DNA from: Candidatus Latescibacterota bacterium
GTDB taxonomy: Bacteria; Latescibacterota; UBA2968; GCA-2709665
Length of the DNA: 64,000 nt
Assembly (NCBI GenBank): GCA_965248435.1
Contig: OZ252100.1
Span: 1,792,001-1,856,000 of the forward strand
Direction of reading: 5' to 3'
Of this stretch, positions 1 through 64,000 are shown piece by piece (the stretch's first letter is position 1; every line of letters begins with the position of its first letter). The position numbers and the translations under genes are program-made. Under the pieces are notes generated by a model, which saw only the letters and a program-made list of their open reading frames with translations, made no database searches and was not told the DNA's origin.

Positions 1-361
1 TCCCCCTAAACCGGAGGGTGCCGTCTGTATCAAACGCCGTCACGCGAAACCGCCGCTTCCCGGCGGCGATGTCGATGACCTCCCCTACGGCCAGGTTCCC
101 CCCCGGGATCGGAAAGTTCAGATCTCGCTCGATCGGCTGAATCTGCCCGGTATCCGCCTCTGTCACCCTCACCTGCAAGCGCTGAATCAACCCGCGCGAG
201 AATGAGGGTACACGCACGGAGATGAGCGCATTTCCGGCTTCGGACTGAAAAGCTGGTGCGAGGACCTTGAACGGCTTGCTGTCACATCCGATACCGGAGT
301 AGAACAGAATGACCCAGGTAAGGGAGAGTAGAAAAAGGAATCGGATTGGAGTCTTTGACAT
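1..361 (-). CDS. Putative lipoprotein, runs off the left window edge (partial)
   Basis: Hand translation from ATG at 361: MSKTPIRFLFLLSLTWVILFYSGIGCDSKPF... Basic N-terminus, hydrophobic stretch and lipobox-like GIGC; open to position 1. Not in the ORF track because it has no stop. Confidence 0.7.
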   Translation of the reverse strand, partial: MSKTPIRFLFLLSLTWVILFYSGIGCDSKPFKVLAPAFQSEAGNALISVRVPSFSRGLIQRLQVRVTEADTGQIQPIERDLNFPIPGGNLAVGEVIDIAAGKRRFRVTAFDTDGTLRFRG

Positions 362-403
362 TTGTCGATGTTGTGGGAGTATAGGCAGTATTGCCGACTT
401 GCG

Positions 404-2554
404 TCAACCCTCGTGCTGCGCCTTCAGTCTTTCCAGCCGCCTCGAGAGTGATTCTATACGATGGGCTTCTCGCCCGTTCCAAAGTCTGAAAAATGCCTCA
501 TACGAAGAGATCGCGTTGCTCAGATCGCCCCGCTGCTCGAACACCTGCCCCAAATTGAAATAGATCTCCGCCTGACTGGAATCAACGGCGATTGCGTGGG
601 AAAAGGCCTCCACGGCGTCGCTGAAACGACCATCCGAAACGTATGCATTACCTAAAGCGTTCAAAGCCTCGAGATGGTTGGGATCCAGCCTTAGGGCCTT
701 CAGTGCTGAAAGCGTTGCCTGGTCTGCATCTCCCGTAAGCCGATGGAGGACGCTCATGTTTGCGTGGGCGGCAGGCAGATCGGGCCGATAGGTAACGGCC
801 TTCTGAAACGCCGCCAGGGCTGCATCTCGCTCCCCCGCCGACGCCAGGATTGAGCCTATATTGTTGTAAGCAATACCCGACCGAGGGTTCAGCTTCAAGG
901 CCCGGCCGTATGCTTCCAGTGCCGATTCGGTGTCCCCCGTCCCTCGCAGCGCGTCTCCGAGGCCGTTCCACATGCCTGGCGAGTTCGGATGGTAGGCGAG
1001 TCCCTGCTCGAAGTCTGCAAGGGCCTGGCCGTGCATCCCGAGCGCATCGTACGCTCGGCCTCGCATAAAGAAGGCGTCTTCATCAAAGGCTCCCCAGGAA
1101 AGTGCCGACCCGGCCTCCTGGATCGCTTCCGACCACCGGGATTCCGCGAACGCGAGTCGCAGCTGGAGGGCGTGGCGGTCGAACCCGATCTGTCGAGCAT
1201 TCAGCCAGATCCCGGCAACGAGGACGGCAGCCGCACCATAAACGACACCGCGCACCCACGGCCCGCGCTTCTCCCTCACCGGGCTGACCAGGCTGATCCC
1301 TGCCAGACTCAGGTAGAACGGCAGCCACGCTGCCGGAAATTCTCGTGGAAAGCTGAAGAGGCTGTTAATCACAGCTGCCAGGATCGCGCAAATCAGGACC
1401 CCGCCGATCAGCCGTCGCTCGGGCCTCTTGAGCAACGCGATCCCCATGCGCCCCGCAGTGTAGAGGAGAAAGAGATAGAGGCCCAGACCCAACGTTCCCA
1501 TTTCCGCCCAGATCCAGAGAAGGTCGTTGTGCGGCCTGTGAGAAACCGTCCCGGGGTCAATCAGATCGCCCTGGGCAAAGGCCGGATACGCTAGACGCCA
1601 GTTTCCGGCACCTACTCCTATGATCGGCCTGGCAGAAACCATCTCCAGCGTCCTTTTCCACATCGTCAGCCGGCCCCTGTCCCCACCGTCGTGAAACACC
1701 GAAGATACCGCGCCTTGAATAGATTGCTTGTTGTCCCACATCGCCTCCCCCTCTCCCTTCCGGATCTCCGCGGGAAGCGTCCCCAGACCGAGGGTCAGCA
1801 GAATAGCGACGGAGAGGGCAGCCAGTCTTGGTCTCGATGTTAACGTTTTCAATCCGTCCCGAAATTGGCGTCTGCCGTGAATCACGCTCAACACGCCGAC
1901 GCAGATCAACGCAAATCCAATCCCGATCCAGGCCCCTCGAGAGCGTGTTCCGAGCAGGAAGGCGCCTTCAAACCCCAGCGCCGCACCCCAGATAAGGATT
2001 GAGGAGCTTCGCTTACAGTTATACCAAACCCAGAATGTGAGGGGCAGCATCCCCACGAGATAAGCCGCGGCGATATTCCGGTGCCCGAGCGTCGCGCTTG
2101 GCAATCCCGCTGTCGGCACCCACGTCCGTGCCCAGCCAAAATATTGCGCGACCCCGAAAATCGACAGAATGGCCGCCGCCGCACTCGCGGCCGTCAGCAC
2201 CTTTTTGAAACCATTCCGGTCCAGGCCGTTCAGAAGGAACAGAAAAAAGAGGGCGAACCCGGTGTGCGTCGAAATCGCGAGGAGAGAAGCCGTTCGGTTC
2301 ATGGCGCCCGTTGTGGAAATAATCTCGGCCAACAGAAACGCCAGTACGGGCAGGACGAGGGGGGACCATTTCCACGATGTCCCTCTCGCCAGGCTCCATA
2401 CAACCATGCCCGACAGGGCGCACACCTGAAGGCAGAGCAGTTGAGGAAGTAACGCGAACCGGTTGACCCCGTGAAGGTGCGCGATCGGAATCAAGACGAC
2501 CGCGGCGACACCGATCCAGAGAGAGACTCGCGTATGTGGGCTTTGGGCTTCCAT
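404..2554 (-). CDS. O-antigen ligase-like (Wzy_C) membrane protein with C-terminal TPR repeats (paralog 0 of 8)
   Basis: 716 aa with many TM helices. Motifs PSATLGHRN, TRSRGAWIG, DRGRLTMW, GVGAGNW, RPHNDLLWIWAEMG, then TPRs (AYNNIG, ALNALG, IYFNLG). Confidence 0.88.
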   Translation of the reverse strand: MEAQSPHTRVSLWIGVAAVVLIPIAHLHGVNRFALLPQLLCLQVCALSGMVVWSLARGTSWKWSPLVLPVLAFLLAEIISTTGAMNRTASLLAISTHTGFALFFLFLLNGLDRNGFKKVLTAASAAAAILSIFGVAQYFGWARTWVPTAGLPSATLGHRNIAAAYLVGMLPLTFWVWYNCKRSSSILIWGAALGFEGAFLLGTRSRGAWIGIGFALICVGVLSVIHGRRQFRDGLKTLTSRPRLAALSVAILLTLGLGTLPAEIRKGEGEAMWDNKQSIQGAVSSVFHDGGDRGRLTMWKRTLEMVSARPIIGVGAGNWRLAYPAFAQGDLIDPGTVSHRPHNDLLWIWAEMGTLGLGLYLFLLYTAGRMGIALLKRPERRLIGGVLICAILAAVINSLFSFPREFPAAWLPFYLSLAGISLVSPVREKRGPWVRGVVYGAAAVLVAGIWLNARQIGFDRHALQLRLAFAESRWSEAIQEAGSALSWGAFDEDAFFMRGRAYDALGMHGQALADFEQGLAYHPNSPGMWNGLGDALRGTGDTESALEAYGRALKLNPRSGIAYNNIGSILASAGERDAALAAFQKAVTYRPDLPAAHANMSVLHRLTGDADQATLSALKALRLDPNHLEALNALGNAYVSDGRFSDAVEAFSHAIAVDSSQAEIYFNLGQVFEQRGDLSNAISSYEAFFRLWNGREAHRIESLSRRLERLKAQHEG

Positions 2555-3949
2555 TTATCCGGGCATCCAGCCAAAGGTCTGAGCCATTTCCTCAAACAGA
2601 CCACCTACCATCTGATTGATCGCCTCCTCCCACACCTGCTCCCGCTCGATCACATTGAGGTAACTCGTCCGGTCATCACTCGAAGTCGGGAAAAGCCTTA
2701 GCCCGCGGCTCTGCCTTCCCGTACCGGTCACCTGGGCGGACAACATCCGCTCTTCATCTCGCCGGTCTATCACCCGCACGTCGGCCTGCATCAGGGTGCG
2801 CGTCTCGGGAATTCCGATCAACAGCGGCACATTGGGCCGTGCGGATCGATTCGCCTCGTAACGCAGAACCCGTCCCGTGATCACGACGTCTACGTTGCTT
2901 ACCTGAGCCAGACGCATCGCCGCATCCGGGTCCAGAAATTCGGTCCCCTTGCCGATGTCTACGACCCGAACGTGCCCATAGCCTCCCAGGACCGTTCGAA
3001 TCCGATCGGCCACCATGTCCCCTGCCCCCTGTTGCTCAAAACCTGAGAAATTAACGACGGCCACGCGCACAGTAGTTTCCCTGTCCCGATCTACGGAGAT
3101 CCTCCTTACACGTCCTCCGAAGAATTTCTTCGCCTTTCCACCCAGCGTGGTATGGATCCGAAACCCGGCCATTCCCGAAAGGTTGGGGAGATCCTTACTG
3201 ATCCCCTTTTCCACGCCGACCTCCAGGCGGATGCCCCACAGGTTCATCTGACCGCCGAAGGCGGCCCGTTCAGTTCGGCCTCCGGCCGTTCTCGGTTCGT
3301 TCCAGTATTCGGCCGTCATCGTAAAGATCTGGCCGCGTCCCACCTCCACACCACCGCCGTAGATCAGGCCGGTCTGCCGCATTCCGGACGAAATCAGATA
3401 GCCCGCGTTCAATCGAAATCCCACGGCCTCCTTGTTGATGTCGAACAGCAACCGGGATGCGATTTCTCTGGAATCTCTGCGGTAGGGCCTTACGTTCAGC
3501 GCCTCACGACCGCCATAGCCGTAAGGGTGTGTGGCCATTAGACTCAATCCATAGTAAACGGAGGAAGGAAACCGGGCCGGAAATCCGAATTTCATTGCAG
3601 TCGTGATGTCCCCGGTCCCGTATTTCGTCAATCCCCCTGCAATGTCCAGTAACAGCGGGAAGCTCACCGAGATGTCTACCCCGTTCGCCAGGCCGTAGCC
3701 GAGTCCGAGGTGGCCCGTCAGGGAGGTCCCGTCACCCACTTTTGAAACATCGATCCGGTAGGCCTCATTCAGATAGCGCAGGTTGAAACCTCCCTTCCCC
3801 AGGGGCTCCGCTGAATCGATACGGAACAGCCCTTCTGCCATCGGCACGGGGAACGGAGGAGCGACATTGGCGGCCAGTACACTCTGCGCCCTCGCCTGCC
3901 CCGCCTGGAATAGACACAGGACCGTTATCATCAGGGAAAGCTGTCTCAT
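2555..3949 (-). CDS. Exported protein: putative outer-membrane beta-barrel N-domain plus CsgG/TolB_N-like alpha/beta C-domain
   Basis: Signal peptide ARA|QS. Alternating amphipathic strands (GLGYGLANGVDISVSF, GFRLNAGY, GGGVEVG). C-terminal RVAVVNFS...DVVITGRVLRY...ADVRVID pattern resembles CsgG-like domains. Confidence 0.5.
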   Translation of the reverse strand: MRQLSLMITVLCLFQAGQARAQSVLAANVAPPFPVPMAEGLFRIDSAEPLGKGGFNLRYLNEAYRIDVSKVGDGTSLTGHLGLGYGLANGVDISVSFPLLLDIAGGLTKYGTGDITTAMKFGFPARFPSSVYYGLSLMATHPYGYGGREALNVRPYRRDSREIASRLLFDINKEAVGFRLNAGYLISSGMRQTGLIYGGGVEVGRGQIFTMTAEYWNEPRTAGGRTERAAFGGQMNLWGIRLEVGVEKGISKDLPNLSGMAGFRIHTTLGGKAKKFFGGRVRRISVDRDRETTVRVAVVNFSGFEQQGAGDMVADRIRTVLGGYGHVRVVDIGKGTEFLDPDAAMRLAQVSNVDVVITGRVLRYEANRSARPNVPLLIGIPETRTLMQADVRVIDRRDEERMLSAQVTGTGRQSRGLRLFPTSSDDRTSYLNVIEREQVWEEAINQMVGGLFEEMAQTFGWMPG

Positions 3950-4608
3950 GGCGCCTGTAACTCCTCTATCTTTCGAATCAGGTCTGGAGGGGTGAGTTGA
4001 TTCTGCAGGTAAGACGCTTCATATCCATCATCCAGCAGGTTCAGATGATGCAGGACATTGTCTGGATCGGGTGAGTCCGGCGTGGCCACGAACCGGCCCA
4101 GGAAGAAGAGGGCCTCAGCCACCGTCAAGTGGACATCCCGAAAATCGATATTGTCGTGAGAGGAGAAATAGACGGGATCCAGTGAAAGCGCCTGGTTGCC
4201 CGATATCCGGGCATCCTCATAATTGCCAAGAGCCAGCTCGAGACCGGACAGACCGACATACGCATCCGCGTTTCGCGGGTCTGCCCTCGTCGCCGTTAAG
4301 AAATTTTCCCTTGCGCTCTGCAGCAGTTTGTTCCTGAGTTGGCTGTCCACCTCCTGCCCGGCCTTGAGAAAGTTCAGCCACCCCAGGCCGTTGAAGGCCT
4401 CCGAAAAACTCGGGTCAAGGCTCAAGGCATTGTTGAACAGCTCCTCGGCCTTGTCAAGCTCGGTGTCTTTGTAAGACTCCCATCCCTCGAAGGTCAGCGT
4501 CTCTGCAGAACCGAATGTGCCGCCCTTTCCCGTGCCTCCCCCGCACGCGGTCAGAAACGCAGCGAAGGACGCGAGCAGAATGACAAGAATTCTATTTGAC
4601 TTGATCAT
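3946..4608 (-). CDS. TPR-repeat lipoprotein
   Basis: Start reassigned to ATG 4608 (MIKSNRILVILLASFAAFLTACGGG, lipobox LTAC). TPRs: ALSLDPSFSEAFNGLG, ADPRNADAYVGL. Confidence 0.8.
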   Translation of the reverse strand: MIKSNRILVILLASFAAFLTACGGGTGKGGTFGSAETLTFEGWESYKDTELDKAEELFNNALSLDPSFSEAFNGLGWLNFLKAGQEVDSQLRNKLLQSARENFLTATRADPRNADAYVGLSGLELALGNYEDARISGNQALSLDPVYFSSHDNIDFRDVHLTVAEALFFLGRFVATPDSPDPDNVLHHLNLLDDGYEASYLQNQLTPPDLIRKIEELQAP

Positions 4609-4625
4609 AGGGCAACTCTTTTGGG

Positions 4626-7600
4626 CTACTTCAGAAGCAGCATCTTCATCGTCATTACCGCGCCCTCTGTCTCCAGGCGATAGAAGTAGATCCCGCCGGC
4701 AACCGAGCGCTGGACCGCGTCCCTGGCATCCCACGATATCGCGTATTGTCCTGGTTTCATGGGCTCTGAAAGCAGTCTCCGGACTTCCTGTCCCAGCATA
4801 TTGTAGACAGTCAGACGGACCATCGTCCGCTCCGGAATCTCAAACCCGATCGTGGTCGCAGGATTGAAGGGATTCGGAAAGTTCTGATGCAGGGCATATT
4901 CGGACGGAATCGGAATCAGATGTGTCAGGTCGATCTCTCGCTCCATCACTGCAGCATTGCCCGCAAGATCTGTCAGTTCGAGACGCAGGACGCGATCTCC
5001 CGGGTCGAACGTCTCGTCTGGCGCCCACACCACCGTGCCCTCCTCCGCCCCGTAGCTCGCCTCCACCTGTCTTCCGTCAACCGTCAGATGGATCGATCTA
5101 GAATCGATCCCACTCCCGGTCTCCTCCACCGGAATGGCCAACACACCTCGGCTCGCAATCACCTCCGGCTCGGCAGGGATGGGCGAAACCTCGTCAAGAA
5201 ACAGGCCGTATCGGCCGAACGCCGGGAAGGTTCCCGTCGTCCCCTTCCCGACGAAACGCCACTGCCCGAAATCCTCGTCCCAATGATAAACCCCCAGGTG
5301 ATCTCGCCCGGCGAGAGCTGAGTTGAAGCGAATTTCACCCTCGCCCCGGATGTCACCCTCCGTTGCGTGAACCCAGTAGACTTCGGAGGCCGGCTGTAGT
5401 GCGCCGTGAACGACCTCTACTCCGGGGCTTCTGCTGTCTGTTCGCCTCCGCTGCGGAATGATGGCGATAATCGAAGGTTTGGCTAGCGCCCCGGACGGCA
5501 GGGCGACGGTCAAACTCCGATTGGAGATCACAAACCCCGACTGAATTCCCGCTTCCTGGATCTCGAGTCGAACGGTGTCTGTGAGTGCAATACGCGTGGT
5601 CTCTGTGATGCCGGTGGCCGAAATCTCCACGCTTCCGATCACGTCATCTCCGAGCACGACGTCCCCGACCCACATCCCTTCCACGCCTGCAACCTCATTC
5701 ACGGTGACGGGCGCCGGTTTCGTATCCGGATCGTCACCGACCTGCACAACCAAAAAGGGATCGCTCAGCAGCTCCCTCCTGGAGATCACAAACACGTCCA
5801 AGAAGTTTTTGCGCACGGGGTTCGCGACCAGTGAGATTTCCAACAGGCCTCCGGGCGCAGCACCGGATCCCCCAACGACCTGAACGGGTGAGGCGAGCGT
5901 AACACGCTCGTCGCCCGTCACCCGGTCCTGGACCTGGACCTGAAAAACGATGGCCCCGGCGTTGCCGAAGAAGCCCGCGATGGGGCGCAAGATGGCATTC
6001 TGCTGGTCGATTTCCACACCCACGTTTTGATTCCCGTTCGAAGACCAGTCCAGATTTTGAGAATTCCCTGAGATCAAGAAAGAATTAAGGTCGATCGTCG
6101 TGTCCTGATCCGCCGTCAGCGTGATCGCGATCTGATCCACCACCTGGAGCGTACCCGCGCCACCCTGCGGTACCACAAAGACCCTCAGGCTATCCGTGTC
6201 GCTTCTGCCGCTTACCGTATCCGTCGCAGTGATCTCGACAAACGTGTTGCCCTCCTGAAGACCGACCAGGACGACTTCCCGCGTCGTCGGGAAGGCGAAA
6301 ACGACCGTCGGGTCCACCGAGTTCGCATCCCAGCGCACGCTGTTGGGATCGCCCACCTGGATGAATTGGACGAGGTCTATCGTATCCCGCCCTCCCTGCT
6401 CCACGGTTACGGAACCACCTGTATCGAGCAGAACACTGCCCGGGTTCAACACGATCACACGCATCGTGTCGTTTGCGGCATTACCAGCAGGGTCTGCAAC
6501 TGTAAAGACGATCTCCTCCACGCCATTGCCAACCGCGGGCGCGGTGAAGACAGTACTGTGAGTTGAGGTGTTGATACTGACCGACACACCGACCTGACCC
6601 GAGGCCGTCCAGGTCATATCAGAATCGGTGTTGTTGGCGTCGAAGTAATAGTCGTCGAGGTCGAGCGTGCTCGTCGTGTTCGCCAGGATGATCAGATCGG
6701 GAAGTCCGCCGGCAACCGGGATTCCAGTAACGGGCGAGGCGGAGTAAATTCTCACGGAAAGGGTATCGAACAGGGCGGTCGGGTCCGTCACGGTCAGGGT
6801 TGTCTGCCGGAAACCTACAGAATCGGGTGCAGAACCGACCTGTAGTTGACGATTGGTGAGCGCGCTGCCGATGAGCTGGACCAAAGAAACCGGCGTTGCG
6901 GACCAGTTGAGCAACTGCTTGGGCGTGTCCAGGTCATTCACGAGCGTGTCCAGCGCAACGGTTGAGACACCTGCCCCGGCGCTAACGCCTATCTTCAGAC
7001 CCTGACTTCCGTACGGTTCGATCACCTCGGGGGCCTGGGGCTCCTCCAGGGGCATCACGCTGACTCTAATCGACTGCACATCCGTCCCTCCAGATGGGTC
7101 TCGCGCCACGACGTCCACCATTCGGGTACCCATAAATGGCGGCACCGCCGTGATCGAAATCCGCCTGTTGTCCGGGCTCACGTCAAACGCAATGCTGTCC
7201 GCACCAGAGAAGGAAAACTGGAGAGCCTCGAACAGGTCATCCACATCGCGAACGAAGTCAGGCAGGTCCAGGGTCTCCTGGCCCAGGATTCCGATTTCGA
7301 TGTCGGGAAACGCCTGGATGTACTCCGGAGGATCGTTCACGGAAGTAACGATGACCACCACCTGCACCGTATCCGTCAACGTGAACCGATCTTCCACGAC
7401 AAACACCCTGGTTTCCGTCCCAAAGTAGTTGGGTTCTGCAGTAAAGGTCACGCGCTGGTTTTGATCGATGAAGGCGAACGTCTTCGTATCGGAGTCAGGC
7501 GAAGAAAACGTCAGGACTTCCCCCGGATCCGGATCGATGGCGACGAGCACTAGGCTCGAATCCCGTCCATCTTCCAGAAACTGAATCGTATCGGGAATGG

Positions 7601-8525
7601 CCGCTTCATCGAAAAGAGGCGGCGTATCCACGATCACGCGGATCGAGTCCGTCACGTCCTCCCCGAACTGTGTCGAGGCCGTAAAGCGGACACCCGCGAT
7701 CCCGATGAAACTCTGAGAGTTTACGGTCACAACGTGCGTGATGTTGTCGATGGAGACCGATATGCTGTCGGGATCCGGTATGGAGGCCTGCCAGGAGATA
7801 TCGGCGTCCGGCGTGCTCGGATCCTCGATGAACTCGTCCAGGTCCAGCGAGGTATCGATCTGTCCGGGGAGCAGAAACAGGTCTGGAAGCTGAACGTCCA
7901 GGTCAAGACCCTGCACGGTCACCTTCATCGTGGTGATGCGCCGAAAATTGTAGACGCTGCCGGGATCGCTCGAGATAAAGTAGCCCGTCTCCCCGCCCGT
8001 GGGAGATCTCACGTTGACCACGAGTGAAGTCACTCCGTTGGGCGGTTTTCGGATCACGCGAAGAGAAAACCTTGCAGCCACCCCGTCACCCCCAGCCACC
8101 CGCTGGGGGGCACCCTGGAACCTCGGGATCAGCTCGGAGTAGTTCAACTGGAACAACGGTATCTGATTGACCTGGCTGTTGCCGATCTGGTCGCCCAGGG
8201 TGTCGTTGCTGAAGACCTGTCCCGCAAGCCAACCCCCGGAGGTGAAGGGGCGAATGGTCCCTCCCTGCTGGCCGACCGGGATGATCTCCAGGTAGGTGTC
8301 GTCAAAGGACAATATGACGGAGACCTGAGTCACGGCCTCACCCTGGCCTTCCACGAAGGCCTCCACGGTCAGGACCTGTCCAACCTCAACGGTCGGTTCC
8401 GTCGTCTTTGTCGTCTGCTGCCTGACCAGGAGATTCGCCTTCCCGGCCTTACCGGCCAGGACCGGACCCGCCAAGCCCAGAACTGCACATAGGCTTATCA
8501 ATAGCGTAGCAAGCGCGGATTTCAC
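4626..8525 (-). CDS. Large secreted protein: N-terminal cohesin-like domain, tandem cadherin/Ig-like repeats, FlgD/T9SS-like C-terminal domain
   Basis: Likely GTG start at 8525 (VKSALATLLISLCAVLGLAGPVLA signal peptide); the ORF-track ATG at 8648 overlaps a sigma54 promoter. Cohesin-like VEVGQVLTVE...LSFDDTYLE...GDGVAARFSLR. Repeats such as LDLDEFIEDP, VTSVNDPP, LDLDDYYFD. C-terminal ALHQNFPNPFNP...GGIYFYRL...KMLLLK. Confidence 0.85.
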   Translation of the reverse strand: MKSALATLLISLCAVLGLAGPVLAGKAGKANLLVRQQTTKTTEPTVEVGQVLTVEAFVEGQGEAVTQVSVILSFDDTYLEIIPVGQQGGTIRPFTSGGWLAGQVFSNDTLGDQIGNSQVNQIPLFQLNYSELIPRFQGAPQRVAGGDGVAARFSLRVIRKPPNGVTSLVVNVRSPTGGETGYFISSDPGSVYNFRRITTMKVTVQGLDLDVQLPDLFLLPGQIDTSLDLDEFIEDPSTPDADISWQASIPDPDSISVSIDNITHVVTVNSQSFIGIAGVRFTASTQFGEDVTDSIRVIVDTPPLFDEAAIPDTIQFLEDGRDSSLVLVAIDPDPGEVLTFSSPDSDTKTFAFIDQNQRVTFTAEPNYFGTETRVFVVEDRFTLTDTVQVVVIVTSVNDPPEYIQAFPDIEIGILGQETLDLPDFVRDVDDLFEALQFSFSGADSIAFDVSPDNRRISITAVPPFMGTRMVDVVARDPSGGTDVQSIRVSVMPLEEPQAPEVIEPYGSQGLKIGVSAGAGVSTVALDTLVNDLDTPKQLLNWSATPVSLVQLIGSALTNRQLQVGSAPDSVGFRQTTLTVTDPTALFDTLSVRIYSASPVTGIPVAGGLPDLIILANTTSTLDLDDYYFDANNTDSDMTWTASGQVGVSVSINTSTHSTVFTAPAVGNGVEEIVFTVADPAGNAANDTMRVIVLNPGSVLLDTGGSVTVEQGGRDTIDLVQFIQVGDPNSVRWDANSVDPTVVFAFPTTREVVLVGLQEGNTFVEITATDTVSGRSDTDSLRVFVVPQGGAGTLQVVDQIAITLTADQDTTIDLNSFLISGNSQNLDWSSNGNQNVGVEIDQQNAILRPIAGFFGNAGAIVFQVQVQDRVTGDERVTLASPVQVVGGSGAAPGGLLEISLVANPVRKNFLDVFVISRRELLSDPFLVVQVGDDPDTKPAPVTVNEVAGVEGMWVGDVVLGDDVIGSVEISATGITETTRIALTDTVRLEIQEAGIQSGFVISNRSLTVALPSGALAKPSIIAIIPQRRRTDSRSPGVEVVHGALQPASEVYWVHATEGDIRGEGEIRFNSALAGRDHLGVYHWDEDFGQWRFVGKGTTGTFPAFGRYGLFLDEVSPIPAEPEVIASRGVLAIPVEETGSGIDSRSIHLTVDGRQVEASYGAEEGTVVWAPDETFDPGDRVLRLELTDLAGNAAVMEREIDLTHLIPIPSEYALHQNFPNPFNPATTIGFEIPERTMVRLTVYNMLGQEVRRLLSEPMKPGQYAISWDARDAVQRSVAGGIYFYRLETEGAVMTMKMLLLK

Positions 8526-8631
8526 AAGCTTGTTTCCGATTTGGAATGGGTGATTCGCGTGTATGCACAAACGGGCGAAACAGAAAATGGAAGATCTTTT
8601 TGACCGGCTATACGAGGTCCCCCCTGGGAAA

Positions 8632-8647
8632 TGCAATTCGCGTGCCA
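8632..8647 (-). promoter_or_regulatory. sigma54 (-24/-12) promoter
   Basis: Minus strand TGGCAC-GCGAA-TTGCA is an exact match to TGGCAC-N5-TTGC, about 105 nt upstream of the GTG at 8525. Confidence 0.75.
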
Positions 8648-8791
8648 TAGACGGCCTGTTCGACGGTGGGAAACGGGAGGAAAAAAATTCAGCATCTGGA
8701 TAAAATATAGAGAACTCAAGGGTTTGGTGCTACCCGTGCCCGGCCGAGGGGTTCCAGGCCGATGGGGTGGGGGATCGGGACGGAGCCAAGG

Positions 8792-8828
8792 AAAAAGGGC
8801 GGGTTGTGGTCCCTCCACAACCCGCCCT
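8792..8828 (-). terminator. Rho-independent terminator after the 1803-aa gene
   Basis: Perfect 14-bp stem AGGGCGGGTTGTGG/CCACAACCCGCCCT with a 5-nt loop, then a T-run on the minus strand. Confidence 0.85.
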
Positions 8829-8867
8829 GTAGACCACCGGGGAGAGGATCTCCCCGGAAGGAACTTC

Positions 8868-11800
8868 CTACTTGAGCAGCATCAGTTTCCGAACGGCCTT
8901 GAAGCCCTCGGTCTGCAGCCGGTAGAAGTAGACCCCACTGGCCACCTGCCGGCCAAAGGCATCCTGTCCACTCCAGCGCATCCGATAGCGACCCGCCGCC
9001 TGCGCCTCGCTCACCAGCGTGTTCACGAGCTGTCCCATCACGTTGTAGATCTCCAACCGCACCTCGGACCCCTCAGCCAGATCGTAGCTGATCGTCGTTT
9101 CGGGGTTGAACGGGTTGGGATAGTTCTGGGAGAGCGCGAACTCAGCAGGCACCAGCCGCACTTCCAGGGCCTCGTTCATGTGTATTGGGTTCGTCAGGTG
9201 GTCCGAATCGAACAGCACACCTTCGAAGATCTCGAACCGTGCGTCCTCGAACTCACCCGTCTTCGGACGGAAGGTCAGCACCGCGAGCGATCCCTCGCCC
9301 GAGGCTGCCTGCCCTTCACCGATCGCGCTGGCCAGCGTGATCTGGTCCGGCCCTTCCTGATGGACCAGGAAGAGCGGAGCCGTGGCTCCAGAGCTCGTCA
9401 ACATGTCTCCCTCCGGGCTCTTCGCCTCCACGAACTCATACCGGTCGGCGTCGTAGCGCACCGTCAGCCCCCAGCCCTGCACGGCCTCGGCCTGAGACAG
9501 GTCTGCACTGAGGGTAATCACCTTGCCGATCCGCGCCTTGCCGTCCACGTTCAGGGAAAGCTCGGCATCCCGGTTCACCCCGGGAGCGCTGGCAGCCTTG
9601 ACCAGCCGCCTGGAGGCGGGTGCATCTATGGCCACCCGGCCGAAGTCCTGGGTGAAGATCAGGAAGTCTGCGAAGTTCACCTGGTCGTCTCCGTTCAGGT
9701 CTGCCCTGATGTCGAAGACCGGGTCGCCGGCGTTCGTGCCGAAGCACTTCGCGACGATCAGGAAGTCGTTGAAGTCGACCTTGGAGTCCACATCGGGCAG
9801 GATCAGCCCGCGGATCTCACTGCCCTTCGCGTCGTGATACACGATCGGATCGTCGGAGATCACGACGGTAACTTCACCCTCAAACTTGGGCTTGTGACCG
9901 GCATGCTCCACGTCGATCAGCATCGCGTCGCTCAGGGTCAGTCGCGCCTCTGTGGAACGGCTGAGCGTACGGAACCTGACCGTGGCCAGCGTCCCATCGC
10001 CCGATGCGCCCACAGGCGTCCGGCCGATGATCGAGTTCACTAACCCGATCTCGCCCTTGAGGATCCTTCCTGACATATCGGTCAGGTAGTTCTCCAGCAG
10101 GGATCCGTTCGACGTCAGGCTCTCGAACGCCAGCTTCGACGGATCATACTGGAGGTGCACCTCGTAGGTACGCACCGCCTTCGCACCGGTCAGCTCGACG
10201 GTCACGTCGAACGCCTCTCCGGCCTTCACTTCGCCTTCGGGCAGATTCGCCAGGGTCACCATCGCCTCGGCATTGTCGCCTTCCGGCAGGGCCTGCTTGA
10301 AGACCGGGAAGACCGGCTTGATCTTGTTCGTACCGGCGAGGATCAACTGAGACGTCCGGTTCGCGGTCGCGAAGTCTTTGTCCGTCGCGTTCACGATGTT
10401 GTCCCGGTTGATGTCCGCAAAGGTGTTGAAGTTGGCCTCTCCGGGCTGTGTGAAGAGCGCGGCATTGATCGCATTGATGTCCGGATCGCCGATCTGGTTG
10501 TCCGGTTTGCTCGTGCCCGTGCTGTCGGAGAAACCGGCTGCATCCCCGGCCACCAGGGCGGTCCGCTGGACGCCTTCCCCGTCTCTCGTCGGCAGTAATG
10601 CGCTCAGATCGAGACCGGGTTCGACGTTCAGTGTATCGTGTCCGACCAGGTGCCTCGGCACGAACGCCGTGAGAATAAAGCGTCCGGAAGGCACGTTGGT
10701 CAGCGTGAACTTGCCGTCGAAGTCGGTGGTCTGCACCTGCACACCGAACTGATCGGGATTGATGTCCTGCAGCTCGAACAGCGCGTCCGAAATCGCAGAG
10801 AAGCTGCCCACTTCACGCAGTACGAAGGTCACCGAATCGGCCGAGTTCGACCTCCCCTGAAGGGGCACGGTGCCCGAAACCTGCGAGCGAGCGTTGATCG
10901 TTACAGATGTGGGCTGCGGCACGAAGGCACTCACGTCGACGAACAGCGAGTCCAGCATCTTCGTAATCCGCGTACCGCTGTTGTCCAGGCTGATCGTGGT
11001 ACTCACCGTCGAGGCGGTCAGCGATTTCGCCTTCAGGTTCGCGAAGGCGATCGGGAGCTGGCCGTCAAGGCCGCTGAGCGGACTCGTCGCAGCCGGATCC
11101 GAGTAAAGGAAGTCCAGACGCAGGCTGTTCCCAAACGTCAGGGCCACCTGGCTGATGTTACCCGCGAATGCCGCTGGAATCCCCTCGCCCCGGGTGAAGG
11201 GCTGGATCCCGGCTGTGGAAGGATCCACGTCCACGGCTTCCCACTTGTCCGCATCCACCGTCATGAAGATATCCACGACGTGGATGTCCTTGCCGGACGG
11301 GCTGGCCTCTGCGACGATCGGGAACTGGATCACTTCGTCCGTTACCGCGACCATTCGCGTCGGAACAATAAATCGAGAGGTCGTGGGCGGATTCGTCGGA
11401 ACGACGCCCGTAAACGTGATCCGTCCTGGAGCCCGGACCAGGGGCGAACGGTTCCCGAAGTTGACCGTTCCGGAAACACCGCCTGCGACTGCGTCGGCCA
11501 CGGTCCCATCTCGACCGTCGTCCATCGCCACGTAGACGAAATAGGTCTGGCCAACGCCGCCTTTGGTCTGGAGTTCTAAGAATCCGGTGGAGGCCGCGGC
11601 GTCCGCCGTTATACCGGTGATATTTTGAAATAGGTTCAATCGCATACGGTTTCCGATGATCACGAACGACGTATCCACGCCTTCGTTCAGCTCGATCTCT
11701 TCGTTCAGCGACCCGTCGCCCGAGTTCCCGACCCAGAGCCTGTCAAGGGTGCCGTCGAAGGCAGCACCGTCGTCCGAGAAGTCAGTGACCGACCCCCAGG

Positions 11801-14279
11801 TCGTCACCTCACCCCAGTCGACGGAGGTCAACAGGATACGGACGTTGTTAGATGCCGTCCTGCTGTTGGGCGAGATACGGCCGCTCGTTCCGGTCGGTAC
11901 CGCCGTCAGTCCGCTCGCATCCTGGTTGTCCACGTCGAACGCCTCCCAGGAGATCATCACGGGCTCGTCCACCGTCACGGTGAGGTCCCGCGAAGGTTCG
12001 ATCACCCGGACGTAGGGCGGATGCAGGAACTCGACGGCCATCTCTACCGATCCCGCGGAGCCCAATGCAGGGTTTTCCAGGGTCAGAGAGACCAGCCGAT
12101 TCTGAGAGGTCGTCCTCATCAGTGCATAGAGGAAGTAGTCCACTCCGGTCCTTGGAATCGTCCCCTCTGGGGAGACATAGGTCCAGAGATCCCACTGGAG
12201 TTGGTTTGCGAATTGCCCGTCCGGGTCCTCAGAGACCGACCCGATCAAGTGGACATCGCTGTTCCCTTCAGCGATCACGGCCAGAAGGTCAGACCCGTCC
12301 GAGTTGCCACTCGTGAACTCCACACTTCCGCGTACGTCGTTGAAGTCCGACCGCGTGGCGTAGTAGATTTCGATCGTGGCATCGTTGTCTATATCGATGT
12401 CACCGCCCAGACCCTGCTCGCCCCACGAGACGGAGACAAACCGCTGAGCAGGACCCGGGTTCAGGTCCTTTCCGTCGGTATCGGCGATCATCTGAGATAC
12501 ATCGATACCCGTGACCACGTCCAGGTCGCCGTCAACTGCAGGGCTGGCATCGAAGTCGTTCAGCGCCCAGAGATCCGGGGTGAGATTCGGTGAATGCTTG
12601 ACGGTCAACTGTGCGGCCACCGGAGTCCCGATGAACGGGTCGTTGAAGACCTGCGATACGGTACGGCCGACACCGTCCGTCGCCGCAAAGTAGACAAAGT
12701 AGGTCGCCTCCGGCACGAAGGAGGAGACCAGATTTGCCGCGTCTCTTACGACCGGATCGAACTCGAACTTCCGGTGAGCGATCGTCAGGGTGTCCGTTCC
12801 AGAGAGCTTGATCGAACCCGACAGCGAGTCGATCCCGCCTCCAACCAGGTTGCCCACACCCAGGCCGCTCGTTGTGGACAGGAAGATATTCATCGAGAAG
12901 TTGCCCGGGTCGTCGGCGTCCTGCGGCAGGAAGAGCAGGTCCGTCGTGCTTGTCGCGTCGGGGATGAAACCGCTGTTGAAGGAGGGCAGCGGCGTCGCAG
13001 TCCCGTCGGTCTGCTGGGAGAAGAAATCTCCGGAGTCGACGGTGATGTTCGCGTTGTCCTTCAAGTTCCCCGCAGTGGAGGCCAGGGCGATCACATCACT
13101 CGGAACCTGGACCACACCCGTATTGTCGAAATCGTCGCCGCCGTCATTATCGTAGTCCCAGCCGGCTACGACGAACTCCGGTGGATGCAAGACCAGAAGC
13201 GGGCCGCTCCGCGCGAGAAAGACGCCACCAGAAAAATCTCCAAGTACAGTTGGGTCGAACCCGTGCTTTGTGCTGCCCGAATTATTGTTCTGCGGGAATC
13301 TGTCCGGCGCTGGATCGGCCAGCGCGTAGATGTAGTAGACCGTGTTGTTCGCCGTCCCCGCAAGGGAGATCACCCCCGCGACGCTGTCAGCAGCGTCGGA
13401 TGAAAATTCATCCACGAAGTCCTCGCGAATGTAAGTCGAGGGAATGAACGTCGGAACCTGTCGCGTCCCGAGCAGGTCTGTACTGATGTTGCCCGCAGAC
13501 ACGTCCTTTAGCTGACTGAAGAAAGACACAGGTCCCAGTGAGAGCGGACGCTGGATCAGCGTAGAATCTGTCGACAGGTAGAAGGTGTAGAGGACATCCG
13601 AGTTCGGGTTAGTCGGCTCGGTCTCCTGGGCCGTGCCTATGCTCAATCCCGAAAGAGACCTGTGGCTCAGGTCGAGCAGGGCACTGGGGAAGGCCATCTT
13701 GTAGAAGCGTCCCCCGGCAACCGTGGTATCGCCCTGAACGGAGTCCGGCGCCGAGAAACTAAAGGCCCGGATCGGGAAGTTCTGGTGCTTGGACACGGTA
13801 ATCGAACCGTCTGTCTGGTTCGCATCCGCAGACCAGTCCAGGGTATATGACGTGTCCTGCGCCGTACCGTCCGAAATGCCAGCGAAGTTGGTAGCGGTCG
13901 TCAGATCGAACTCGATGATCATCGTCTGACCGGTCAACCCCGTTCCGGACAACCCGAAAGCCATCTGTTGGCTGCCGGGCACTGTTTTGGTGCTAAACCA
14001 GGAGACAGTAGCTGTTTGGGAGGTGGCGGTAACCGAGCCAGTGACCACGCTGAACTCTCCTGGCACCGTAATCGTGAGTGCTTTCCCACTCACAGACGGC
14101 GCTCCCGTTAGCGTGATCTCCATACGCTGATGGTAGGCCTCACCCGCCAACGACGCGATGCCGTTCGGCACCTGGTCCGGGAACAAAGAAACTTGCTGCG
14201 CCCAGCCCATCTGGGGCGCCAGCAAGATTGCGGGAAGGACGATAATGACCGCAATAAAACGCAAGAGCCTGGGGTTCAT
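8868..14279 (-). CDS. Giant secreted scaffoldin-like protein A (unique N-region; cohesin - Ig/X-module - dockerin - cohesin - dockerin - cohesin - FlgD/T9SS-like CTD)
   Basis: 1803 aa, signal peptide GWA|QQ. Dockerin-like EF-hand pairs (GDAAG...ADINRDNIVNATD; DSKVDFNDF...ADLNGDDQVNFADF). Cohesin-like VKAGEAFDVTV...LQYDPSKL...SGDGTLATVRF and VRYDADRYEF...SGEGSLAVLTF. C-terminal ALSQNYPNPFNP...SGVYFYRL. Confidence 0.85.
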   Translation of the reverse strand: MNPRLLRFIAVIIVLPAILLAPQMGWAQQVSLFPDQVPNGIASLAGEAYHQRMEITLTGAPSVSGKALTITVPGEFSVVTGSVTATSQTATVSWFSTKTVPGSQQMAFGLSGTGLTGQTMIIEFDLTTATNFAGISDGTAQDTSYTLDWSADANQTDGSITVSKHQNFPIRAFSFSAPDSVQGDTTVAGGRFYKMAFPSALLDLSHRSLSGLSIGTAQETEPTNPNSDVLYTFYLSTDSTLIQRPLSLGPVSFFSQLKDVSAGNISTDLLGTRQVPTFIPSTYIREDFVDEFSSDAADSVAGVISLAGTANNTVYYIYALADPAPDRFPQNNNSGSTKHGFDPTVLGDFSGGVFLARSGPLLVLHPPEFVVAGWDYDNDGGDDFDNTGVVQVPSDVIALASTAGNLKDNANITVDSGDFFSQQTDGTATPLPSFNSGFIPDATSTTDLLFLPQDADDPGNFSMNIFLSTTSGLGVGNLVGGGIDSLSGSIKLSGTDTLTIAHRKFEFDPVVRDAANLVSSFVPEATYFVYFAATDGVGRTVSQVFNDPFIGTPVAAQLTVKHSPNLTPDLWALNDFDASPAVDGDLDVVTGIDVSQMIADTDGKDLNPGPAQRFVSVSWGEQGLGGDIDIDNDATIEIYYATRSDFNDVRGSVEFTSGNSDGSDLLAVIAEGNSDVHLIGSVSEDPDGQFANQLQWDLWTYVSPEGTIPRTGVDYFLYALMRTTSQNRLVSLTLENPALGSAGSVEMAVEFLHPPYVRVIEPSRDLTVTVDEPVMISWEAFDVDNQDASGLTAVPTGTSGRISPNSRTASNNVRILLTSVDWGEVTTWGSVTDFSDDGAAFDGTLDRLWVGNSGDGSLNEEIELNEGVDTSFVIIGNRMRLNLFQNITGITADAAASTGFLELQTKGGVGQTYFVYVAMDDGRDGTVADAVAGGVSGTVNFGNRSPLVRAPGRITFTGVVPTNPPTTSRFIVPTRMVAVTDEVIQFPIVAEASPSGKDIHVVDIFMTVDADKWEAVDVDPSTAGIQPFTRGEGIPAAFAGNISQVALTFGNSLRLDFLYSDPAATSPLSGLDGQLPIAFANLKAKSLTASTVSTTISLDNSGTRITKMLDSLFVDVSAFVPQPTSVTINARSQVSGTVPLQGRSNSADSVTFVLREVGSFSAISDALFELQDINPDQFGVQVQTTDFDGKFTLTNVPSGRFILTAFVPRHLVGHDTLNVEPGLDLSALLPTRDGEGVQRTALVAGDAAGFSDSTGTSKPDNQIGDPDINAINAALFTQPGEANFNTFADINRDNIVNATDKDFATANRTSQLILAGTNKIKPVFPVFKQALPEGDNAEAMVTLANLPEGEVKAGEAFDVTVELTGAKAVRTYEVHLQYDPSKLAFESLTSNGSLLENYLTDMSGRILKGEIGLVNSIIGRTPVGASGDGTLATVRFRTLSRSTEARLTLSDAMLIDVEHAGHKPKFEGEVTVVISDDPIVYHDAKGSEIRGLILPDVDSKVDFNDFLIVAKCFGTNAGDPVFDIRADLNGDDQVNFADFLIFTQDFGRVAIDAPASRRLVKAASAPGVNRDAELSLNVDGKARIGKVITLSADLSQAEAVQGWGLTVRYDADRYEFVEAKSPEGDMLTSSGATAPLFLVHQEGPDQITLASAIGEGQAASGEGSLAVLTFRPKTGEFEDARFEIFEGVLFDSDHLTNPIHMNEALEVRLVPAEFALSQNYPNPFNPETTISYDLAEGSEVRLEIYNVMGQLVNTLVSEAQAAGRYRMRWSGQDAFGRQVASGVYFYRLQTEGFKAVRKLMLLK

Positions 14280-14649
14280 GTTACGAACTCCTTCCTTGGA
14301 CTATTAAACGACCTGATGAAACGGTTGAAAACGAACTGCTCCGGGAGCCTCCGGCCTGCTCCGACGTCCTTATCGTCTCAGCCGGTCGACTCGGTTCGGG
14401 TGAAAGACCAAATGAAAACGATTGTCCGATCCAAAAAATTCAGTCGGTTGGGTCTGTGTGAGCATAGATATGCCCGGCATACTTTGTCTGAGTAGCGCTG
14501 TGCGCAGACCAACCCTAAGAGTTCTTTGGCACCACAAAGGTTTGCACGTGGCCTCGTAGCCAGGGAAAGGCGCGTTAGATCAATCCGGATCTACCGATGT
14601 TCTATAGACCTGAATTTCATTACAACATTCCGTACCGATGTCCTGGCGG

Positions 14650-14678
14650 GTTGTATCCTTTACTCCTCCATGTGTCAA
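14650..14678 (-). promoter_or_regulatory. sigma70-like promoter for protein A
   Basis: Minus strand TTGACA-17 nt-TACAAC, implying a ~360-nt 5' leader. Confidence 0.5.
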
Positions 14679-15159
14679 GTTGCCTGAGTCAGCATCCGTT
14701 CATTTCTGTAACATTCGAGGCGAAACAAAAGGGCATACTTCTCCCACTAACGAAACACCCATCTTGTGTACGTCCTGCCGTGCGTATGTCGCCAGGCGCG
14801 CAGGCGCACTCTACCCGCAGATGCAGTTCAACACCTGGCGTCCCGTTTCTACCTGTGGGCGGACGGATCCCTGCACGGCACCCGCCCGCGACGGCAACGG
14901 GTTGTCCTCACAAACTCCCTTGAAGGAGGCCTTCAGAAAGGTCGCTTGCAGCCTGCCTCGGCAGGCAAAGTGTCAAAGATCGATTCAGGTTTCTTGACGC
15001 ATTAGGCTACTTATACTTGATATCGATGTTGAGATCCGCAGACTGTCCGATGCTTCTGCATCTCGCTCTTCTTCTTAACCTCGAAACATGTTTTGCTCCG
15101 TGAACGTATCTGTCCCTGCCCATACCGACCTTGTGACAGGTATGGTGATGCCCCCAGTT

Positions 15160-15666
15160 GAGCGCCGTAGGCTCAACACCCCAAAAAGGGGCTTTGGTAG
15201 CCTGCATCCCGTACTAACCAGGCAGGCGGAGTGTCAAAGATCCTTCGATCTGATCAGCGGTTGTCTCAGATGTAGATGTACTGGTCCGAGTCCCCGCGAT
15301 TTGATGCGGTTAGCCCTATGTTCCGCTGGAACGAATGCGGCTAAGGGACATACTGCCATCCTACCTCCCGCAGCTCTACTCGGCGGGACACGTTTCAAAG
15401 ATCAAGGGTTGACGAGCAAACCTCGAAGGGAGCTGAGGTCTAGAGCATTCAGGCACAGATAACGCTCGTCCGACTGACACATCCTTGCCTATGCAAGCCG
15501 TGGCTGCATCATCCAGGCCCAGTACAATTCGTCTGTGCAGTTCCGAGCACGAGCTGCAGATTTCTCATTTGCCGGATCCTACGCTCAGTGCTCTTCGAGT
15601 TCCTCCCCCCGGTCCGTGATCGTGTTGTGTAACAGGCGTGACGTCATATATAGATCCATACATCCT
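15160..15666. repeat. Tandem direct repeat, copy 1 (~510 bp, non-coding)
   Basis: Aligns by eye with 15671-16179. Right half nearly identical; left half diverged, with indels. Confidence 0.9.
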
Positions 15667-15670
15667 TAGC

Positions 15671-16179
15671 GAGCGCCACGGGTTCCAAGCCCATAGAAGG
15701 GAGCTTCGGCTGCCTGCATCCTGTACCTTCAGGCGGGCGGAGTGTCAAAGATCTTTCGAACTGATCATCGGCTGTCTGAGTTGTAGATGTACTGGTCCGA
15801 GTCCGCCCCGGTCTGATGCGGTTTGCCCTATGTTCCGCTGGAGCGAATGCGGCTCGGGGACAGATTGCCACTCCACCTCCCGTAGCTCAACGGGCGGGAA
15901 GCGTTTCAAAGATCATTCAAGGCTCGACAAGCAAACCTGGAAGGGAACCGAGTCTAAGCATTCAGGCGCAGATAACGCTCGTCCGACTGACACATTCTTG
16001 CCTATGCAAGCCGTGGCTGCATCATCCAGGCCCAGTACAATTCGTCTGTGCAGTGCCGAGCACGAGCTGCAGATTTCTCATTTGCCGAATCCTACGCTCG
16101 GTGCTCTTCGAGTTCCTCCCCCCGGTCCGTGATCGTGTTGTGTAACTGGCGTGACGTCATATATAGATCCATACATCCT
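15671..16179. repeat. Tandem direct repeat, copy 2 (~510 bp, non-coding)
   Basis: Shares e.g. GATAACGCTCGTCCGACTGACAC and GGCGTGACGTCATATATAGATCCATACATCCT with copy 1. Confidence 0.9.
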
Positions 16180-16488
16180 GCTGGATGTATCAGGGCTATG
16201 GGATTTGATTTTCGATCGGGCAAATGACCCTCAGCGACTTGCCGGGCTTCCAGACTCGACTCGCCTCGCCGGTTGGCCTTAAGCCAGTCGCCCAGTTCGA
16301 GCGCTATTCGCCGCTCCGATCTGGCTTTGTCATTGGGAGCATCGTTCGTTATCTCTCACGATGGGATGGACCAAACCTTCGGTCCTACGCCGCCAAACGC
16401 ATACAGAGTTGCACAAAACCTCTCTCGACGGTCCAGCCGAACTCTGGTCGCGGTAACCCATTATTCGAATAGCGCCTGGCGAATCACT

Positions 16489-19400
16489 CTACTTAAGCAG
16501 CATCAGTTTCCGAACGGCCTTGAAGCCCTCGGTCTGCAGCCGGTAGAAGTAGACCCCACTGGCCACCTGCCGGCCAAAGGCATCCTGTCCACTCCAGCGC
16601 ATCCGATAGCGACCCGCCGCCTGCGCTTCGCTCACCAGCGTGTTCACGAGCTGTCCCATCACATTGTAGATCTCCAACCTCACCTCGGACCCCTCAGCCA
16701 GATCGTAGCTGATCGTCGTTTCGGGGTTGAACGGGTTGGGATAGTTCTGGGAGAGCGCGAACTCAGCAGGCACCAGCCGCACTTCCAGGGCCTCGTTCAT
16801 GTGTATTGGGTTCGTCAGGTGGTCCGAATCGAACAGCACGCCCTCGAAGATCTCGAACCGTGCGTCCTCGAACTCACTCGTCTTCGGACGGAAGGTCAGC
16901 ACCGCGAGCGATCCGTCGCCCGAGGCTGCCTGCCCCTCACCGATCGCGCTGGCCAGCGTGATCTGGTCCGGCCCTTCCTGATGGACCAGGAAGAGCGGAG
17001 CCGTGGCTCCTGCACTCGTCAACAGGTCGCCCTCCGGGCTCTTCGCCTCCACGAACTCATACCGGTCGGCGTCGTAGCGCACCGTCAGCCCCCAGCCCTG
17101 CACGGCCTCGGCCTGAGACAGGTCTGCACTGAGGGTAATCGCCTTGCCGATCCGTGCCTTGCCGTCCACGTTCAGGGAAAGCTCGGCGTCCCGGTTCACC
17201 CCAGGAACGCTGGCAGCCTTCACCAGCCGCCTGGGGGCGGGTGCATCTATGGCCACCCGGCCGAAGTCCTGGGTGAAAATCAGGAAGTCTGCGAAGTTCA
17301 CCTGGTCGTCTCCGTTCAGGTCTGCCCTGACATCGAACGCGGAGTCACCCAGTCGCGAGCCGAAGCTCTTGGCGACGATCAGGAAGTCGTTGAAGTCGAC
17401 CTTGGAGTCCACACCGGGCAGGATCAGCCCGCGGATCTCACCGCCGTTCGCGTCGTGATAAACGATCGGGTCATTGGAGATCGCGATCATGGCCTCGCCT
17501 TCCAGTTTCGGCTTGGCGCCCACGTGGTCCACATCGATCAGCAGCCCGTCGCTCAACGCCAATCGGGCCTCCGTGGCGCGGGCCAGCGTTCTGAAGCGGA
17601 TCGTGGCAAGCGTCCCTTCACCCGATGCGCCTACGGGTGTCCGGCCGATGATCGAATTCACGAATCCGACTTCACCTTTCAGGATCTTTCCCGACATGTT
17701 TGTGAGATAGTTCTCCAGCAAGGTCCCACTGGACATCAGGTACTCCATGGCCAGTTTCGTCTGGTCGTACTCCAGGTGCACATCATAGGTGCGTACCGCC
17801 TGTGCGCCACTCACCTTCACCGTCACGTCGAACGTCTCTCCGGCCTTAACTTCACCTTGAGGCAGGTCGGTCAGGGTATAGGTCGCCTGGGAATTATCCC
17901 GCTCTTGGGGTATCGCCCCCTTGAAGCTGGGGAATACCGGCCGGATGGTGCCGGGCGCGCCCGTATTGCTCGTCGTATTCGTTGTGGCGAAGTCCTTGTC
18001 TGTTGCGTTCACGATGGTATCCCGGTTGATGTCCGCAAAGGTGTTGTAGAGGGAATCCGATGGCGTCGTATACAACGCGTTGTTGATCGCGTTGATGTCA
18101 GGCGCCCCGATGGCGTTGTCCGGAATGTTTCTGCCACTCGCGTCGTTAAATCCGGCTGCATCGCCGGCATACAACTCGGTCAGCGTATTGCCGTCCCCGT
18201 CTTCAAATGACGAGACGGGAATAGGAACGCCGCCGACGGAACCCGGTTCCACCTCGATTACTTTCTTGGCGTTTAGGTGTCTGGGTATCGAGGCCGTGAG
18301 GACCCAGCGGCCAGAGGGTACATCGAATAGCTCATACTGGTCAATCCCTTCCATACCTATTTTCGGCGTATCCTGCACCCCGAACAGAGACGCATCGATA
18401 TCATTCAGCTCGAAGAGGGAGTCTGACACCGTCGCAAAGCCGCCCACTTCCCGCAGAAAGAAGGTCATCGTATCGGAAGAGGTCGTCGCTCTCCCCTGCA
18501 GGGGCACGGTGGGTAGCAGGGTTACCCGTTCAGTGATGTCGACGGAGGTCGCCGGCACCGGCGCCACCCCGATCTCAACGTTATTGCCGTCTCGCATCAA
18601 GGTCTCACGGCTGATTGGAGGGGGGTCGAAGTCCAAGGAGATGGTGGTGGTGATCATCGTTGGCCCCCCAAGCGGTTTAGGCTTGAGGTGTGCGGTGGCC
18701 AAAACCTTTTCGCCATCAAAGAAGGTCAGACCACTGAGTCCGGTGTACTCCAGGTCGAGACGAAGCTTACCCCCTAGCAGCATCGCATTTTGATTAAATT
18801 CTATTGGAATAATTTCCGACTCATCGCTCAGCGTGAAGGGCTGAACACCCGGTTTACCCAGATCCTGGTCGATCGCCTGAAACTTGTCGTCATCGACGGT
18901 GATGAAAATATTCACCTTCTTCACCGAACCCGTTGGATTCGTCCCATCGTCGATCACGATCGGGTACTTGATGATCTGGCCCACTCCCGTGGTGATCTTG
19001 TCCGGTACGACGAATCTTGCGTTTGATGCAGGATTTACCGGAACAGCCCCCGTGAACCTAATCCTTCCGGGGGCCCTGACCACTGGCGAACGGTTGCCGA
19101 AGTTTGTTTGCAGTGGTGATCCATCCACCGCATCAGCCACGCTTCCGTCCCGTCCGTCGTCGATCGCCAGGTAAACGTAGTATTGAGTCGGGCCAGTTTG
19201 CAGTTCTAAAGACCCGGTGGACGATGCATTCGAATAGGCATTGAAGAGGTTGTTCCGCATCCTCTCACCCACGATCACGAAAGAAGAATCCACGCCTTCA
19301 TTCAACTCGATCTCCTCCACAAGCGATCCGTCACCCGAATTGCCCACCCACAGACGATCATCATTTGCGGCGAAGTTGGTAATGGAACCCCACGTCGTGA

Positions 19401-21771
19401 CCTCTCCAAAGTCTGCGGACATCAACAGGATTCGAATGTTGGGGGAACTGGAGCGGTTGTTTGGGGCTGAACGCCCACCGCCGGACGGGTCCACGGCGAG
19501 TCCAGCCCCCTCGGCGTTGTCCACGTCCGAGGCCTCCCAGGAAACGAGAACCGGCTCGTCTATGGTGCCCAACATGATATCAGCAGCTGGTTCAACAGGC
19601 CTGATGGTGGGCGGGTGCAGAAAGTTGAGAGCCATAGGGGTCCCGGGTCCGCTCGGACTCGGATTGTCCTCCGTCAACGAGATCAAACGGTTGACACCGT
19701 CCTTTAGCAGAGCGTAGAGGTAGTATCGTACACCGGTGGCAGGTACTGTTCCCTGTGCATTGGAGTAACTCCACAGATCCCACAGAAACTGATTGTCGAA
19801 CTGCCCGTCCAGGTCTTCCGTGATTTGTCCGATCAAATGAGTATCGTTGTTTCCCTGGTCTCTAGAGGCTTCAAGATCCGTCCCTTGCGAATTCCCGCTC
19901 GTGTTGGCCGCACTCCCACGCACGTCGTTGAAGTCGGATCGCGTACTGTAATAGAGCTCGATCGTGGCGTCGCCGTCCAGATCGATATCTCCGTCTCTGC
20001 CTTCCTGTCCCCAGGAGATCGAGACGAATCGGGTTTCCGGACCCCGACTCAGATTCATCCCGTCCACATCAGTGACCATCTGGGAGACGTCTATGCCTGT
20101 GACTACATCCAGATCCCCATCCCCGCTCCCGTCGAAATCGTTGAGCGAAAACACGTCTATCGTAAGGTTGGGAGAATTCTTCACTCTCAATCTGGCGGGT
20201 GTCGGAGAAGTGATGAACGGATCGTTCTGCACCTGGGTGACGATGCGATGATCATCATCCCCGTCCGTTGCCACGAAGTAGACGTAATAGTCTCCCTCGG
20301 CAATCGTGTCCTGCGAGGCGAGTCTCAGGTTGAATATCCTGCTGTTGATCGTGAGTGAATCTGTGCCACCGACCTGGATCGCATTCGCCAGAGAATCAAT
20401 GCCTGTAACATCAAGGTCGCCCACGCCAAGACCGCTCAGGGTCGAAAGGAAAACACTCATGGCGAACCCGGCGGTTGAGTCCGCGTCCTGGGCCAGAAAG
20501 AGGAGGTCTACAGAGGTTTCAGGGTCAGGGGCGAGACCGCCGTTCACGCTGCTGAATGCATCCCCTTTCGCAAAGAACGATCCCGAATCCAGCGTGATGT
20601 CCCGGTTGTCCTTCCTGTTCGCGTCCACCGCCGCCATACCGATGATGTCGCTAGGTACCTGAATCACGCCTGTATTGTCATAGTCGTCGCCGCTGTCGTC
20701 GTCATAATCCCAGCCTACGACGACGAATTCGGGGTGGTGCGATACCTTGAGTGGACCGCTCCGTCCAAGGAACGTCCCACCGGAAAGCTTTCCGAACGTG
20801 AACGGGTCATAATTGTTCCGGTCTGGGGCTGGATCTGCAAGCACGTAGACGTAGACGAACGAACCGTCCTGAGTATTCGAAATGGAAATCACGCCATTCA
20901 AGCTGTCAGCCGCGGATGCATCGAACGTGGCCGAATAGTTTTCCCGAATGAACGTGCCCGGGATAAACCTCGGGATCTGTCGCGTACCCAGGAGAGGTCC
21001 ACTGCCGTCTGGTCTGAGTGAGAAATGCTGCTCTGGACTCTCCCCCAATGGCAGCGTGATATGTGTGGAGTCGTCCAGAACGAAAAAGCTGTAGAGTATA
21101 TCTGTGCTGGCCTCGGAAAAGCCTGCGGATGCAGACAGACCTGAAATCCCTGAATGGACCAGATCAGGCAGCGCGCCTGGGAATTCCAGTTTGAAAAAGC
21201 GCCCGGAGGAGTCGGTCGTCGCTCCGACCAAAGAATCGGGTGAATCGAACGAGATGAATCGGATAGGGGCGTTCTGGTGTCTGAAGACTTCAACGTTTGT
21301 ATTCGACTGTGTCGTCACAGACGCGAATTCCACGACATAAGCAGTGTCCTCTGCCTCCCCCTCCATCAACCCCGTAAAATTCGTCGGTGTGGTCACATCG
21401 AATTCAACGGTAATCGTCCTGCCGCTCAGACTGGTCCCGGTGATTCCGAATGCCAACTTGTCCGGGTTCGTTTGCGGCGTTCCGGCGAAAAAGGCGACGA
21501 CCCCTGAATTGTCGCTCGTAGCAGTAACTGAACTGGTCACAACAGTGAGTTCAGAGACCGCAGTGATCGTGAACGCTCGAAAATATTGAACAGCGGTGGG
21601 GCCCAACGTGATGTCGAGCCGCTGGTGATAGCGTTCTCCCAACGCAGAAGTGACTCCGTTGGGTACTGCGTTCGGCTTTAGATCGAACGTTTGAGCGGGG
21701 CTCGGGATGGGAATCGCCAGCGAGAACAAACCCGAGAGGATCGCTGTAGAAATCAGGCGATTCAATTTCAT
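16489..21771 (-). CDS. Giant secreted scaffoldin-like protein B, paralog of 8868..14279
   Basis: 1760 aa, signal peptide SPA|QT, collinear with protein A (e.g. PEFVVVGWDYDDD, DLDVVTGIDVSQM, DRLWVGNSGDGSL), same cohesin/dockerin/CTD tail. Confidence 0.85.
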   Translation of the reverse strand: MKLNRLISTAILSGLFSLAIPIPSPAQTFDLKPNAVPNGVTSALGERYHQRLDITLGPTAVQYFRAFTITAVSELTVVTSSVTATSDNSGVVAFFAGTPQTNPDKLAFGITGTSLSGRTITVEFDVTTPTNFTGLMEGEAEDTAYVVEFASVTTQSNTNVEVFRHQNAPIRFISFDSPDSLVGATTDSSGRFFKLEFPGALPDLVHSGISGLSASAGFSEASTDILYSFFVLDDSTHITLPLGESPEQHFSLRPDGSGPLLGTRQIPRFIPGTFIRENYSATFDASAADSLNGVISISNTQDGSFVYVYVLADPAPDRNNYDPFTFGKLSGGTFLGRSGPLKVSHHPEFVVVGWDYDDDSGDDYDNTGVIQVPSDIIGMAAVDANRKDNRDITLDSGSFFAKGDAFSSVNGGLAPDPETSVDLLFLAQDADSTAGFAMSVFLSTLSGLGVGDLDVTGIDSLANAIQVGGTDSLTINSRIFNLRLASQDTIAEGDYYVYFVATDGDDDHRIVTQVQNDPFITSPTPARLRVKNSPNLTIDVFSLNDFDGSGDGDLDVVTGIDVSQMVTDVDGMNLSRGPETRFVSISWGQEGRDGDIDLDGDATIELYYSTRSDFNDVRGSAANTSGNSQGTDLEASRDQGNNDTHLIGQITEDLDGQFDNQFLWDLWSYSNAQGTVPATGVRYYLYALLKDGVNRLISLTEDNPSPSGPGTPMALNFLHPPTIRPVEPAADIMLGTIDEPVLVSWEASDVDNAEGAGLAVDPSGGGRSAPNNRSSSPNIRILLMSADFGEVTTWGSITNFAANDDRLWVGNSGDGSLVEEIELNEGVDSSFVIVGERMRNNLFNAYSNASSTGSLELQTGPTQYYVYLAIDDGRDGSVADAVDGSPLQTNFGNRSPVVRAPGRIRFTGAVPVNPASNARFVVPDKITTGVGQIIKYPIVIDDGTNPTGSVKKVNIFITVDDDKFQAIDQDLGKPGVQPFTLSDESEIIPIEFNQNAMLLGGKLRLDLEYTGLSGLTFFDGEKVLATAHLKPKPLGGPTMITTTISLDFDPPPISRETLMRDGNNVEIGVAPVPATSVDITERVTLLPTVPLQGRATTSSDTMTFFLREVGGFATVSDSLFELNDIDASLFGVQDTPKIGMEGIDQYELFDVPSGRWVLTASIPRHLNAKKVIEVEPGSVGGVPIPVSSFEDGDGNTLTELYAGDAAGFNDASGRNIPDNAIGAPDINAINNALYTTPSDSLYNTFADINRDTIVNATDKDFATTNTTSNTGAPGTIRPVFPSFKGAIPQERDNSQATYTLTDLPQGEVKAGETFDVTVKVSGAQAVRTYDVHLEYDQTKLAMEYLMSSGTLLENYLTNMSGKILKGEVGFVNSIIGRTPVGASGEGTLATIRFRTLARATEARLALSDGLLIDVDHVGAKPKLEGEAMIAISNDPIVYHDANGGEIRGLILPGVDSKVDFNDFLIVAKSFGSRLGDSAFDVRADLNGDDQVNFADFLIFTQDFGRVAIDAPAPRRLVKAASVPGVNRDAELSLNVDGKARIGKAITLSADLSQAEAVQGWGLTVRYDADRYEFVEAKSPEGDLLTSAGATAPLFLVHQEGPDQITLASAIGEGQAASGDGSLAVLTFRPKTSEFEDARFEIFEGVLFDSDHLTNPIHMNEALEVRLVPAEFALSQNYPNPFNPETTISYDLAEGSEVRLEIYNVMGQLVNTLVSEAQAAGRYRMRWSGQDAFGRQVASGVYFYRLQTEGFKAVRKLMLLK

Positions 21772-22169
21772 GTCTGGTGCTCCTCACTCAGTTTGTGAAC
21801 TGAAAGACCTGACGGGCAGGGTCACCCGTACAGAGCTTTCAGCTTGACCGATGTTGCCAATCCTACTACATTCCATAGAGATAGGCAGGCACCGGCAGGG
21901 CCGGCACCTGATTGGTGAAAGACTCAGAAGATCGCGACTGCCTTCTCGGTCGTGGGTTCCTACCAGCCCACATCCGGTCTTGCGGGTTGCCTGCCAACCC
22001 GAAGAGGAATTTTCAGCCTAAGGGAGCCTTCTCCCTTTGCTGACAGATGGATCCGGGGCAGAACGGAAACAATCATCGCGTTCCCGCACCGCTGTGCGTA
22101 TACACAGGTCTCCTACCAGACCTGCTGGAGTCTTCATCTCAAGTCAATTGATCCGTTGGATCGCATAAA

Positions 22170-22184
22170 GCAAGCCCTGTACCA
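22170..22184 (-). promoter_or_regulatory. sigma54 (-24/-12) promoter for protein B
   Basis: Minus strand TGGTAC-AGGGC-TTGC, with GG and GC at the correct spacing. Confidence 0.6.
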
Positions 22185-22316
22185 CAAATGATCAGCACTC
22201 CCCTTATGCGGTGTAAAATACTTAGAAACAATATCTTCTTCTTCTGATTCCCCTCCCGTTTTCCCGCCTTTTCCAGATCAGATACTCGGAAATATTTCCC
22301 CCATCAGAAGGCCTTA

Positions 22317-24959
22317 ATGGCTCACCCGGCGCGCGCGATGCCAGTTAGAACCTCTACACCCGGGCGGATCGCTTTTCGGGCAACGCAACTTTGCGTCGCC
22401 CTCGTTCCCTTAACGATCCTCCCAGGCATCAACGAATTCACACTCCTTCCGAAGCTCCTGGTTCTACAGATCGCGCTCCTGGTTATCGCGATCGCGTGGG
22501 CATATCGCCCCGATTCCGTTCCATTCCGCGCCATTCCGGCACAACTGCCCATTTTCTTCCTCTTCCTCATGCTCTCCGCCTCTGCCTTCTGGGCCGCCAA
22601 CCACTTCAGATCGACCTTCGATCTGTCCAAGCACCTCAGCTTTCTGCTCTTCCTTCTGCTGCTCTTTCACAACCTGAGCTCAAACCGCATCATCGACATC
22701 CTGCGGGTCAGCACAATCTCAGGAGCCGTGGTCTCCATCCTTGGGATTGGAGAATACCTGGGGTTTCTTCCTGACTTGCTCCCTTCTACCGGTCGACCGA
22801 GCAGTACCTTCGGCTTCCGGAATTTGGCAGCGCAATACCTTGTGGCCAACTTGCCCCTGTCTCTGCTTTATTTTATCCGGGCCCATCGCGAGATCGACCG
22901 AGTGGTTGCAGGCGTATCCTCAGCCCTGATGTTCGTTTTTCTACTCTACACCCGCGCCAGGGGATCCTGGGTCGGTCTCTTCGCTGCAACCTTCCTGCAT
23001 TTGGCCTTATTGCTGATTTTCGCTCGCCATTTGCTGTTTGAATTCGGTAAGGTCCTTTTCAATCGACGAGTCCTGAAAGTGGCGGGGGTCGCACTCCTCT
23101 TGATCGGCCTACTGGCTCCCCTGCCCGAAGGGTTCCGTGAACGTCACCTGCAGCGTTTTGACGAAAAGAAGATAGACGTCGTGTCGACTGCCTCATCGAT
23201 CTTTAAAAGAGGAGGGGACCGGGGCCGGCTGCTCATGTGGCAGCGAACCCTCAGAATGGTCCGGGACGCCCCACTCCTCGGGGTGGGGCTGGGGAACTGG
23301 GCCTATGTTTTCCCCCTCTATACGAAGGGCGGCGGAGAAGGGATGGTTGGCGCGGGCCACAACCCCCTGCGCCCCCACAACGACCTCCTCTGGATCTGGT
23401 CCGAGGCCGGAACCCCCGCACTGCTGGCCTACCTTGCGCTCATTGGTACGGTTCTTCTCCTGGCGGTACGCATCTGGCGAAAGTCAACCGACCCACACGC
23501 GTGCATCTCCGCGCTCTGTTACAGCCTGACAGTCTGGTCCGTTGTCGGCGCCAGCTGTTTCGGCTTCCCTTGGGAACGAATTCCAGCATCGATGCTGTTC
23601 TGGCTGGCCACCGCATCGGTCGGGATCCTTGCCCGTGAGACAGGAGTCTTCCCCTCACCAGAGTATGCCCCCTCTCGAATCACACGCTGGACATGCCTTT
23701 TGATCCCAATCCTCCTGTTGGCAAGTATCTGGATCACACTCCGCCGCATTGGATTCGACTACTACCACGTAACGGCCACGATCGCCTTTGCCAAGAAAGA
23801 TCACTCGGCTAAAGTTCGAGAAGCCGCGCACGCAATTGCGTTCGGGCCTTTCGACCACCAAATCTTCATCATCCACGGAGACGGAAATCTCGCACTCGGA
23901 AATTTCGATGCTGCTGAGAGGAGCTTCAAGCGATGTCTTGATTATCACCCTAATTTTGGGAACGCCTATAACAACCTCGGATTGCTATGGGACAGGAAAG
24001 AAGAGAACGAAAAGGCCATCTTCTACTTTCGCAAGGCGCTCGATCTCGTCCCAAACCATCATATCGCACGCTACAACCTCGGCACGGTGTTTCAGAAATT
24101 GGGCCAGTTCGACAGCGCCAAGGTGGCCTACAGAGAGTCTTTCCAGCCCCATCACACCGTTCCATACGTCAACCTCGGTGGCATCTATCGCAGCCTTGGA
24201 GACACAGACAGCGCCATCGTCGTTTACAGGGAGGCCCTTGCCGGATCCGTGCCTTCAAACGAAGCCTACTTCAACCTGGGTAACATCTATGCTGAACAAA
24301 GGCGCTACGAGGAGGCCGCGGAAGCCTACAGCAATTTCCTGTCTGTTTGGAAGGGAGATCCCGAATTCTTAGAAACGGCAAGGGAAGGCTTGAGCGAGGC
24401 CAACAGCGGGATGGGGGTCCAGGCCGAACAGCGAGGGGAGAACGATAGGGCCATCGAGTATCATCAGAACGCCATCCGCTATTGGCCCGAAAACGCGCAG
24501 AACTGGTTCAATCTGGGTAACACTTATCGGAAAGAGGAGGCGTGGGACAAAGCAGAAAAGGCCTATCATAGATCATTGGCGAGAGATTCGACTTATGTCG
24601 ATGCGTACAACAACCTGGGACTGACATACAGGGACCTTGGAGACAACGACAAGGCCATTCAGACCTTCAAGAAGGGTCTGCGACAAGGACCCGACCAGCC
24701 GGTACTGCATTACAATATCGGAAATGCCTACACCGATATAGGCGATACCCTTAGCGCATTGGAAGCATACGACGCATTTCGCAGGAACTGGAAAGGAGAT
24801 ACCGCGAGGCTGCACTACTACCTGGGCAATGCGTATCTGGAAATGGACAACACACTCGGGGCGTTGGAGGAATACAGGGCGTTCCTCAAGAACTGGCAGG
24901 GAAGTCGGGCTGAAGCCGAAGCTATAGAAGCACTGGTAAGGAAGCTCGAGAAACCATAA
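22317..24959 (+). CDS. O-antigen ligase-like/TPR protein (array member 1, longest TPR region)
   Basis: 880 aa; PSSTFGFRN, YTRARGSW, FDEKK, DRGRLLMW, RPHNDLLW, extended TPRs. Start could be 22338. Confidence 0.88.
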   Translation: MAHPARAMPVRTSTPGRIAFRATQLCVALVPLTILPGINEFTLLPKLLVLQIALLVIAIAWAYRPDSVPFRAIPAQLPIFFLFLMLSASAFWAANHFRSTFDLSKHLSFLLFLLLLFHNLSSNRIIDILRVSTISGAVVSILGIGEYLGFLPDLLPSTGRPSSTFGFRNLAAQYLVANLPLSLLYFIRAHREIDRVVAGVSSALMFVFLLYTRARGSWVGLFAATFLHLALLLIFARHLLFEFGKVLFNRRVLKVAGVALLLIGLLAPLPEGFRERHLQRFDEKKIDVVSTASSIFKRGGDRGRLLMWQRTLRMVRDAPLLGVGLGNWAYVFPLYTKGGGEGMVGAGHNPLRPHNDLLWIWSEAGTPALLAYLALIGTVLLLAVRIWRKSTDPHACISALCYSLTVWSVVGASCFGFPWERIPASMLFWLATASVGILARETGVFPSPEYAPSRITRWTCLLIPILLLASIWITLRRIGFDYYHVTATIAFAKKDHSAKVREAAHAIAFGPFDHQIFIIHGDGNLALGNFDAAERSFKRCLDYHPNFGNAYNNLGLLWDRKEENEKAIFYFRKALDLVPNHHIARYNLGTVFQKLGQFDSAKVAYRESFQPHHTVPYVNLGGIYRSLGDTDSAIVVYREALAGSVPSNEAYFNLGNIYAEQRRYEEAAEAYSNFLSVWKGDPEFLETAREGLSEANSGMGVQAEQRGENDRAIEYHQNAIRYWPENAQNWFNLGNTYRKEEAWDKAEKAYHRSLARDSTYVDAYNNLGLTYRDLGDNDKAIQTFKKGLRQGPDQPVLHYNIGNAYTDIGDTLSALEAYDAFRRNWKGDTARLHYYLGNAYLEMDNTLGALEEYRAFLKNWQGSRAEAEAIEALVRKLEKP

Positions 24960-24975
24960 ACTGCATATTGCGACA

Positions 24976-27015
24976 GTGGCCGTGAACTTGGCTGACAGAT
25001 ATTTCCAGAGCATCCCCGAATGGATCTGGATGGCCCTCTTCATTCTGGTGCCCCTCATCTATTCCGGGCAGGTCTACGAAGGCGCTTTGTATCCGCGGCT
25101 GGTCGTCTTTCAGATCCTGCTGCTCTTCATCGCGCTGGCAGGCCTGATTCAAGCACGGAACAAACGGCCGTTCCGGGGCTCCTCTCCAATCATTTTGCCA
25201 CTTTTGATCTATGCTCTGCTGGCCGCACTGTCAGTGGTGCAATCCGTCAATCGTGTGGAATCCGTTCTCAGGCTCGCGCATTACACCAGTTTCGTCCTCC
25301 TGCCGATCTTCGTCATCTGGACCCTATCCAGCGAGTCCCTCTTCCGAATCTTCCGTGTGGCGGCCTGGACCGGGCTGCCGATCTCCCTGATAGGGCTGGG
25401 TCAAAATTTTGGCCTGGATGCCGAAATCTCAGGCTGGGGTGTCTACGACATTCCTTCCCCAGCCCCTCCCAGCGCCACATTCTTCCACAGAAACGTTGCC
25501 GCCGAATACGTGATCGGCGTCCTCCCGCTTGGCTGGATCTGTTTTCGTCTTTCGCGCACCTCAAAGTCCGCCGCCGTCCACGCCGCCCTCCTCGTCCTGC
25601 TCGGGGCTTTCCTGATCTATACACGCGCGCGCGGTGCGTGGATGGGCTTTTTTGTCTCCATCCTCTTAACCGCTGGACTGGCCCGTCTTACATTGCCGAG
25701 GGAATCGCGAATGAGTACGGATTCACTCGCAAGGCGCAAGAAGCTTATGACGATCGTGGCGATCGGCCTCCTCGCTCTCCTGGCTGCGCTTCCTGAAGAC
25801 ATAAAGCATCCAGGCAGCCAACCCTTTGACGAAAAAAAGAGCGATGTACTCGCTGCGGTGACATCCATCTTCTCAGAACACGGAGACCGAGGTCGGCTCA
25901 GCATCTGGGGCCATACGCTGGACATGGTCTGGGACCGACCGTTTGGCGGCGTAGGTCTCGGGAACTGGCAGTTCATCTACCCCGTATACGCTCGAGGAGA
26001 CCAGGTGAACGTCTCTGCGGCACCCTCCCGCCCTCACAACGATTTTCTGTGGATCGCATCAGAAGTGGGCATTCCTGGATGGCTCGTATACATGCTAATC
26101 CTGACCTTCGTCGCAAGAATGGGCTGGAACCTCCTGAAGGTTTCAGCCTTTCCCACGAGAACCGCTGTCCTGGGTATTTGCTCCCTGGTCCTTGCCCATC
26201 TTGGATCTAGTATGTTCAACTATCCCCGGGAACGGGTCTCGCCCTCCCTCTGTTTCTGGTTTGCCATTGGCGCGATCGCCGTTCTCCACGGCGATCGATT
26301 CGGATTGCATCTGAATAGGTTGAATACGAACCGATGGACACTCCTGTCCTCCCACACACTGGGTTGCCTGCTGCTCCTAATGGCGATCGGAGTGACGGGG
26401 CGAATGCTGGCTTATGACATCCATCACAAGAGGGTCTTTGATGCAGAACGAAGAGAGGATTGGCCAACGGTGATCCAGGAGGCGGAGCTTGCTGCCTCCT
26501 ACGGCCGCTTCAGGACTGCGACCTTCGCTAACCTGGGCAAAGCTCGCTACAGGTCCGGAGACCCGGACGGTGCCGAGACCGCTTACCGGACCGCTCTCCA
26601 GGTACACCCGAATTCGCTTCACGCATACAATAGACTGGGAATTCTTTATCTTCACACAGAACGGCTTAGCGAAGCAGAGGAGGCTTTTCAAAGAGCGCTG
26701 ACGCTCTCTCCTGGGTTTTCTGAAGCCTATCATAATCTTGGGAATGTCTTTCGTGTCCAGGGACGGCTCGACGAAGCGATCCTTGCATACCAGAAGGCCC
26801 TTGGCCGGGTTCCACCCGCACCCCAGACCTATTACTACCTTGGATGGATCTACCACATGAAAGGGGAACTCCTGAAGGCTCAGCGTGGTTACCAGCAGGC
26901 ACTTGAAGCCGACCCAGGCTACGCGCCTGCGCGCCGCGCCCTGACACACATCGGTGCCTCCCCGAAAGCACGCCCAACTGCAGAAACAGAAGGCGATTCG
27001 AGTGAAGACCTCTAG
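24976..27015 (+). CDS. O-antigen ligase-like/TPR protein (array member 2)
   Basis: 679 aa; PSATFFHRN, YTRARGAW, FDEKK, DRGRLSIW, RPHNDFLW, TPRs. Confidence 0.88.
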   Translation: MAVNLADRYFQSIPEWIWMALFILVPLIYSGQVYEGALYPRLVVFQILLLFIALAGLIQARNKRPFRGSSPIILPLLIYALLAALSVVQSVNRVESVLRLAHYTSFVLLPIFVIWTLSSESLFRIFRVAAWTGLPISLIGLGQNFGLDAEISGWGVYDIPSPAPPSATFFHRNVAAEYVIGVLPLGWICFRLSRTSKSAAVHAALLVLLGAFLIYTRARGAWMGFFVSILLTAGLARLTLPRESRMSTDSLARRKKLMTIVAIGLLALLAALPEDIKHPGSQPFDEKKSDVLAAVTSIFSEHGDRGRLSIWGHTLDMVWDRPFGGVGLGNWQFIYPVYARGDQVNVSAAPSRPHNDFLWIASEVGIPGWLVYMLILTFVARMGWNLLKVSAFPTRTAVLGICSLVLAHLGSSMFNYPRERVSPSLCFWFAIGAIAVLHGDRFGLHLNRLNTNRWTLLSSHTLGCLLLLMAIGVTGRMLAYDIHHKRVFDAERREDWPTVIQEAELAASYGRFRTATFANLGKARYRSGDPDGAETAYRTALQVHPNSLHAYNRLGILYLHTERLSEAEEAFQRALTLSPGFSEAYHNLGNVFRVQGRLDEAILAYQKALGRVPPAPQTYYYLGWIYHMKGELLKAQRGYQQALEADPGYAPARRALTHIGASPKARPTAETEGDSSEDL

Positions 27016-29110
27016 GCCCACATCAATCCAGACCCGGATTGCTCCCGGCATCCTTTCACTCGCGCTGTTGCTTCTGCCTTTGGTGGGACTGTTAGTCCTG
27101 CCTCTAGTCTACACAGGCCTCGGTGCGGGTGACCTTCTTGCAAAGAGGATGCTCCTCTACCTCCTCGCGTTTGGCCTCTCCGCAATCTGGCTCTTGTCCG
27201 CAATCCGAAAAGCCGCATCCATACCCGCCACGCCACTAACGCTCCCGGCCACGGCCTATGTTGCATTCAATCTTCTCTCCCTCACCTGGGCGACCAATCC
27301 TTTCTCCGGAATGGTAGAGGCCGCTCAGCTCGTTGCACTGCTCATCATCTTTCTCGGTATCGTCCTTTTCATGGGCACGAACCATATTTTGACGCTGGCC
27401 CAGTTCAGTGCGGCAGGTGGGCTGCTCGTCTCCATCATCGGTATTGGTCAGTATCTCGGCCTCGGATTCGAATGGATTCCCTCCGCGGGATTGCCGAGCG
27501 GGGGTTTCCTCTTTCGCAACCTGGCTGCGGCCTATCTCGTGGGCAACATCCCCTTTGGGCTCCTCGCAGTCTTGCTCGATCCTTCACGCCTTCGAAAAAT
27601 TCTCTGGTCGATTGCCACGACCTCGATGGTCCTATTCCTTGTCTACACTCGCACGAGGGGTGCCTGGATCGGGCTGGGGGGTGCCATCCTCCTGGCCTGC
27701 GTCTACCTAGGGTTCAATCGCCCCCTGCGTGAGAATCTGGCCGGCCGCTTTGGCCTCCAGCTCAGGTCTCGGGCCTTGTTTCTCGGAGTTTCGGTCACCC
27801 TGATTGTCCTCATCGGCGGAGCCCTCCTGCCCGCCCGCACCTCGAAGAGGGTTTACCAGCGGTTCGATGAAAGGAAGTCCAGTCCCGCAGTTGCAGCGGC
27901 CTCGCTTCTTGCGCCGGGAAGTGACCGCGGTCGGTTGACGATGTGGAAGCACACCATAGAGATCATCGCTGACCACCCACTCGCCGGGGTTGGCCTCGAC
28001 AACTGGGAGTTTGTCTACCCTCGCTACGACCGGGGAGATAAGATAACGGGCGCCTCAGAACCGGTAAGACCCCACAACGACGTCCTCTGGATCGGCTCAG
28101 AACTCGGCCTGATAGGTCTAGCCTTATATCTGTGGCTCCTTTTCACCGCCTTCCGAAACGTCCACCGCCTGCTTCAGCGAGGGAGCGAAGAAGCACAGAC
28201 AACCGTCCTGGCGTGCGGAGTCGCCCTTGTCGCCCTGCTCGGACACAGCTGCTTCAGCTTCCTGAGAGAACGACCCGCGCCCTCAGTGCTCTTCTGGCTG
28301 TCTCTGGGCATAATTGGCCTGCTTTCTGCACAACGAACGAGCCCGAGAGGCCACTCCGGTTTCCGTGCGGCCGTTCCCGCGCTCGGTCTCCTCATCTCAC
28401 TTGGTGCCTTACACCTCACGTGGCGCCATATCCACTTCGACAGATACTTTCATCGCGCGCTGGCCTACGCCGAATCCGACGCGTGGACGGCGGTAGAGCG
28501 GGAGACCAGGCTCGCGCTTCGAAGCGGTACGTTTGACCACCGTGCCCGGTTCCTCATGGCCAGGGCGTTGCAGGGTCAGGGACGTCACGTGGAGGCGGAA
28601 CGCGCCTACTTGAGGGCCCAACTCGCGCACCCGAACTACGCCCACACCTATTACAACCTGGGACGCGTCTACGAGACGAAGCGGGATTGGACCCGGGCCA
28701 TCGCATCCTACAGGCACGCTCTGGAGATCAGCCCTGAGTATGAGAAGGCCAGGATCCATTTGGGGAACGCCTATGTCTCGACCGGCCGGCTGGATGAGGC
28801 GGTGCGCGAGTTTCAGCAGGGTGCTTCTCGCGGATCTGCGGAGGCGAGGGGAAACCTTGGGGTCGCCTACTTGCAGAAGGGGGACCTCGACCGCGCTATT
28901 GCCGAACTTCAGGAAGCGATCCGTCTGCGCCCAAACTATCCCGAGGCTCACAACAACTTGGCATACGTGTATGAACTGAAGGGCCTTTACCAAGAATCGA
29001 TCGAGGCGTACCAATCCCTGCTGCGCCACTGGAAAGGCGACCCCGGCTATCGAGAAACCGTCGAACGGCACATTCAAGCACTTCGAAACCAGATCGCACT
29101 GGGAAAGTAG
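27002..29110 (+). CDS. O-antigen ligase-like/TPR protein (array member 3)
   Basis: Probable GTG start at 27002 (ORF open from 26954); PSGGFLFRN, YTRTRGAW, FDERK, DRGRLTMW, RPHNDVLW, TPRs. Confidence 0.88.
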   Translation: MKTSRPTSIQTRIAPGILSLALLLLPLVGLLVLPLVYTGLGAGDLLAKRMLLYLLAFGLSAIWLLSAIRKAASIPATPLTLPATAYVAFNLLSLTWATNPFSGMVEAAQLVALLIIFLGIVLFMGTNHILTLAQFSAAGGLLVSIIGIGQYLGLGFEWIPSAGLPSGGFLFRNLAAAYLVGNIPFGLLAVLLDPSRLRKILWSIATTSMVLFLVYTRTRGAWIGLGGAILLACVYLGFNRPLRENLAGRFGLQLRSRALFLGVSVTLIVLIGGALLPARTSKRVYQRFDERKSSPAVAAASLLAPGSDRGRLTMWKHTIEIIADHPLAGVGLDNWEFVYPRYDRGDKITGASEPVRPHNDVLWIGSELGLIGLALYLWLLFTAFRNVHRLLQRGSEEAQTTVLACGVALVALLGHSCFSFLRERPAPSVLFWLSLGIIGLLSAQRTSPRGHSGFRAAVPALGLLISLGALHLTWRHIHFDRYFHRALAYAESDAWTAVERETRLALRSGTFDHRARFLMARALQGQGRHVEAERAYLRAQLAHPNYAHTYYNLGRVYETKRDWTRAIASYRHALEISPEYEKARIHLGNAYVSTGRLDEAVREFQQGASRGSAEARGNLGVAYLQKGDLDRAIAELQEAIRLRPNYPEAHNNLAYVYELKGLYQESIEAYQSLLRHWKGDPGYRETVERHIQALRNQIALGK

Positions 29111-29114
29111 CTGA

Positions 29115-31253
29115 ATGGCGAACCGACCAACCCATCGGCACGCAACTGAAGGCGATACACCCGAACGGGTGACCCGACTCTGCTTTCTGTTCCTTTTCGT
29201 CCTGGTCCCACTCGTCTACCATTCCGAGGTTTTCAGTTTCGCCCTGCTTCCAAAGCGACTCATTCTCCAGGTCTTGTTGCTGGTTTCGGCTATCTTCTGG
29301 GTCTTTGGTTCAAGTCGCGCTTCGATACATAAGACAAGCCTGAACAACCCCGCCCTCCTTTACTTCCTGGTTTCACTCATCGCCTTTACCCAGGTAATCA
29401 ACCCGGTGGAGGGGCTGATCAACCTCAGCCACCAGCTCACTTTTCTGATGCTCTTCCTTGTCCTGGTCAGCACCTTTCAGGTCTCGTCCATCCCGGATCT
29501 CCTTCGCGCGGTGGCGCTCGTCGGTATCTTTGTTTCGATCATCGGAATCATGGAAGCGCGTGGTTTCGATCTGCCCTGGTTTCCGGTTTCCAATGGGCGT
29601 CCGAGCGCGACCTTCGCCTACCGAAACCTCGCTGCCTCGTATTTGATCATGAGCATTCCGTTGAGCGCCGCGCTCTCCCTGACCAGCAAGAGTCATAAAG
29701 ACTTCCTTCTTGGTCTGGTCTCGACAGGTTTGATGGTCGTATTCCTTATTTACACTAGAACGCGGGGTGCCTGGGCTGGCCTGGCTGGAGCAGTCACTGC
29801 GATGGTTCTGCTCCTGGCCTTTGCAAAGGTCAGATGGTCCACGTCGTTCGACGTCTCCAAACACGAGCTACTGAGTCGAAGGGTCCTCACACCCCTGCTC
29901 GTCGTTCTTGCTACATCGATCACACTCTCGTTGCTGCCGCCGGTGATCGCCTCCCAACAAAGTAGAGGCATTGATGAGAAGAAGCAGGACCTGCTCGCGG
30001 CGCTCGCTTCCGTGAAAATCCCGGGCGCCGACAGGGGTCGAAAGGCCATGTGGAGTCACACCCTGGAAATGATTGAGCATCATCCCCTACTCGGTGTTGG
30101 ACCCGGAAACTGGCAGTACCACTATCCCAAATACGATGGCGGGGATATGTTGACCAGCGATTCGGCCCCCCAGCGACCGCACAACGATTTTCTCTGGATC
30201 GCCGCTGAGATCGGTCTGATCGGCCTGTCGGCATACCTTGTGCTTCTTCTGTTCACGGTGAAGGCTGTCCTCTCCATCCTGCGAAAACCCCGACAGCCGT
30301 TGCACGCGATGTATGCCGCGGCGTTCTTTACAAGCCTCCTGGCGATGTTGGGACACAGTCTTTTCAGCTTCCCACGAGAACGATGCGAGACCTCTCTCCT
30401 TTTCTGGGCGGCTGTCGCCATCCTTGCCCTCTTGGACACCCCTCGACCTTCTATCCCGCGGAGGATCTCGTCATCTCCGTTGCGCCGCAATGCGATCAAG
30501 CTCATCCCGATACTCCTCGTCCTTTCAACCTGGATCACCGTCCGCCATCTTCAGTTCGACGTTCACTACTTGCAGGCGCGCCGATACGAAAAGGGAGGTG
30601 ACTTCCGTGCTACGCTCCCGGAGGCCCAAAAGGCACTCTCCTACGGCCCGTTCGACCCTCAGGCCTTTCTACTCCTGTCCAAAGGCCACCAGGCGGCCGG
30701 GCAGTTTCGGGAAGCAAGGGAAGATCTACTCGAGGGTCTGAGCTACCACCCTCATTCCATTCAGTTATTGGGCGATCTGGGGAACTGCTACGCATTCTTG
30801 GACAGCCTGGATCGCGCGGAGCATCTCTTTCGGAACGTACTGGAGATCTTTCCCGGCTACTATCAAATGTATAACAACCTCGGCGGTGTCTACCAGAAAC
30901 GGGGTGAAATCGACAAGGCAATAAAGACCTACACGACTGTCCTGGAAAGAGACCCGAAATACATAGAAGCCTACAGCAACCTTGGGCTGGCCCTTCTGAG
31001 TGCGGATCGAGCGGACGAGGCCATTCAAGTCTATCTAAAGGCGCTGGAGGTCGCTCCGGGGGATGCCGTCCTGCACCACAACCTGGGCGATGCCTACTAT
31101 CATAAAGGCCAAAGCGACCCGGCAGCGCTGCCGCTGGCCCTGGCGGAATATGAGCGTTTTCTGAAACTCTGGAGAGGTGCGCGGCAGGTTCGAGAGACCG
31201 CGCGTAATCGGATTCTGGAGATACGTAAAAGCGGCCACGGGGTGACGGAATGA
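29115..31253 (+). CDS. O-antigen ligase-like/TPR protein (array member 4)
   Basis: 712 aa; PSATFAYRN, YTRTRGAW, IDEKK, DRGRKAMW, RPHNDFLW, TPRs. Confidence 0.88.
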   Translation: MANRPTHRHATEGDTPERVTRLCFLFLFVLVPLVYHSEVFSFALLPKRLILQVLLLVSAIFWVFGSSRASIHKTSLNNPALLYFLVSLIAFTQVINPVEGLINLSHQLTFLMLFLVLVSTFQVSSIPDLLRAVALVGIFVSIIGIMEARGFDLPWFPVSNGRPSATFAYRNLAASYLIMSIPLSAALSLTSKSHKDFLLGLVSTGLMVVFLIYTRTRGAWAGLAGAVTAMVLLLAFAKVRWSTSFDVSKHELLSRRVLTPLLVVLATSITLSLLPPVIASQQSRGIDEKKQDLLAALASVKIPGADRGRKAMWSHTLEMIEHHPLLGVGPGNWQYHYPKYDGGDMLTSDSAPQRPHNDFLWIAAEIGLIGLSAYLVLLLFTVKAVLSILRKPRQPLHAMYAAAFFTSLLAMLGHSLFSFPRERCETSLLFWAAVAILALLDTPRPSIPRRISSSPLRRNAIKLIPILLVLSTWITVRHLQFDVHYLQARRYEKGGDFRATLPEAQKALSYGPFDPQAFLLLSKGHQAAGQFREAREDLLEGLSYHPHSIQLLGDLGNCYAFLDSLDRAEHLFRNVLEIFPGYYQMYNNLGGVYQKRGEIDKAIKTYTTVLERDPKYIEAYSNLGLALLSADRADEAIQVYLKALEVAPGDAVLHHNLGDAYYHKGQSDPAALPLALAEYERFLKLWRGARQVRETARNRILEIRKSGHGVTE

Positions 31254-33523
31254 GGCCAGACTCCTCCAGCGTAGTAGCGATCTCGCTTGGTGCGGCAGCC
31301 GTCCTGATTCCCATCGTTTACCTGCCGGCGACGTTTGACTTTCCACTTCACGCCCGTCTCTTCATCCTCCAATGTCTTTTGATCGTGGGTCTTTTGGGCT
31401 GGGCTATCCGTGCCTTTGAGATGGGTCAGACATCTTGTTCTCCTCTCACCCTCCCACTGATCGTCTACACCGGCATCTCACTCGCCTCGATCACCTGGTC
31501 GACGAACCCTGTAGATGGCATCGTCCAGGGCAGCAGGGTTTTCGCATTTTCATTCCTGGCCCTGCTCGCGGCACACGCGATCAGTCCAAGATTCATACGC
31601 GCCGTCTACGCGGCGGTGGGGGTTGCAGGGGCGGTCGTCTCGCTGATCGGCATCTCGCAATACTTCGGCTGGTCAATCGCCAACAAGATCCCCACAGTTG
31701 GCAATCCCAGTGCCACCTTCGGCTACCGTAATATTGCCGCGAGCTACATCGTCGTGGCCATCCTGCCCGGGGCTGCCCTCGCCTGGACGGCCTCAACGCG
31801 TCGTGCCCAAACGGCCGGCTTTCTGTCAGTTGCCCTGATGGGTCTTTTCCTGATCTACACCAGGACGCGCGGCGCCTGGCTGGGCCTTGCGGGCTCGCTC
31901 TTCGTGGGAATCTTTCTGCTGGTCTGGATTCGGGTTCGATCAGGATCGGACTTGATCGGACTCGCACGTTCCCGTACTCGACTCCTCTTGCTAACAGCCG
32001 CCCTTTTGGTGATCGGGCTCGGTGCGCTTCTCCCACATAGCATGCAACGCGAGGGGAAGTTCAGGTTCGACGAGCGAAAAACGGATGTCGTCACCACCCT
32101 GAGCAAAACATTTTCTCCTTCAGACTCCCGGGGTCGCCTCACCGTGTGGGGCCATACGCTGGAAATGGTAATGGACCATCCGCTGCTCGGTGTCGGTCTT
32201 GGGTCCTGGCAGTACGAATACCCACGCTACGATCGAGGAGATTGGATCACTCACAACGTGGCCCCCCAGCGCCCCCACAACGACCTCTTGTGGATCCTAT
32301 CTGAAACCGGAATCCTCGGTCTTGCCGCTTACTTGTGGATCCTTCTTACGCTGCTGAAAAGTGTTCGCAATAACATCAAGAATCACCCCGACTCACCCCA
32401 GACAACGCTGATTCTCGGTATCAGCCTTGGGATCCTCGCCCTCCTTGGACACAGTATGTTCAGTTTCCCCAGGGAGCGACCGGCCCCTTCGATGATGTTT
32501 TGGATGGGGTTAGGTCTTGCGGTCCGACTTGCCCAGGATCGCGATTCAGACCCTCAACCCGTTTCGCTGCAGAAACCACTACTCGGCGCCACGGCTGCGC
32601 TGGTGGGTGTCGTGTTGATCTGTGGCGTGGTCTTGACCTACCGCCAGGCAAGGTTCGACGCCCACTACCTCCAGGCGCATCTCGCTTGGCGAAAGGAGGC
32701 GTGGCCTAGCGTCGCGTCCGAGACTGGAAACGCCCTTCAGTGGGGTCCCTTCAACCACCGTGCCCTCCTGCTCCGGGGAATAGCATACTGGAAGTTGAAC
32801 CGCAGCGAGGACGCGGTGGAGGCCTACGGGACCTCGCTCAAGTATCACCCCCACGAGGGCCACGGTGCCCTCGCGGCCGCCTACGCCGATCTTGGCCGCG
32901 TTGAGGAAGCTGCCTCCCACTATCGCGTCGAACTCGATCTTTATCCGCGTTCTGCGGCCGCGGCCTACGGCCTTGCGAATGCCCTCGCCTCGAAGAAAGA
33001 TTGGCCCGGGGCATCGGAAGCCTACTTGAAGATCCGGCAGACACGTCCCGATGACCTCGAGGCCAGGTTGGGCCTGGCTGACGCCTACCGACATCTCGAG
33101 CTGTGGACAGAAGCGATCGCGCTATACAGGGGCATCTTGCAGACCGAACGGGCTACGGCCGACATCCAGATCAAGCTGGGGAGCGTCCTGCAGGCAGTTG
33201 GCGATCTGGCTGGCGCGATAAAGGCCTACTCCGAAGCCGTCAGCCTCTCGATGGAGGAGGATCCAAGGCCATACAATAATCTGGGCGCAGTCTACGCACT
33301 GGAGAATCGCTATGGAGAAGCCGAAAAAGCATACAAGAAAGCGCTTGAGCTAGACCCGGACTATGGACGTGCCTACCATAACCTGGGGGACCTCTATGCG
33401 GCACAAGGGAAGGCCAAGCCTGCAATAAGGGCCTATCAAGAATTCATCAAGAGATGGACAGGTGATCCCCGATTCGTCGAGCTCGCCGAAAGCAAGATTC
33501 AGGACCTGAAAGATCGACCCTGA
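31250..33523 (+). CDS. O-antigen ligase-like/TPR protein (array member 5)
   Basis: 757 aa, ATGA overlap with member 4; PSATFGYRN, YTRTRGAW, FDERK, SRGRLTVW, RPHNDLLW, TPRs. Confidence 0.88.
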   Translation: MRPDSSSVVAISLGAAAVLIPIVYLPATFDFPLHARLFILQCLLIVGLLGWAIRAFEMGQTSCSPLTLPLIVYTGISLASITWSTNPVDGIVQGSRVFAFSFLALLAAHAISPRFIRAVYAAVGVAGAVVSLIGISQYFGWSIANKIPTVGNPSATFGYRNIAASYIVVAILPGAALAWTASTRRAQTAGFLSVALMGLFLIYTRTRGAWLGLAGSLFVGIFLLVWIRVRSGSDLIGLARSRTRLLLLTAALLVIGLGALLPHSMQREGKFRFDERKTDVVTTLSKTFSPSDSRGRLTVWGHTLEMVMDHPLLGVGLGSWQYEYPRYDRGDWITHNVAPQRPHNDLLWILSETGILGLAAYLWILLTLLKSVRNNIKNHPDSPQTTLILGISLGILALLGHSMFSFPRERPAPSMMFWMGLGLAVRLAQDRDSDPQPVSLQKPLLGATAALVGVVLICGVVLTYRQARFDAHYLQAHLAWRKEAWPSVASETGNALQWGPFNHRALLLRGIAYWKLNRSEDAVEAYGTSLKYHPHEGHGALAAAYADLGRVEEAASHYRVELDLYPRSAAAAYGLANALASKKDWPGASEAYLKIRQTRPDDLEARLGLADAYRHLELWTEAIALYRGILQTERATADIQIKLGSVLQAVGDLAGAIKAYSEAVSLSMEEDPRPYNNLGAVYALENRYGEAEKAYKKALELDPDYGRAYHNLGDLYAAQGKAKPAIRAYQEFIKRWTGDPRFVELAESKIQDLKDRP

Positions 33524-35478
33524 TGTCCGACATTCGATCTGAAAAGACCTCCCGTCTTGTGGCCTTTGCCTGCTCGACCCTTCTGGTTCTGGTCCCACTG
33601 ATATACTGGACCAGCCTCAGGGACTATGTCCTTCCCCCAAAACTCATCGTCCTCCAAGCCGTCGTGGCACTGACGTTTGCGGCGTGTCTGATCATCAGAC
33701 CGGAGTCGATCCCTGTCCCTTCCTTCGGCCTGCCAGCCTGTGCCTACCTCATACTCAATTCAGTTTCGGTTCTCTACGCCGCAGATCCCGTCGTCGGCCT
33801 CCACGAATTGAACAAGATGCTGAGCGGTTTTCTGCTCTTCCTGCTCGTCGCCAACTGGCTCCGCCCACGCGACGTTCCCCCAATCCTCGTGGCGGGAGCC
33901 GCGTGCGGAATCCTTGTCTCACTTGTGGGCATCTCAGAGTACCTGGGATGGCGACCCTTTATCATTCCCTCAGCCGGGCTCCCGAGCGCAACCTTCGGAT
34001 ACCGAAACCTGGCCGCTATGTACCTGATCCAGTCTATCCCGCTTTGCATCGGGTTGTTCGCGATTGCGCGCTCGAGAGGAATCGCGGTCCTGGCCGCTTC
34101 GTCCGGGGCGCTCATGCTCGTCTTCCTGATCTACACGAGAACGCGGGGTGCCTGGGCCGGCCTGATCGGAAGCTTGTTGATCACACTGGTCATCTGGACC
34201 GCAACACGATCACGAAGGCCTATCTCGCACGCGCGTTTGTCCGTCGCGAAGAAGATCAGCGCCGTTGGGGCCATCCTCCTCGTCGCGGCCATCGGCTGGC
34301 TGCCCTCCAACCTGCCCAAAATCGGGCCTCAGAGTATCGACGAAAAGAAGGCATCGATCGCTACGGCCTTCACATCCGTAGCCGAGCAAGGGGCTGGTCG
34401 GGGCCGCCTCATCCTGTGGAAGCATACATTGGAGATGGTCCAGGATCACGCAGCCCTCGGCGTCGGCCTGGGCAACTGGGCGGTACACTATCCTCTTTAC
34501 GACCGGGGAGACCCAATCACCTTCTCCGCCGCGCCGGAGCGTCCTCACAACGACGCCCTCTGGATTCTCTCCGAGGTCGGCCTTCTGGGATTCATATGCT
34601 ATATCTGGCTAGCGATTTTGGTCCTCAAGGCCGTTTGGAGACACCTGGCTTCGTCGAATCAGCAGACCCGATGGATGGCCGCCGCCTGTTTTGCGAGTCT
34701 CCTGGCCATATCGGGACACAGCCTCTTTTCGTTTCCTCGGGAACGGATTCCGCCCACCATGCTCTTCTGGTTGAGTCTGGGGCTCCTGGCTGCACTGGAG
34801 AGACCCGCTCGTAGGGTCTGGAGGGCCTCCGCGACCCGGGTGATGCTCATCCTGGCCCTCTTGCTGGCCCTCCTCCAGTTCCGGTTCACGATGCGCGTGT
34901 GTGACTTCGAAGCTCACACGCAGGCCGCGAGAAACGCGCAGCTCGAAAACGACATGCCCAAAATGTCTCACGAAGCGGCGGCAGCACTCGACGCGGGGGC
35001 CTTCCATCCAGAGGCGATTCACTTGAAGGGCTATGCGTTAAACCAAATGGGGGAATTTCCGAAATCCAGAGACCTGTATCGTTCAGCCCTTCATAAGCGG
35101 CCGTACGATATCCAACTGCTCAACGGAATGGCCATCGCCTCTCAAAATATCGGACACCACGAGGAGGCACTCGGTCTTTATGGCCGAGCGCTCGAGCTGA
35201 TACCGAATCTTATCGATATCCGCTACAACCAGGGTGGGCTCTACACAAAAATGGGTCGCCTGACCGAAGCGATCAACGTCTATCAAAAAATCATTGAGCA
35301 GCGGCCCGAAGAAGCTCAGGCTCATTTTGCCCTGGGTGATCTGTCTAACCGCCTGGGACGCCTCCTGGACGCTGTGGAGTCATACAGGGCCTTCCTCAAA
35401 TACTGGAAGGGTGACGCCCGATATGTAGAAATGGCCCAAACTCGAATTTCAAGAATTGAATCTTTGAAGATGAGATGA
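33523..35478 (+). CDS. O-antigen ligase-like/TPR protein (array member 6)
   Basis: 651 aa, TGATG overlap; PSATFGYRN, YTRTRGAW, IDEKK, GRGRLILW, RPHNDALW, TPRs. Confidence 0.88.
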   Translation: MSDIRSEKTSRLVAFACSTLLVLVPLIYWTSLRDYVLPPKLIVLQAVVALTFAACLIIRPESIPVPSFGLPACAYLILNSVSVLYAADPVVGLHELNKMLSGFLLFLLVANWLRPRDVPPILVAGAACGILVSLVGISEYLGWRPFIIPSAGLPSATFGYRNLAAMYLIQSIPLCIGLFAIARSRGIAVLAASSGALMLVFLIYTRTRGAWAGLIGSLLITLVIWTATRSRRPISHARLSVAKKISAVGAILLVAAIGWLPSNLPKIGPQSIDEKKASIATAFTSVAEQGAGRGRLILWKHTLEMVQDHAALGVGLGNWAVHYPLYDRGDPITFSAAPERPHNDALWILSEVGLLGFICYIWLAILVLKAVWRHLASSNQQTRWMAAACFASLLAISGHSLFSFPRERIPPTMLFWLSLGLLAALERPARRVWRASATRVMLILALLLALLQFRFTMRVCDFEAHTQAARNAQLENDMPKMSHEAAAALDAGAFHPEAIHLKGYALNQMGEFPKSRDLYRSALHKRPYDIQLLNGMAIASQNIGHHEEALGLYGRALELIPNLIDIRYNQGGLYTKMGRLTEAINVYQKIIEQRPEEAQAHFALGDLSNRLGRLLDAVESYRAFLKYWKGDARYVEMAQTRISRIESLKMR

Positions 35479-37775
35479 GGAATCCTGTGTCCCGAACCGC
35501 CAAGCTGGGCTCGACACTGATCACCGTTTCCCTTTCTGCGATGGTCGTGTCCGTGCCCCTTGTCTACATGGAAGGCGTGTATGAGTACGCCCTCTTGCCG
35601 AAACGCCTGGCCCTTCACCTTTTCATCACACTCGCCCTGATCGGCTGGTTCCTCCAATCCGGTTTGGGAAAAGACTTCAGACAGTGTTCAAGCCCGCTCC
35701 ACTTACCGATCATCTGTCTGCTGTGCGCCGCCCTGCTTTCCACGCCACGGACAACGCACCCGCTCGACTCCCTTGTACAGCTGGCGTATCAGGGGAGCTT
35801 CCTTGCCCTGTTCTGGATCGCAGCCCACGCGATGTCCGTCGGGCGCCTGGTAACACTCCTCTGGGCGAACGCTATTGTCGGTCTCCTCGTTGCCGTGATC
35901 GGCATCCTCCAGTACCAGGGTCTGGAGATTTTGCTGCGCATTCCCTCGAACGGCCAGCCGAGTGCAACCTTTGGTTACCGCAATTTCGCAGCCATGTACC
36001 TCGTCTGCGCCCTCCCGCTGAACGGAATTCTCTTTCTCACGACTCGCAGGGTGGCAGGCCTTCTTCTTTCCTCCGCTTCAGTGACCTTAATGGGCGTCTA
36101 TCTCATCTATACACGAACACGGGGCGCCTGGGCTGGTGCGATGGGAGCACTTCTCATTGTTGCCACAACGGTTGCCCTATACCCCGGTCTTCGGCAAACC
36201 CTTGTGAGTGCGCTGCGCGCAGGACGATGGCCGCTGAAGAGAAACCTCATAATCGGAGGCATTCTCTTTTGGATTATCCTTGGCGTCCTCCCCGCCCGCT
36301 TCCAGGGGATCGGACTGCAGCGCTTCGATGAGAAGAAGGCCGGAATTGGTTCAACAATCGCGTCTCTTACTCGTGGACGACCGGATCGCGGCCGTTTGGC
36401 AATGTGGCGAAATACCATCGACATGATTCGGGACAAACCCCTTCTCGGCGTGGGCCCCGGAGGCTGGAAGCGCGTTTACCCGGCTTACGACAGAGGAGCC
36501 ATGATCCGGCCCGATTCGTCTCCTAAACGCCCTCACAACGACTACCTCTGGATCGCCTCCGACCTCGGACTGATCGGTCTTGGCGTCACCCTATGGTTTC
36601 TGGTCGTCCTGTTTCGATCGCTCCTTGAGCTATCTCGGCATCCACTGGAATTCTGGCGCCTGACTGCCCCTATGTTCGCAATCTCCTTGCTGGCCACCTT
36701 CGGCCATGCCCTCTTCAGCTTTCCTCGTGAACAGCCACAAGCCGCCATGTACCCATATCTCCTTGCGGGGATCGTCGCGAGTGTCGTGTCGACACATCGA
36801 GTTAGAGCCGCTCCCGCATTTCTTTCTCCGCTTGCCCTCGGGTTGCTTTTCACCCTTCCACTTTCCGCTGGATGGCTTACCGCACGTCAGATCGGGTTCG
36901 ACAGACATTACCTTCAGGCCCACGTCGCCGAAGATCGGAGTGACTGGACGGATATGCTCCAGGCAAGCGAGGCTGCGGCGGACTACGGGATCTTTCGCCC
37001 CCACGTACTTGTGATTCAGGGAAGAGGTGAGGAAAAGAAAGGGAGGTACGACAAAGCGGAGAAGGCCTACCAGAGCGCCCTCGACTATGAACCTCACTCC
37101 TGGCACGCCTATAACGGGCTTGGCGTGGTATACAAGCGGCAACAGCGATACCAGGAGGCGCTCCACGCCTACAAACAGGCGCTGGAGATCTTTCCGTCGG
37201 CCCCCGCTGTGAGAAATAACCTGGGCGCGCTCTACCGGAGCTTGGGTGACCTGAAACGTGCGGAGGCGGAATATCGCTACGTGCTTCGCGGCGACCCGAC
37301 CAACGCGGGAACTCTGAACAACCTGGGGAATATTTACAAGGCCCGGGGTCAGCTGGACGATGCCAGGGTGACCTATTTGAAAGCGATCGAGAGCGACTCG
37401 ACGCTCGCGACCGCACACTTCAACCTGGCCGATCTTTATCGCCTGGAGGGTTCGTCCGGCGAGGCCATCACATACTATTTGAAGGCCGCCCGCTTGGCCC
37501 CACGCAACGCCTCGATCCCCTGGGGACTGGGGATGGCGCTTGAAGCAAGCGGAGACCTCGACGGGGCGGAATCGGCTTACCGCGAGGCCATTGCCATTCG
37601 CTACGATTTTCCGGAGGCCTACTTCAACCTGGGAAACGTGCTGTTCACGAGACACCTCTACAGGGAGGCCCTCGATGCCTATCGCAGCTTTATTGGCATT
37701 TGGGAAGGAGAGTTGAAATTCGAGAAATTTGCGAGGTCAAGAATCGAGGAGTGCGTCAAGAGGATAAAAAAATAG
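35475..37775 (+). CDS. O-antigen ligase-like/TPR protein (array member 7)
   Basis: 766 aa, ATGA overlap; PSATFGYRN, YTRTRGAW, FDEKK, DRGRLAMW, RPHNDYLW, TPRs. Confidence 0.88.
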   Translation: MRNPVSRTAKLGSTLITVSLSAMVVSVPLVYMEGVYEYALLPKRLALHLFITLALIGWFLQSGLGKDFRQCSSPLHLPIICLLCAALLSTPRTTHPLDSLVQLAYQGSFLALFWIAAHAMSVGRLVTLLWANAIVGLLVAVIGILQYQGLEILLRIPSNGQPSATFGYRNFAAMYLVCALPLNGILFLTTRRVAGLLLSSASVTLMGVYLIYTRTRGAWAGAMGALLIVATTVALYPGLRQTLVSALRAGRWPLKRNLIIGGILFWIILGVLPARFQGIGLQRFDEKKAGIGSTIASLTRGRPDRGRLAMWRNTIDMIRDKPLLGVGPGGWKRVYPAYDRGAMIRPDSSPKRPHNDYLWIASDLGLIGLGVTLWFLVVLFRSLLELSRHPLEFWRLTAPMFAISLLATFGHALFSFPREQPQAAMYPYLLAGIVASVVSTHRVRAAPAFLSPLALGLLFTLPLSAGWLTARQIGFDRHYLQAHVAEDRSDWTDMLQASEAAADYGIFRPHVLVIQGRGEEKKGRYDKAEKAYQSALDYEPHSWHAYNGLGVVYKRQQRYQEALHAYKQALEIFPSAPAVRNNLGALYRSLGDLKRAEAEYRYVLRGDPTNAGTLNNLGNIYKARGQLDDARVTYLKAIESDSTLATAHFNLADLYRLEGSSGEAITYYLKAARLAPRNASIPWGLGMALEASGDLDGAESAYREAIAIRYDFPEAYFNLGNVLFTRHLYREALDAYRSFIGIWEGELKFEKFARSRIEECVKRIKK

Positions 37776-37797
37776 GGGTGCGAAAGCGCACCCCTTT
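37774..37797. terminator. Probable bidirectional terminator ending the ligase array
   Basis: AGGGGTGCG-AAAG-CGCACCCCT hairpin, with TTT downstream and an A-run upstream. Confidence 0.75.
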
Positions 37798-37825
37798 GTG
37801 GACAATTCAGAACTTATGTAATATT

Positions 37826-37951
37826 CTACCTGGGATTCCAGAAGCTGTCGAATCGTCGGGACTTCTGATCCTGGTATTCGACGACCACGAGCGACAGAAC
37901 GCCCAGTACGACGATGGAAACCCCGATGAATGGAATGATCCAGAGACCCAT
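37826..37951 (-). CDS. Small single-pass membrane protein (41 aa)
   Basis: Hand translation MGLWIIPFIGVSIVVLGVLSLVVVEYQDQKSRRFDSFWNPR*; TAAGG upstream, terminator downstream; below the ORF-track size cutoff. Confidence 0.55.
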   Translation of the reverse strand: MGLWIIPFIGVSIVVLGVLSLVVVEYQDQKSRRFDSFWNPR

Positions 37952-38139
37952 AACCGTGCCTTATTTAGGGCTGATATTAGGGCTGATAGTTGCTTCGGCC
38001 CTCCTGTCGTATCTTATCGGCATATCGGACGCCAATCTTTTGCAAAAATTGAGTTGTGTAGGACGCGTTGTCTTGTTACATTTCACTCCGTAAAAGGGAA
38101 GTTGCGACACCTATTAAGTTATAGGGAAGGAGTCAATCG

Positions 38140-38397
38140 TTGCCTCAACTTAAATCCTCACGGAAACGGCTCAGGCAGATGCAAAAGGTCCGAGCGCGGA
38201 ATAGGAGCGTTCGCACGCTGGTACGTGGGACCCTCAAGAGAGTCCGAAATGCGCCCAGTAAGTCTGAAGCGGAGGCCCTCTTGCCTCAGGCCCAGTCGGC
38301 AGTTGACAGAAGCGTTAAGAAGGGCGTCGTCCATAAGAAGGTCGCCGCTCGCTATAAGTCCAGGTTAACGCGGTTCGTCAGAGCTATGGAAGCCTAG
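38140..38397 (+). CDS. rpsT: 30S ribosomal protein S20
   Basis: TTG start after AGGAG; PQLKSSRKRLRQ...RNRS...KGVVHKKVAARYKSRL is the S20 signature. Confidence 0.95.
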   Translation: MPQLKSSRKRLRQMQKVRARNRSVRTLVRGTLKRVRNAPSKSEAEALLPQAQSAVDRSVKKGVVHKKVAARYKSRLTRFVRAMEA

Positions 38398-38419
38398 GAA
38401 CGGCAAAAGAAGAAACACG

Positions 38420-38454
38420 AAAGGGCCCGGTTGCGGATACCGGGCCCTTTTTTT
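38420..38454. terminator. Bidirectional terminator between rpsT and cysK
   Basis: AAAGGGCCCGGT/ACCGGGCCCTTT stem ending in a T7 run. Confidence 0.88.
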
Positions 38455-38486
38455 ACGATCGATGGATCTGATTCTACGGCGCGATC

Positions 38487-39416
38487 TTACCCGAAAAGAA
38501 ACGACCCGAGATAGCGCTCTCCAGTATCGCACACCACGATCACGACCCGCTTTCCTTTACCCAATTCCACGGCGATTTGAATCCCAGCGTGTGCAATCGC
38601 GCCGGACGAGATCCCCGACAGGATCCCTTCCTCCCTTGCGAGGCGTCTGGCCATCGAGCGTGCATCGGTGTTCGAAACGGAGACAACGCGATCGAAGACG
38701 TCCAGGTTCAAGACGGAAGGGACGAACCCGGCGCCAAGGCCGTCGATCTCTGTAGGTCCAGGGTCCCCTCCTGATAGAACGGCTGAATCTTCAGGCTCCA
38801 CAGCCACAACCAGCACATCCGAGCGATTCTCCTTCAGCACTTCCCCTACCCCCGTGATCGTACCGCCCGTCCCGACGCCTGCGACAAACGCATCCGGAGC
38901 CCCCCCAAATTGGTCCAGAATCTCCCTGGCCGTCGTCTGCCGATGGACCTCCGGATTTGCCGGGTTCTCGAACTGCTGGGGCATGAAGCACGATTTGCGG
39001 TCGGACATGATTTCCATAGCCTTGTCTATGGTCCCCTTCATTCCATCGTAATTCGGCGTCAAGACGACCTCAGCTCCAAACGCCTTCAGAAGCATTTGCC
39101 GCTCCTGGCTCACACCCTCCGGCATCGTGATGATCAGGTTGTAGCCCTTTACAGCGGCAACCATCGCGAGCCCGATGCCGGTGTTTCCGCTCGTCGGCTC
39201 AACGATCGTCATCCCTGGCTTCAGGTCCCCGCTCTGTTCTGCAGCCTCGATCATCGCGTGTGCGATCCGGTCCTTCACGCTTCCGGCCGGGTTGAAAGAC
39301 TCCAGTTTCGCCCACGTTTCGGCCGCATCGTCAGGAACGACCCTGTTGAGGCGCACGACAGGCGTCGAACCGATAAGGTCCAGGACAGAATGACCTCTTT
39401 TGTTTTCCATCCGCAC
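38487..39416 (-). CDS. cysK: Cysteine synthase A
   Basis: KLESFNPAGSVKDR (PLP Lys), EPTSGNTGIG, QQFENPAN, GVGTGGT, DTGERYL. Start may be ATG 39410. Confidence 0.92.
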   Translation of the reverse strand: MRMENKRGHSVLDLIGSTPVVRLNRVVPDDAAETWAKLESFNPAGSVKDRIAHAMIEAAEQSGDLKPGMTIVEPTSGNTGIGLAMVAAVKGYNLIITMPEGVSQERQMLLKAFGAEVVLTPNYDGMKGTIDKAMEIMSDRKSCFMPQQFENPANPEVHRQTTAREILDQFGGAPDAFVAGVGTGGTITGVGEVLKENRSDVLVVAVEPEDSAVLSGGDPGPTEIDGLGAGFVPSVLNLDVFDRVVSVSNTDARSMARRLAREEGILSGISSGAIAHAGIQIAVELGKGKRVVIVVCDTGERYLGSFLFG

Positions 39417-39851
39417 CTAGATTCGGAATACGAGGCTCTCGCGACGGACTCGGTCCCGTCGGCAAAGATCCTCGAATGTGATGGAAGAAATTACTCTATC
39501 AATGGCACCTTCTACTTCGTCCCATACTTCACGCAGGACATCCCCTTCGACGTCAACCCTCACTCCGCCTTCCTTCTGGCCCACGAGGTCGATCGGACCC
39601 TCGAGCGCGACGAGAACCTCTCCGACGGAGACCTCGCGGGGACGCATCGCCAAGACGTGTCCCCCCTTCGGCCCGCGAACGCTGCGCACGACACCTGCCT
39701 TCCGTAGCAGATTTAGAAGCTGAACGAGATAGGACTCTGGGATGTTCTGCCGTGAGGCGATATCCGCACTTTGCACGTATCCCCGGCCCTCGTGCAACGC
39801 GAGATCGAGAACCGCCTTGATTCCGTAGTTGCCCTTTGCAGATATATGCAT
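39417..39851 (-). CDS. Rrf2-family transcriptional regulator (CymR-like, no Fe-S Cys triad)
   Basis: ISAKGNYG...IASRQNIPESYLVQL...SVRGPKGGH; only one Cys. Confidence 0.88.
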   Translation of the reverse strand: MHISAKGNYGIKAVLDLALHEGRGYVQSADIASRQNIPESYLVQLLNLLRKAGVVRSVRGPKGGHVLAMRPREVSVGEVLVALEGPIDLVGQKEGGVRVDVEGDVLREVWDEVEGAIDRVISSITFEDLCRRDRVRRESLVFRI

Positions 39852-39902
39852 TTCGGCGGCCTCCAGAGAGTCACTTCCTGGTGAATACGCCGGTGCGAAC
39901 CA

Positions 39903-40184
39903 CTACGAACGCCCTCCGGCAATCGCCGGGACAATCGTCACACTGTCCCCGTCCTTGAGGGGCGTATCGGAGCCCTCCAGGAAACGGATATCCTCCTCGT
40001 TCACATAAACGTTCACAAATCTTCTGATCTGTCCCGATTCATCTACCAGCTGCCCCTTTATACCTGGGTGTTTCGCTTCCAGGTTATCGATCAATTCCCC
40101 TGCCGTCTTTCCCGGAATCTCCACATCAGCCTGGTCGCCGGTGTACTTTCTCAACGGTGTGGGAATACGCACGGTCACGCTCAT
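39903..40184 (-). CDS. Ubiquitin-like sulfur carrier protein (MoaD/ThiS/CysO family)
   Basis: Start ATG 40184 after AAGGAGG; VRIPTPLR...[14 protein letters not shown]...VPAIAGG-RS. Confidence 0.9.
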
Positions 40185-40242
40185 CCTGGGCACCTCCTTC
40201 TTCTTGCAGCTTGTTATTCCTGCTTGAGTTAACGGTTCGAAC

Positions 40243-41253
40243 TCATCCGCGCCACCTAACATTGCTTTCCACTCGCCTGGCCAGTTGTTCAAACAGATCT
40301 TCGCGCTTCCCCTCTCCCGGGGGAAGGTGTTCTCGTATTTTCGTGTCATACTCGCTCAGGACCTCCCTGCCGTTCGAAAGGGCGTCGGAAGCGAAATTCC
40401 CCGCAAACTCACCGCTCACGACCGCAGTAGAAATACCCCCGCCACCGAACGGAACGGAAATGCCACCCGCGCCACCCGCCAGAATGATATTCTCCTCACG
40501 GAGGCATGGAACCATCCCGTCGATCGGCACAAGACCACCCGTACACCCGAGGATGCCCCTGGCATAGACCCGTCCCTCCGCTTCTCGGCCGCGCAGGAAT
40601 CGCTGGAGATTCTCCTTGAGAAATCGAGCTCGTTCACGGCGGACCGCGACGCCTATCCTGGCGGTTCTCCCGGATGGGACGAACCACATGCAGCAATCCT
40701 CCTGCTCCCACGGACTATGGAATTCAACCCAGGCTTCCGGCCTTCGCAAACCGACTTCGTATTGCAGCGTGGCCAAGAAATTTTGGTTCCTTTGCCCTAT
40801 TGATCTCCCGACTACAGAACCCGGGCCATCTGTACCTAGAATGATCTTCCCTCCAAAGGCGGCCTCCAGACCGTTTCGACGGAAGATTACCCGACCTTTT
40901 TCGCATCGCAGAACAAGGGCATTGGCAAGATCAGCGCCGGCTTCAAGGGCCCGAATCGCAAGCGTCTTGTCCAGCCGCATTCGGTCCAGCACGTAACCGG
41001 GGGACTTGACTTCCTTCCAGCCTGTGCCGGGCTCCTTCAATCGAATCCCGTCCACGTGCTGGAGGACCGCACTGTCATCGAACCCCGTTCGTTCGCGAAG
41101 CCAGTCCGGAACGTATCCCGCACAGCGGGCCGGCATCCCAACCGAACGTCTCCTGTCCACGATCATAACGGAGAAACCCCGTTCGGCCGCCACGCGAGCA
41201 GCCGTGGCTCCGGCAGGCCCGCATCCGATCACCAGCAGATCAAACAGGTCCAG
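40243..41253 (-). CDS. FAD-dependent oxidoreductase, geranylgeranyl-reductase-like
   Basis: [28 protein letters not shown] motifs. Start uncertain (CTG 41253 or GTG 41232). Confidence 0.75.
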
Positions 41254-41307
41254 GTTGGCGCCCCTCGGTAAGGCCCTTCATCCAGAGGGCGAACTGGCAG
41301 TTTCTCT

Positions 41308-42531
41308 TCACCAACTCCTGCTGCGTCTTTTACTGGAAAGGGTTTTGATGACTGAATCCAGCACGACCATCGGCTGTGTCCCGCTTTGTGTTACGCGTGT
41401 CTGCAGACCGCCCGGGATGCCGAAATGATCGTGTGCTTTCACCCCTCGCTCCACACCTTCGATCTGGACAGATCCCTCCCCACGTACGACCGACACGATC
41501 CGAAAGTCATCGACATCGAACGAATACCCCGCCGGATTGATCCGGGTCAGGCTCAATTCGAGCCCCCCGCTCCCCTCCCGGTTGGTCACCGTATAAGGAA
41601 TCAGCGTCGAGCGCCAGGAAGATGGCATACCCTCCAGCTTGCTGATTTCTCGCTCCAGATGTATCATCTGACTCAAAGGAGGGCTCTCCCGATCGACTTC
41701 CGTCGTGATCTCCTCCACGGACTGCTGCTGTGGAATCACATCTAGAAAGACACCCCACCCACTGTGCTTCAGTGAACCGAAGATGAACGGGACGTGATGA
41801 ATTTCATCAGACGTATTGACCCATCCGTGATCGGTGTTCGGAGGGATCGGCATGGCGTAGCCTTCATCGATACTTGCCCGATATCTGCCAAGGACAGTCT
41901 TCCCGTGTGTCGGGTTGTAGCCCAGATGGATCTCCACCCCCTGCCTGTGGCGATGCGTGGGTACGTTGCGCTCCTCCCCTCCCAGATGCGCGAGATTCCA
42001 GGAGTGATGATCACCGTAAACCAGAGGAACGATCGTGATACCGAGATTTGGAACGACGAAAGAGGCCTGCTTTGGGGCCTCGACATCTCGCGTAAGGTGA
42101 ATACCGTTGTTAGCAGTGATCTCCTGAATGATCTCGGCAAAACGCTGAACCACACGCTCGATTTCCGGATCCCTGGATGCGCGATAGTCTCCTTCCAATG
42201 ACTCGATCACGCGCAGCAAGCTGCGGTGGTAGCGGTAAAGCGTGGAGACGACGACACGAAAGTCCTCCGGTACAGGCTCCATAGCTTGGTCAGCAAGATC
42301 TTGAAGCCCATCAACCGCTCGCTGCCGGTTGGCTGCAGCCAACGGATCCGTACCGGGCCGTTCTCGAAGTGCGATCCCGGTGGCGTGAAAAGTCCCGATC
42401 GTGTGTAGACGATACGCGTAGCTATAAAGGCGAGCTTGCGTTATATCATCAGCGGTGATCCCCTCCGGGCTTCGGTTCTTTTCGTGGCTCTGATAGGCCT
42501 TATCGATCAGATCCTTATACGCCGGATGCAT
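41308..42531 (-). CDS. Cupin-domain protein (helical N-region, probable bicupin)
   Basis: THRHRQGVE...IPPNTDHG metal-binding cupin motif, plus a second degenerate cupin (VVRGEGSV...HFGIPGG). Likely start ATG 42531. Confidence 0.65.
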   Translation of the reverse strand: MHPAYKDLIDKAYQSHEKNRSPEGITADDITQARLYSYAYRLHTIGTFHATGIALRERPGTDPLAAANRQRAVDGLQDLADQAMEPVPEDFRVVVSTLYRYHRSLLRVIESLEGDYRASRDPEIERVVQRFAEIIQEITANNGIHLTRDVEAPKQASFVVPNLGITIVPLVYGDHHSWNLAHLGGEERNVPTHRHRQGVEIHLGYNPTHGKTVLGRYRASIDEGYAMPIPPNTDHGWVNTSDEIHHVPFIFGSLKHSGWGVFLDVIPQQQSVEEITTEVDRESPPLSQMIHLEREISKLEGMPSSWRSTLIPYTVTNREGSGGLELSLTRINPAGYSFDVDDFRIVSVVRGEGSVQIEGVERGVKAHDHFGIPGGLQTRVTQSGTQPMVVLDSVIKTLSSKRRSRSW

Positions 42532-43471
42532 ACGTAGGGTCACGTTGCAGCTCCTGGACAAGATCATCTGTGAGCGACTCGAGGTCGTAGTGGGGTTTCC
42601 AGCCCCAGTCGCTCCGTGAAGAGGTATCGTCGATTTCGGTTGGCCAGCTTTCGATGAGGTCTACGACCTCCTGATCCGGATCGAAAACCAGTTCAGCTTC
42701 CGGAAGGCGGAGGCATATGGCATCGGAAATCTGCTTCGCCGAGGGGGCCATTGCGTGGATGTTATACACACGTCGTGTCAATCCACCGCTCGGCGCTTCG
42801 AGCATCCCGACGATGGCTCGCAGCACATCCTTAACGTAGATGATCGAGGGACTGGTTTCGGGCCGGACCTTGAACGTAAAGTGGCTGGACCGGGCTGCTT
42901 CAACGAACGCGCGGGATGCATATGCGCTGGCCGCACCAGAGTGTGCGAATGCAGAAATCACGACGGGCAGCCTGATGCAGCGAAAATCCAGGCCGTGCCT
43001 TTCGTGGTAGTAGACACCCAGACGCTCCACAGCAGCCTTCGTCACGCCGTAAAGGCCGCTGGGCCATTGTGGGAAATCTTCAGGAAGCGGGCTGGGTAGC
43101 GCCCCCCCATAAGAGGCGAGTGAACTCGGGAAAAAGACCTGCTCAACACCTTGTTCGAGGGCCAGCTCAAAAAGCGCGAACGCTCCATCCAGGTTGATAC
43201 CCCAGGCTCGACTTCGCTCCAGTTCGGATCGGCCGGACAGCAGCGACGAAAAATGGAGGACGACTTGCGGACGGGTTTCACGCAGCGCCGCAGAAACGGC
43301 TTCGTGGGACGTTATATCACCGCGTATGTATCTACAGCCCTCGGCAGACGCCCCCGCGGGCCCATCGGCCACGTCGAACAAGACGACCCGATGGCCCCGC
43401 TCCGCCAAATCGAAGGTCAGCTGGCAGGCAAGGTTTCCGGCACCACCGGTTATAAGATAGGTACGACTCAC
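42515..43471 (-). CDS. NAD-dependent epimerase/dehydratase (extended SDR, threonine-dehydrogenase-like)
   Basis: LITGGAG, SLLSG, FPSSLASYG, YGVTK, GLDFRCIR, IESWP, DWGWKP. Confidence 0.8.
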   Translation of the reverse strand: MSRTYLITGGAGNLACQLTFDLAERGHRVVLFDVADGPAGASAEGCRYIRGDITSHEAVSAALRETRPQVVLHFSSLLSGRSELERSRAWGINLDGAFALFELALEQGVEQVFFPSSLASYGGALPSPLPEDFPQWPSGLYGVTKAAVERLGVYYHERHGLDFRCIRLPVVISAFAHSGAASAYASRAFVEAARSSHFTFKVRPETSPSIIYVKDVLRAIVGMLEAPSGGLTRRVYNIHAMAPSAKQISDAICLRLPEAELVFDPDQEVVDLIESWPTEIDDTSSRSDWGWKPHYDLESLTDDLVQELQRDPTYASGV

Positions 43472-43959
43472 GCTTTGTTCCTGAAAGGTCCCGGAATCAA
43501 CTGCAGGTCCATTTCTGCGAAACTCTCTTCTTCTTCATCCCACCGAAAGGCCTTTTTCCCCTTCAGCTCTCCTTCTACGACAGAAACGACAAGGTAGGTG
43601 ACCTCGGGAAACGCAGGTTGTCCGAATGGAGTCGCTGCCATTCGATCTTCTTCGGAAAAATAGGCATCGCAATCGATATGGGAGTGGTAGAATGCCACAA
43701 CTCGGCCGCCCGCCCCCTCAGCCTCAGTCACGATGCGATGAACTTGAAGGTCATCCATCCTGTAGGCCTCCCTGGATGTACGGGGATGCGCCTCCGGATC
43801 AGTCGAATGCAGTCGGTCCTGAATGTTGTCGCACCGATGAACCCGATGGATGCCGCCGCCATCCTCCGTGACAATCCCACAGCATTCGGCGGGGTAATCC
43901 CGCTTCGAGTGGTCGAAGATCTCATCCCACATTTCAGTTGCGAGATCAGGCACCGTCAT
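43468..43959 (-). CDS. JAMM/MPN+ metalloprotease (Mec-like sulfur-carrier peptidase)
   Basis: YPAECCG and FYHSH...FSEED JAMM motif; next to cysM. Confidence 0.88.
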   Translation of the reverse strand: MTVPDLATEMWDEIFDHSKRDYPAECCGIVTEDGGGIHRVHRCDNIQDRLHSTDPEAHPRTSREAYRMDDLQVHRIVTEAEGAGGRVVAFYHSHIDCDAYFSEEDRMAATPFGQPAFPEVTYLVVSVVEGELKGKKAFRWDEEEESFAEMDLQLIPGPFRNKA

Positions 43960-44918
43960 GCGCCTTCTCCATCAAGTCGCCAGAGTGGCGTGCTTAGATA
44001 TTTTTCGCCACTGTCAGGAAACAGGGTGACAACGACACCGGACTCCGCTTCCTCCGCCACCCGAATTGCCCCAACAAGCGCAGCCCCGGAGGATTGTCCA
44101 GCCAGGATGCCCATCTCCCTCGTTAGAATGCGAACCGCCTCGTACGCCTCTTCGGTCTCCACCCGAATCTTGTTATCGTATCTCTTGGCGTCGTAGATCC
44201 CTGGAACGATCGAAACATCCATATTCTTCAAGCCCTCAATGCCGTGGAACTCTGGGGGCTCAACGGCAACGATCTGAATCTCAGGATTCAACTCCTTCAA
44301 GCGCCGCCCGGTGCCCATGACCGTTCCGCTCGTACCCAAGGTGGCCACAAAATGGGTGATCCGTCCATTCGTCTGTTCCCAGATCTCGGACGCGGTGTGT
44401 AGGTAGTGTGCTTTGGGGTTTGAAGGATTGTTATACTGGTCCGGCTTGAAATACACGCCAGGATTCTGATCCACGATCTCTCGGCATTTCAAGATCGCCC
44501 CGTCTGATCCTTCGACTGGATCGCTCAAATCAAGATCCGCGCCGAAGGAATGAATAACGTGCCGCCGCTCCATACTCACGCTCTCAGGCATCACTAATTC
44601 CACTCTGTAGCCGAGTGCCGCGCCGATCATCGCATACGCGATTCCCGTGTTCCCCGACGTGGAGTCTATGATGATCTTTTCGGGCGTTAGATCGCCCGAG
44701 GCCTCGGCATCCCGGATCATCTGAAGGGCAGGCCGATCCTTCACAGAACCACCGGGGTTGAACATTTCCAATTTCGCGTAAAGCTCAACGTCCCGAAGAT
44801 GATCCACCAGCTTTCGGATCCTGAGCAGAGGGGTATTCCCGATCTCTTCCAGGATCGAAGATTTGATGGAAAATCCACTTCCGAGCTCGGTTTTTGCCTC
44901 GAGGTTCAATACGTTCAT
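43956..44918 (-). CDS. cysM: PLP-dependent cysteine synthase, CysM-like
   Basis: IGNTPL, KLEMFNPGGSVKDR, STSGNTG, DQYNNPSN, LGTSGT, DSGEKYLS. Start at ATG 44918 or GTG/TTG 44939. Confidence 0.8.
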   Translation of the reverse strand: MNVLNLEAKTELGSGFSIKSSILEEIGNTPLLRIRKLVDHLRDVELYAKLEMFNPGGSVKDRPALQMIRDAEASGDLTPEKIIIDSTSGNTGIAYAMIGAALGYRVELVMPESVSMERRHVIHSFGADLDLSDPVEGSDGAILKCREIVDQNPGVYFKPDQYNNPSNPKAHYLHTASEIWEQTNGRITHFVATLGTSGTVMGTGRRLKELNPEIQIVAVEPPEFHGIEGLKNMDVSIVPGIYDAKRYDNKIRVETEEAYEAVRILTREMGILAGQSSGAALVGAIRVAEEAESGVVVTLFPDSGEKYLSTPLWRLDGEGA

Positions 44919-44995
44919 AGGCTGAAGTCTTGGTTCCAACCGCAGTGGACCTACAAAAATGGCCCCATAAAGGGACCATTTTTGGACTGTGTATT

Positions 44996-45029
44996 ACAAT
45001 ATGATTTATGACCAATCTTGTCAAGAATC
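44996..45029 (-). promoter_or_regulatory. sigma70 promoter of the cysM operon overlapped by an Rrf2-like inverted repeat
   Basis: Minus strand TTGACA(45024-45019)-17 nt-TATTGT. Overlapping imperfect palindrome GATTTATGAC-N7-GTCAAGAATC. Confidence 0.65.
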
Positions 45030-45082
45030 AAAATCTAGCCGACGTTACCCCCTGGAAGATGATCAAAATTGCAGCAACGCAT

Positions 45083-45823
45083 CTACGCCGACTTCTCCTC
45101 TGTTTCCCCAATCGCAACAAACGAAGTGTGAATCCCGCATTCGTCCTTTGAGGTCCCGACCCATCGACCAGAGCGCTCTTCCCCGCCGGCCACGGCCTTC
45201 TCGGTACAGGGCCAGCAGCCGAGGCTTGAGTATCCTTGATCCATAAGGGGATTATATGGGACCTCGTGCATCAAGATGTAGTCCCACACATCTTTTCGGG
45301 TCCAGCTCGCCATCGGGTTCACCTTCAGTATGTATTCGGCGCTTCCAACCTGGTAGGTTTCCAGAATCCCTGTCCGGCTCCGACTCGACGACTGGTCTCG
45401 CCTGATTCCCGTTATCCACCCATCCAATTCCGTAAGTTTTCGCTGCATCGGCTCGACTTTTCGCATCGCGCAGCACTTTCCCGGATTCCGTCCATACAGC
45501 GCAACCCCGAATGTTTCGTCCTGCTCATCAACGCCCAACTTGGGATGGAGCGTTTCAATCTCAACCGCGTAACGCCGCTCGACGCGCGCCTTTAATTCCA
45601 GGGTTTCCTGAAAAAGATAGCCCGTATCGATCGTAAAAATGGGGAGCTCCGGAACTTCCTTTTGAACGATATCGATCAGTACCATGCCGGTCGCGCCGAA
45701 CGCGGTGCTCATCTCGACCCTGGGGCCCAGATTTTCCCAGGCCCAGCGAACGATCTCACCCGTCGAAACAGTTTCGAACTCTGCCGAGAGGTGTTTCACA
45801 TCCAGACCGGCAAGCCGCTTCAC
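45083..45823 (-). CDS. cysH: APS/PAPS reductase
   Basis: FTIDTGYLF, KCCAMRKVEP, WITGIRRDQS, GCWPCT, ERSGRW, ECGIH. Likely GTG start at 45823. Confidence 0.92.
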   Translation of the reverse strand: MKRLAGLDVKHLSAEFETVSTGEIVRWAWENLGPRVEMSTAFGATGMVLIDIVQKEVPELPIFTIDTGYLFQETLELKARVERRYAVEIETLHPKLGVDEQDETFGVALYGRNPGKCCAMRKVEPMQRKLTELDGWITGIRRDQSSSRSRTGILETYQVGSAEYILKVNPMASWTRKDVWDYILMHEVPYNPLMDQGYSSLGCWPCTEKAVAGGEERSGRWVGTSKDECGIHTSFVAIGETEEKSA

Positions 45824-45824
45824 G

Positions 45825-46376
45825 TCAATTAACTCCCTGCAAACCCTTTGGATCCAAATGTCCCAGTTCAACGAGCCTGTCGAGGATCTTCTGTGCACTC
45901 TCTTCTTCGGTCTCTTCAGCCGTCTTTACAACGACTTCAGCCTGATCAGGAGACTCATAGGGATCATCGATTCCTGTAAACTGCTTGATTTCTCCTGCCC
46001 GAGCCTTGGCATACAGCCCCTTCTTATCTCGCTTCTCACATTCTTCCAAAGGACAGTCGACAAAGACCTCCACAAAATCTCCGATCTCCGCCCGGCACCA
46101 GGCCCGTGTCTCCTTGTACGGGCTGATCGCGGCGGCGATGGCGACCACACCGTTGCGCGTGAGGAGTTTCGCTACCCAACCGATGCGCCTGATGTTGGTA
46201 TCCCGATCCGCCTTCGAAAACCCGAGCCCTTTCGAAAGGTTTGTCCTCACCTCATCTCCGTCCAGGACCTCAACTTTTCGGCCCGTCTGCCTCAGTCTGG
46301 GGGCAATGGCTTCTGCAAGCGTCGACTTGCCTGACCCGGACAGGCCCGTAAACCATACGGTTACTCCACGTCCCAT
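45825..46376 (-). CDS. cysC: Adenylyl-sulfate kinase
   Basis: [38 protein letters not shown] at 46376. Confidence 0.95.
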
Positions 46377-46415
46377 AGAATCTTCCTCTATTGATTGTTG
46401 ATTAAGTTGACCAAA

Positions 46416-46444
46416 AAAATAAACAAACATTCTTGCATTGTCAA
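46416..46444 (-). promoter_or_regulatory. sigma70-like promoter of cysCH
   Basis: Minus strand TTGACA-17 nt-TATTTT, adjacent to a GTTGACCAA half-site like the one upstream of cysM. Confidence 0.5.
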
Positions 46445-46726
46445 GTCCACGATTTCCGTGCTTCGGGAAAATGAATACAACATATTGTATTATAACAGTT
46501 TATGTAATAACATCCCCATAAAGAGAGGTTATAACTACCTTGACTTCAATAAAGATTGTTGTCATATTAGACACGACGAGGGGTGGCGGATCAAGTTCGG
46601 TCAGGTTTTCGACCGCAAACCTTATTAAGGCACAAAAAAGGCCCGATGCTTCCGCAATCAGGGCCGTTATTTTTTTCTCCAGAACTCATAGAAGCTGGCG
46701 TCGGACCTTCACGGCACATACAGAAA

Positions 46727-46798
46727 TGAGCCCGGAAGGAATTGAACCTTCGACCAACGGCTTAAAAGGCCGCTGCTCTACCTCTGAGCTACGGGCCC
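46727..46798 (-). tRNA. tRNA-Lys (anticodon UUU)
   Basis: Reverse complement GGGCCCGTAGCTCAGAGGTAGAGCAGCGGCCTTTTAAGCCGTTGGTCGAAGGTTCAATTCCTTCCGGGCTCA forms a cloverleaf with loop CTTTTAA; CCA not encoded. Confidence 0.95.
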
Positions 46799-46854
46799 AT
46801 CTCTCTCCCTGCTCAAATGTCGTGATATTGCCACGCCAAGCGAATCGGGATTAG

Positions 46855-46883
46855 AATTTAGAAGTTCGGTCTTTCCCTGTCAA
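46855..46883 (-). promoter_or_regulatory. sigma70 promoter for tRNA-Lys
   Basis: Minus strand TTGACA-17 nt-TAAATT. Confidence 0.6.
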
Positions 46884-46900
46884 GGAAAAGGGCGCTCCTG

Positions 46901-48151
46901 ATGATGCATAGACGAAGAAGACGCGGAGCCCTAAGGTGGATGGCCTGGATCGGTGCTGGGCTGGGCTTGTTGCTCGTCAGCTTTGCCCTGATCCAAATCG
47001 ATGATGTCGTAAGGGGTCAGGGAATCGTAGATCCGGGTCAAAAAATCTACATCGATTCCCCGCTCAAACGTGTCGTCGAAAAGGTCTTCTGCTACCCTGG
47101 AACCCATATCGCTGCCAATCAGCCTGTTGCCCAGCTCTACGACGGCGATCTACGTACTGGCGTTGCGTCGGCAGACAAGGAAGTCCAGCGAGCTCAAGCA
47201 AATCTGGAAGCGGCTCGAGCATTCTTGTCGCTTCTGGAGGAAAGGCCTACGCCAGAGGAGCTCAGGATCGCGGAATCCAAGGTAGAACAGGCAGAAATCA
47301 ACCTGACCGCCAGAAAGCAAGACCTCCAAAGGGCCAAACACCTTTACCTGGGAGAACGCCTGTGGAGCCGGGAAGACATCGAGCGGGCGCGAACCAACCA
47401 CGAACTCGCCCAGGCCGGCCTCAAGCTGGCCGTAGGGACCTATAACCTGGTGAGGAGAGGGGCTTCGCCAGCAGAGTTACGGCAAGCCGAGGCCGAAGTG
47501 CGCCAGACAGAGGCCGCGCTCGACAAGTCCCGGCACAGCCTTGATGCGGCTCGAGAGGAACTCGAGCTGGCTACCCTTAGATCCCCAGTCGATGGCGTTG
47601 TAGCGCGACTGGACCTGCACCCTGGAATGCTTGCCGAACAGGGGCAGATCGTGATGATTATCGCCGGTAATGCACGTGGTCCGGTGATCGATGCGTGGGT
47701 CTCTGAGACCAGTGCCTGGAAAATTCGGCTGGGAAATCGCGTAGAGATCCTGAGCAACCTGTTCACAGATCCTGAGGCCTTCATGGCTTTCGGGGAAATA
47801 TCAAAGTTCTACGGTTACGCGGTTCACGAAGGCGGCTCAAGAAGCTTTGAACTGGGAGTCGGCATCAAGGACACGCCTTTGCCCCTCAAATACGGATCCA
47901 CTGCTGACCTATACATAATAGTTGGCAGGAGAAGCATCCTGAAGATCCTGCTTGGAATCGAGAATCGAAGCGCAATCCAGGACAGCCAAAGTCACGACTA
48001 TCTTGCCCGGCCCGGATCCGGCTCCAAAGGATCCCCTCGAGGGCAGGGCACCGCCGAAGTCGCCTCGCCGTCTCCCTCCGATTCAGGCAAAACCACGGTT
48101 GATTCTGCTGCAACAAGCAGCAGCATTGGAGCGCTGAACGCTCGTCCCTGA
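46901..48151 (+). CDS. HlyD-family periplasmic adaptor (membrane fusion protein)
   Basis: N-terminal TM, IDDVVRGQG, long coiled coil, LRSPVDGVV, PLKYGSTA, low-complexity tail. Confidence 0.85.
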   Translation: MMHRRRRRGALRWMAWIGAGLGLLLVSFALIQIDDVVRGQGIVDPGQKIYIDSPLKRVVEKVFCYPGTHIAANQPVAQLYDGDLRTGVASADKEVQRAQANLEAARAFLSLLEERPTPEELRIAESKVEQAEINLTARKQDLQRAKHLYLGERLWSREDIERARTNHELAQAGLKLAVGTYNLVRRGASPAELRQAEAEVRQTEAALDKSRHSLDAAREELELATLRSPVDGVVARLDLHPGMLAEQGQIVMIIAGNARGPVIDAWVSETSAWKIRLGNRVEILSNLFTDPEAFMAFGEISKFYGYAVHEGGSRSFELGVGIKDTPLPLKYGSTADLYIIVGRRSILKILLGIENRSAIQDSQSHDYLARPGSGSKGSPRGQGTAEVASPSPSDSGKTTVDSAATSSSIGALNARP

Positions 48152-48272
48152 GAGGGCGCTTCGGTCCCACAAAATGCCTTGCCCACGGCTGGGGCTTCCT
48201 TTATATTCGCTTTCTCCTCCACAGTAAATCCATCCGTTGAGTCCCAACTCCAACGATTGAGATGCAGCAAAA

Positions 48273-50945
48273 ATGGCGAAACGAAAACGGAGCAATAAGC
48301 CAGGACAGAAACGAAAACGCTATGCCTATTTCTTTGGGAATGGCGCGGCCGAAGGAGACGGGGGTCTGAAGAACCTGCTCGGCGGCAAGGGGGCCAACCT
48401 GGCAGAGATGTCGCTCATAGGTGTACCGGTCCCTGCAGGTTTCACGATCAGCACCGAGGTTTGCACTTACACCTATCAGCACAACAAGCGATATCCAGCG
48501 GATCTCCAGAGGCAAGTCTCGTTGAACGTTAAGAATGTAGAATCGGCCATGGGCGGAACGTTCGGAGACCCAGAAAACCCACTGCTACTCTCAGTCCGTT
48601 CAGGCGCACGTGTTTCTATGCCGGGAATGATGGAGACCGTTCTAAATCTTGGACTGAACGACGAAATCGCCAGCGGTCTCATTCAAAAATCTGGAAACGA
48701 GCGCTTTGTCTACGACGCCTACAGACGTCTAATCCAGACTTATGGCGATGTCGTAATGGGCGTTCAACCCGAGGCTAAGGAAATCGATCCATTCGAGGCC
48801 GCGATCGAAAATCTCAAGACCCGTCGCGGTATCCACCTTGACTCAGAACTTTCCACGGAAGACCTTCGAGCGCTCGTGGCCAGCTTCAAGAAGATCGTAA
48901 GGCGAAAATCGGGAAGAGACTTTCCTGATGATCCCTTCGAGCAACTCTGGGGTGCGATCGGAGCCGTTTTCTCTTCGTGGAACGGTAGGCGCGCCATCGT
49001 CTACCGAGAAATTCACGGAATTCCGCACGATTGGGGTACGGCCGTGAACGTTCAAGCTATGGTCTTCGGAAACATGGGCCCGGATTGTGCCACCGGAGTT
49101 GCCTTCACGAGGAATCCGTCCACGGGTGAGAAGAAGTTCTACGGCGAGTACCTCGTGAACGCACAAGGAGAGGACGTCGTAGCCGGAGTCCGCACACCTG
49201 AGCCCGTAGCCAAAATGAAAAGATCGCTTCCAAAGGCCTATCAGACCCTGGAGCGAATCTACAAAAAACTGGAGCGACACTTCCGGGACATGCAGGACAT
49301 AGAATTCACCGTTCAAGAGGGTCGACTCTGGATGCTTCAGACACGTACAGGGAAGCGGACAGCCGCCGCCGGTTTGAAGATTGCCGTGGACATGGTCCGC
49401 GAGGGACTTATCAGTAAAAAGAAGGCGATCGCCCGAATCGACCCATCACAACTCGATCAGCTCCTGCATCCTACATTCGATCCCAAGGCCCCGCGCGAAG
49501 TCTTGACCAAAGGCCTGCCGGCTTCTCCTGGAGCTGCGACAGGACAGATCGTCTTTCAAGCCGATGAGGCTGAGGAGTGGGCAGCAAAAAGCAAAGATGT
49601 CATCCTCGTCCGATTGGAAACTTCTCCCGAGGACATCGGAGGCATGAATGCCGCTCGAGGTATCTTAACGGCTCGCGGCGGGATGACTTCGCACGCAGCA
49701 GTAGTCGCGAGAGGAATGGGCAAGTGCTGTGTCGCCGGCTGTGGCGACCTTACGATCGACTATAAGAAGGAATCGATGGTCGTAAATGGCAAAACCGTCA
49801 AGGCGGGAGATTGGATTTCAATCGATGGATCTTCCGGCGAGGTCATGCTCGGCGAAGTGAAAACTCAACAGCCCAGGCTTTCGGGAAACTTCACGACCAT
49901 CATGCGGTGGGCGGACAGCATTCGGAAACTAAGAGTGCGTGCAAATGCAGACACGCCGCACGATTCTGAGGTCGCTCGGAAATTCGGGGCCGAAGGAATC
50001 GGTCTCTGCCGAACGGAACATATGTTCTTCGAAGGAGATCGGATTTTGGCCGTAAGGGAAATGATTCTCGCAGATGACGAAGCGGGGCGCCGAAAAGCCC
50101 TTGAAAAACTGCTGCCAATCCAGCAGGCGGATTTCGAAGGGATTTTCAAAGCGATGAAGGGACTCCCGGTTACCATCCGTCTGCTCGACCCCCCCCTTCA
50201 CGAATTCCTTCCCCACGAACGGGACCAGCAAAGAGAAATGGCTGGCCAGATGGGCGTGTCCCAAAAGCGGATAGAAGAGAAGGTCGCGGCGCTCGAAGAG
50301 TTCAATCCGATGCTGGGACACCGTGGGTGCCGCTTGGGCATAACCTACCCTGAAATCTACGAAATGCAGGTCCGTGCAATCTTCCTGGCGGCCGCGAAGG
50401 TCAGAAAGAGGCGGATCAGAGCTATCCCCGAAGTGATGATCCCGCTCGTGGGTACGGTGAAGGAATTCACCCAGCTCGCAGACATGGTCAGACAGATCGG
50501 CACTCAGGTCATGAAAGAAGAGAAGGTCAAGATCTCGTATTTGGTGGGCACAATGATCGAGGTCCCCAGGGCAGCGCTGGTAGCCGATAAGATCGCAGAG
50601 TCGGCAGAATTTTTCAGCTTTGGCACAAACGACCTTACTCAGATGACATTTGGCTACTCCAGAGACGATGCAGGTAAATTTCTACCTGATTATCTGGAGC
50701 AGGGCATCCTGGATTGTGACCCCTTTCAAAGCCTCGATCAGGAGGGCGTTGGTCAACTCGTTCAAATGGGCACCGAAGCTGGGCGAAGCACAAGGAGAGA
50801 TCTCAAAGTCGGCATCTGCGGTGAACACGGCGGAGATCCAGCTTCGGTCGTGTTCTGCCATCGAACAGGAATGGATTATGTTTCGTGTTCTCCGTTTCGC
50901 GTACCCATTGCGCGCCTGGCAGCGGCACAGGCCGCCGTCGAATAA
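48273..50945 (+). CDS. ppdK: Pyruvate, phosphate dikinase
   Basis: LLGGKGANLAEM, SVRSGARVSMPGMM, GGMTSHAAVVARG, GLCRTEHMF, GICGEHGG. Confidence 0.97.
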   Translation: MAKRKRSNKPGQKRKRYAYFFGNGAAEGDGGLKNLLGGKGANLAEMSLIGVPVPAGFTISTEVCTYTYQHNKRYPADLQRQVSLNVKNVESAMGGTFGDPENPLLLSVRSGARVSMPGMMETVLNLGLNDEIASGLIQKSGNERFVYDAYRRLIQTYGDVVMGVQPEAKEIDPFEAAIENLKTRRGIHLDSELSTEDLRALVASFKKIVRRKSGRDFPDDPFEQLWGAIGAVFSSWNGRRAIVYREIHGIPHDWGTAVNVQAMVFGNMGPDCATGVAFTRNPSTGEKKFYGEYLVNAQGEDVVAGVRTPEPVAKMKRSLPKAYQTLERIYKKLERHFRDMQDIEFTVQEGRLWMLQTRTGKRTAAAGLKIAVDMVREGLISKKKAIARIDPSQLDQLLHPTFDPKAPREVLTKGLPASPGAATGQIVFQADEAEEWAAKSKDVILVRLETSPEDIGGMNAARGILTARGGMTSHAAVVARGMGKCCVAGCGDLTIDYKKESMVVNGKTVKAGDWISIDGSSGEVMLGEVKTQQPRLSGNFTTIMRWADSIRKLRVRANADTPHDSEVARKFGAEGIGLCRTEHMFFEGDRILAVREMILADDEAGRRKALEKLLPIQQADFEGIFKAMKGLPVTIRLLDPPLHEFLPHERDQQREMAGQMGVSQKRIEEKVAALEEFNPMLGHRGCRLGITYPEIYEMQVRAIFLAAAKVRKRRIRAIPEVMIPLVGTVKEFTQLADMVRQIGTQVMKEEKVKISYLVGTMIEVPRAALVADKIAESAEFFSFGTNDLTQMTFGYSRDDAGKFLPDYLEQGILDCDPFQSLDQEGVGQLVQMGTEAGRSTRRDLKVGICGEHGGDPASVVFCHRTGMDYVSCSPFRVPIARLAAAQAAVE

Positions 50946-51060
50946 CATTCGGCGATCCGTATGACTCGCACAACGTGGTTGCTCGCAGCTTGATTCCAGT
51001 AGGTTGCCCTATTACAATCTGGCTTATGCCCGAGTCACAATGCATTTGAAGCACGACGTA

Positions 51061-51822
51061 ATGTCTAAGGTCATTGCCATCGCCAATCAGAAGGGAGGTG
51101 TGGGTAAAACCACGACTGCGGTTAACCTTTCTGCATGTCTGGCAGCTGCCGAGAAGAAGACGTTACTCGTAGATATGGATCCGCAGGCCAACGCGACCAG
51201 CGCTTGCGGGGTTTCATTAGAAGACCAGGTTCCTTGTATCTATGAAGTGCTGGTCGATGAACTGCCTTTGTCAGAGATCGTTCAGGAAACGGAGGTGCCC
51301 TACCTAAGCCTGGCCCCCTCTCACGTCCGCCTCACAGGCGCCGAAGTCGAAGTCGTCAGCATGATGTCAAGGGAACGCCTCCTCCACGCCGCCTTGGCGC
51401 CCATCCGTGAGGAGTACGACTACATCCTGATAGACTGTCCGCCCTCCCTTGGACTCCTGACGATCAACGTACTGACGACTGTGGACGCCATACTCATTCC
51501 GATCCAGTGCGAGTATTTCGCCCTCGAAGGGCTAGGAAAACTCCTGAATACATTGAAGCTTGTGCAGAAGCACCTCAATCCCGATCTCAAGATTGAAGGC
51601 GTGCTCCTTACCATGTTCGACGGCCGGCTCAATCTTTCCCGACAGGTCGCAGACGAAACCAAGGAATACTTCGGAGAGAAGGTTTTTAGGACAGTTATCG
51701 GTCGAAACGTAAAACTTGGAGAAGCTCCGAGTTTTGGAAAACCCATCATCCTCTACGACATCATGTCCAACGGGGCGCAGAACTACATTAACCTGGCCGG
51801 TGAGGTAATCAACCATGGGTAA
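51061..51822 (+). CDS. parA: Chromosome partitioning ATPase ParA/Soj
   Basis: [37 protein letters not shown] at 51061. Confidence 0.95.
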
Positions 51823-52711
51823 AAGGAATGCCCTTGGCAAAGGACTCGGGGCGCTCATCCCGGGAGCCGAAGGCGAAACTTCCACGTTTCCTCACGAAGC
51901 CCTCGGCCAGACAGACGTCACAGGGCACAAAATCGTAGAGATCAGTACCTCGGACATCGAACCCAGTCCACACCAACCTCGCATAGAGTTTACCCCCAAA
52001 GCGCTCGATGAGTTGGCCCAGTCGATCGAGGAGAAAGGAATCATCCAGCCGCTCACTGTTCGAAAGTACGGGTCCGGATATCAGCTGATCGCAGGAGAGC
52101 GCCGCCTCCGCGCCGCAAGACAGGCCGGCTTGAAATCTGTACCGGCGATCTTGCTCTCCATCATTACGGACGAAGAGGCGATGGAGATATCTTTAATCGA
52201 AAACATTCAGCGAGAGGATCTCAATGCCATCGAAGAAGCGATGGCCTATCGGACGCTGATGGATGAGTTCCAATTGTCGCAGGAGGAGCTGGCAAAGAAA
52301 GTCGGCAAAGATCGGTCCACAATCTCCAACATGCTTCGACTTCTCAAGCTTTCTCCCGAAGTTCGTAGCGCGCTCGAGAAGGACCAGATCTCTATGGGGC
52401 ACGCGCGCGCGCTTCTCGGAATTCCGGACCAGAAGAATCAGGCCCACCTGTGTCGAAGAATTATCGCCCAGGGGCTGAGCGTACGAAAGACGGAGATCCT
52501 GGTTGCGGCCTCCCAAGAGGGTCGTGCATCGATCCGGAAGCTTCCCGCCAAAACCCCAGATATTCTTGCTGTGGAAGAGGACCTTCAGCGCCAGTTCGGT
52601 ACAGCGGTCAACATTCTACGGAAGGGTCATAGGGGAACGATCGAAATTGAATTCTACAGCGATGATGACCTAGAACGCCTTCTTGACATCCTTAAAGGAA
52701 GTTTCCTCTAG
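51815..52711 (+). CDS. parB: Chromosome partitioning protein ParB/Spo0J
   Basis: [33 protein letters not shown]. Confidence 0.95.
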
Positions 52712-52787
52712 TTTTCCCTCCCAGCACGCCTCGAAGTGCGTCAAACCACCAAAGCTCCATGCCAGACTAGAGACCCCGGGTCTTAAT

Positions 52788-53723
52788 ATGACACGAAATT
52801 TCCTCGGGAAGTTCATGAGAGGGCTTTCCAAGACCAGGGAAGCTGCGCTTGTAAGGATCAGAGACGTGATCCGCCGTGGACCCCAGCTGGATGCTGAGGC
52901 GTTTGACCAACTTGAGGAAGCCCTTATCCAGGCAGATGTTGGGGTTAGCGCGACTGGCCGAATCCTGGAAACGCTCAGATGCCGAGTCCAGAACGCAGGT
53001 ACATCGGGACTGACAGAAGAAATGATATGGAGTATCCTCAGCGAACAGGTGCTGGCAATCCTGAAAGAGTGCAGCAATCCTTCGTCGGACCCGTCCCTCA
53101 GGCAGAAACCGTGGGTTGTCATGGTCGCAGGTGTCAACGGCGTGGGCAAGACAACAACCGTTGGGAAACTGGCGGCGCGCCTGAGATCAGAGAAGAAGAG
53201 AGTGCTGCTGGCCGCCTGTGACACGTTTCGTGCAGCCGGAATCGATCAGCTGCGCGTTTGGGCAGATCGGTGCGGAGCGGATATCGTAGAACACCAGCCC
53301 GGCGCAGATGCGGCGTCAGTCGCCTTCGACGCCATCACGGCGGCCAGGGCCCGCGACTCAGACATGGTCCTTATCGACACTGCCGGACGCCTTCACACAA
53401 AAGTAAACTTGATGGAGGAACTGAAAAAAATTCGGCGCGTACTCGGAAAGGCCCTGGATGGGGCTCCCCACGAAGTGCTGCTCGTGATCGACGCCACGAC
53501 AGGACAAAACGCGGTCGCACAAGCCCGACAGTTTCACCAGGATCTGGGCGTGACAGGCCTGGTATTGGCGAAACTCGATGGCACGGCAAAAGGAGGCGTC
53601 GTGGTCGCGATTGCGGAGGAGCTAGGCCTCCCCCTGCAGATGGTCGGTCTGGGGGAGGAGGCCGATGACCTCGTCGATTTCGACCCGGAATCGTTCGTCG
53701 CGGCCCTCTTCGAAGCCAGCTGA
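52788..53723 (+). CDS. ftsY: Signal recognition particle receptor FtsY
   Basis: GVNGVGKTTT, DTFRAAG, DTAGRLH, KLDGTAKGG. Likely ATG at 52788. Confidence 0.95.
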   Translation: MTRNFLGKFMRGLSKTREAALVRIRDVIRRGPQLDAEAFDQLEEALIQADVGVSATGRILETLRCRVQNAGTSGLTEEMIWSILSEQVLAILKECSNPSSDPSLRQKPWVVMVAGVNGVGKTTTVGKLAARLRSEKKRVLLAACDTFRAAGIDQLRVWADRCGADIVEHQPGADAASVAFDAITAARARDSDMVLIDTAGRLHTKVNLMEELKKIRRVLGKALDGAPHEVLLVIDATTGQNAVAQARQFHQDLGVTGLVLAKLDGTAKGGVVVAIAEELGLPLQMVGLGEEADDLVDFDPESFVAALFEAS

Positions 53724-53938
53724 AGGGTTGCCGACAGCCGTCACCCGGTGCGAAAAAGACCCTCGCAAAGTCCGATGACCTCCCTGCGCGTTCCATCGAC
53801 CCGCGGCCCTGCTTGAGAACCCCACTTCCCATCCCCGACCACGTTGACGTTGCCGTTAAAGTTCGGTATATTGGTGACTTACCAGAGGTGTTCCGGAAGG
53901 ACATACCTTCTTCGCCAGAACTCCGTTCTGAGAAACAA

Positions 53939-55126
53939 ATGAAACCCGAAACTCCGATCTACATGGATGCTCACGCGACGACGCCGGTGGACGAACGCGT
54001 ACTGGAAGAGATGCTTCCTCATTTTCGAAACGAATTCGGAAACGCCTCCAGCCGCTCACACATATTTGGTTGGACCGCAGAAGCAGCCGTAGACAAGGCA
54101 AGAGAGAGGATCGCTGCCCTGATTGGCGGGCAACCCAAGGAGATCATCTTCACCAGCGGGGCGACCGAGTCAGACAACCTTGCAATCAAAGGTGTGGCCG
54201 CGGCCCACGGCGACAGGGGCAAGCATATCATTACCCAGGCCACCGAGCATCACGCCGTGTTGGACACCTGTAGCGCGTTGGCAAGACAAGGTTTCGATAT
54301 TACAGTCCTTCCCGTGGACGAGTATGGCCAGGTCAACACCGAAGCGGTCGCCCAGGCCATCACAGACCGGACCATCCTTGTCTCGATCATGGCCGCAAAT
54401 AACGAAATCGGAACGCTGCAACCGGTCACCGAGATTGGAACGATCTGCAGAGAGCGAAATGTCCTCTTTCACGTAGACGCTGCTCAGGCCGTAGGAAAAA
54501 TCCCTATCGATGTCAGGTCTGCGTGTGTCGACCTCCTCTCTATGACCGCTCACAAGTTCTACGGACCCAAGGGGGTCGGCGCACTTTACGTACGGAGCCG
54601 TTTGCGCGTGGTAGGTCAAATGGATGGCGGGGGCCACGAAAGGGGTATGCGGTCCGGAACCCTGAACGTGCCTGGAATCGTCGGGTTGGGTAAGGCGTGT
54701 GAAGTTGCCGGGGCCGAGATGGAGCAGGAGGCAGGTCGCATCAGAAACCTGCGTGATCGCTTGCAAACAAGGATCCTTGAGGGTCTGGATGAAGTCTATC
54801 TCAATGGCCACCCCAAAGAGAGGCTGGACTCGAATCTGAACCTTAGCTTCAAATATGTCGACGGAGAGAGCCTTCTGATGGGCCTGAGCGAGATTGCCCT
54901 GTCTTCCGGATCGGCGTGTACATCCGCCAGCCTGGAACCGTCATACGTGCTTCGGGCAATCGGCGTGCGAGATGACCTGGCTCAAGGAAGCCTCCGGTTC
55001 GGATTGGGCCGCTTTAACTCGATGCAGGAGATCGACTACGTGGGTGGACGGGTCATCTTAGAAGTCGATCGACTGCGTGAGATATCTCCTCACTATGCGA
55101 AACCGACAGTGAAAAACTCCCGATGA
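53939..55126 (+). CDS. iscS: Cysteine desulfurase IscS
   Basis: YMDAHATTP, TSGATESDN, AHKFYGPKG, SSGSACTS. ATG at 53939. Confidence 0.93.
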   Translation: MKPETPIYMDAHATTPVDERVLEEMLPHFRNEFGNASSRSHIFGWTAEAAVDKARERIAALIGGQPKEIIFTSGATESDNLAIKGVAAAHGDRGKHIITQATEHHAVLDTCSALARQGFDITVLPVDEYGQVNTEAVAQAITDRTILVSIMAANNEIGTLQPVTEIGTICRERNVLFHVDAAQAVGKIPIDVRSACVDLLSMTAHKFYGPKGVGALYVRSRLRVVGQMDGGGHERGMRSGTLNVPGIVGLGKACEVAGAEMEQEAGRIRNLRDRLQTRILEGLDEVYLNGHPKERLDSNLNLSFKYVDGESLLMGLSEIALSSGSACTSASLEPSYVLRAIGVRDDLAQGSLRFGLGRFNSMQEIDYVGGRVILEVDRLREISPHYAKPTVKNSR

Positions 55127-55148
55127 TCCTTTGCGTTAGCGTGATAAG

Positions 55149-55961
55149 ATGCCTACAGAACTGAGCAGGCCTGAACTCCTCCCCGATGTTCGGTACACGA
55201 TCGCGGTTTCCAGCGGCAAGGGCGGTGTTGGAAAAACCACGGTTAGCGTCAACGTGTCTATCGCCCTGATGACGCTAGGCAATTCTGTCGGGCTTCTGGA
55301 CGCCGATATCTATGGCCCAAACGTGCCGATGATGATGGGCGTAAATGAGCAGCCGGAGTCTGAAGAAGGCAAAATTATCCCCCTTGAGAACTATGGGGTC
55401 AAGTTGATGTCACTGGGATTTATTGCCAGTGAAGACACACCGGTGATCTGGCGTGGACCGATCGTGGGGAAGATGATTCAGCAGTTCATTTCCGAAGTAA
55501 AATGGGGGTCTCTCGATTATCTGGTAGTGGACCTTCCGCCAGGAACCGGGGACGCCCAGCTGACGATCGCTCAGACCGTACCTTTGGCCGGGGCCGTAAT
55601 CGTCACTACGCCCCAGGATGTCGCCCTGGAGGACGTTCGTCGCAGCATCGAAATGTTTCGTAGGGTGGATGTTCCCATCCTTGGAATCGTGGAAAACATG
55701 AGCAATTTCTGCTGCCCTCACTGTGGTGACCATGCCCCAATCTTCGGAGAAAATGGCGGCCGAGAAATCGCTGACTTTTTTGAAGTCCCCCTCCTGGGCC
55801 AAATCCCCATCAACCCTTCAATTTGCGAAGGAGGAGACCGAGGACAACCGGTCGCGAATTCCGAAGGGGATGAAGCCGAGGCGTTCCGGGAAGTTGCGCG
55901 CAGGGTCGCAGAGCGGGCTGGCGGCCTCCGGGCGCCGGGTCCCACAATAACCATTTCCTGA
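55149..55961 (+). CDS. mrp: Mrp/ApbC Fe-S cluster carrier ATPase
   Basis: [36 protein letters not shown]. Confidence 0.92.
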   Translation: MPTELSRPELLPDVRYTIAVSSGKGGVGKTTVSVNVSIALMTLGNSVGLLDADIYGPNVPMMMGVNEQPESEEGKIIPLENYGVKLMSLGFIASEDTPVIWRGPIVGKMIQQFISEVKWGSLDYLVVDLPPGTGDAQLTIAQTVPLAGAVIVTTPQDVALEDVRRSIEMFRRVDVPILGIVENMSNFCCPHCGDHAPIFGENGGREIADFFEVPLLGQIPINPSICEGGDRGQPVANSEGDEAEAFREVARRVAERAGGLRAPGPTITIS

Positions 55962-56009
55962 TATGAAGAAGCTGACGGTATATCGACAGACAATCAAGGA
56001 GGACCCAAG

Positions 56010-57194
56010 ATGAGCACATCGCTCGAACAATTGTTGGAAGAAGCGAAATCGGAAGTAGCGGGAATTTCTCCGCAAGAGGGACAGCGCCGGATCCTTAACG
56101 GAAATGGGATCCTCCTTCTAGACGTGCGAGAAAGAGAAGATTACGCAGGAGGCTATATTCCACGCGCGCAGAATCTGCCCCGTGGGTTCTTGGAACTGAG
56201 GGTGGAGAGTCTGTCGAACGATCGCACGACACCCATTGTTGTGTATGGTGGAAATCATCAGGGCGCGTTGGCCGCCAGAGACCTGAATCGAATGGGTTAC
56301 GAGGACGTGGCATATATAGAAGGCGGCTACGACGCCTGGGTGGCGGCCGACCTTCCCCTGGAACGTGACCGAGCTCTCAGCAAGGCGGAGGTCCAGCGTT
56401 ATTCAAGACACTTGATGGTTCCAGAGGTGGGTGAAAAGGGGCAGGGCAAGCTCCTGGACGCGAGGGTCTTGATGGTCGGTGCTGGGGGCCTTGGAAGCCC
56501 GGCGGCATTCTATCTGGCCGCGGCGGGGGTAGGCACGATAGGCATTGTCGACGCTGACGTCGTTGACGTCACAAACTTGCAGCGTCAGATCCTTCATGGC
56601 ACATCGGACCTTGGAAGACCCAAGGCCGTCTCTGCTTATGAGACCCTCCGAGACCTCAATCCGGGATGCAACGTCGTCCCGCATATCGAATACCTGAATT
56701 CCGAGAATGTAACAGAAATTTTCGAGGACTACGACATCGTCGTTAACGGATGTGACAACTTCCCGACTCGCTACTTGGTTAACGATGCGTGCGTTTTTTC
56801 CAGGAAGCCCCTCGTGGATGGTAGCATTTTCCGGTTTGAAGGGCAGGTTACGATTTTCCCTTGCGATTCCAAGGGTCCCTGCTACCGTTGCCTTTACCCG
56901 GAACCCCCACCGGCCGAGCTCGCACCTTCCTGCGCAGAAGCCGGTGTACTCGGCGTCTTGCCGGGCACGATCGGGCTCATCCAGGCAACGGAGACGGTCA
57001 AGCTTATCCTCGGTCAGGGCGACCTGCTCGTCGAGCGGCTTTTGATGTACGATGCACTCTCAATGAATTTCAAGACCTTCAAGATTCGACGGGAACCCAA
57101 TTGCCCCGTCTGTGGAGACAACCCTACGGTTACCGAACTGATCGACTACGAGGCCTTCTGCTCGGGCGTCAGCATTCCTGAAACAGCAGGATGA
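56010..57194 (+). CDS. moeB: Rhodanese-like + MoeB/ThiF adenylyltransferase fusion (MoeZ-like)
   Basis: N-terminal LLDVRE...IEGGYDAW; then RYSRHL, GAGGLG, NLQRQ, CYRC, SCAEAGVLG, CPVC. Confidence 0.88.
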   Translation: MSTSLEQLLEEAKSEVAGISPQEGQRRILNGNGILLLDVREREDYAGGYIPRAQNLPRGFLELRVESLSNDRTTPIVVYGGNHQGALAARDLNRMGYEDVAYIEGGYDAWVAADLPLERDRALSKAEVQRYSRHLMVPEVGEKGQGKLLDARVLMVGAGGLGSPAAFYLAAAGVGTIGIVDADVVDVTNLQRQILHGTSDLGRPKAVSAYETLRDLNPGCNVVPHIEYLNSENVTEIFEDYDIVVNGCDNFPTRYLVNDACVFSRKPLVDGSIFRFEGQVTIFPCDSKGPCYRCLYPEPPPAELAPSCAEAGVLGVLPGTIGLIQATETVKLILGQGDLLVERLLMYDALSMNFKTFKIRREPNCPVCGDNPTVTELIDYEAFCSGVSIPETAG

Positions 57195-57216
57195 TTCGGG
57201 CTTTTACGGAGAAATC

Positions 57217-57801
57217 GTGAATATCCACAGTAGCATTCTGAGCTGGATTCTAGCCTCAGTAGTCTGGCTCGGCTGCAACCAGCGTCCTGGAGAGTTGCCC
57301 GAAAAGAGGGCAGAGATAGGGCCGATTCACGTCGACTCTGTAGTCGTCATCCCCGCGACAGCTCAGGACATCATCGACGCCATCCAAGAGACTCGGGCAC
57401 CGGTGACGCTCGTGAACATCTGGGCGACCTACTGTCCACCCTGCAGAGCGGAGTTTCCGGATCTGGTTCGGCTCCACGAATCATACAAGGCCAAGGGCCT
57501 CCGCCTGGTTCTCGTCTCAGCGGATTTCGACGATCAGCTTCCAATGGCCCGGGCTTTCCTCGCCCAAAATGGCGTAGATTTTCCCTCTTACGTCAAACGC
57601 GAGCGGGACTCTGAGTTCATCGACACCATGGATGAGAGGTGGTCTGGCGCGCTCCCGGCGACGTGGATCTTCGACGCAAAGGGTGTACGACGACACTTCT
57701 GGGAGGGAATGGCAACCTACGAAGTCTTTGAGAGAAAGATCCTGGACGTCCTCAACAAGACGGCCAATCATTCAGGCGTTCCATCAAGGAGGGGAACATG
57801 A
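57217..57801 (+). CDS. TlpA-like thiol-disulfide oxidoreductase, probable lipoprotein
   Basis: WLGC lipobox-like; VNIWATYCPPCRAE; WSGALPAT. Confidence 0.85.
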   Translation: MNIHSSILSWILASVVWLGCNQRPGELPEKRAEIGPIHVDSVVVIPATAQDIIDAIQETRAPVTLVNIWATYCPPCRAEFPDLVRLHESYKAKGLRLVLVSADFDDQLPMARAFLAQNGVDFPSYVKRERDSEFIDTMDERWSGALPATWIFDAKGVRRHFWEGMATYEVFERKILDVLNKTANHSGVPSRRGT

Positions 57802-58424
57802 TATATATCCACAAATTCGCAATCTGTGCAGGAGCCATTGCACTTATGCTGGCCTGCGGAGCTGAGGTCGGTGGAGGGGAAAGACTGCAACTCGGAAGCA
57901 CGACGCCCTTGTCAGAAGTCAAGATGAAAAGCGTAAGTGGAGACAATCGGTCCATCTCAGACGTAAAAGGAGAGAAAGGCACACTGGTCATCTTCTCCTG
58001 TAACTCGTGTCCTTGGGTCGTCGCCTGGGAAGATCGTATTACAGAGATTGGAAACGCCTACGAAAAGAAAGGGTTCGGGGTCATCGTGATCAACTCGAAC
58101 GATCCTCAAAGCGTCTCTGGCGACGGATTGGATGAGATGACCAAGCGATCGAAAAAGTTGGGTTTTACTTTCCCATATGTCGTTGACGCAACCTCCGATG
58201 TTGCCCGTGCCTTCGGGGCGACGCGAACGCCCGAGGTATTCCTTTTCGATAATGGTGGGGTGCTCGTCTACCACGGCGCTATCGACGATGATGCGAAGAA
58301 TCCCGAGCGTGTCGAAGCCCACTACTTGAAGGATGCGCTCGAAGCGATCCTTCAGGAAAAGGAAGTTGGACGGAAAGAGACCAAAGCGCTAGGCTGTTCA
58401 ATCAAGTTTCGTCCGAAAGCCTAA
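57798..58424 (+). CDS. Thioredoxin/AhpC-TSA-family redoxin, probable lipoprotein
   Basis: MLAC lipobox-like; FSCNSCPWV, GATRTPE, YHGAIDD, GCSIK. Confidence 0.85.
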   Translation: MIYIHKFAICAGAIALMLACGAEVGGGERLQLGSTTPLSEVKMKSVSGDNRSISDVKGEKGTLVIFSCNSCPWVVAWEDRITEIGNAYEKKGFGVIVINSNDPQSVSGDGLDEMTKRSKKLGFTFPYVVDATSDVARAFGATRTPEVFLFDNGGVLVYHGAIDDDAKNPERVEAHYLKDALEAILQEKEVGRKETKALGCSIKFRPKA

Positions 58425-58439
58425 CTGAGCCCAGAGACC

Positions 58440-58485
58440 AAAAAAAAGAAGAGGCGCCCAGAGTAAGAGCGCCTCTTCTTTTTTT
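58440..58485. terminator. Bidirectional terminator between the redoxin gene and groL
   Basis: A-run, GAAGAGGCGC...GCGCCTCTTC stem, T-run. Confidence 0.9.
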
Positions 58486-58499
58486 CTTTCAGTCAACCT

Positions 58500-60468
<1,969 letters not shown>

Positions 60469-60529
60469 GCCCTCCTATATTCTGTGTTTAAACGGAGATG
60501 GGCAAATGTGTAACACTCTAGATAGGGAC

Positions 60530-60556
60530 TTAGCACTCAATGGCATAGAGTGCTAA
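60530..60556. promoter_or_regulatory. CIRCE element (HrcA operator)
   Basis: Exact TTAGCACTC-N9-GAGTGCTAA upstream of groS. Confidence 0.97.
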
Positions 60557-60565
60557 TAGCTTCCG

Positions 60566-60594
60566 AATATATAAAACCTGCCCCCCTGTTGCAA
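60566..60594 (-). promoter_or_regulatory. sigma70 promoter of groESL
   Basis: Minus strand TTGCAA-17 nt-TATATT, immediately upstream of CIRCE. Confidence 0.7.
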
Positions 60595-61078
60595 GAAGAA
60601 TCTCGGCAATCGGTAAGAAAGTGAACGCGTTGGCGCGACCCGATTCTTGGACAAACCGGACCGGCACACCCATCTCAGGGTTCCCTACCTTCACCCGCTC
60701 TCGGCCTCCGGGCAAATCCTTCTCTTCGATGGAGTTAGCCTGGTCAAGCCTTTGCAATTGATTTTTCAAGACAATTTTATATATTTGGGGTGCCTGAGTG
60801 GTCATTTCTATTCGACACGCCCTTTAGACCCTCACTGAACATCGGGGAACTCCCCCGGAACGACGGGCGCGTTGTGACCTCCCTCCTAGCCTCTCCGATC
60901 CGTCGCCACAAAGACTTCTTGAAGGATTCCTGCTCGACCGGACCTGGCACTGGATCCGATGGGATAGATTCCGGCCGATTCAGGATGGAGGGAAGAGTAG
61001 TCATTTGAAGACCGTAGGAATCCGCAGGAAAACCAGCCAAGGGACACGTGGCAGATTCTCACGAGAGGAAAGGGACAC

Positions 61079-62461
61079 GTGAAAGAGTACTGTGGTATCT
61101 TTGGAATTTTCGGTCACCCGGAGGCGTCCGAATTGACCACGCTGGGGCTTCACGCCCTCCAGCACCGGGGAGAAGAAAGCAGCGGAATCGCTTCCGGTGA
61201 CGGCGATCGACTCCACATACACACGGGAATGGGTCACGTGGCAGACGTCTTTGGGGGACTGGATATTTCAAGCAACCTCCCTGGCCATCTGGCCATCGGA
61301 CACAATCGATACTCCACGACCGGGTCCGACACGCTGTCCAACTCGCAACCTTTCATCGCCCAGTTTCGTCAGGGAAGTATCGCCGTAGCCCACAATGGAA
61401 ACTTGATCAACACCACACAACTTCGGGAGGAACTGGAAGAAGAAGGTGCGATCTTTCAGACGACCAGCGACAGTGAGATTGTTCTCCACCTTATCGCCCG
61501 AGTCCGCAAAGCATCCATCGTGGACCGTATCCAGGACGCGCTTGCACAGGTTCGGGGAGCCTTTTCCCTTCTCCTTTGCACAGAACAGAAGCTGATCGCG
61601 GCACGTGACCCTTATGGATTTCGACCGCTATGTCTGGGCCGATTAGGAGATGCGTGGGTTATCGCCTCTGAATCGTGTGCGCTCGACATCATCTCTGCGC
61701 GCTACATACGAGACATCGAACCCGGTGAACTGGTTGTCGTAGACGAGAACGGTCTCCGAACGATCTCCCCATTCGAGTCCGTCAGACATGCCTTTTGCAT
61801 TTTCGAATACATCTATTTTTCGCGCCCTGACAGCATCATCTTTGGCGACAATGTGGATAAGACCAGACGCAAGCTCGGTAGGCAGCTTGCCATCGAACAG
61901 CCTGCGGACGCCGACATCGTCATTGCCGTTCCAGACTCCAGCAACACTGCGGCCCTGGGTTATGCCAACGAATCTAGAATCAAACTCGAAATCGGTCTGA
62001 TTCGCAACCACTATGTTGGGCGAACTTTTATCACACCCAGCGAGGATAACCGAGCGGCGATGGTTCACCTGAAATTCAATCCGGTTCGAGGGGTCCTGAG
62101 GGGAAAGCGGGTTGTCGTTGTTGAAGATTCGATCGTTCGAGGAACCACACTTCGGCGGCTGGTTAAGATGATTCGAGAGGCCGGTGCTCGCCAGGTCCAC
62201 ATCCGTGTGAGCTGCCCTCCGATCGTATCCCCCTGTTATTACGGAATCGATTTTCAGACAGAGAGAGAACTGATAGCCAGCAAGAAGAGTGTGGAGCGAA
62301 TTCGAGAGCACCTCGGAGTAGACAGCTTGGGGTATCTCTCGCTGGAGGGAATGCTTGCCATGGCCCCCAACACTCCTCATCAGTATTGTAATGCCTGTTT
62401 CACAAAAGACTATCCCATCCCCATTGAGTCAGAAGTCAGCAAGCTGATCCTGGAGCGGTAA
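61079..62461 (+). CDS. purF: Amidophosphoribosyltransferase
   Basis: CGIFG, LQHRGEE, GHNRYSTTG, CIFEYIYF, VEDSIVRGTT, PCYYGID, CNAC. Confidence 0.96.
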   Translation: MKEYCGIFGIFGHPEASELTTLGLHALQHRGEESSGIASGDGDRLHIHTGMGHVADVFGGLDISSNLPGHLAIGHNRYSTTGSDTLSNSQPFIAQFRQGSIAVAHNGNLINTTQLREELEEEGAIFQTTSDSEIVLHLIARVRKASIVDRIQDALAQVRGAFSLLLCTEQKLIAARDPYGFRPLCLGRLGDAWVIASESCALDIISARYIRDIEPGELVVVDENGLRTISPFESVRHAFCIFEYIYFSRPDSIIFGDNVDKTRRKLGRQLAIEQPADADIVIAVPDSSNTAALGYANESRIKLEIGLIRNHYVGRTFITPSEDNRAAMVHLKFNPVRGVLRGKRVVVVEDSIVRGTTLRRLVKMIREAGARQVHIRVSCPPIVSPCYYGIDFQTERELIASKKSVERIREHLGVDSLGYLSLEGMLAMAPNTPHQYCNACFTKDYPIPIESEVSKLILER

Positions 62462-62499
62462 CGCGCCTCCTCTGGAGCAACTTATTTCTTTTTCAGTCG

Positions 62500-63804
62500 T
62501 TGAAGGGAGTAGTTGCTCTCAAGCGTGACACTCTACAGAGGAGGTACCTCGTGCCCTTACCCCTACTCCTCGCCATTTCGATTGTATTACTTCCCCTTTC
62601 AGGGCCTCTTGACGCAGCCAAGCTAGAAGATCTACTCATCCCGGATCGATTGGTCAGACATCTCAATGCCGATCAGACGCAGAGGGCGTTTGTATCCGAC
62701 TCCGCTCTGAAGCTTCGTAAGATTGTTTCCGATTATCAGTGGGAGCGTGGCAAGCAGACGTGTGAAGCGATCGCCTGGCGGAAGCAGCGTCCAGACGTGC
62801 AGGAGTTGCGTTCGCTCCGAAAGGCATCCAGAAAGGCACTTGACGCGGCGTTTGATTCCCTCAAGGCCGGGCTTAGCGAGAAGCAGGGGAAGCGGATCGA
62901 TAAACTTTTGCGCCGCGACGAAAATATCCTGGATCTCGAAATCGCCAGTCTCCCTTTCGACCACATAGACAATACTCCACTCTTCCCGCGATCTCGAGAA
63001 AACGTAAACGCATATAGTATTACGTTGCCTGGTACCCCTTCCCAGGGGGACGACTGGTCCTATTCCGAGCTCCTGCGTACTTGGACCGTACGAGGGTTTG
63101 TTCCCTCTCAACCGGGAGTGGATGAGTCCCAAGGCACCGGGCTGGAAGACCGGACGGATCTCCGGACGCGTCCACTCTCAAGTCGGTCCAGAGGCAAGAT
63201 CGTCAAGTCTCCTCTCCTTCTATCCGCAACACTTATGGTTCCGGATCTGGCCAGGGCGGAATCCGAACTCCTGTGGGAGCACTACAGGAGCGATTCCGAA
63301 GACAGGGAGTCTTTGTGGAATCGCTACCAATCGCAGAATCGATTAGACAGTGCTATCCTGATCCGGATGAAGATGAGCACGCCGTTTGCAGCCCGGTATC
63401 TGGACCTTGATGCCTGGACCATCTACCTCGAGGACAGTGACGGCATTGGCTACGAGCCCGAAAAGATAGAGGAAGAATCACTTCACCCCATAGAGGCTTT
63501 GGAAATCTCTGTTCCGGGTAGAGCCGTGGAAGTCACAGATGTCTTTGGAAACTATTATCCATACGTTCCAGGAAACAAAGAAATCCTCTATCTGGAAGCC
63601 CCCGCCGAGGTCGTCTACACAGGTCACGAAAAACTGCTAAAGATCTACTTTCCTGGAAAAAGTTTCCGGGGTCTCCCAATCGTCACAGAGAAGACGAAAA
63701 GACTCAAGCTCATCGTGCAATCACAAAAAGAGAAATTTGTCCGTACGGAACTCATCTGGGATCTGTCCCGTAGCATGCGGCAAGTCCAAAAGGATCGTGG
63801 ATGA
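62500..63804 (+). CDS. Hypothetical exported protein
   Basis: 434-aa ORF with a signal-like PLLLAISIVLLPLSGPLDA segment and a helical N-domain. No family recognised; start uncertain. Confidence 0.65.
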   Translation: MKGVVALKRDTLQRRYLVPLPLLLAISIVLLPLSGPLDAAKLEDLLIPDRLVRHLNADQTQRAFVSDSALKLRKIVSDYQWERGKQTCEAIAWRKQRPDVQELRSLRKASRKALDAAFDSLKAGLSEKQGKRIDKLLRRDENILDLEIASLPFDHIDNTPLFPRSRENVNAYSITLPGTPSQGDDWSYSELLRTWTVRGFVPSQPGVDESQGTGLEDRTDLRTRPLSSRSRGKIVKSPLLLSATLMVPDLARAESELLWEHYRSDSEDRESLWNRYQSQNRLDSAILIRMKMSTPFAARYLDLDAWTIYLEDSDGIGYEPEKIEEESLHPIEALEISVPGRAVEVTDVFGNYYPYVPGNKEILYLEAPAEVVYTGHEKLLKIYFPGKSFRGLPIVTEKTKRLKLIVQSQKEKFVRTELIWDLSRSMRQVQKDRG

Positions 63805-64000
63805 AGCCACTTCTCCTTCTCCTACTTCTCGCTGGACACTTATCGGCCTGCGCAACAGCCCAACCGCCTCGCATCTTACCTCTTCAAGTCTCCAAGCGCC
63901 CACCGGACCCGAGGGCACTCAGACACTACATTGATGCCAAAATCTTTGAGATGAAAGGAAAACCGGCGGCGGCGGCAGGTGCCCTTTTGGCCGCCATCGC
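63801..64000 (+). CDS. Putative lipoprotein (possibly TPR), runs off the right edge (partial)
   Basis: ATGA overlap with the previous gene; MKPLLLLLLLAGHLSACATAQ... has lipobox LSAC; open to the window end. Confidence 0.65.
   Translation, partial: MKPLLLLLLLAGHLSACATAQPPRILPLQVSKRPPDPRALRHYIDAKIFEMKGKPAAAAGALLAAI

Follow-up and report, generated by a model that had tools for sequence, protein, structure and literature searches.

Gene organization of the window

The window, i.e. the whole stretch of 64,000 nt that was analysed, comes from the source genome G000; positions are those of the window, except that those preceded by C1 refer to the contig of this genome. An ORF check confirmed the coordinates of the original prediction, in which seven Wzy_C+TPR genes lie in tandem and an eighth on the other side: all eight ORFs are intact, and all eight products score above the Pfam cut-off for Wzy_C (64–82 bits vs 31.7) and match many TPR families in their C-terminal parts. 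The tandem genes are on the plus strand, namely W1 (22317..24959, 880 aa), W2 (24976..27015, 679 aa), W3 (26954..29110, 718 aa by the longest ORF), W4 (29115..31253, 712 aa, the one that was modelled), W5 (31250..33523, 757 aa), W6 (33523..35478, 651 aa) and W7 (35475..37775, 766 aa), the last gene of the array, and were assigned using Pfam and an orthologue tree. From W1 to W7 they are separated by a gap of 16 nt, an overlap of 62 nt, a gap of 4 nt and overlaps of 4, 1 and 4 nt. W0 (404..2554, minus strand, 716 aa) has a Wzy_C match of 74.3 bits followed by TPRs, and forms its own orthologue group with genes of the related genomes G004 and G038. A ninth paralog found by Pfam, Wup (C1:1787077-1789458), lies upstream of the window. 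These nine genes belong to a conserved, putative surface-coat island of about 43 kb, which runs past the window edge, the window containing most of it. Wzy_C_2 (PF11846), which occurs after Wzy_C in many PglL-type proteins, is above its cut-off in one of the nine island paralogs, Wup (34.3 vs 28.5 bits); W6 reaches 19.5 bits, under the cut-off, and the other window paralogs have no match.

In the whole genome there are 16 Wzy_C matches, 12 of them long, and all 12 long ones carry TPRs (the eight window genes and four more). Three further Wzy_C+TPR paralogs are located outside the island, where the neighbours are housekeeping or EPS-like genes; one of them adjoins an EPS-like cluster for heparinase II/III, UDP-glucose dehydrogenase, GT4, a short Wzy_C and Bac_transf. 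A short Wzy_C protein (about 480 aa), separate from the array, is present in 40 of the 41 order-level relatives; it can serve as an ordinary ligase and is a likelier true ligase than the array paralogs.

Between W0 and the tandem array, three giant proteins are encoded on the minus strand, namely giant 3 (4626..8648, 1340 aa), giant 1 (8868..14279, 1803 aa) and giant 2 (16489..21771, 1760 aa). Their description as secreted proteins with cohesin, dockerin and Ig modules and T9SS-like CTDs is supported by Pfam and TIGR04183 matches. Giants 1 and 2 are paralogs with 61% identity over the full length, and both contain Cohesin, Dockerin_1, FlgD_ig and Por_Secre_tail (PF18962, 30.1 bits vs a cut-off of 27 in both). 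Giant 1 has a signal peptide, cohesin-like and dockerin modules, an acidic, Cys-poor, all-beta body and a T9SS type-A CTD. Giant 3 is built of Big_9/PKD-like modules and ends in a T9SS type-A CTD that is 51% identical to that of giant 1, and has orthologues in G004 and G038; TIGR04183 scores 40.4 and 27.6 bits in the giants, the latter in giant 3, against a cut-off of 23. The giants carry signal peptides and contain 8.3–8.8% D, 2.2–2.4% K and 0–0.1% Cys. S and T together make up 16–17% of their residues, compared with 11% for 13 housekeeping proteins encoded in the window. Counts of the Bacteroidota sequon D(S/T)(A/I/L/V/M/T) in giants 1 to 3 are 10, 13 and 15 in the report order, about as expected from their content of D, S/T and aliphatic residues and without enrichment, and the sequon therefore was not used as evidence. 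Each of the two large giants has one clear cohesin match with weaker ones and a dockerin of its own, and the genome has 14 dockerin matches; that they build a cohesin-dockerin lattice, as originally predicted, is a conjecture. When giant residues 1–1150 were modelled from an alignment of 13 rows, the result was poor (pLDDT 56.5, pTM 0.32), so the Foldseek list of this model was set aside; the one match retained is a local one to a cohesin (2vn6_A, with a TM of 0.76 on the target). For the giant, the ESM Atlas gave weak leads only, with all scores at or below 0.85.

Two smaller genes lie between W0 and giant 3. The first (2555..3949, minus strand) encodes a secreted protein of 464 aa with a signal peptide and a beta-rich N-terminal half, which has no family assignment: it has no Pfam or NCBIfam match at 0.001, and its C-terminal half shows faint LptE/TolB_N/CsgG-like matches (E 0.02–0.14). 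Orthologues with 69% and 56% identity occupy the corresponding position in G004 and G038, respectively, and the nearest ESM Atlas cluster consists of Latescibacterota hypotheticals (score 0.98). The second (3946..4608, minus strand) encodes a small TPR lipoprotein with TPR_16 and TPR_2 matches and an orthologue in G038 (53% identity); translation probably begins at the Met at 4608, with a lipobox-like LTAC after it. Apart from the array and the giants, the locus codes for an OM-like secreted protein and two lipoproteins.

Giants 1 and 2 are separated by a non-coding spacer of 2.2 kb (14280..16488) with no ORF longer than 164 aa. A sequence of about 510 bp is present in it twice, in tandem (15160-15666 and 15671-16179, 88% identical by blastn), with stops and non-triplet indels in all frames; the seven small ORFs of the spacer have no Pfam match, and remnants of a giant gene were not found in it. 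The divergent intergenic region between giant 2 and W1 (21772..22316, plus strand) contains a promoter-like motif, CTTGACC-N17-TACATT (21843-21872), directed toward the array, and CTTGACC with a spaced TAC/TAT-type hexamer occurs in all ten homologous divergent spacers. The leader that follows (about 21884-22000) is conserved in G000, G004 and G008 and can fold into a long-range stem of about 20 bp, for which neither covariation nor an Rfam family was found. Scans of the window for consensus promoters and terminators gave results close to shuffle expectation, and Rfam matched one tRNA and no other family across the window.

Predicted fold and topology of the Wzy_C+TPR proteins

When the AF2 model of W4 (pLDDT 92.5) was compared with 48,161 chains, the best structural match was WaaL (7tpj_B; Z 23.8, rmsd 4.3), with 355 of 403 residues aligned over model residues 13–443 and 12 helices. 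In addition, a profile built from the membrane parts of 25 sequences finds WaaL (7tpg_B) at E 6.8e-07. In the profile alignment, R217, R309 and H356 of the family, counted from the alignment, pair with R191, R265 and H313 of WaaL, which we take to be its catalytic residues, and all three occur without exception in the 68 aligned members of the family and in the 25 profile sequences. The original assignment to the Wzy_C-fold enzymes like WaaL thus agrees with both the 12-helix match and the aligned, invariant R/R/H set, and it is supported, at the level of model and alignment, that the paralogs have a WaaL fold with conserved catalytic-type residues. The wider structural search was needed to see WaaL, since Foldseek with the whole W4 model against the PDB returned TPR proteins only. 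The full-length paralog profile against PDB sequences was likewise swamped by TPR proteins, and phmmer with the membrane part of W4 alone against PDB sequences gave no match at E 10.

W4 has 13 hydrophobic helices, with five K/R within the 18-residue linker before the last one. Given the 13th helix and this Arg-rich, cytoplasmic linker, the TPR domain is expected to lie in the periplasm. The paralogs share with WaaL (Cupriavidus metallidurans, PDB 7TPG/7TPJ) the 12-helix fold and the aligned R/R/H, and differ from it by the extra helix, by a predicted periplasmic TPR domain of 200–400 aa and by the presence of 12 copies per genome. Of the nine island paralogs, W0 and W4 were scanned against NCBIfam: for the RfaL equivalog NF012031, W0 reached 31.7 bits vs a cut-off of 277 and W4 had no match, and the best family for the membrane part was IctB, at 76.9 vs a cut-off of 366.4 bits.

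WaaL-fold enzymes also ligate glycans to lipid A-core and polymerise glycans, and this counts against a protein acceptor. The main rival to protein glycosylation, which we regard as somewhat unlikely, is that the enzymes ligate or polymerise onto lipid or glycan acceptors such as A-LPS-like anchor glycolipids or the polysaccharide of a capsule or coat; the TPR domains could then be a scaffold to the export or T9SS attachment machinery, while a PorU-type sortase fixes the giants, so that the linkage would be real but indirect. The fold and the catalytic-type residues are those of WaaL, whose acceptor is lipid A-core, and parts of a T9SS are found in the genome, namely an SprA_N protein (91 bits) and a PorU-like CTD protein of 1949 aa with Peptidase_C25 (251.6 bits). 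T9SS cargo of Porphyromonas is described as attached to A-LPS (PMC12704123, PMC7468200). The dispersed paralog beside the EPS-like cluster and the OM-like secreted protein and two lipoproteins of the locus point the same way. However, an LPS or anchor system normally requires a single ligase, a role for which the short Wzy_C of the relatives is available and with which 12 long copies do not fit. Nine conserved paralogs, the TPR domains of which are specific to each paralog, are also more easily explained by many acceptors than by a single lipid.

Orthology, synteny and co-occurrence

In the tree, the nine paralogs fall into nine one-to-one orthologue groups, most with SH-aLRT values of 96–100, and these groups are collinear in G000, G004, G008 and G038, which span two families. 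This indicates that the paralogs are old and not redundant. Orthologues (21 pairs) are 47.3% identical in the TPR domain and 50.5% in the membrane domain, so the TPR domain is kept about equally well, while paralogs (36 pairs) are 28.5% and 34.6% identical, respectively.

The original prediction proposed that synteny of the array and the giants be checked in related genomes, and the linkage held there. The divergent giant/array layout is shared by G004, G008 and G038, and in nine loci from other assemblies W1 is preceded by a giant N-terminus in head-to-head orientation. Among 41 order-level relatives, seven have an array (at least 10 Wzy_C matches), and exactly the same seven have the giant body (giant 1 residues 1–1300), which among these relatives was found only in the array-bearing genomes; the other 34 match only the last approximately 360 residues of the giant. 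In a sample of the phylum, 13 of 151 genomes have at least five matches to the paralog profile, and the giant body is matched at E <=1e-50 in 11 of these 13 vs 1 of the 138 others. The two array-bearing genomes without a giant match are G123, in which the array begins 911 bp from a contig end, and G117. On the other hand, the island flanks are the same in G000, G004, G008 and G038 (HD/FliM on one side, PALP/JAB/PAPS/HlyD/PPDK on the other), and in G001, of the same genus, an unrelated segment of 15 kb stands in place of the whole block. The conserved flanks and the block replacement weaken the co-occurrence, which adds little beyond adjacency, and the joint presence and absence may reflect one physical unit and not functional coupling. 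Moreover, further giant copies are found far from any array (C1:4229684 and C1:4251518 in G000, C1:794498 in G004).

It is quite unlikely, in our judgement, that the paralogs are general periplasmic O-oligosaccharyltransferases for many envelope proteins, their adjacency to the giants marking an old, vertically inherited surface island rather than a pairing of dedicated enzymes with their substrates. The flanks syntenic across two families and the block swap in G001 would fit this, as would the FlgD_ig/CTD matches, only 3 of 21 of which are inside the island. Single Wzy_C+TPR genes are present in genomes without the giant body (G002, G022, G024, G026 and G034), and the family is very large, with 3087 representatives at E <=1e-30 among 1.84 billion, some of the listed matches being long TPR-only proteins. 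Against it, array and giant body are either both present or both missing in each of the 41 order-level genomes, and the head-to-head junction retains its promoter-like motif in every one of the ten spacers. Very unlikely, we think, is that the array and the giants are functionally unrelated, the enzymes acting on another substrate, e.g. peptidoglycan or an exopolymer, and the neighbourhood being a historical accident. The best NCBIfam family of the membrane part, IctB, would be in its favour, although far under its cut-off, while the junction and the gene order are kept at 36–63% protein identity across two families, which speaks for a relation between them.

Glycan genes around the island

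It had been noted that no wzx or glycosyltransferase gene is present in the 64 kb. This holds for the window, where none of the 34 ORFs scanned matches a Pfam family for glycosyltransferases or Wzx, but the lack of glycan genes is accounted for by the window edge, which cuts the island. Together with Wup, a Bac_transf/EPS_sugtrans phosphoglycosyltransferase gene of the initiating type (C1:1789615-1790856) is located 1.1–4.9 kb before the window start. It is frameshifted in G000, and the identical sequence is found in contigs from four runs of one sample. Moreover, a glycosyltransferase cluster lies 12–30 kb upstream of the window (C1:1762-1780k), with genes for GT2, three GT4, PMT_2, two carbamoyltransferases, two methyltransferases and asparagine synthase. 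Wzx-like genes occur only at C1:4k, 1907k, 2379k and 3422k, the nearest being that at C1:1907k, and none is in the island. A Wzy polymerase, in contrast, is usually encoded with Wzx and a chain-length regulator in one locus, and the missing Wzx also argues against the lipid- or glycan-acceptor explanation.

Comparison with known systems and proposed function

The locus was originally proposed as an undescribed system, but a precedent exists for its basic design. WsfB of Paenibacillus alvei is described in PMC2943079 as a predicted S-layer O-oligosaccharyltransferase of the Wzy_C+TPR type, encoded in an S-layer glycosylation cluster together with an initiating phosphoglycosyltransferase, an asparagine-synthase homologue and a surface-protein gene. 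WsaB of Geobacillus stearothermophilus, with the TPR protein WsaA, is a comparable S-layer O-oligosaccharyltransferase in an slg cluster. Going by that description of its architecture, the WsfB type shares with the island the Wzy_C domain with C-terminal TPRs and the company of an initiating transferase and a surface-protein gene. There are also differences, since the WsfB/WsaB systems belong to Gram-positive bacteria, use a single enzyme for each S-layer system and involve no T9SS, whereas the island has nine conserved paralogs, in a diderm bacterium of the FCB group, and candidate acceptors with T9SS CTDs. PglL, TfpO and PglS of Proteobacteria, of the same Wzy_C superfamily, are described as transferring Und-PP-linked glycans en bloc to Ser/Thr in the periplasm and as often being encoded beside their target (PMC3643930). 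They work as one enzyme per system, and the Wzy_C_2 domain is above cut-off only in Wup among the island paralogs.

Two further systems are comparable on the side of the acceptor. TfsA and TfsB of Tannerella forsythia are O-glycosylated in the periplasm. They are described as two large surface proteins with T9SS CTDs, the display of which needs the T9SS (PMC4175972), and a 2025 review calls the OTase and ligase of Bacteroidota still undiscovered (PMC12871550). The paralog profile at E 1e-50, with nine candidates scored per genome, matched in none of 120 other genomes of the phylum of Aureispira (Bacteroidota), which indicates that the family is neither a general Bacteroidota OTase nor the missing O-OTase of that phylum; the unenriched sequon is a further difference from the Tannerella and Bacteroidota system. 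In eukaryotes, TMTC1-4 are ER membrane glycosyltransferases with luminal TPR domains, which O-mannosylate cadherins. Like the predicted island enzymes, they would combine paralogous lipid-sugar-dependent transferases and a non-cytoplasmic TPR domain with giant multi-beta-sandwich adhesion proteins, but they have a GT-C/PMT fold instead of the WaaL fold and transfer a single mannose, so this is an analogy only.

Considering the fold, the orthology and the linkage to the giants, together with the signal peptides and CTDs of the giants and the SprA_N and PorU-like proteins of the genome, which point to T9SS cargo, we tentatively favour, at somewhat less than an even chance, a WsfB-like periplasmic en-bloc O-glycosylation of giant T9SS cargo. 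The island phosphoglycosyltransferase would start undecaprenyl-pyrophosphate-linked glycans, the nearby glycosyltransferase cluster would extend them, and a Wzx-type flippase encoded elsewhere in the genome would flip them, after which the nine specialised transferases could move them en bloc in the periplasm. The likeliest acceptors would be the neighbouring, divergently encoded giants, two or all three of these acidic, Cys-poor cohesin/dockerin proteins, which might be O-glycosylated in the periplasm before export and anchoring through the type IX secretion system, and the TPR domain of each paralog may select a certain domain or site of the acceptor, or a glycan that is already in place. 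The TPR topology, the glycan donor and, above all, the acceptor are what we infer here. Counting against this reading are the dispersed paralogs, the single Wzy_C+TPR genes in genomes without the giant body, the two array-bearing genomes without a giant match, the giant copies far from any array, the frameshift in the phosphoglycosyltransferase gene and the lack of a flippase gene in the island, besides the unenriched sequon and the conserved flanks. The earlier idea of a multi-enzyme O-glycosylation or anchoring system is thereby retained in part: the WaaL fold, the predicted periplasmic TPR domains and the giant linkage speak for it, while the lack of glycan genes, which was noted with it, falls away as an effect of the window edge. 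An extended version, in which the nine ordered WaaL-fold/TPR transferases form an assembly line, each with its own glycan block or its own giant domain, appears unlikely; if true, it would be a multi-enzyme en-bloc protein glycosylation system without a described counterpart. To our knowledge, the known OTase systems use one enzyme, and in open-access text we found no paper describing Wzy_C+TPR arrays in Latescibacterota.

Latescibacterota is a widespread uncultured phylum, and the finding bears on its envelope biology. If the assembly-line version is true, the island would provide a first access to OTase-type protein glycosylation in a phylum of the FCB group other than Bacteroidota. Enzymes that glycosylate surface proteins are wanted both for the understanding of the cell envelope and as tools for glycoengineering, and a nine-enzyme set of old divergence tied to T9SS cargo would show how acceptor or donor specificity is split among paralogs.

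Wzy_C+TPR proteins and their predicted fold

The eight Wzy_C+TPR genes of the original prediction are all intact in the window according to the ORF listing and Pfam scans, and each encodes a Wzy_C membrane domain followed by many TPRs. Seven of them (W1-W7) are arranged in tandem on the plus strand (22317-37775), while W0 is located on the minus strand (404-2554). A ninth gene of this type (Wup), a lipoprotein gene and a gene for a Bac_transf/EPS_sugtrans phosphoglycosyltransferase lie directly upstream of the window, and the island, a unit of array and giant genes, reaches past the window edge. The window spans C1:1792001-1856000 of a 5.67 Mb genome (G000), in which there are 16 Wzy_C matches in all, 12 of which are long and carry TPRs; three of the long paralogs are dispersed among housekeeping or EPS-like genes.

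The structure of W4 was modelled with good confidence by AlphaFold from an alignment of 68 rows (pLDDT 92.5, pTM 0.91). Among 48,161 chains, its top structural match is the O-antigen ligase WaaL (7tpj_B, Z 23.8), with 355 aligned residues covering residues 13-443 of the model, and a profile built from the membrane part only also reaches WaaL by sequence (E 6.8e-07). In the profile alignment, R217, R309 and H356 of the paralog family are aligned with R191, R265 and H313 of WaaL, and none of the three varies in 68 family members. The 12 WaaL helices are followed in W4 by an Arg-rich linker, a 13th hydrophobic helix and the TPR superhelix. The C-terminus of WaaL is cytoplasmic; given the one extra helix, the TPR domain of the paralogs should be periplasmic in this model. 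The NCBIfam scan reached no curated equivalog cut-off. In metagenomes, 3087 representatives matched the family at E 1e-30 or better, some of the matches listed being TPR-only giants, and the nearest loci in species-representative genomes mostly carry the title of Candidatus Latescibacterota MAGs, with a few titled Gemmatimonadetes, Neomarinimicrobiota or Aureispira. According to a 2025 review, neither the OTase nor the ligase that serves O-glycosylation in Bacteroidota has yet been discovered (PMC12871550). The paralog family is not this missing OTase, because in the phylum of the Aureispira-titled record none of 120 other sampled genomes matched the paralog profile at E 1e-50.

Age and distinctness of the paralogs

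The paralogs are 24-37% identical to W4, taken as the reference. When the membrane domains of G000 and three compared genomes (G004, G008 and G038), 37 in all, were placed in a tree, they resolved into nine groups, each having one member per genome where present and most with SH-aLRT values of 96-100, and the gene order is identical across the four genomes. Orthologues are about equally conserved in the TPR domain (47.3%) and the membrane domain (50.5%, 21 pairs), whereas identity between paralogs is much lower (28.5% and 34.6%, respectively, 36 pairs). These nine collinear groups, conserved in both domains, argue that the array is older than the split of the two families that these genomes span and that every member has been retained, which points to nine distinct jobs rather than a recent amplification.

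Giant proteins between W0 and the array

The three giants are also real, being large minus-strand genes between W0 and W1-W7 in the ORF listing and Pfam scans. The proteins of 1803 aa and 1760 aa are paralogs (61% identity), both matching Cohesin, Dockerin_1, FlgD_ig and Por_Secre_tail, and that of 1340 aa combines Big_9 with a T9SS sorting domain of type A. All have signal peptides, are acidic and almost without Cys, and contain more Ser/Thr than the housekeeping proteins encoded in the window. Genes for a TPR lipoprotein and for a secreted protein of 464 aa with no assigned family lie between W0 and the giants. The two larger giants are separated by a non-coding spacer of 2.2 kb containing two tandem copies of a repeat of about 510 bp (15160-15666 and 15671-16179), which are 88% identical, nearly identical in the 3' 220 bp and interrupted by stops in all frames; no further copy was found elsewhere in the genome. 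Two more copies of the giant body (residues 1-1300 of the 1803 aa protein) are distant from any Wzy_C+TPR array (C1:4229684-4234777 and C1:4251518-4255713). One is an open frame of 1726 aa, aligned to query residues 2-1723 and ending before the CTD, whereas two separate ORFs (746 and 697 aa) make up the second copy.

Genome-wide, there are 21 FlgD_ig/CTD matches, three of them in the island. The genome also encodes an SprA_N protein and a PorU-like Peptidase_C25 protein (1949 aa) with its own CTD; these two parts fit a type IX secretion system. Under the main rival to glycosylation of the giants, the paralogs would act on lipid acceptors and build anchor or coat glycans that T9SS cargo is attached to afterwards, as with A-LPS in Porphyromonas (PMC12704123, PMC7468200). 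The Peptidase_C25 gene shares a region some 40-55 kb beyond the downstream window edge (C1:1893770-1910002) with a Wzx-like flippase gene (C1:1907k) and the gene for a short Wzy_C protein of 497 aa (C1:1909532); this region may be the ordinary ligase or anchor-glycan locus.

Linkage of the array and the giants

The layout of the island is repeated in G004, G008 and G038: array, head-to-head giants, 1340 aa protein, TPR lipoprotein, 464 aa protein, W0, lipoprotein, phosphoglycosyltransferase and Wup. At nine loci in other assemblies, the N-terminus of a giant likewise lies head-to-head with W1, a few hundred bases upstream of it. Among G000 and 40 relatives at the level of the order, seven of the 41 genomes have at least 10 Wzy_C matches (the others 0-6, mostly one), and the giant body is found in exactly these seven, the remaining 34 matching the C-terminal ~360 residues only. 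In a phylum sample of 151 genomes, scored for at most seven matches per genome, 13 have at least five paralog-profile matches; the giant body matches at E 1e-50 or better in 11 of these 13 versus one of the 138 others. The two array genomes with no giant-body match at this threshold are G123, where the array starts 911 bp from a contig end, and G117.

Both flanks of the island are syntenic in G000, G004, G008 and G038. In G001, of the same genus, the 43 kb island between the same flanks, an HD-domain gene and a PALP gene (within C1:1152001-1169000), is replaced by 15 kb of unrelated sequence in which three stretches resemble dockerins, and the interval holds no trace of paralogs or giants. Surface-protein genes seem to be swapped in and out at this site. 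Since the island acts as one block, the joint presence or absence of array and giants adds little past adjacency. There have been several apparent losses, yet no sampled genome of the order retains the array or the giant body alone, and the internal order and divergent junction persist at 36-63% protein identity; these sequence patterns remain informative. Giant copies outside array regions count against a strictly dedicated pairing, as do lone Wzy_C+TPR genes in genomes without the giant body. The paralogs could, as a third possibility, be a general O-glycosylation system whose location beside the giants is historical. The right flank (38487-46430 and 53813-58424) contains genes for two PALP (cysteine-synthase-like) enzymes, a JAB domain protein, PAPS reductase, ThiF-rhodanese, a class-V aminotransferase and two redoxins. 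Those for PALP, JAB and PAPS reductase were compared with the relatives and are syntenic there; these sulfur-related genes seem to have no relation to the array and the giants.

The giants and the array diverge from a spacer of 545 bp, where a promoter-like CTTGACC-N17-TACATT is directed at the array. CTTGACC with a spaced TAC/TAT-type hexamer occurs in 10/10 homologous spacers from both families, and the motif is partly duplicated in G004 and G008. The leader 3' of it (motif and leader, 21843-22000, toward the array) is strongly conserved in G000, G004 and G008, all of one family, and could fold into a long-range stem of some 20 bp; the three sequences gave no covariation in this stem, and the Rfam search of leader and spacer found no family match. 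The leader may act as a regulatory RNA for the array.

Glycan genes outside the window

The original statement that glycosyltransferase genes are absent holds for the window, but is misleading as a reading of the locus, because such genes sit upstream. The gene for the initiating phosphoglycosyltransferase (C1:1789615-1790856, L002:9615-10856 in the upstream stretch) lies 1.1 kb before the window, and a glycan-synthesis cluster at C1:1762-1780k encodes GT2, three GT4, PMT_2, two carbamoyltransferases, two methyltransferases and asparagine synthase. The phosphoglycosyltransferase gene is frameshifted near L002:9696-9699, within the conserved catalytic region: residues 1-387 of the G004 protein align in one frame and residues 387-465 (the last ~79) in another. 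The orthologues in G004 and G038 are intact, and the frameshifted sequence is also present in contigs from four runs, all of one sample. Wzx-like flippases are located only elsewhere in the genome. The upstream cluster also encodes a protein of 613 aa (C1:1777868-1779709, L001:15868-17709) with a faint N-terminal PMT_2 (GT-C) match (E 0.0084) and clear C-terminal TPRs. It may represent a second type of TPR-tailed membrane glycosyltransferase in this region; a PMT_2 protein of 452 aa is encoded nearby (L001:6777-8135).

Possible function of the island

In the best-supported reading, nine specialised enzymes of the WaaL fold would transfer lipid-linked glycans en bloc within the periplasm. Their TPR domains would select the acceptors, the likeliest being the giants, modified ahead of T9SS export. 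Glycosylation of the giants by the paralogs is held tentatively, at slightly less than even confidence. There are two precedents: WsfB, likewise a Wzy_C+TPR protein, is called a predicted O-OTase of Paenibacillus S-layer glycosylation clusters (PMC2943079), and the Tannerella S-layer depends on T9SS (PMC4175972). The proposed glycosylation or anchoring system is plausible and partly supported, but it is unproven and not entirely new in kind. Compared with WsfB, the Latescibacterota array stands out by its nine conserved paralogs, by the diderm cell envelope and by candidate acceptors that are T9SS cargo.
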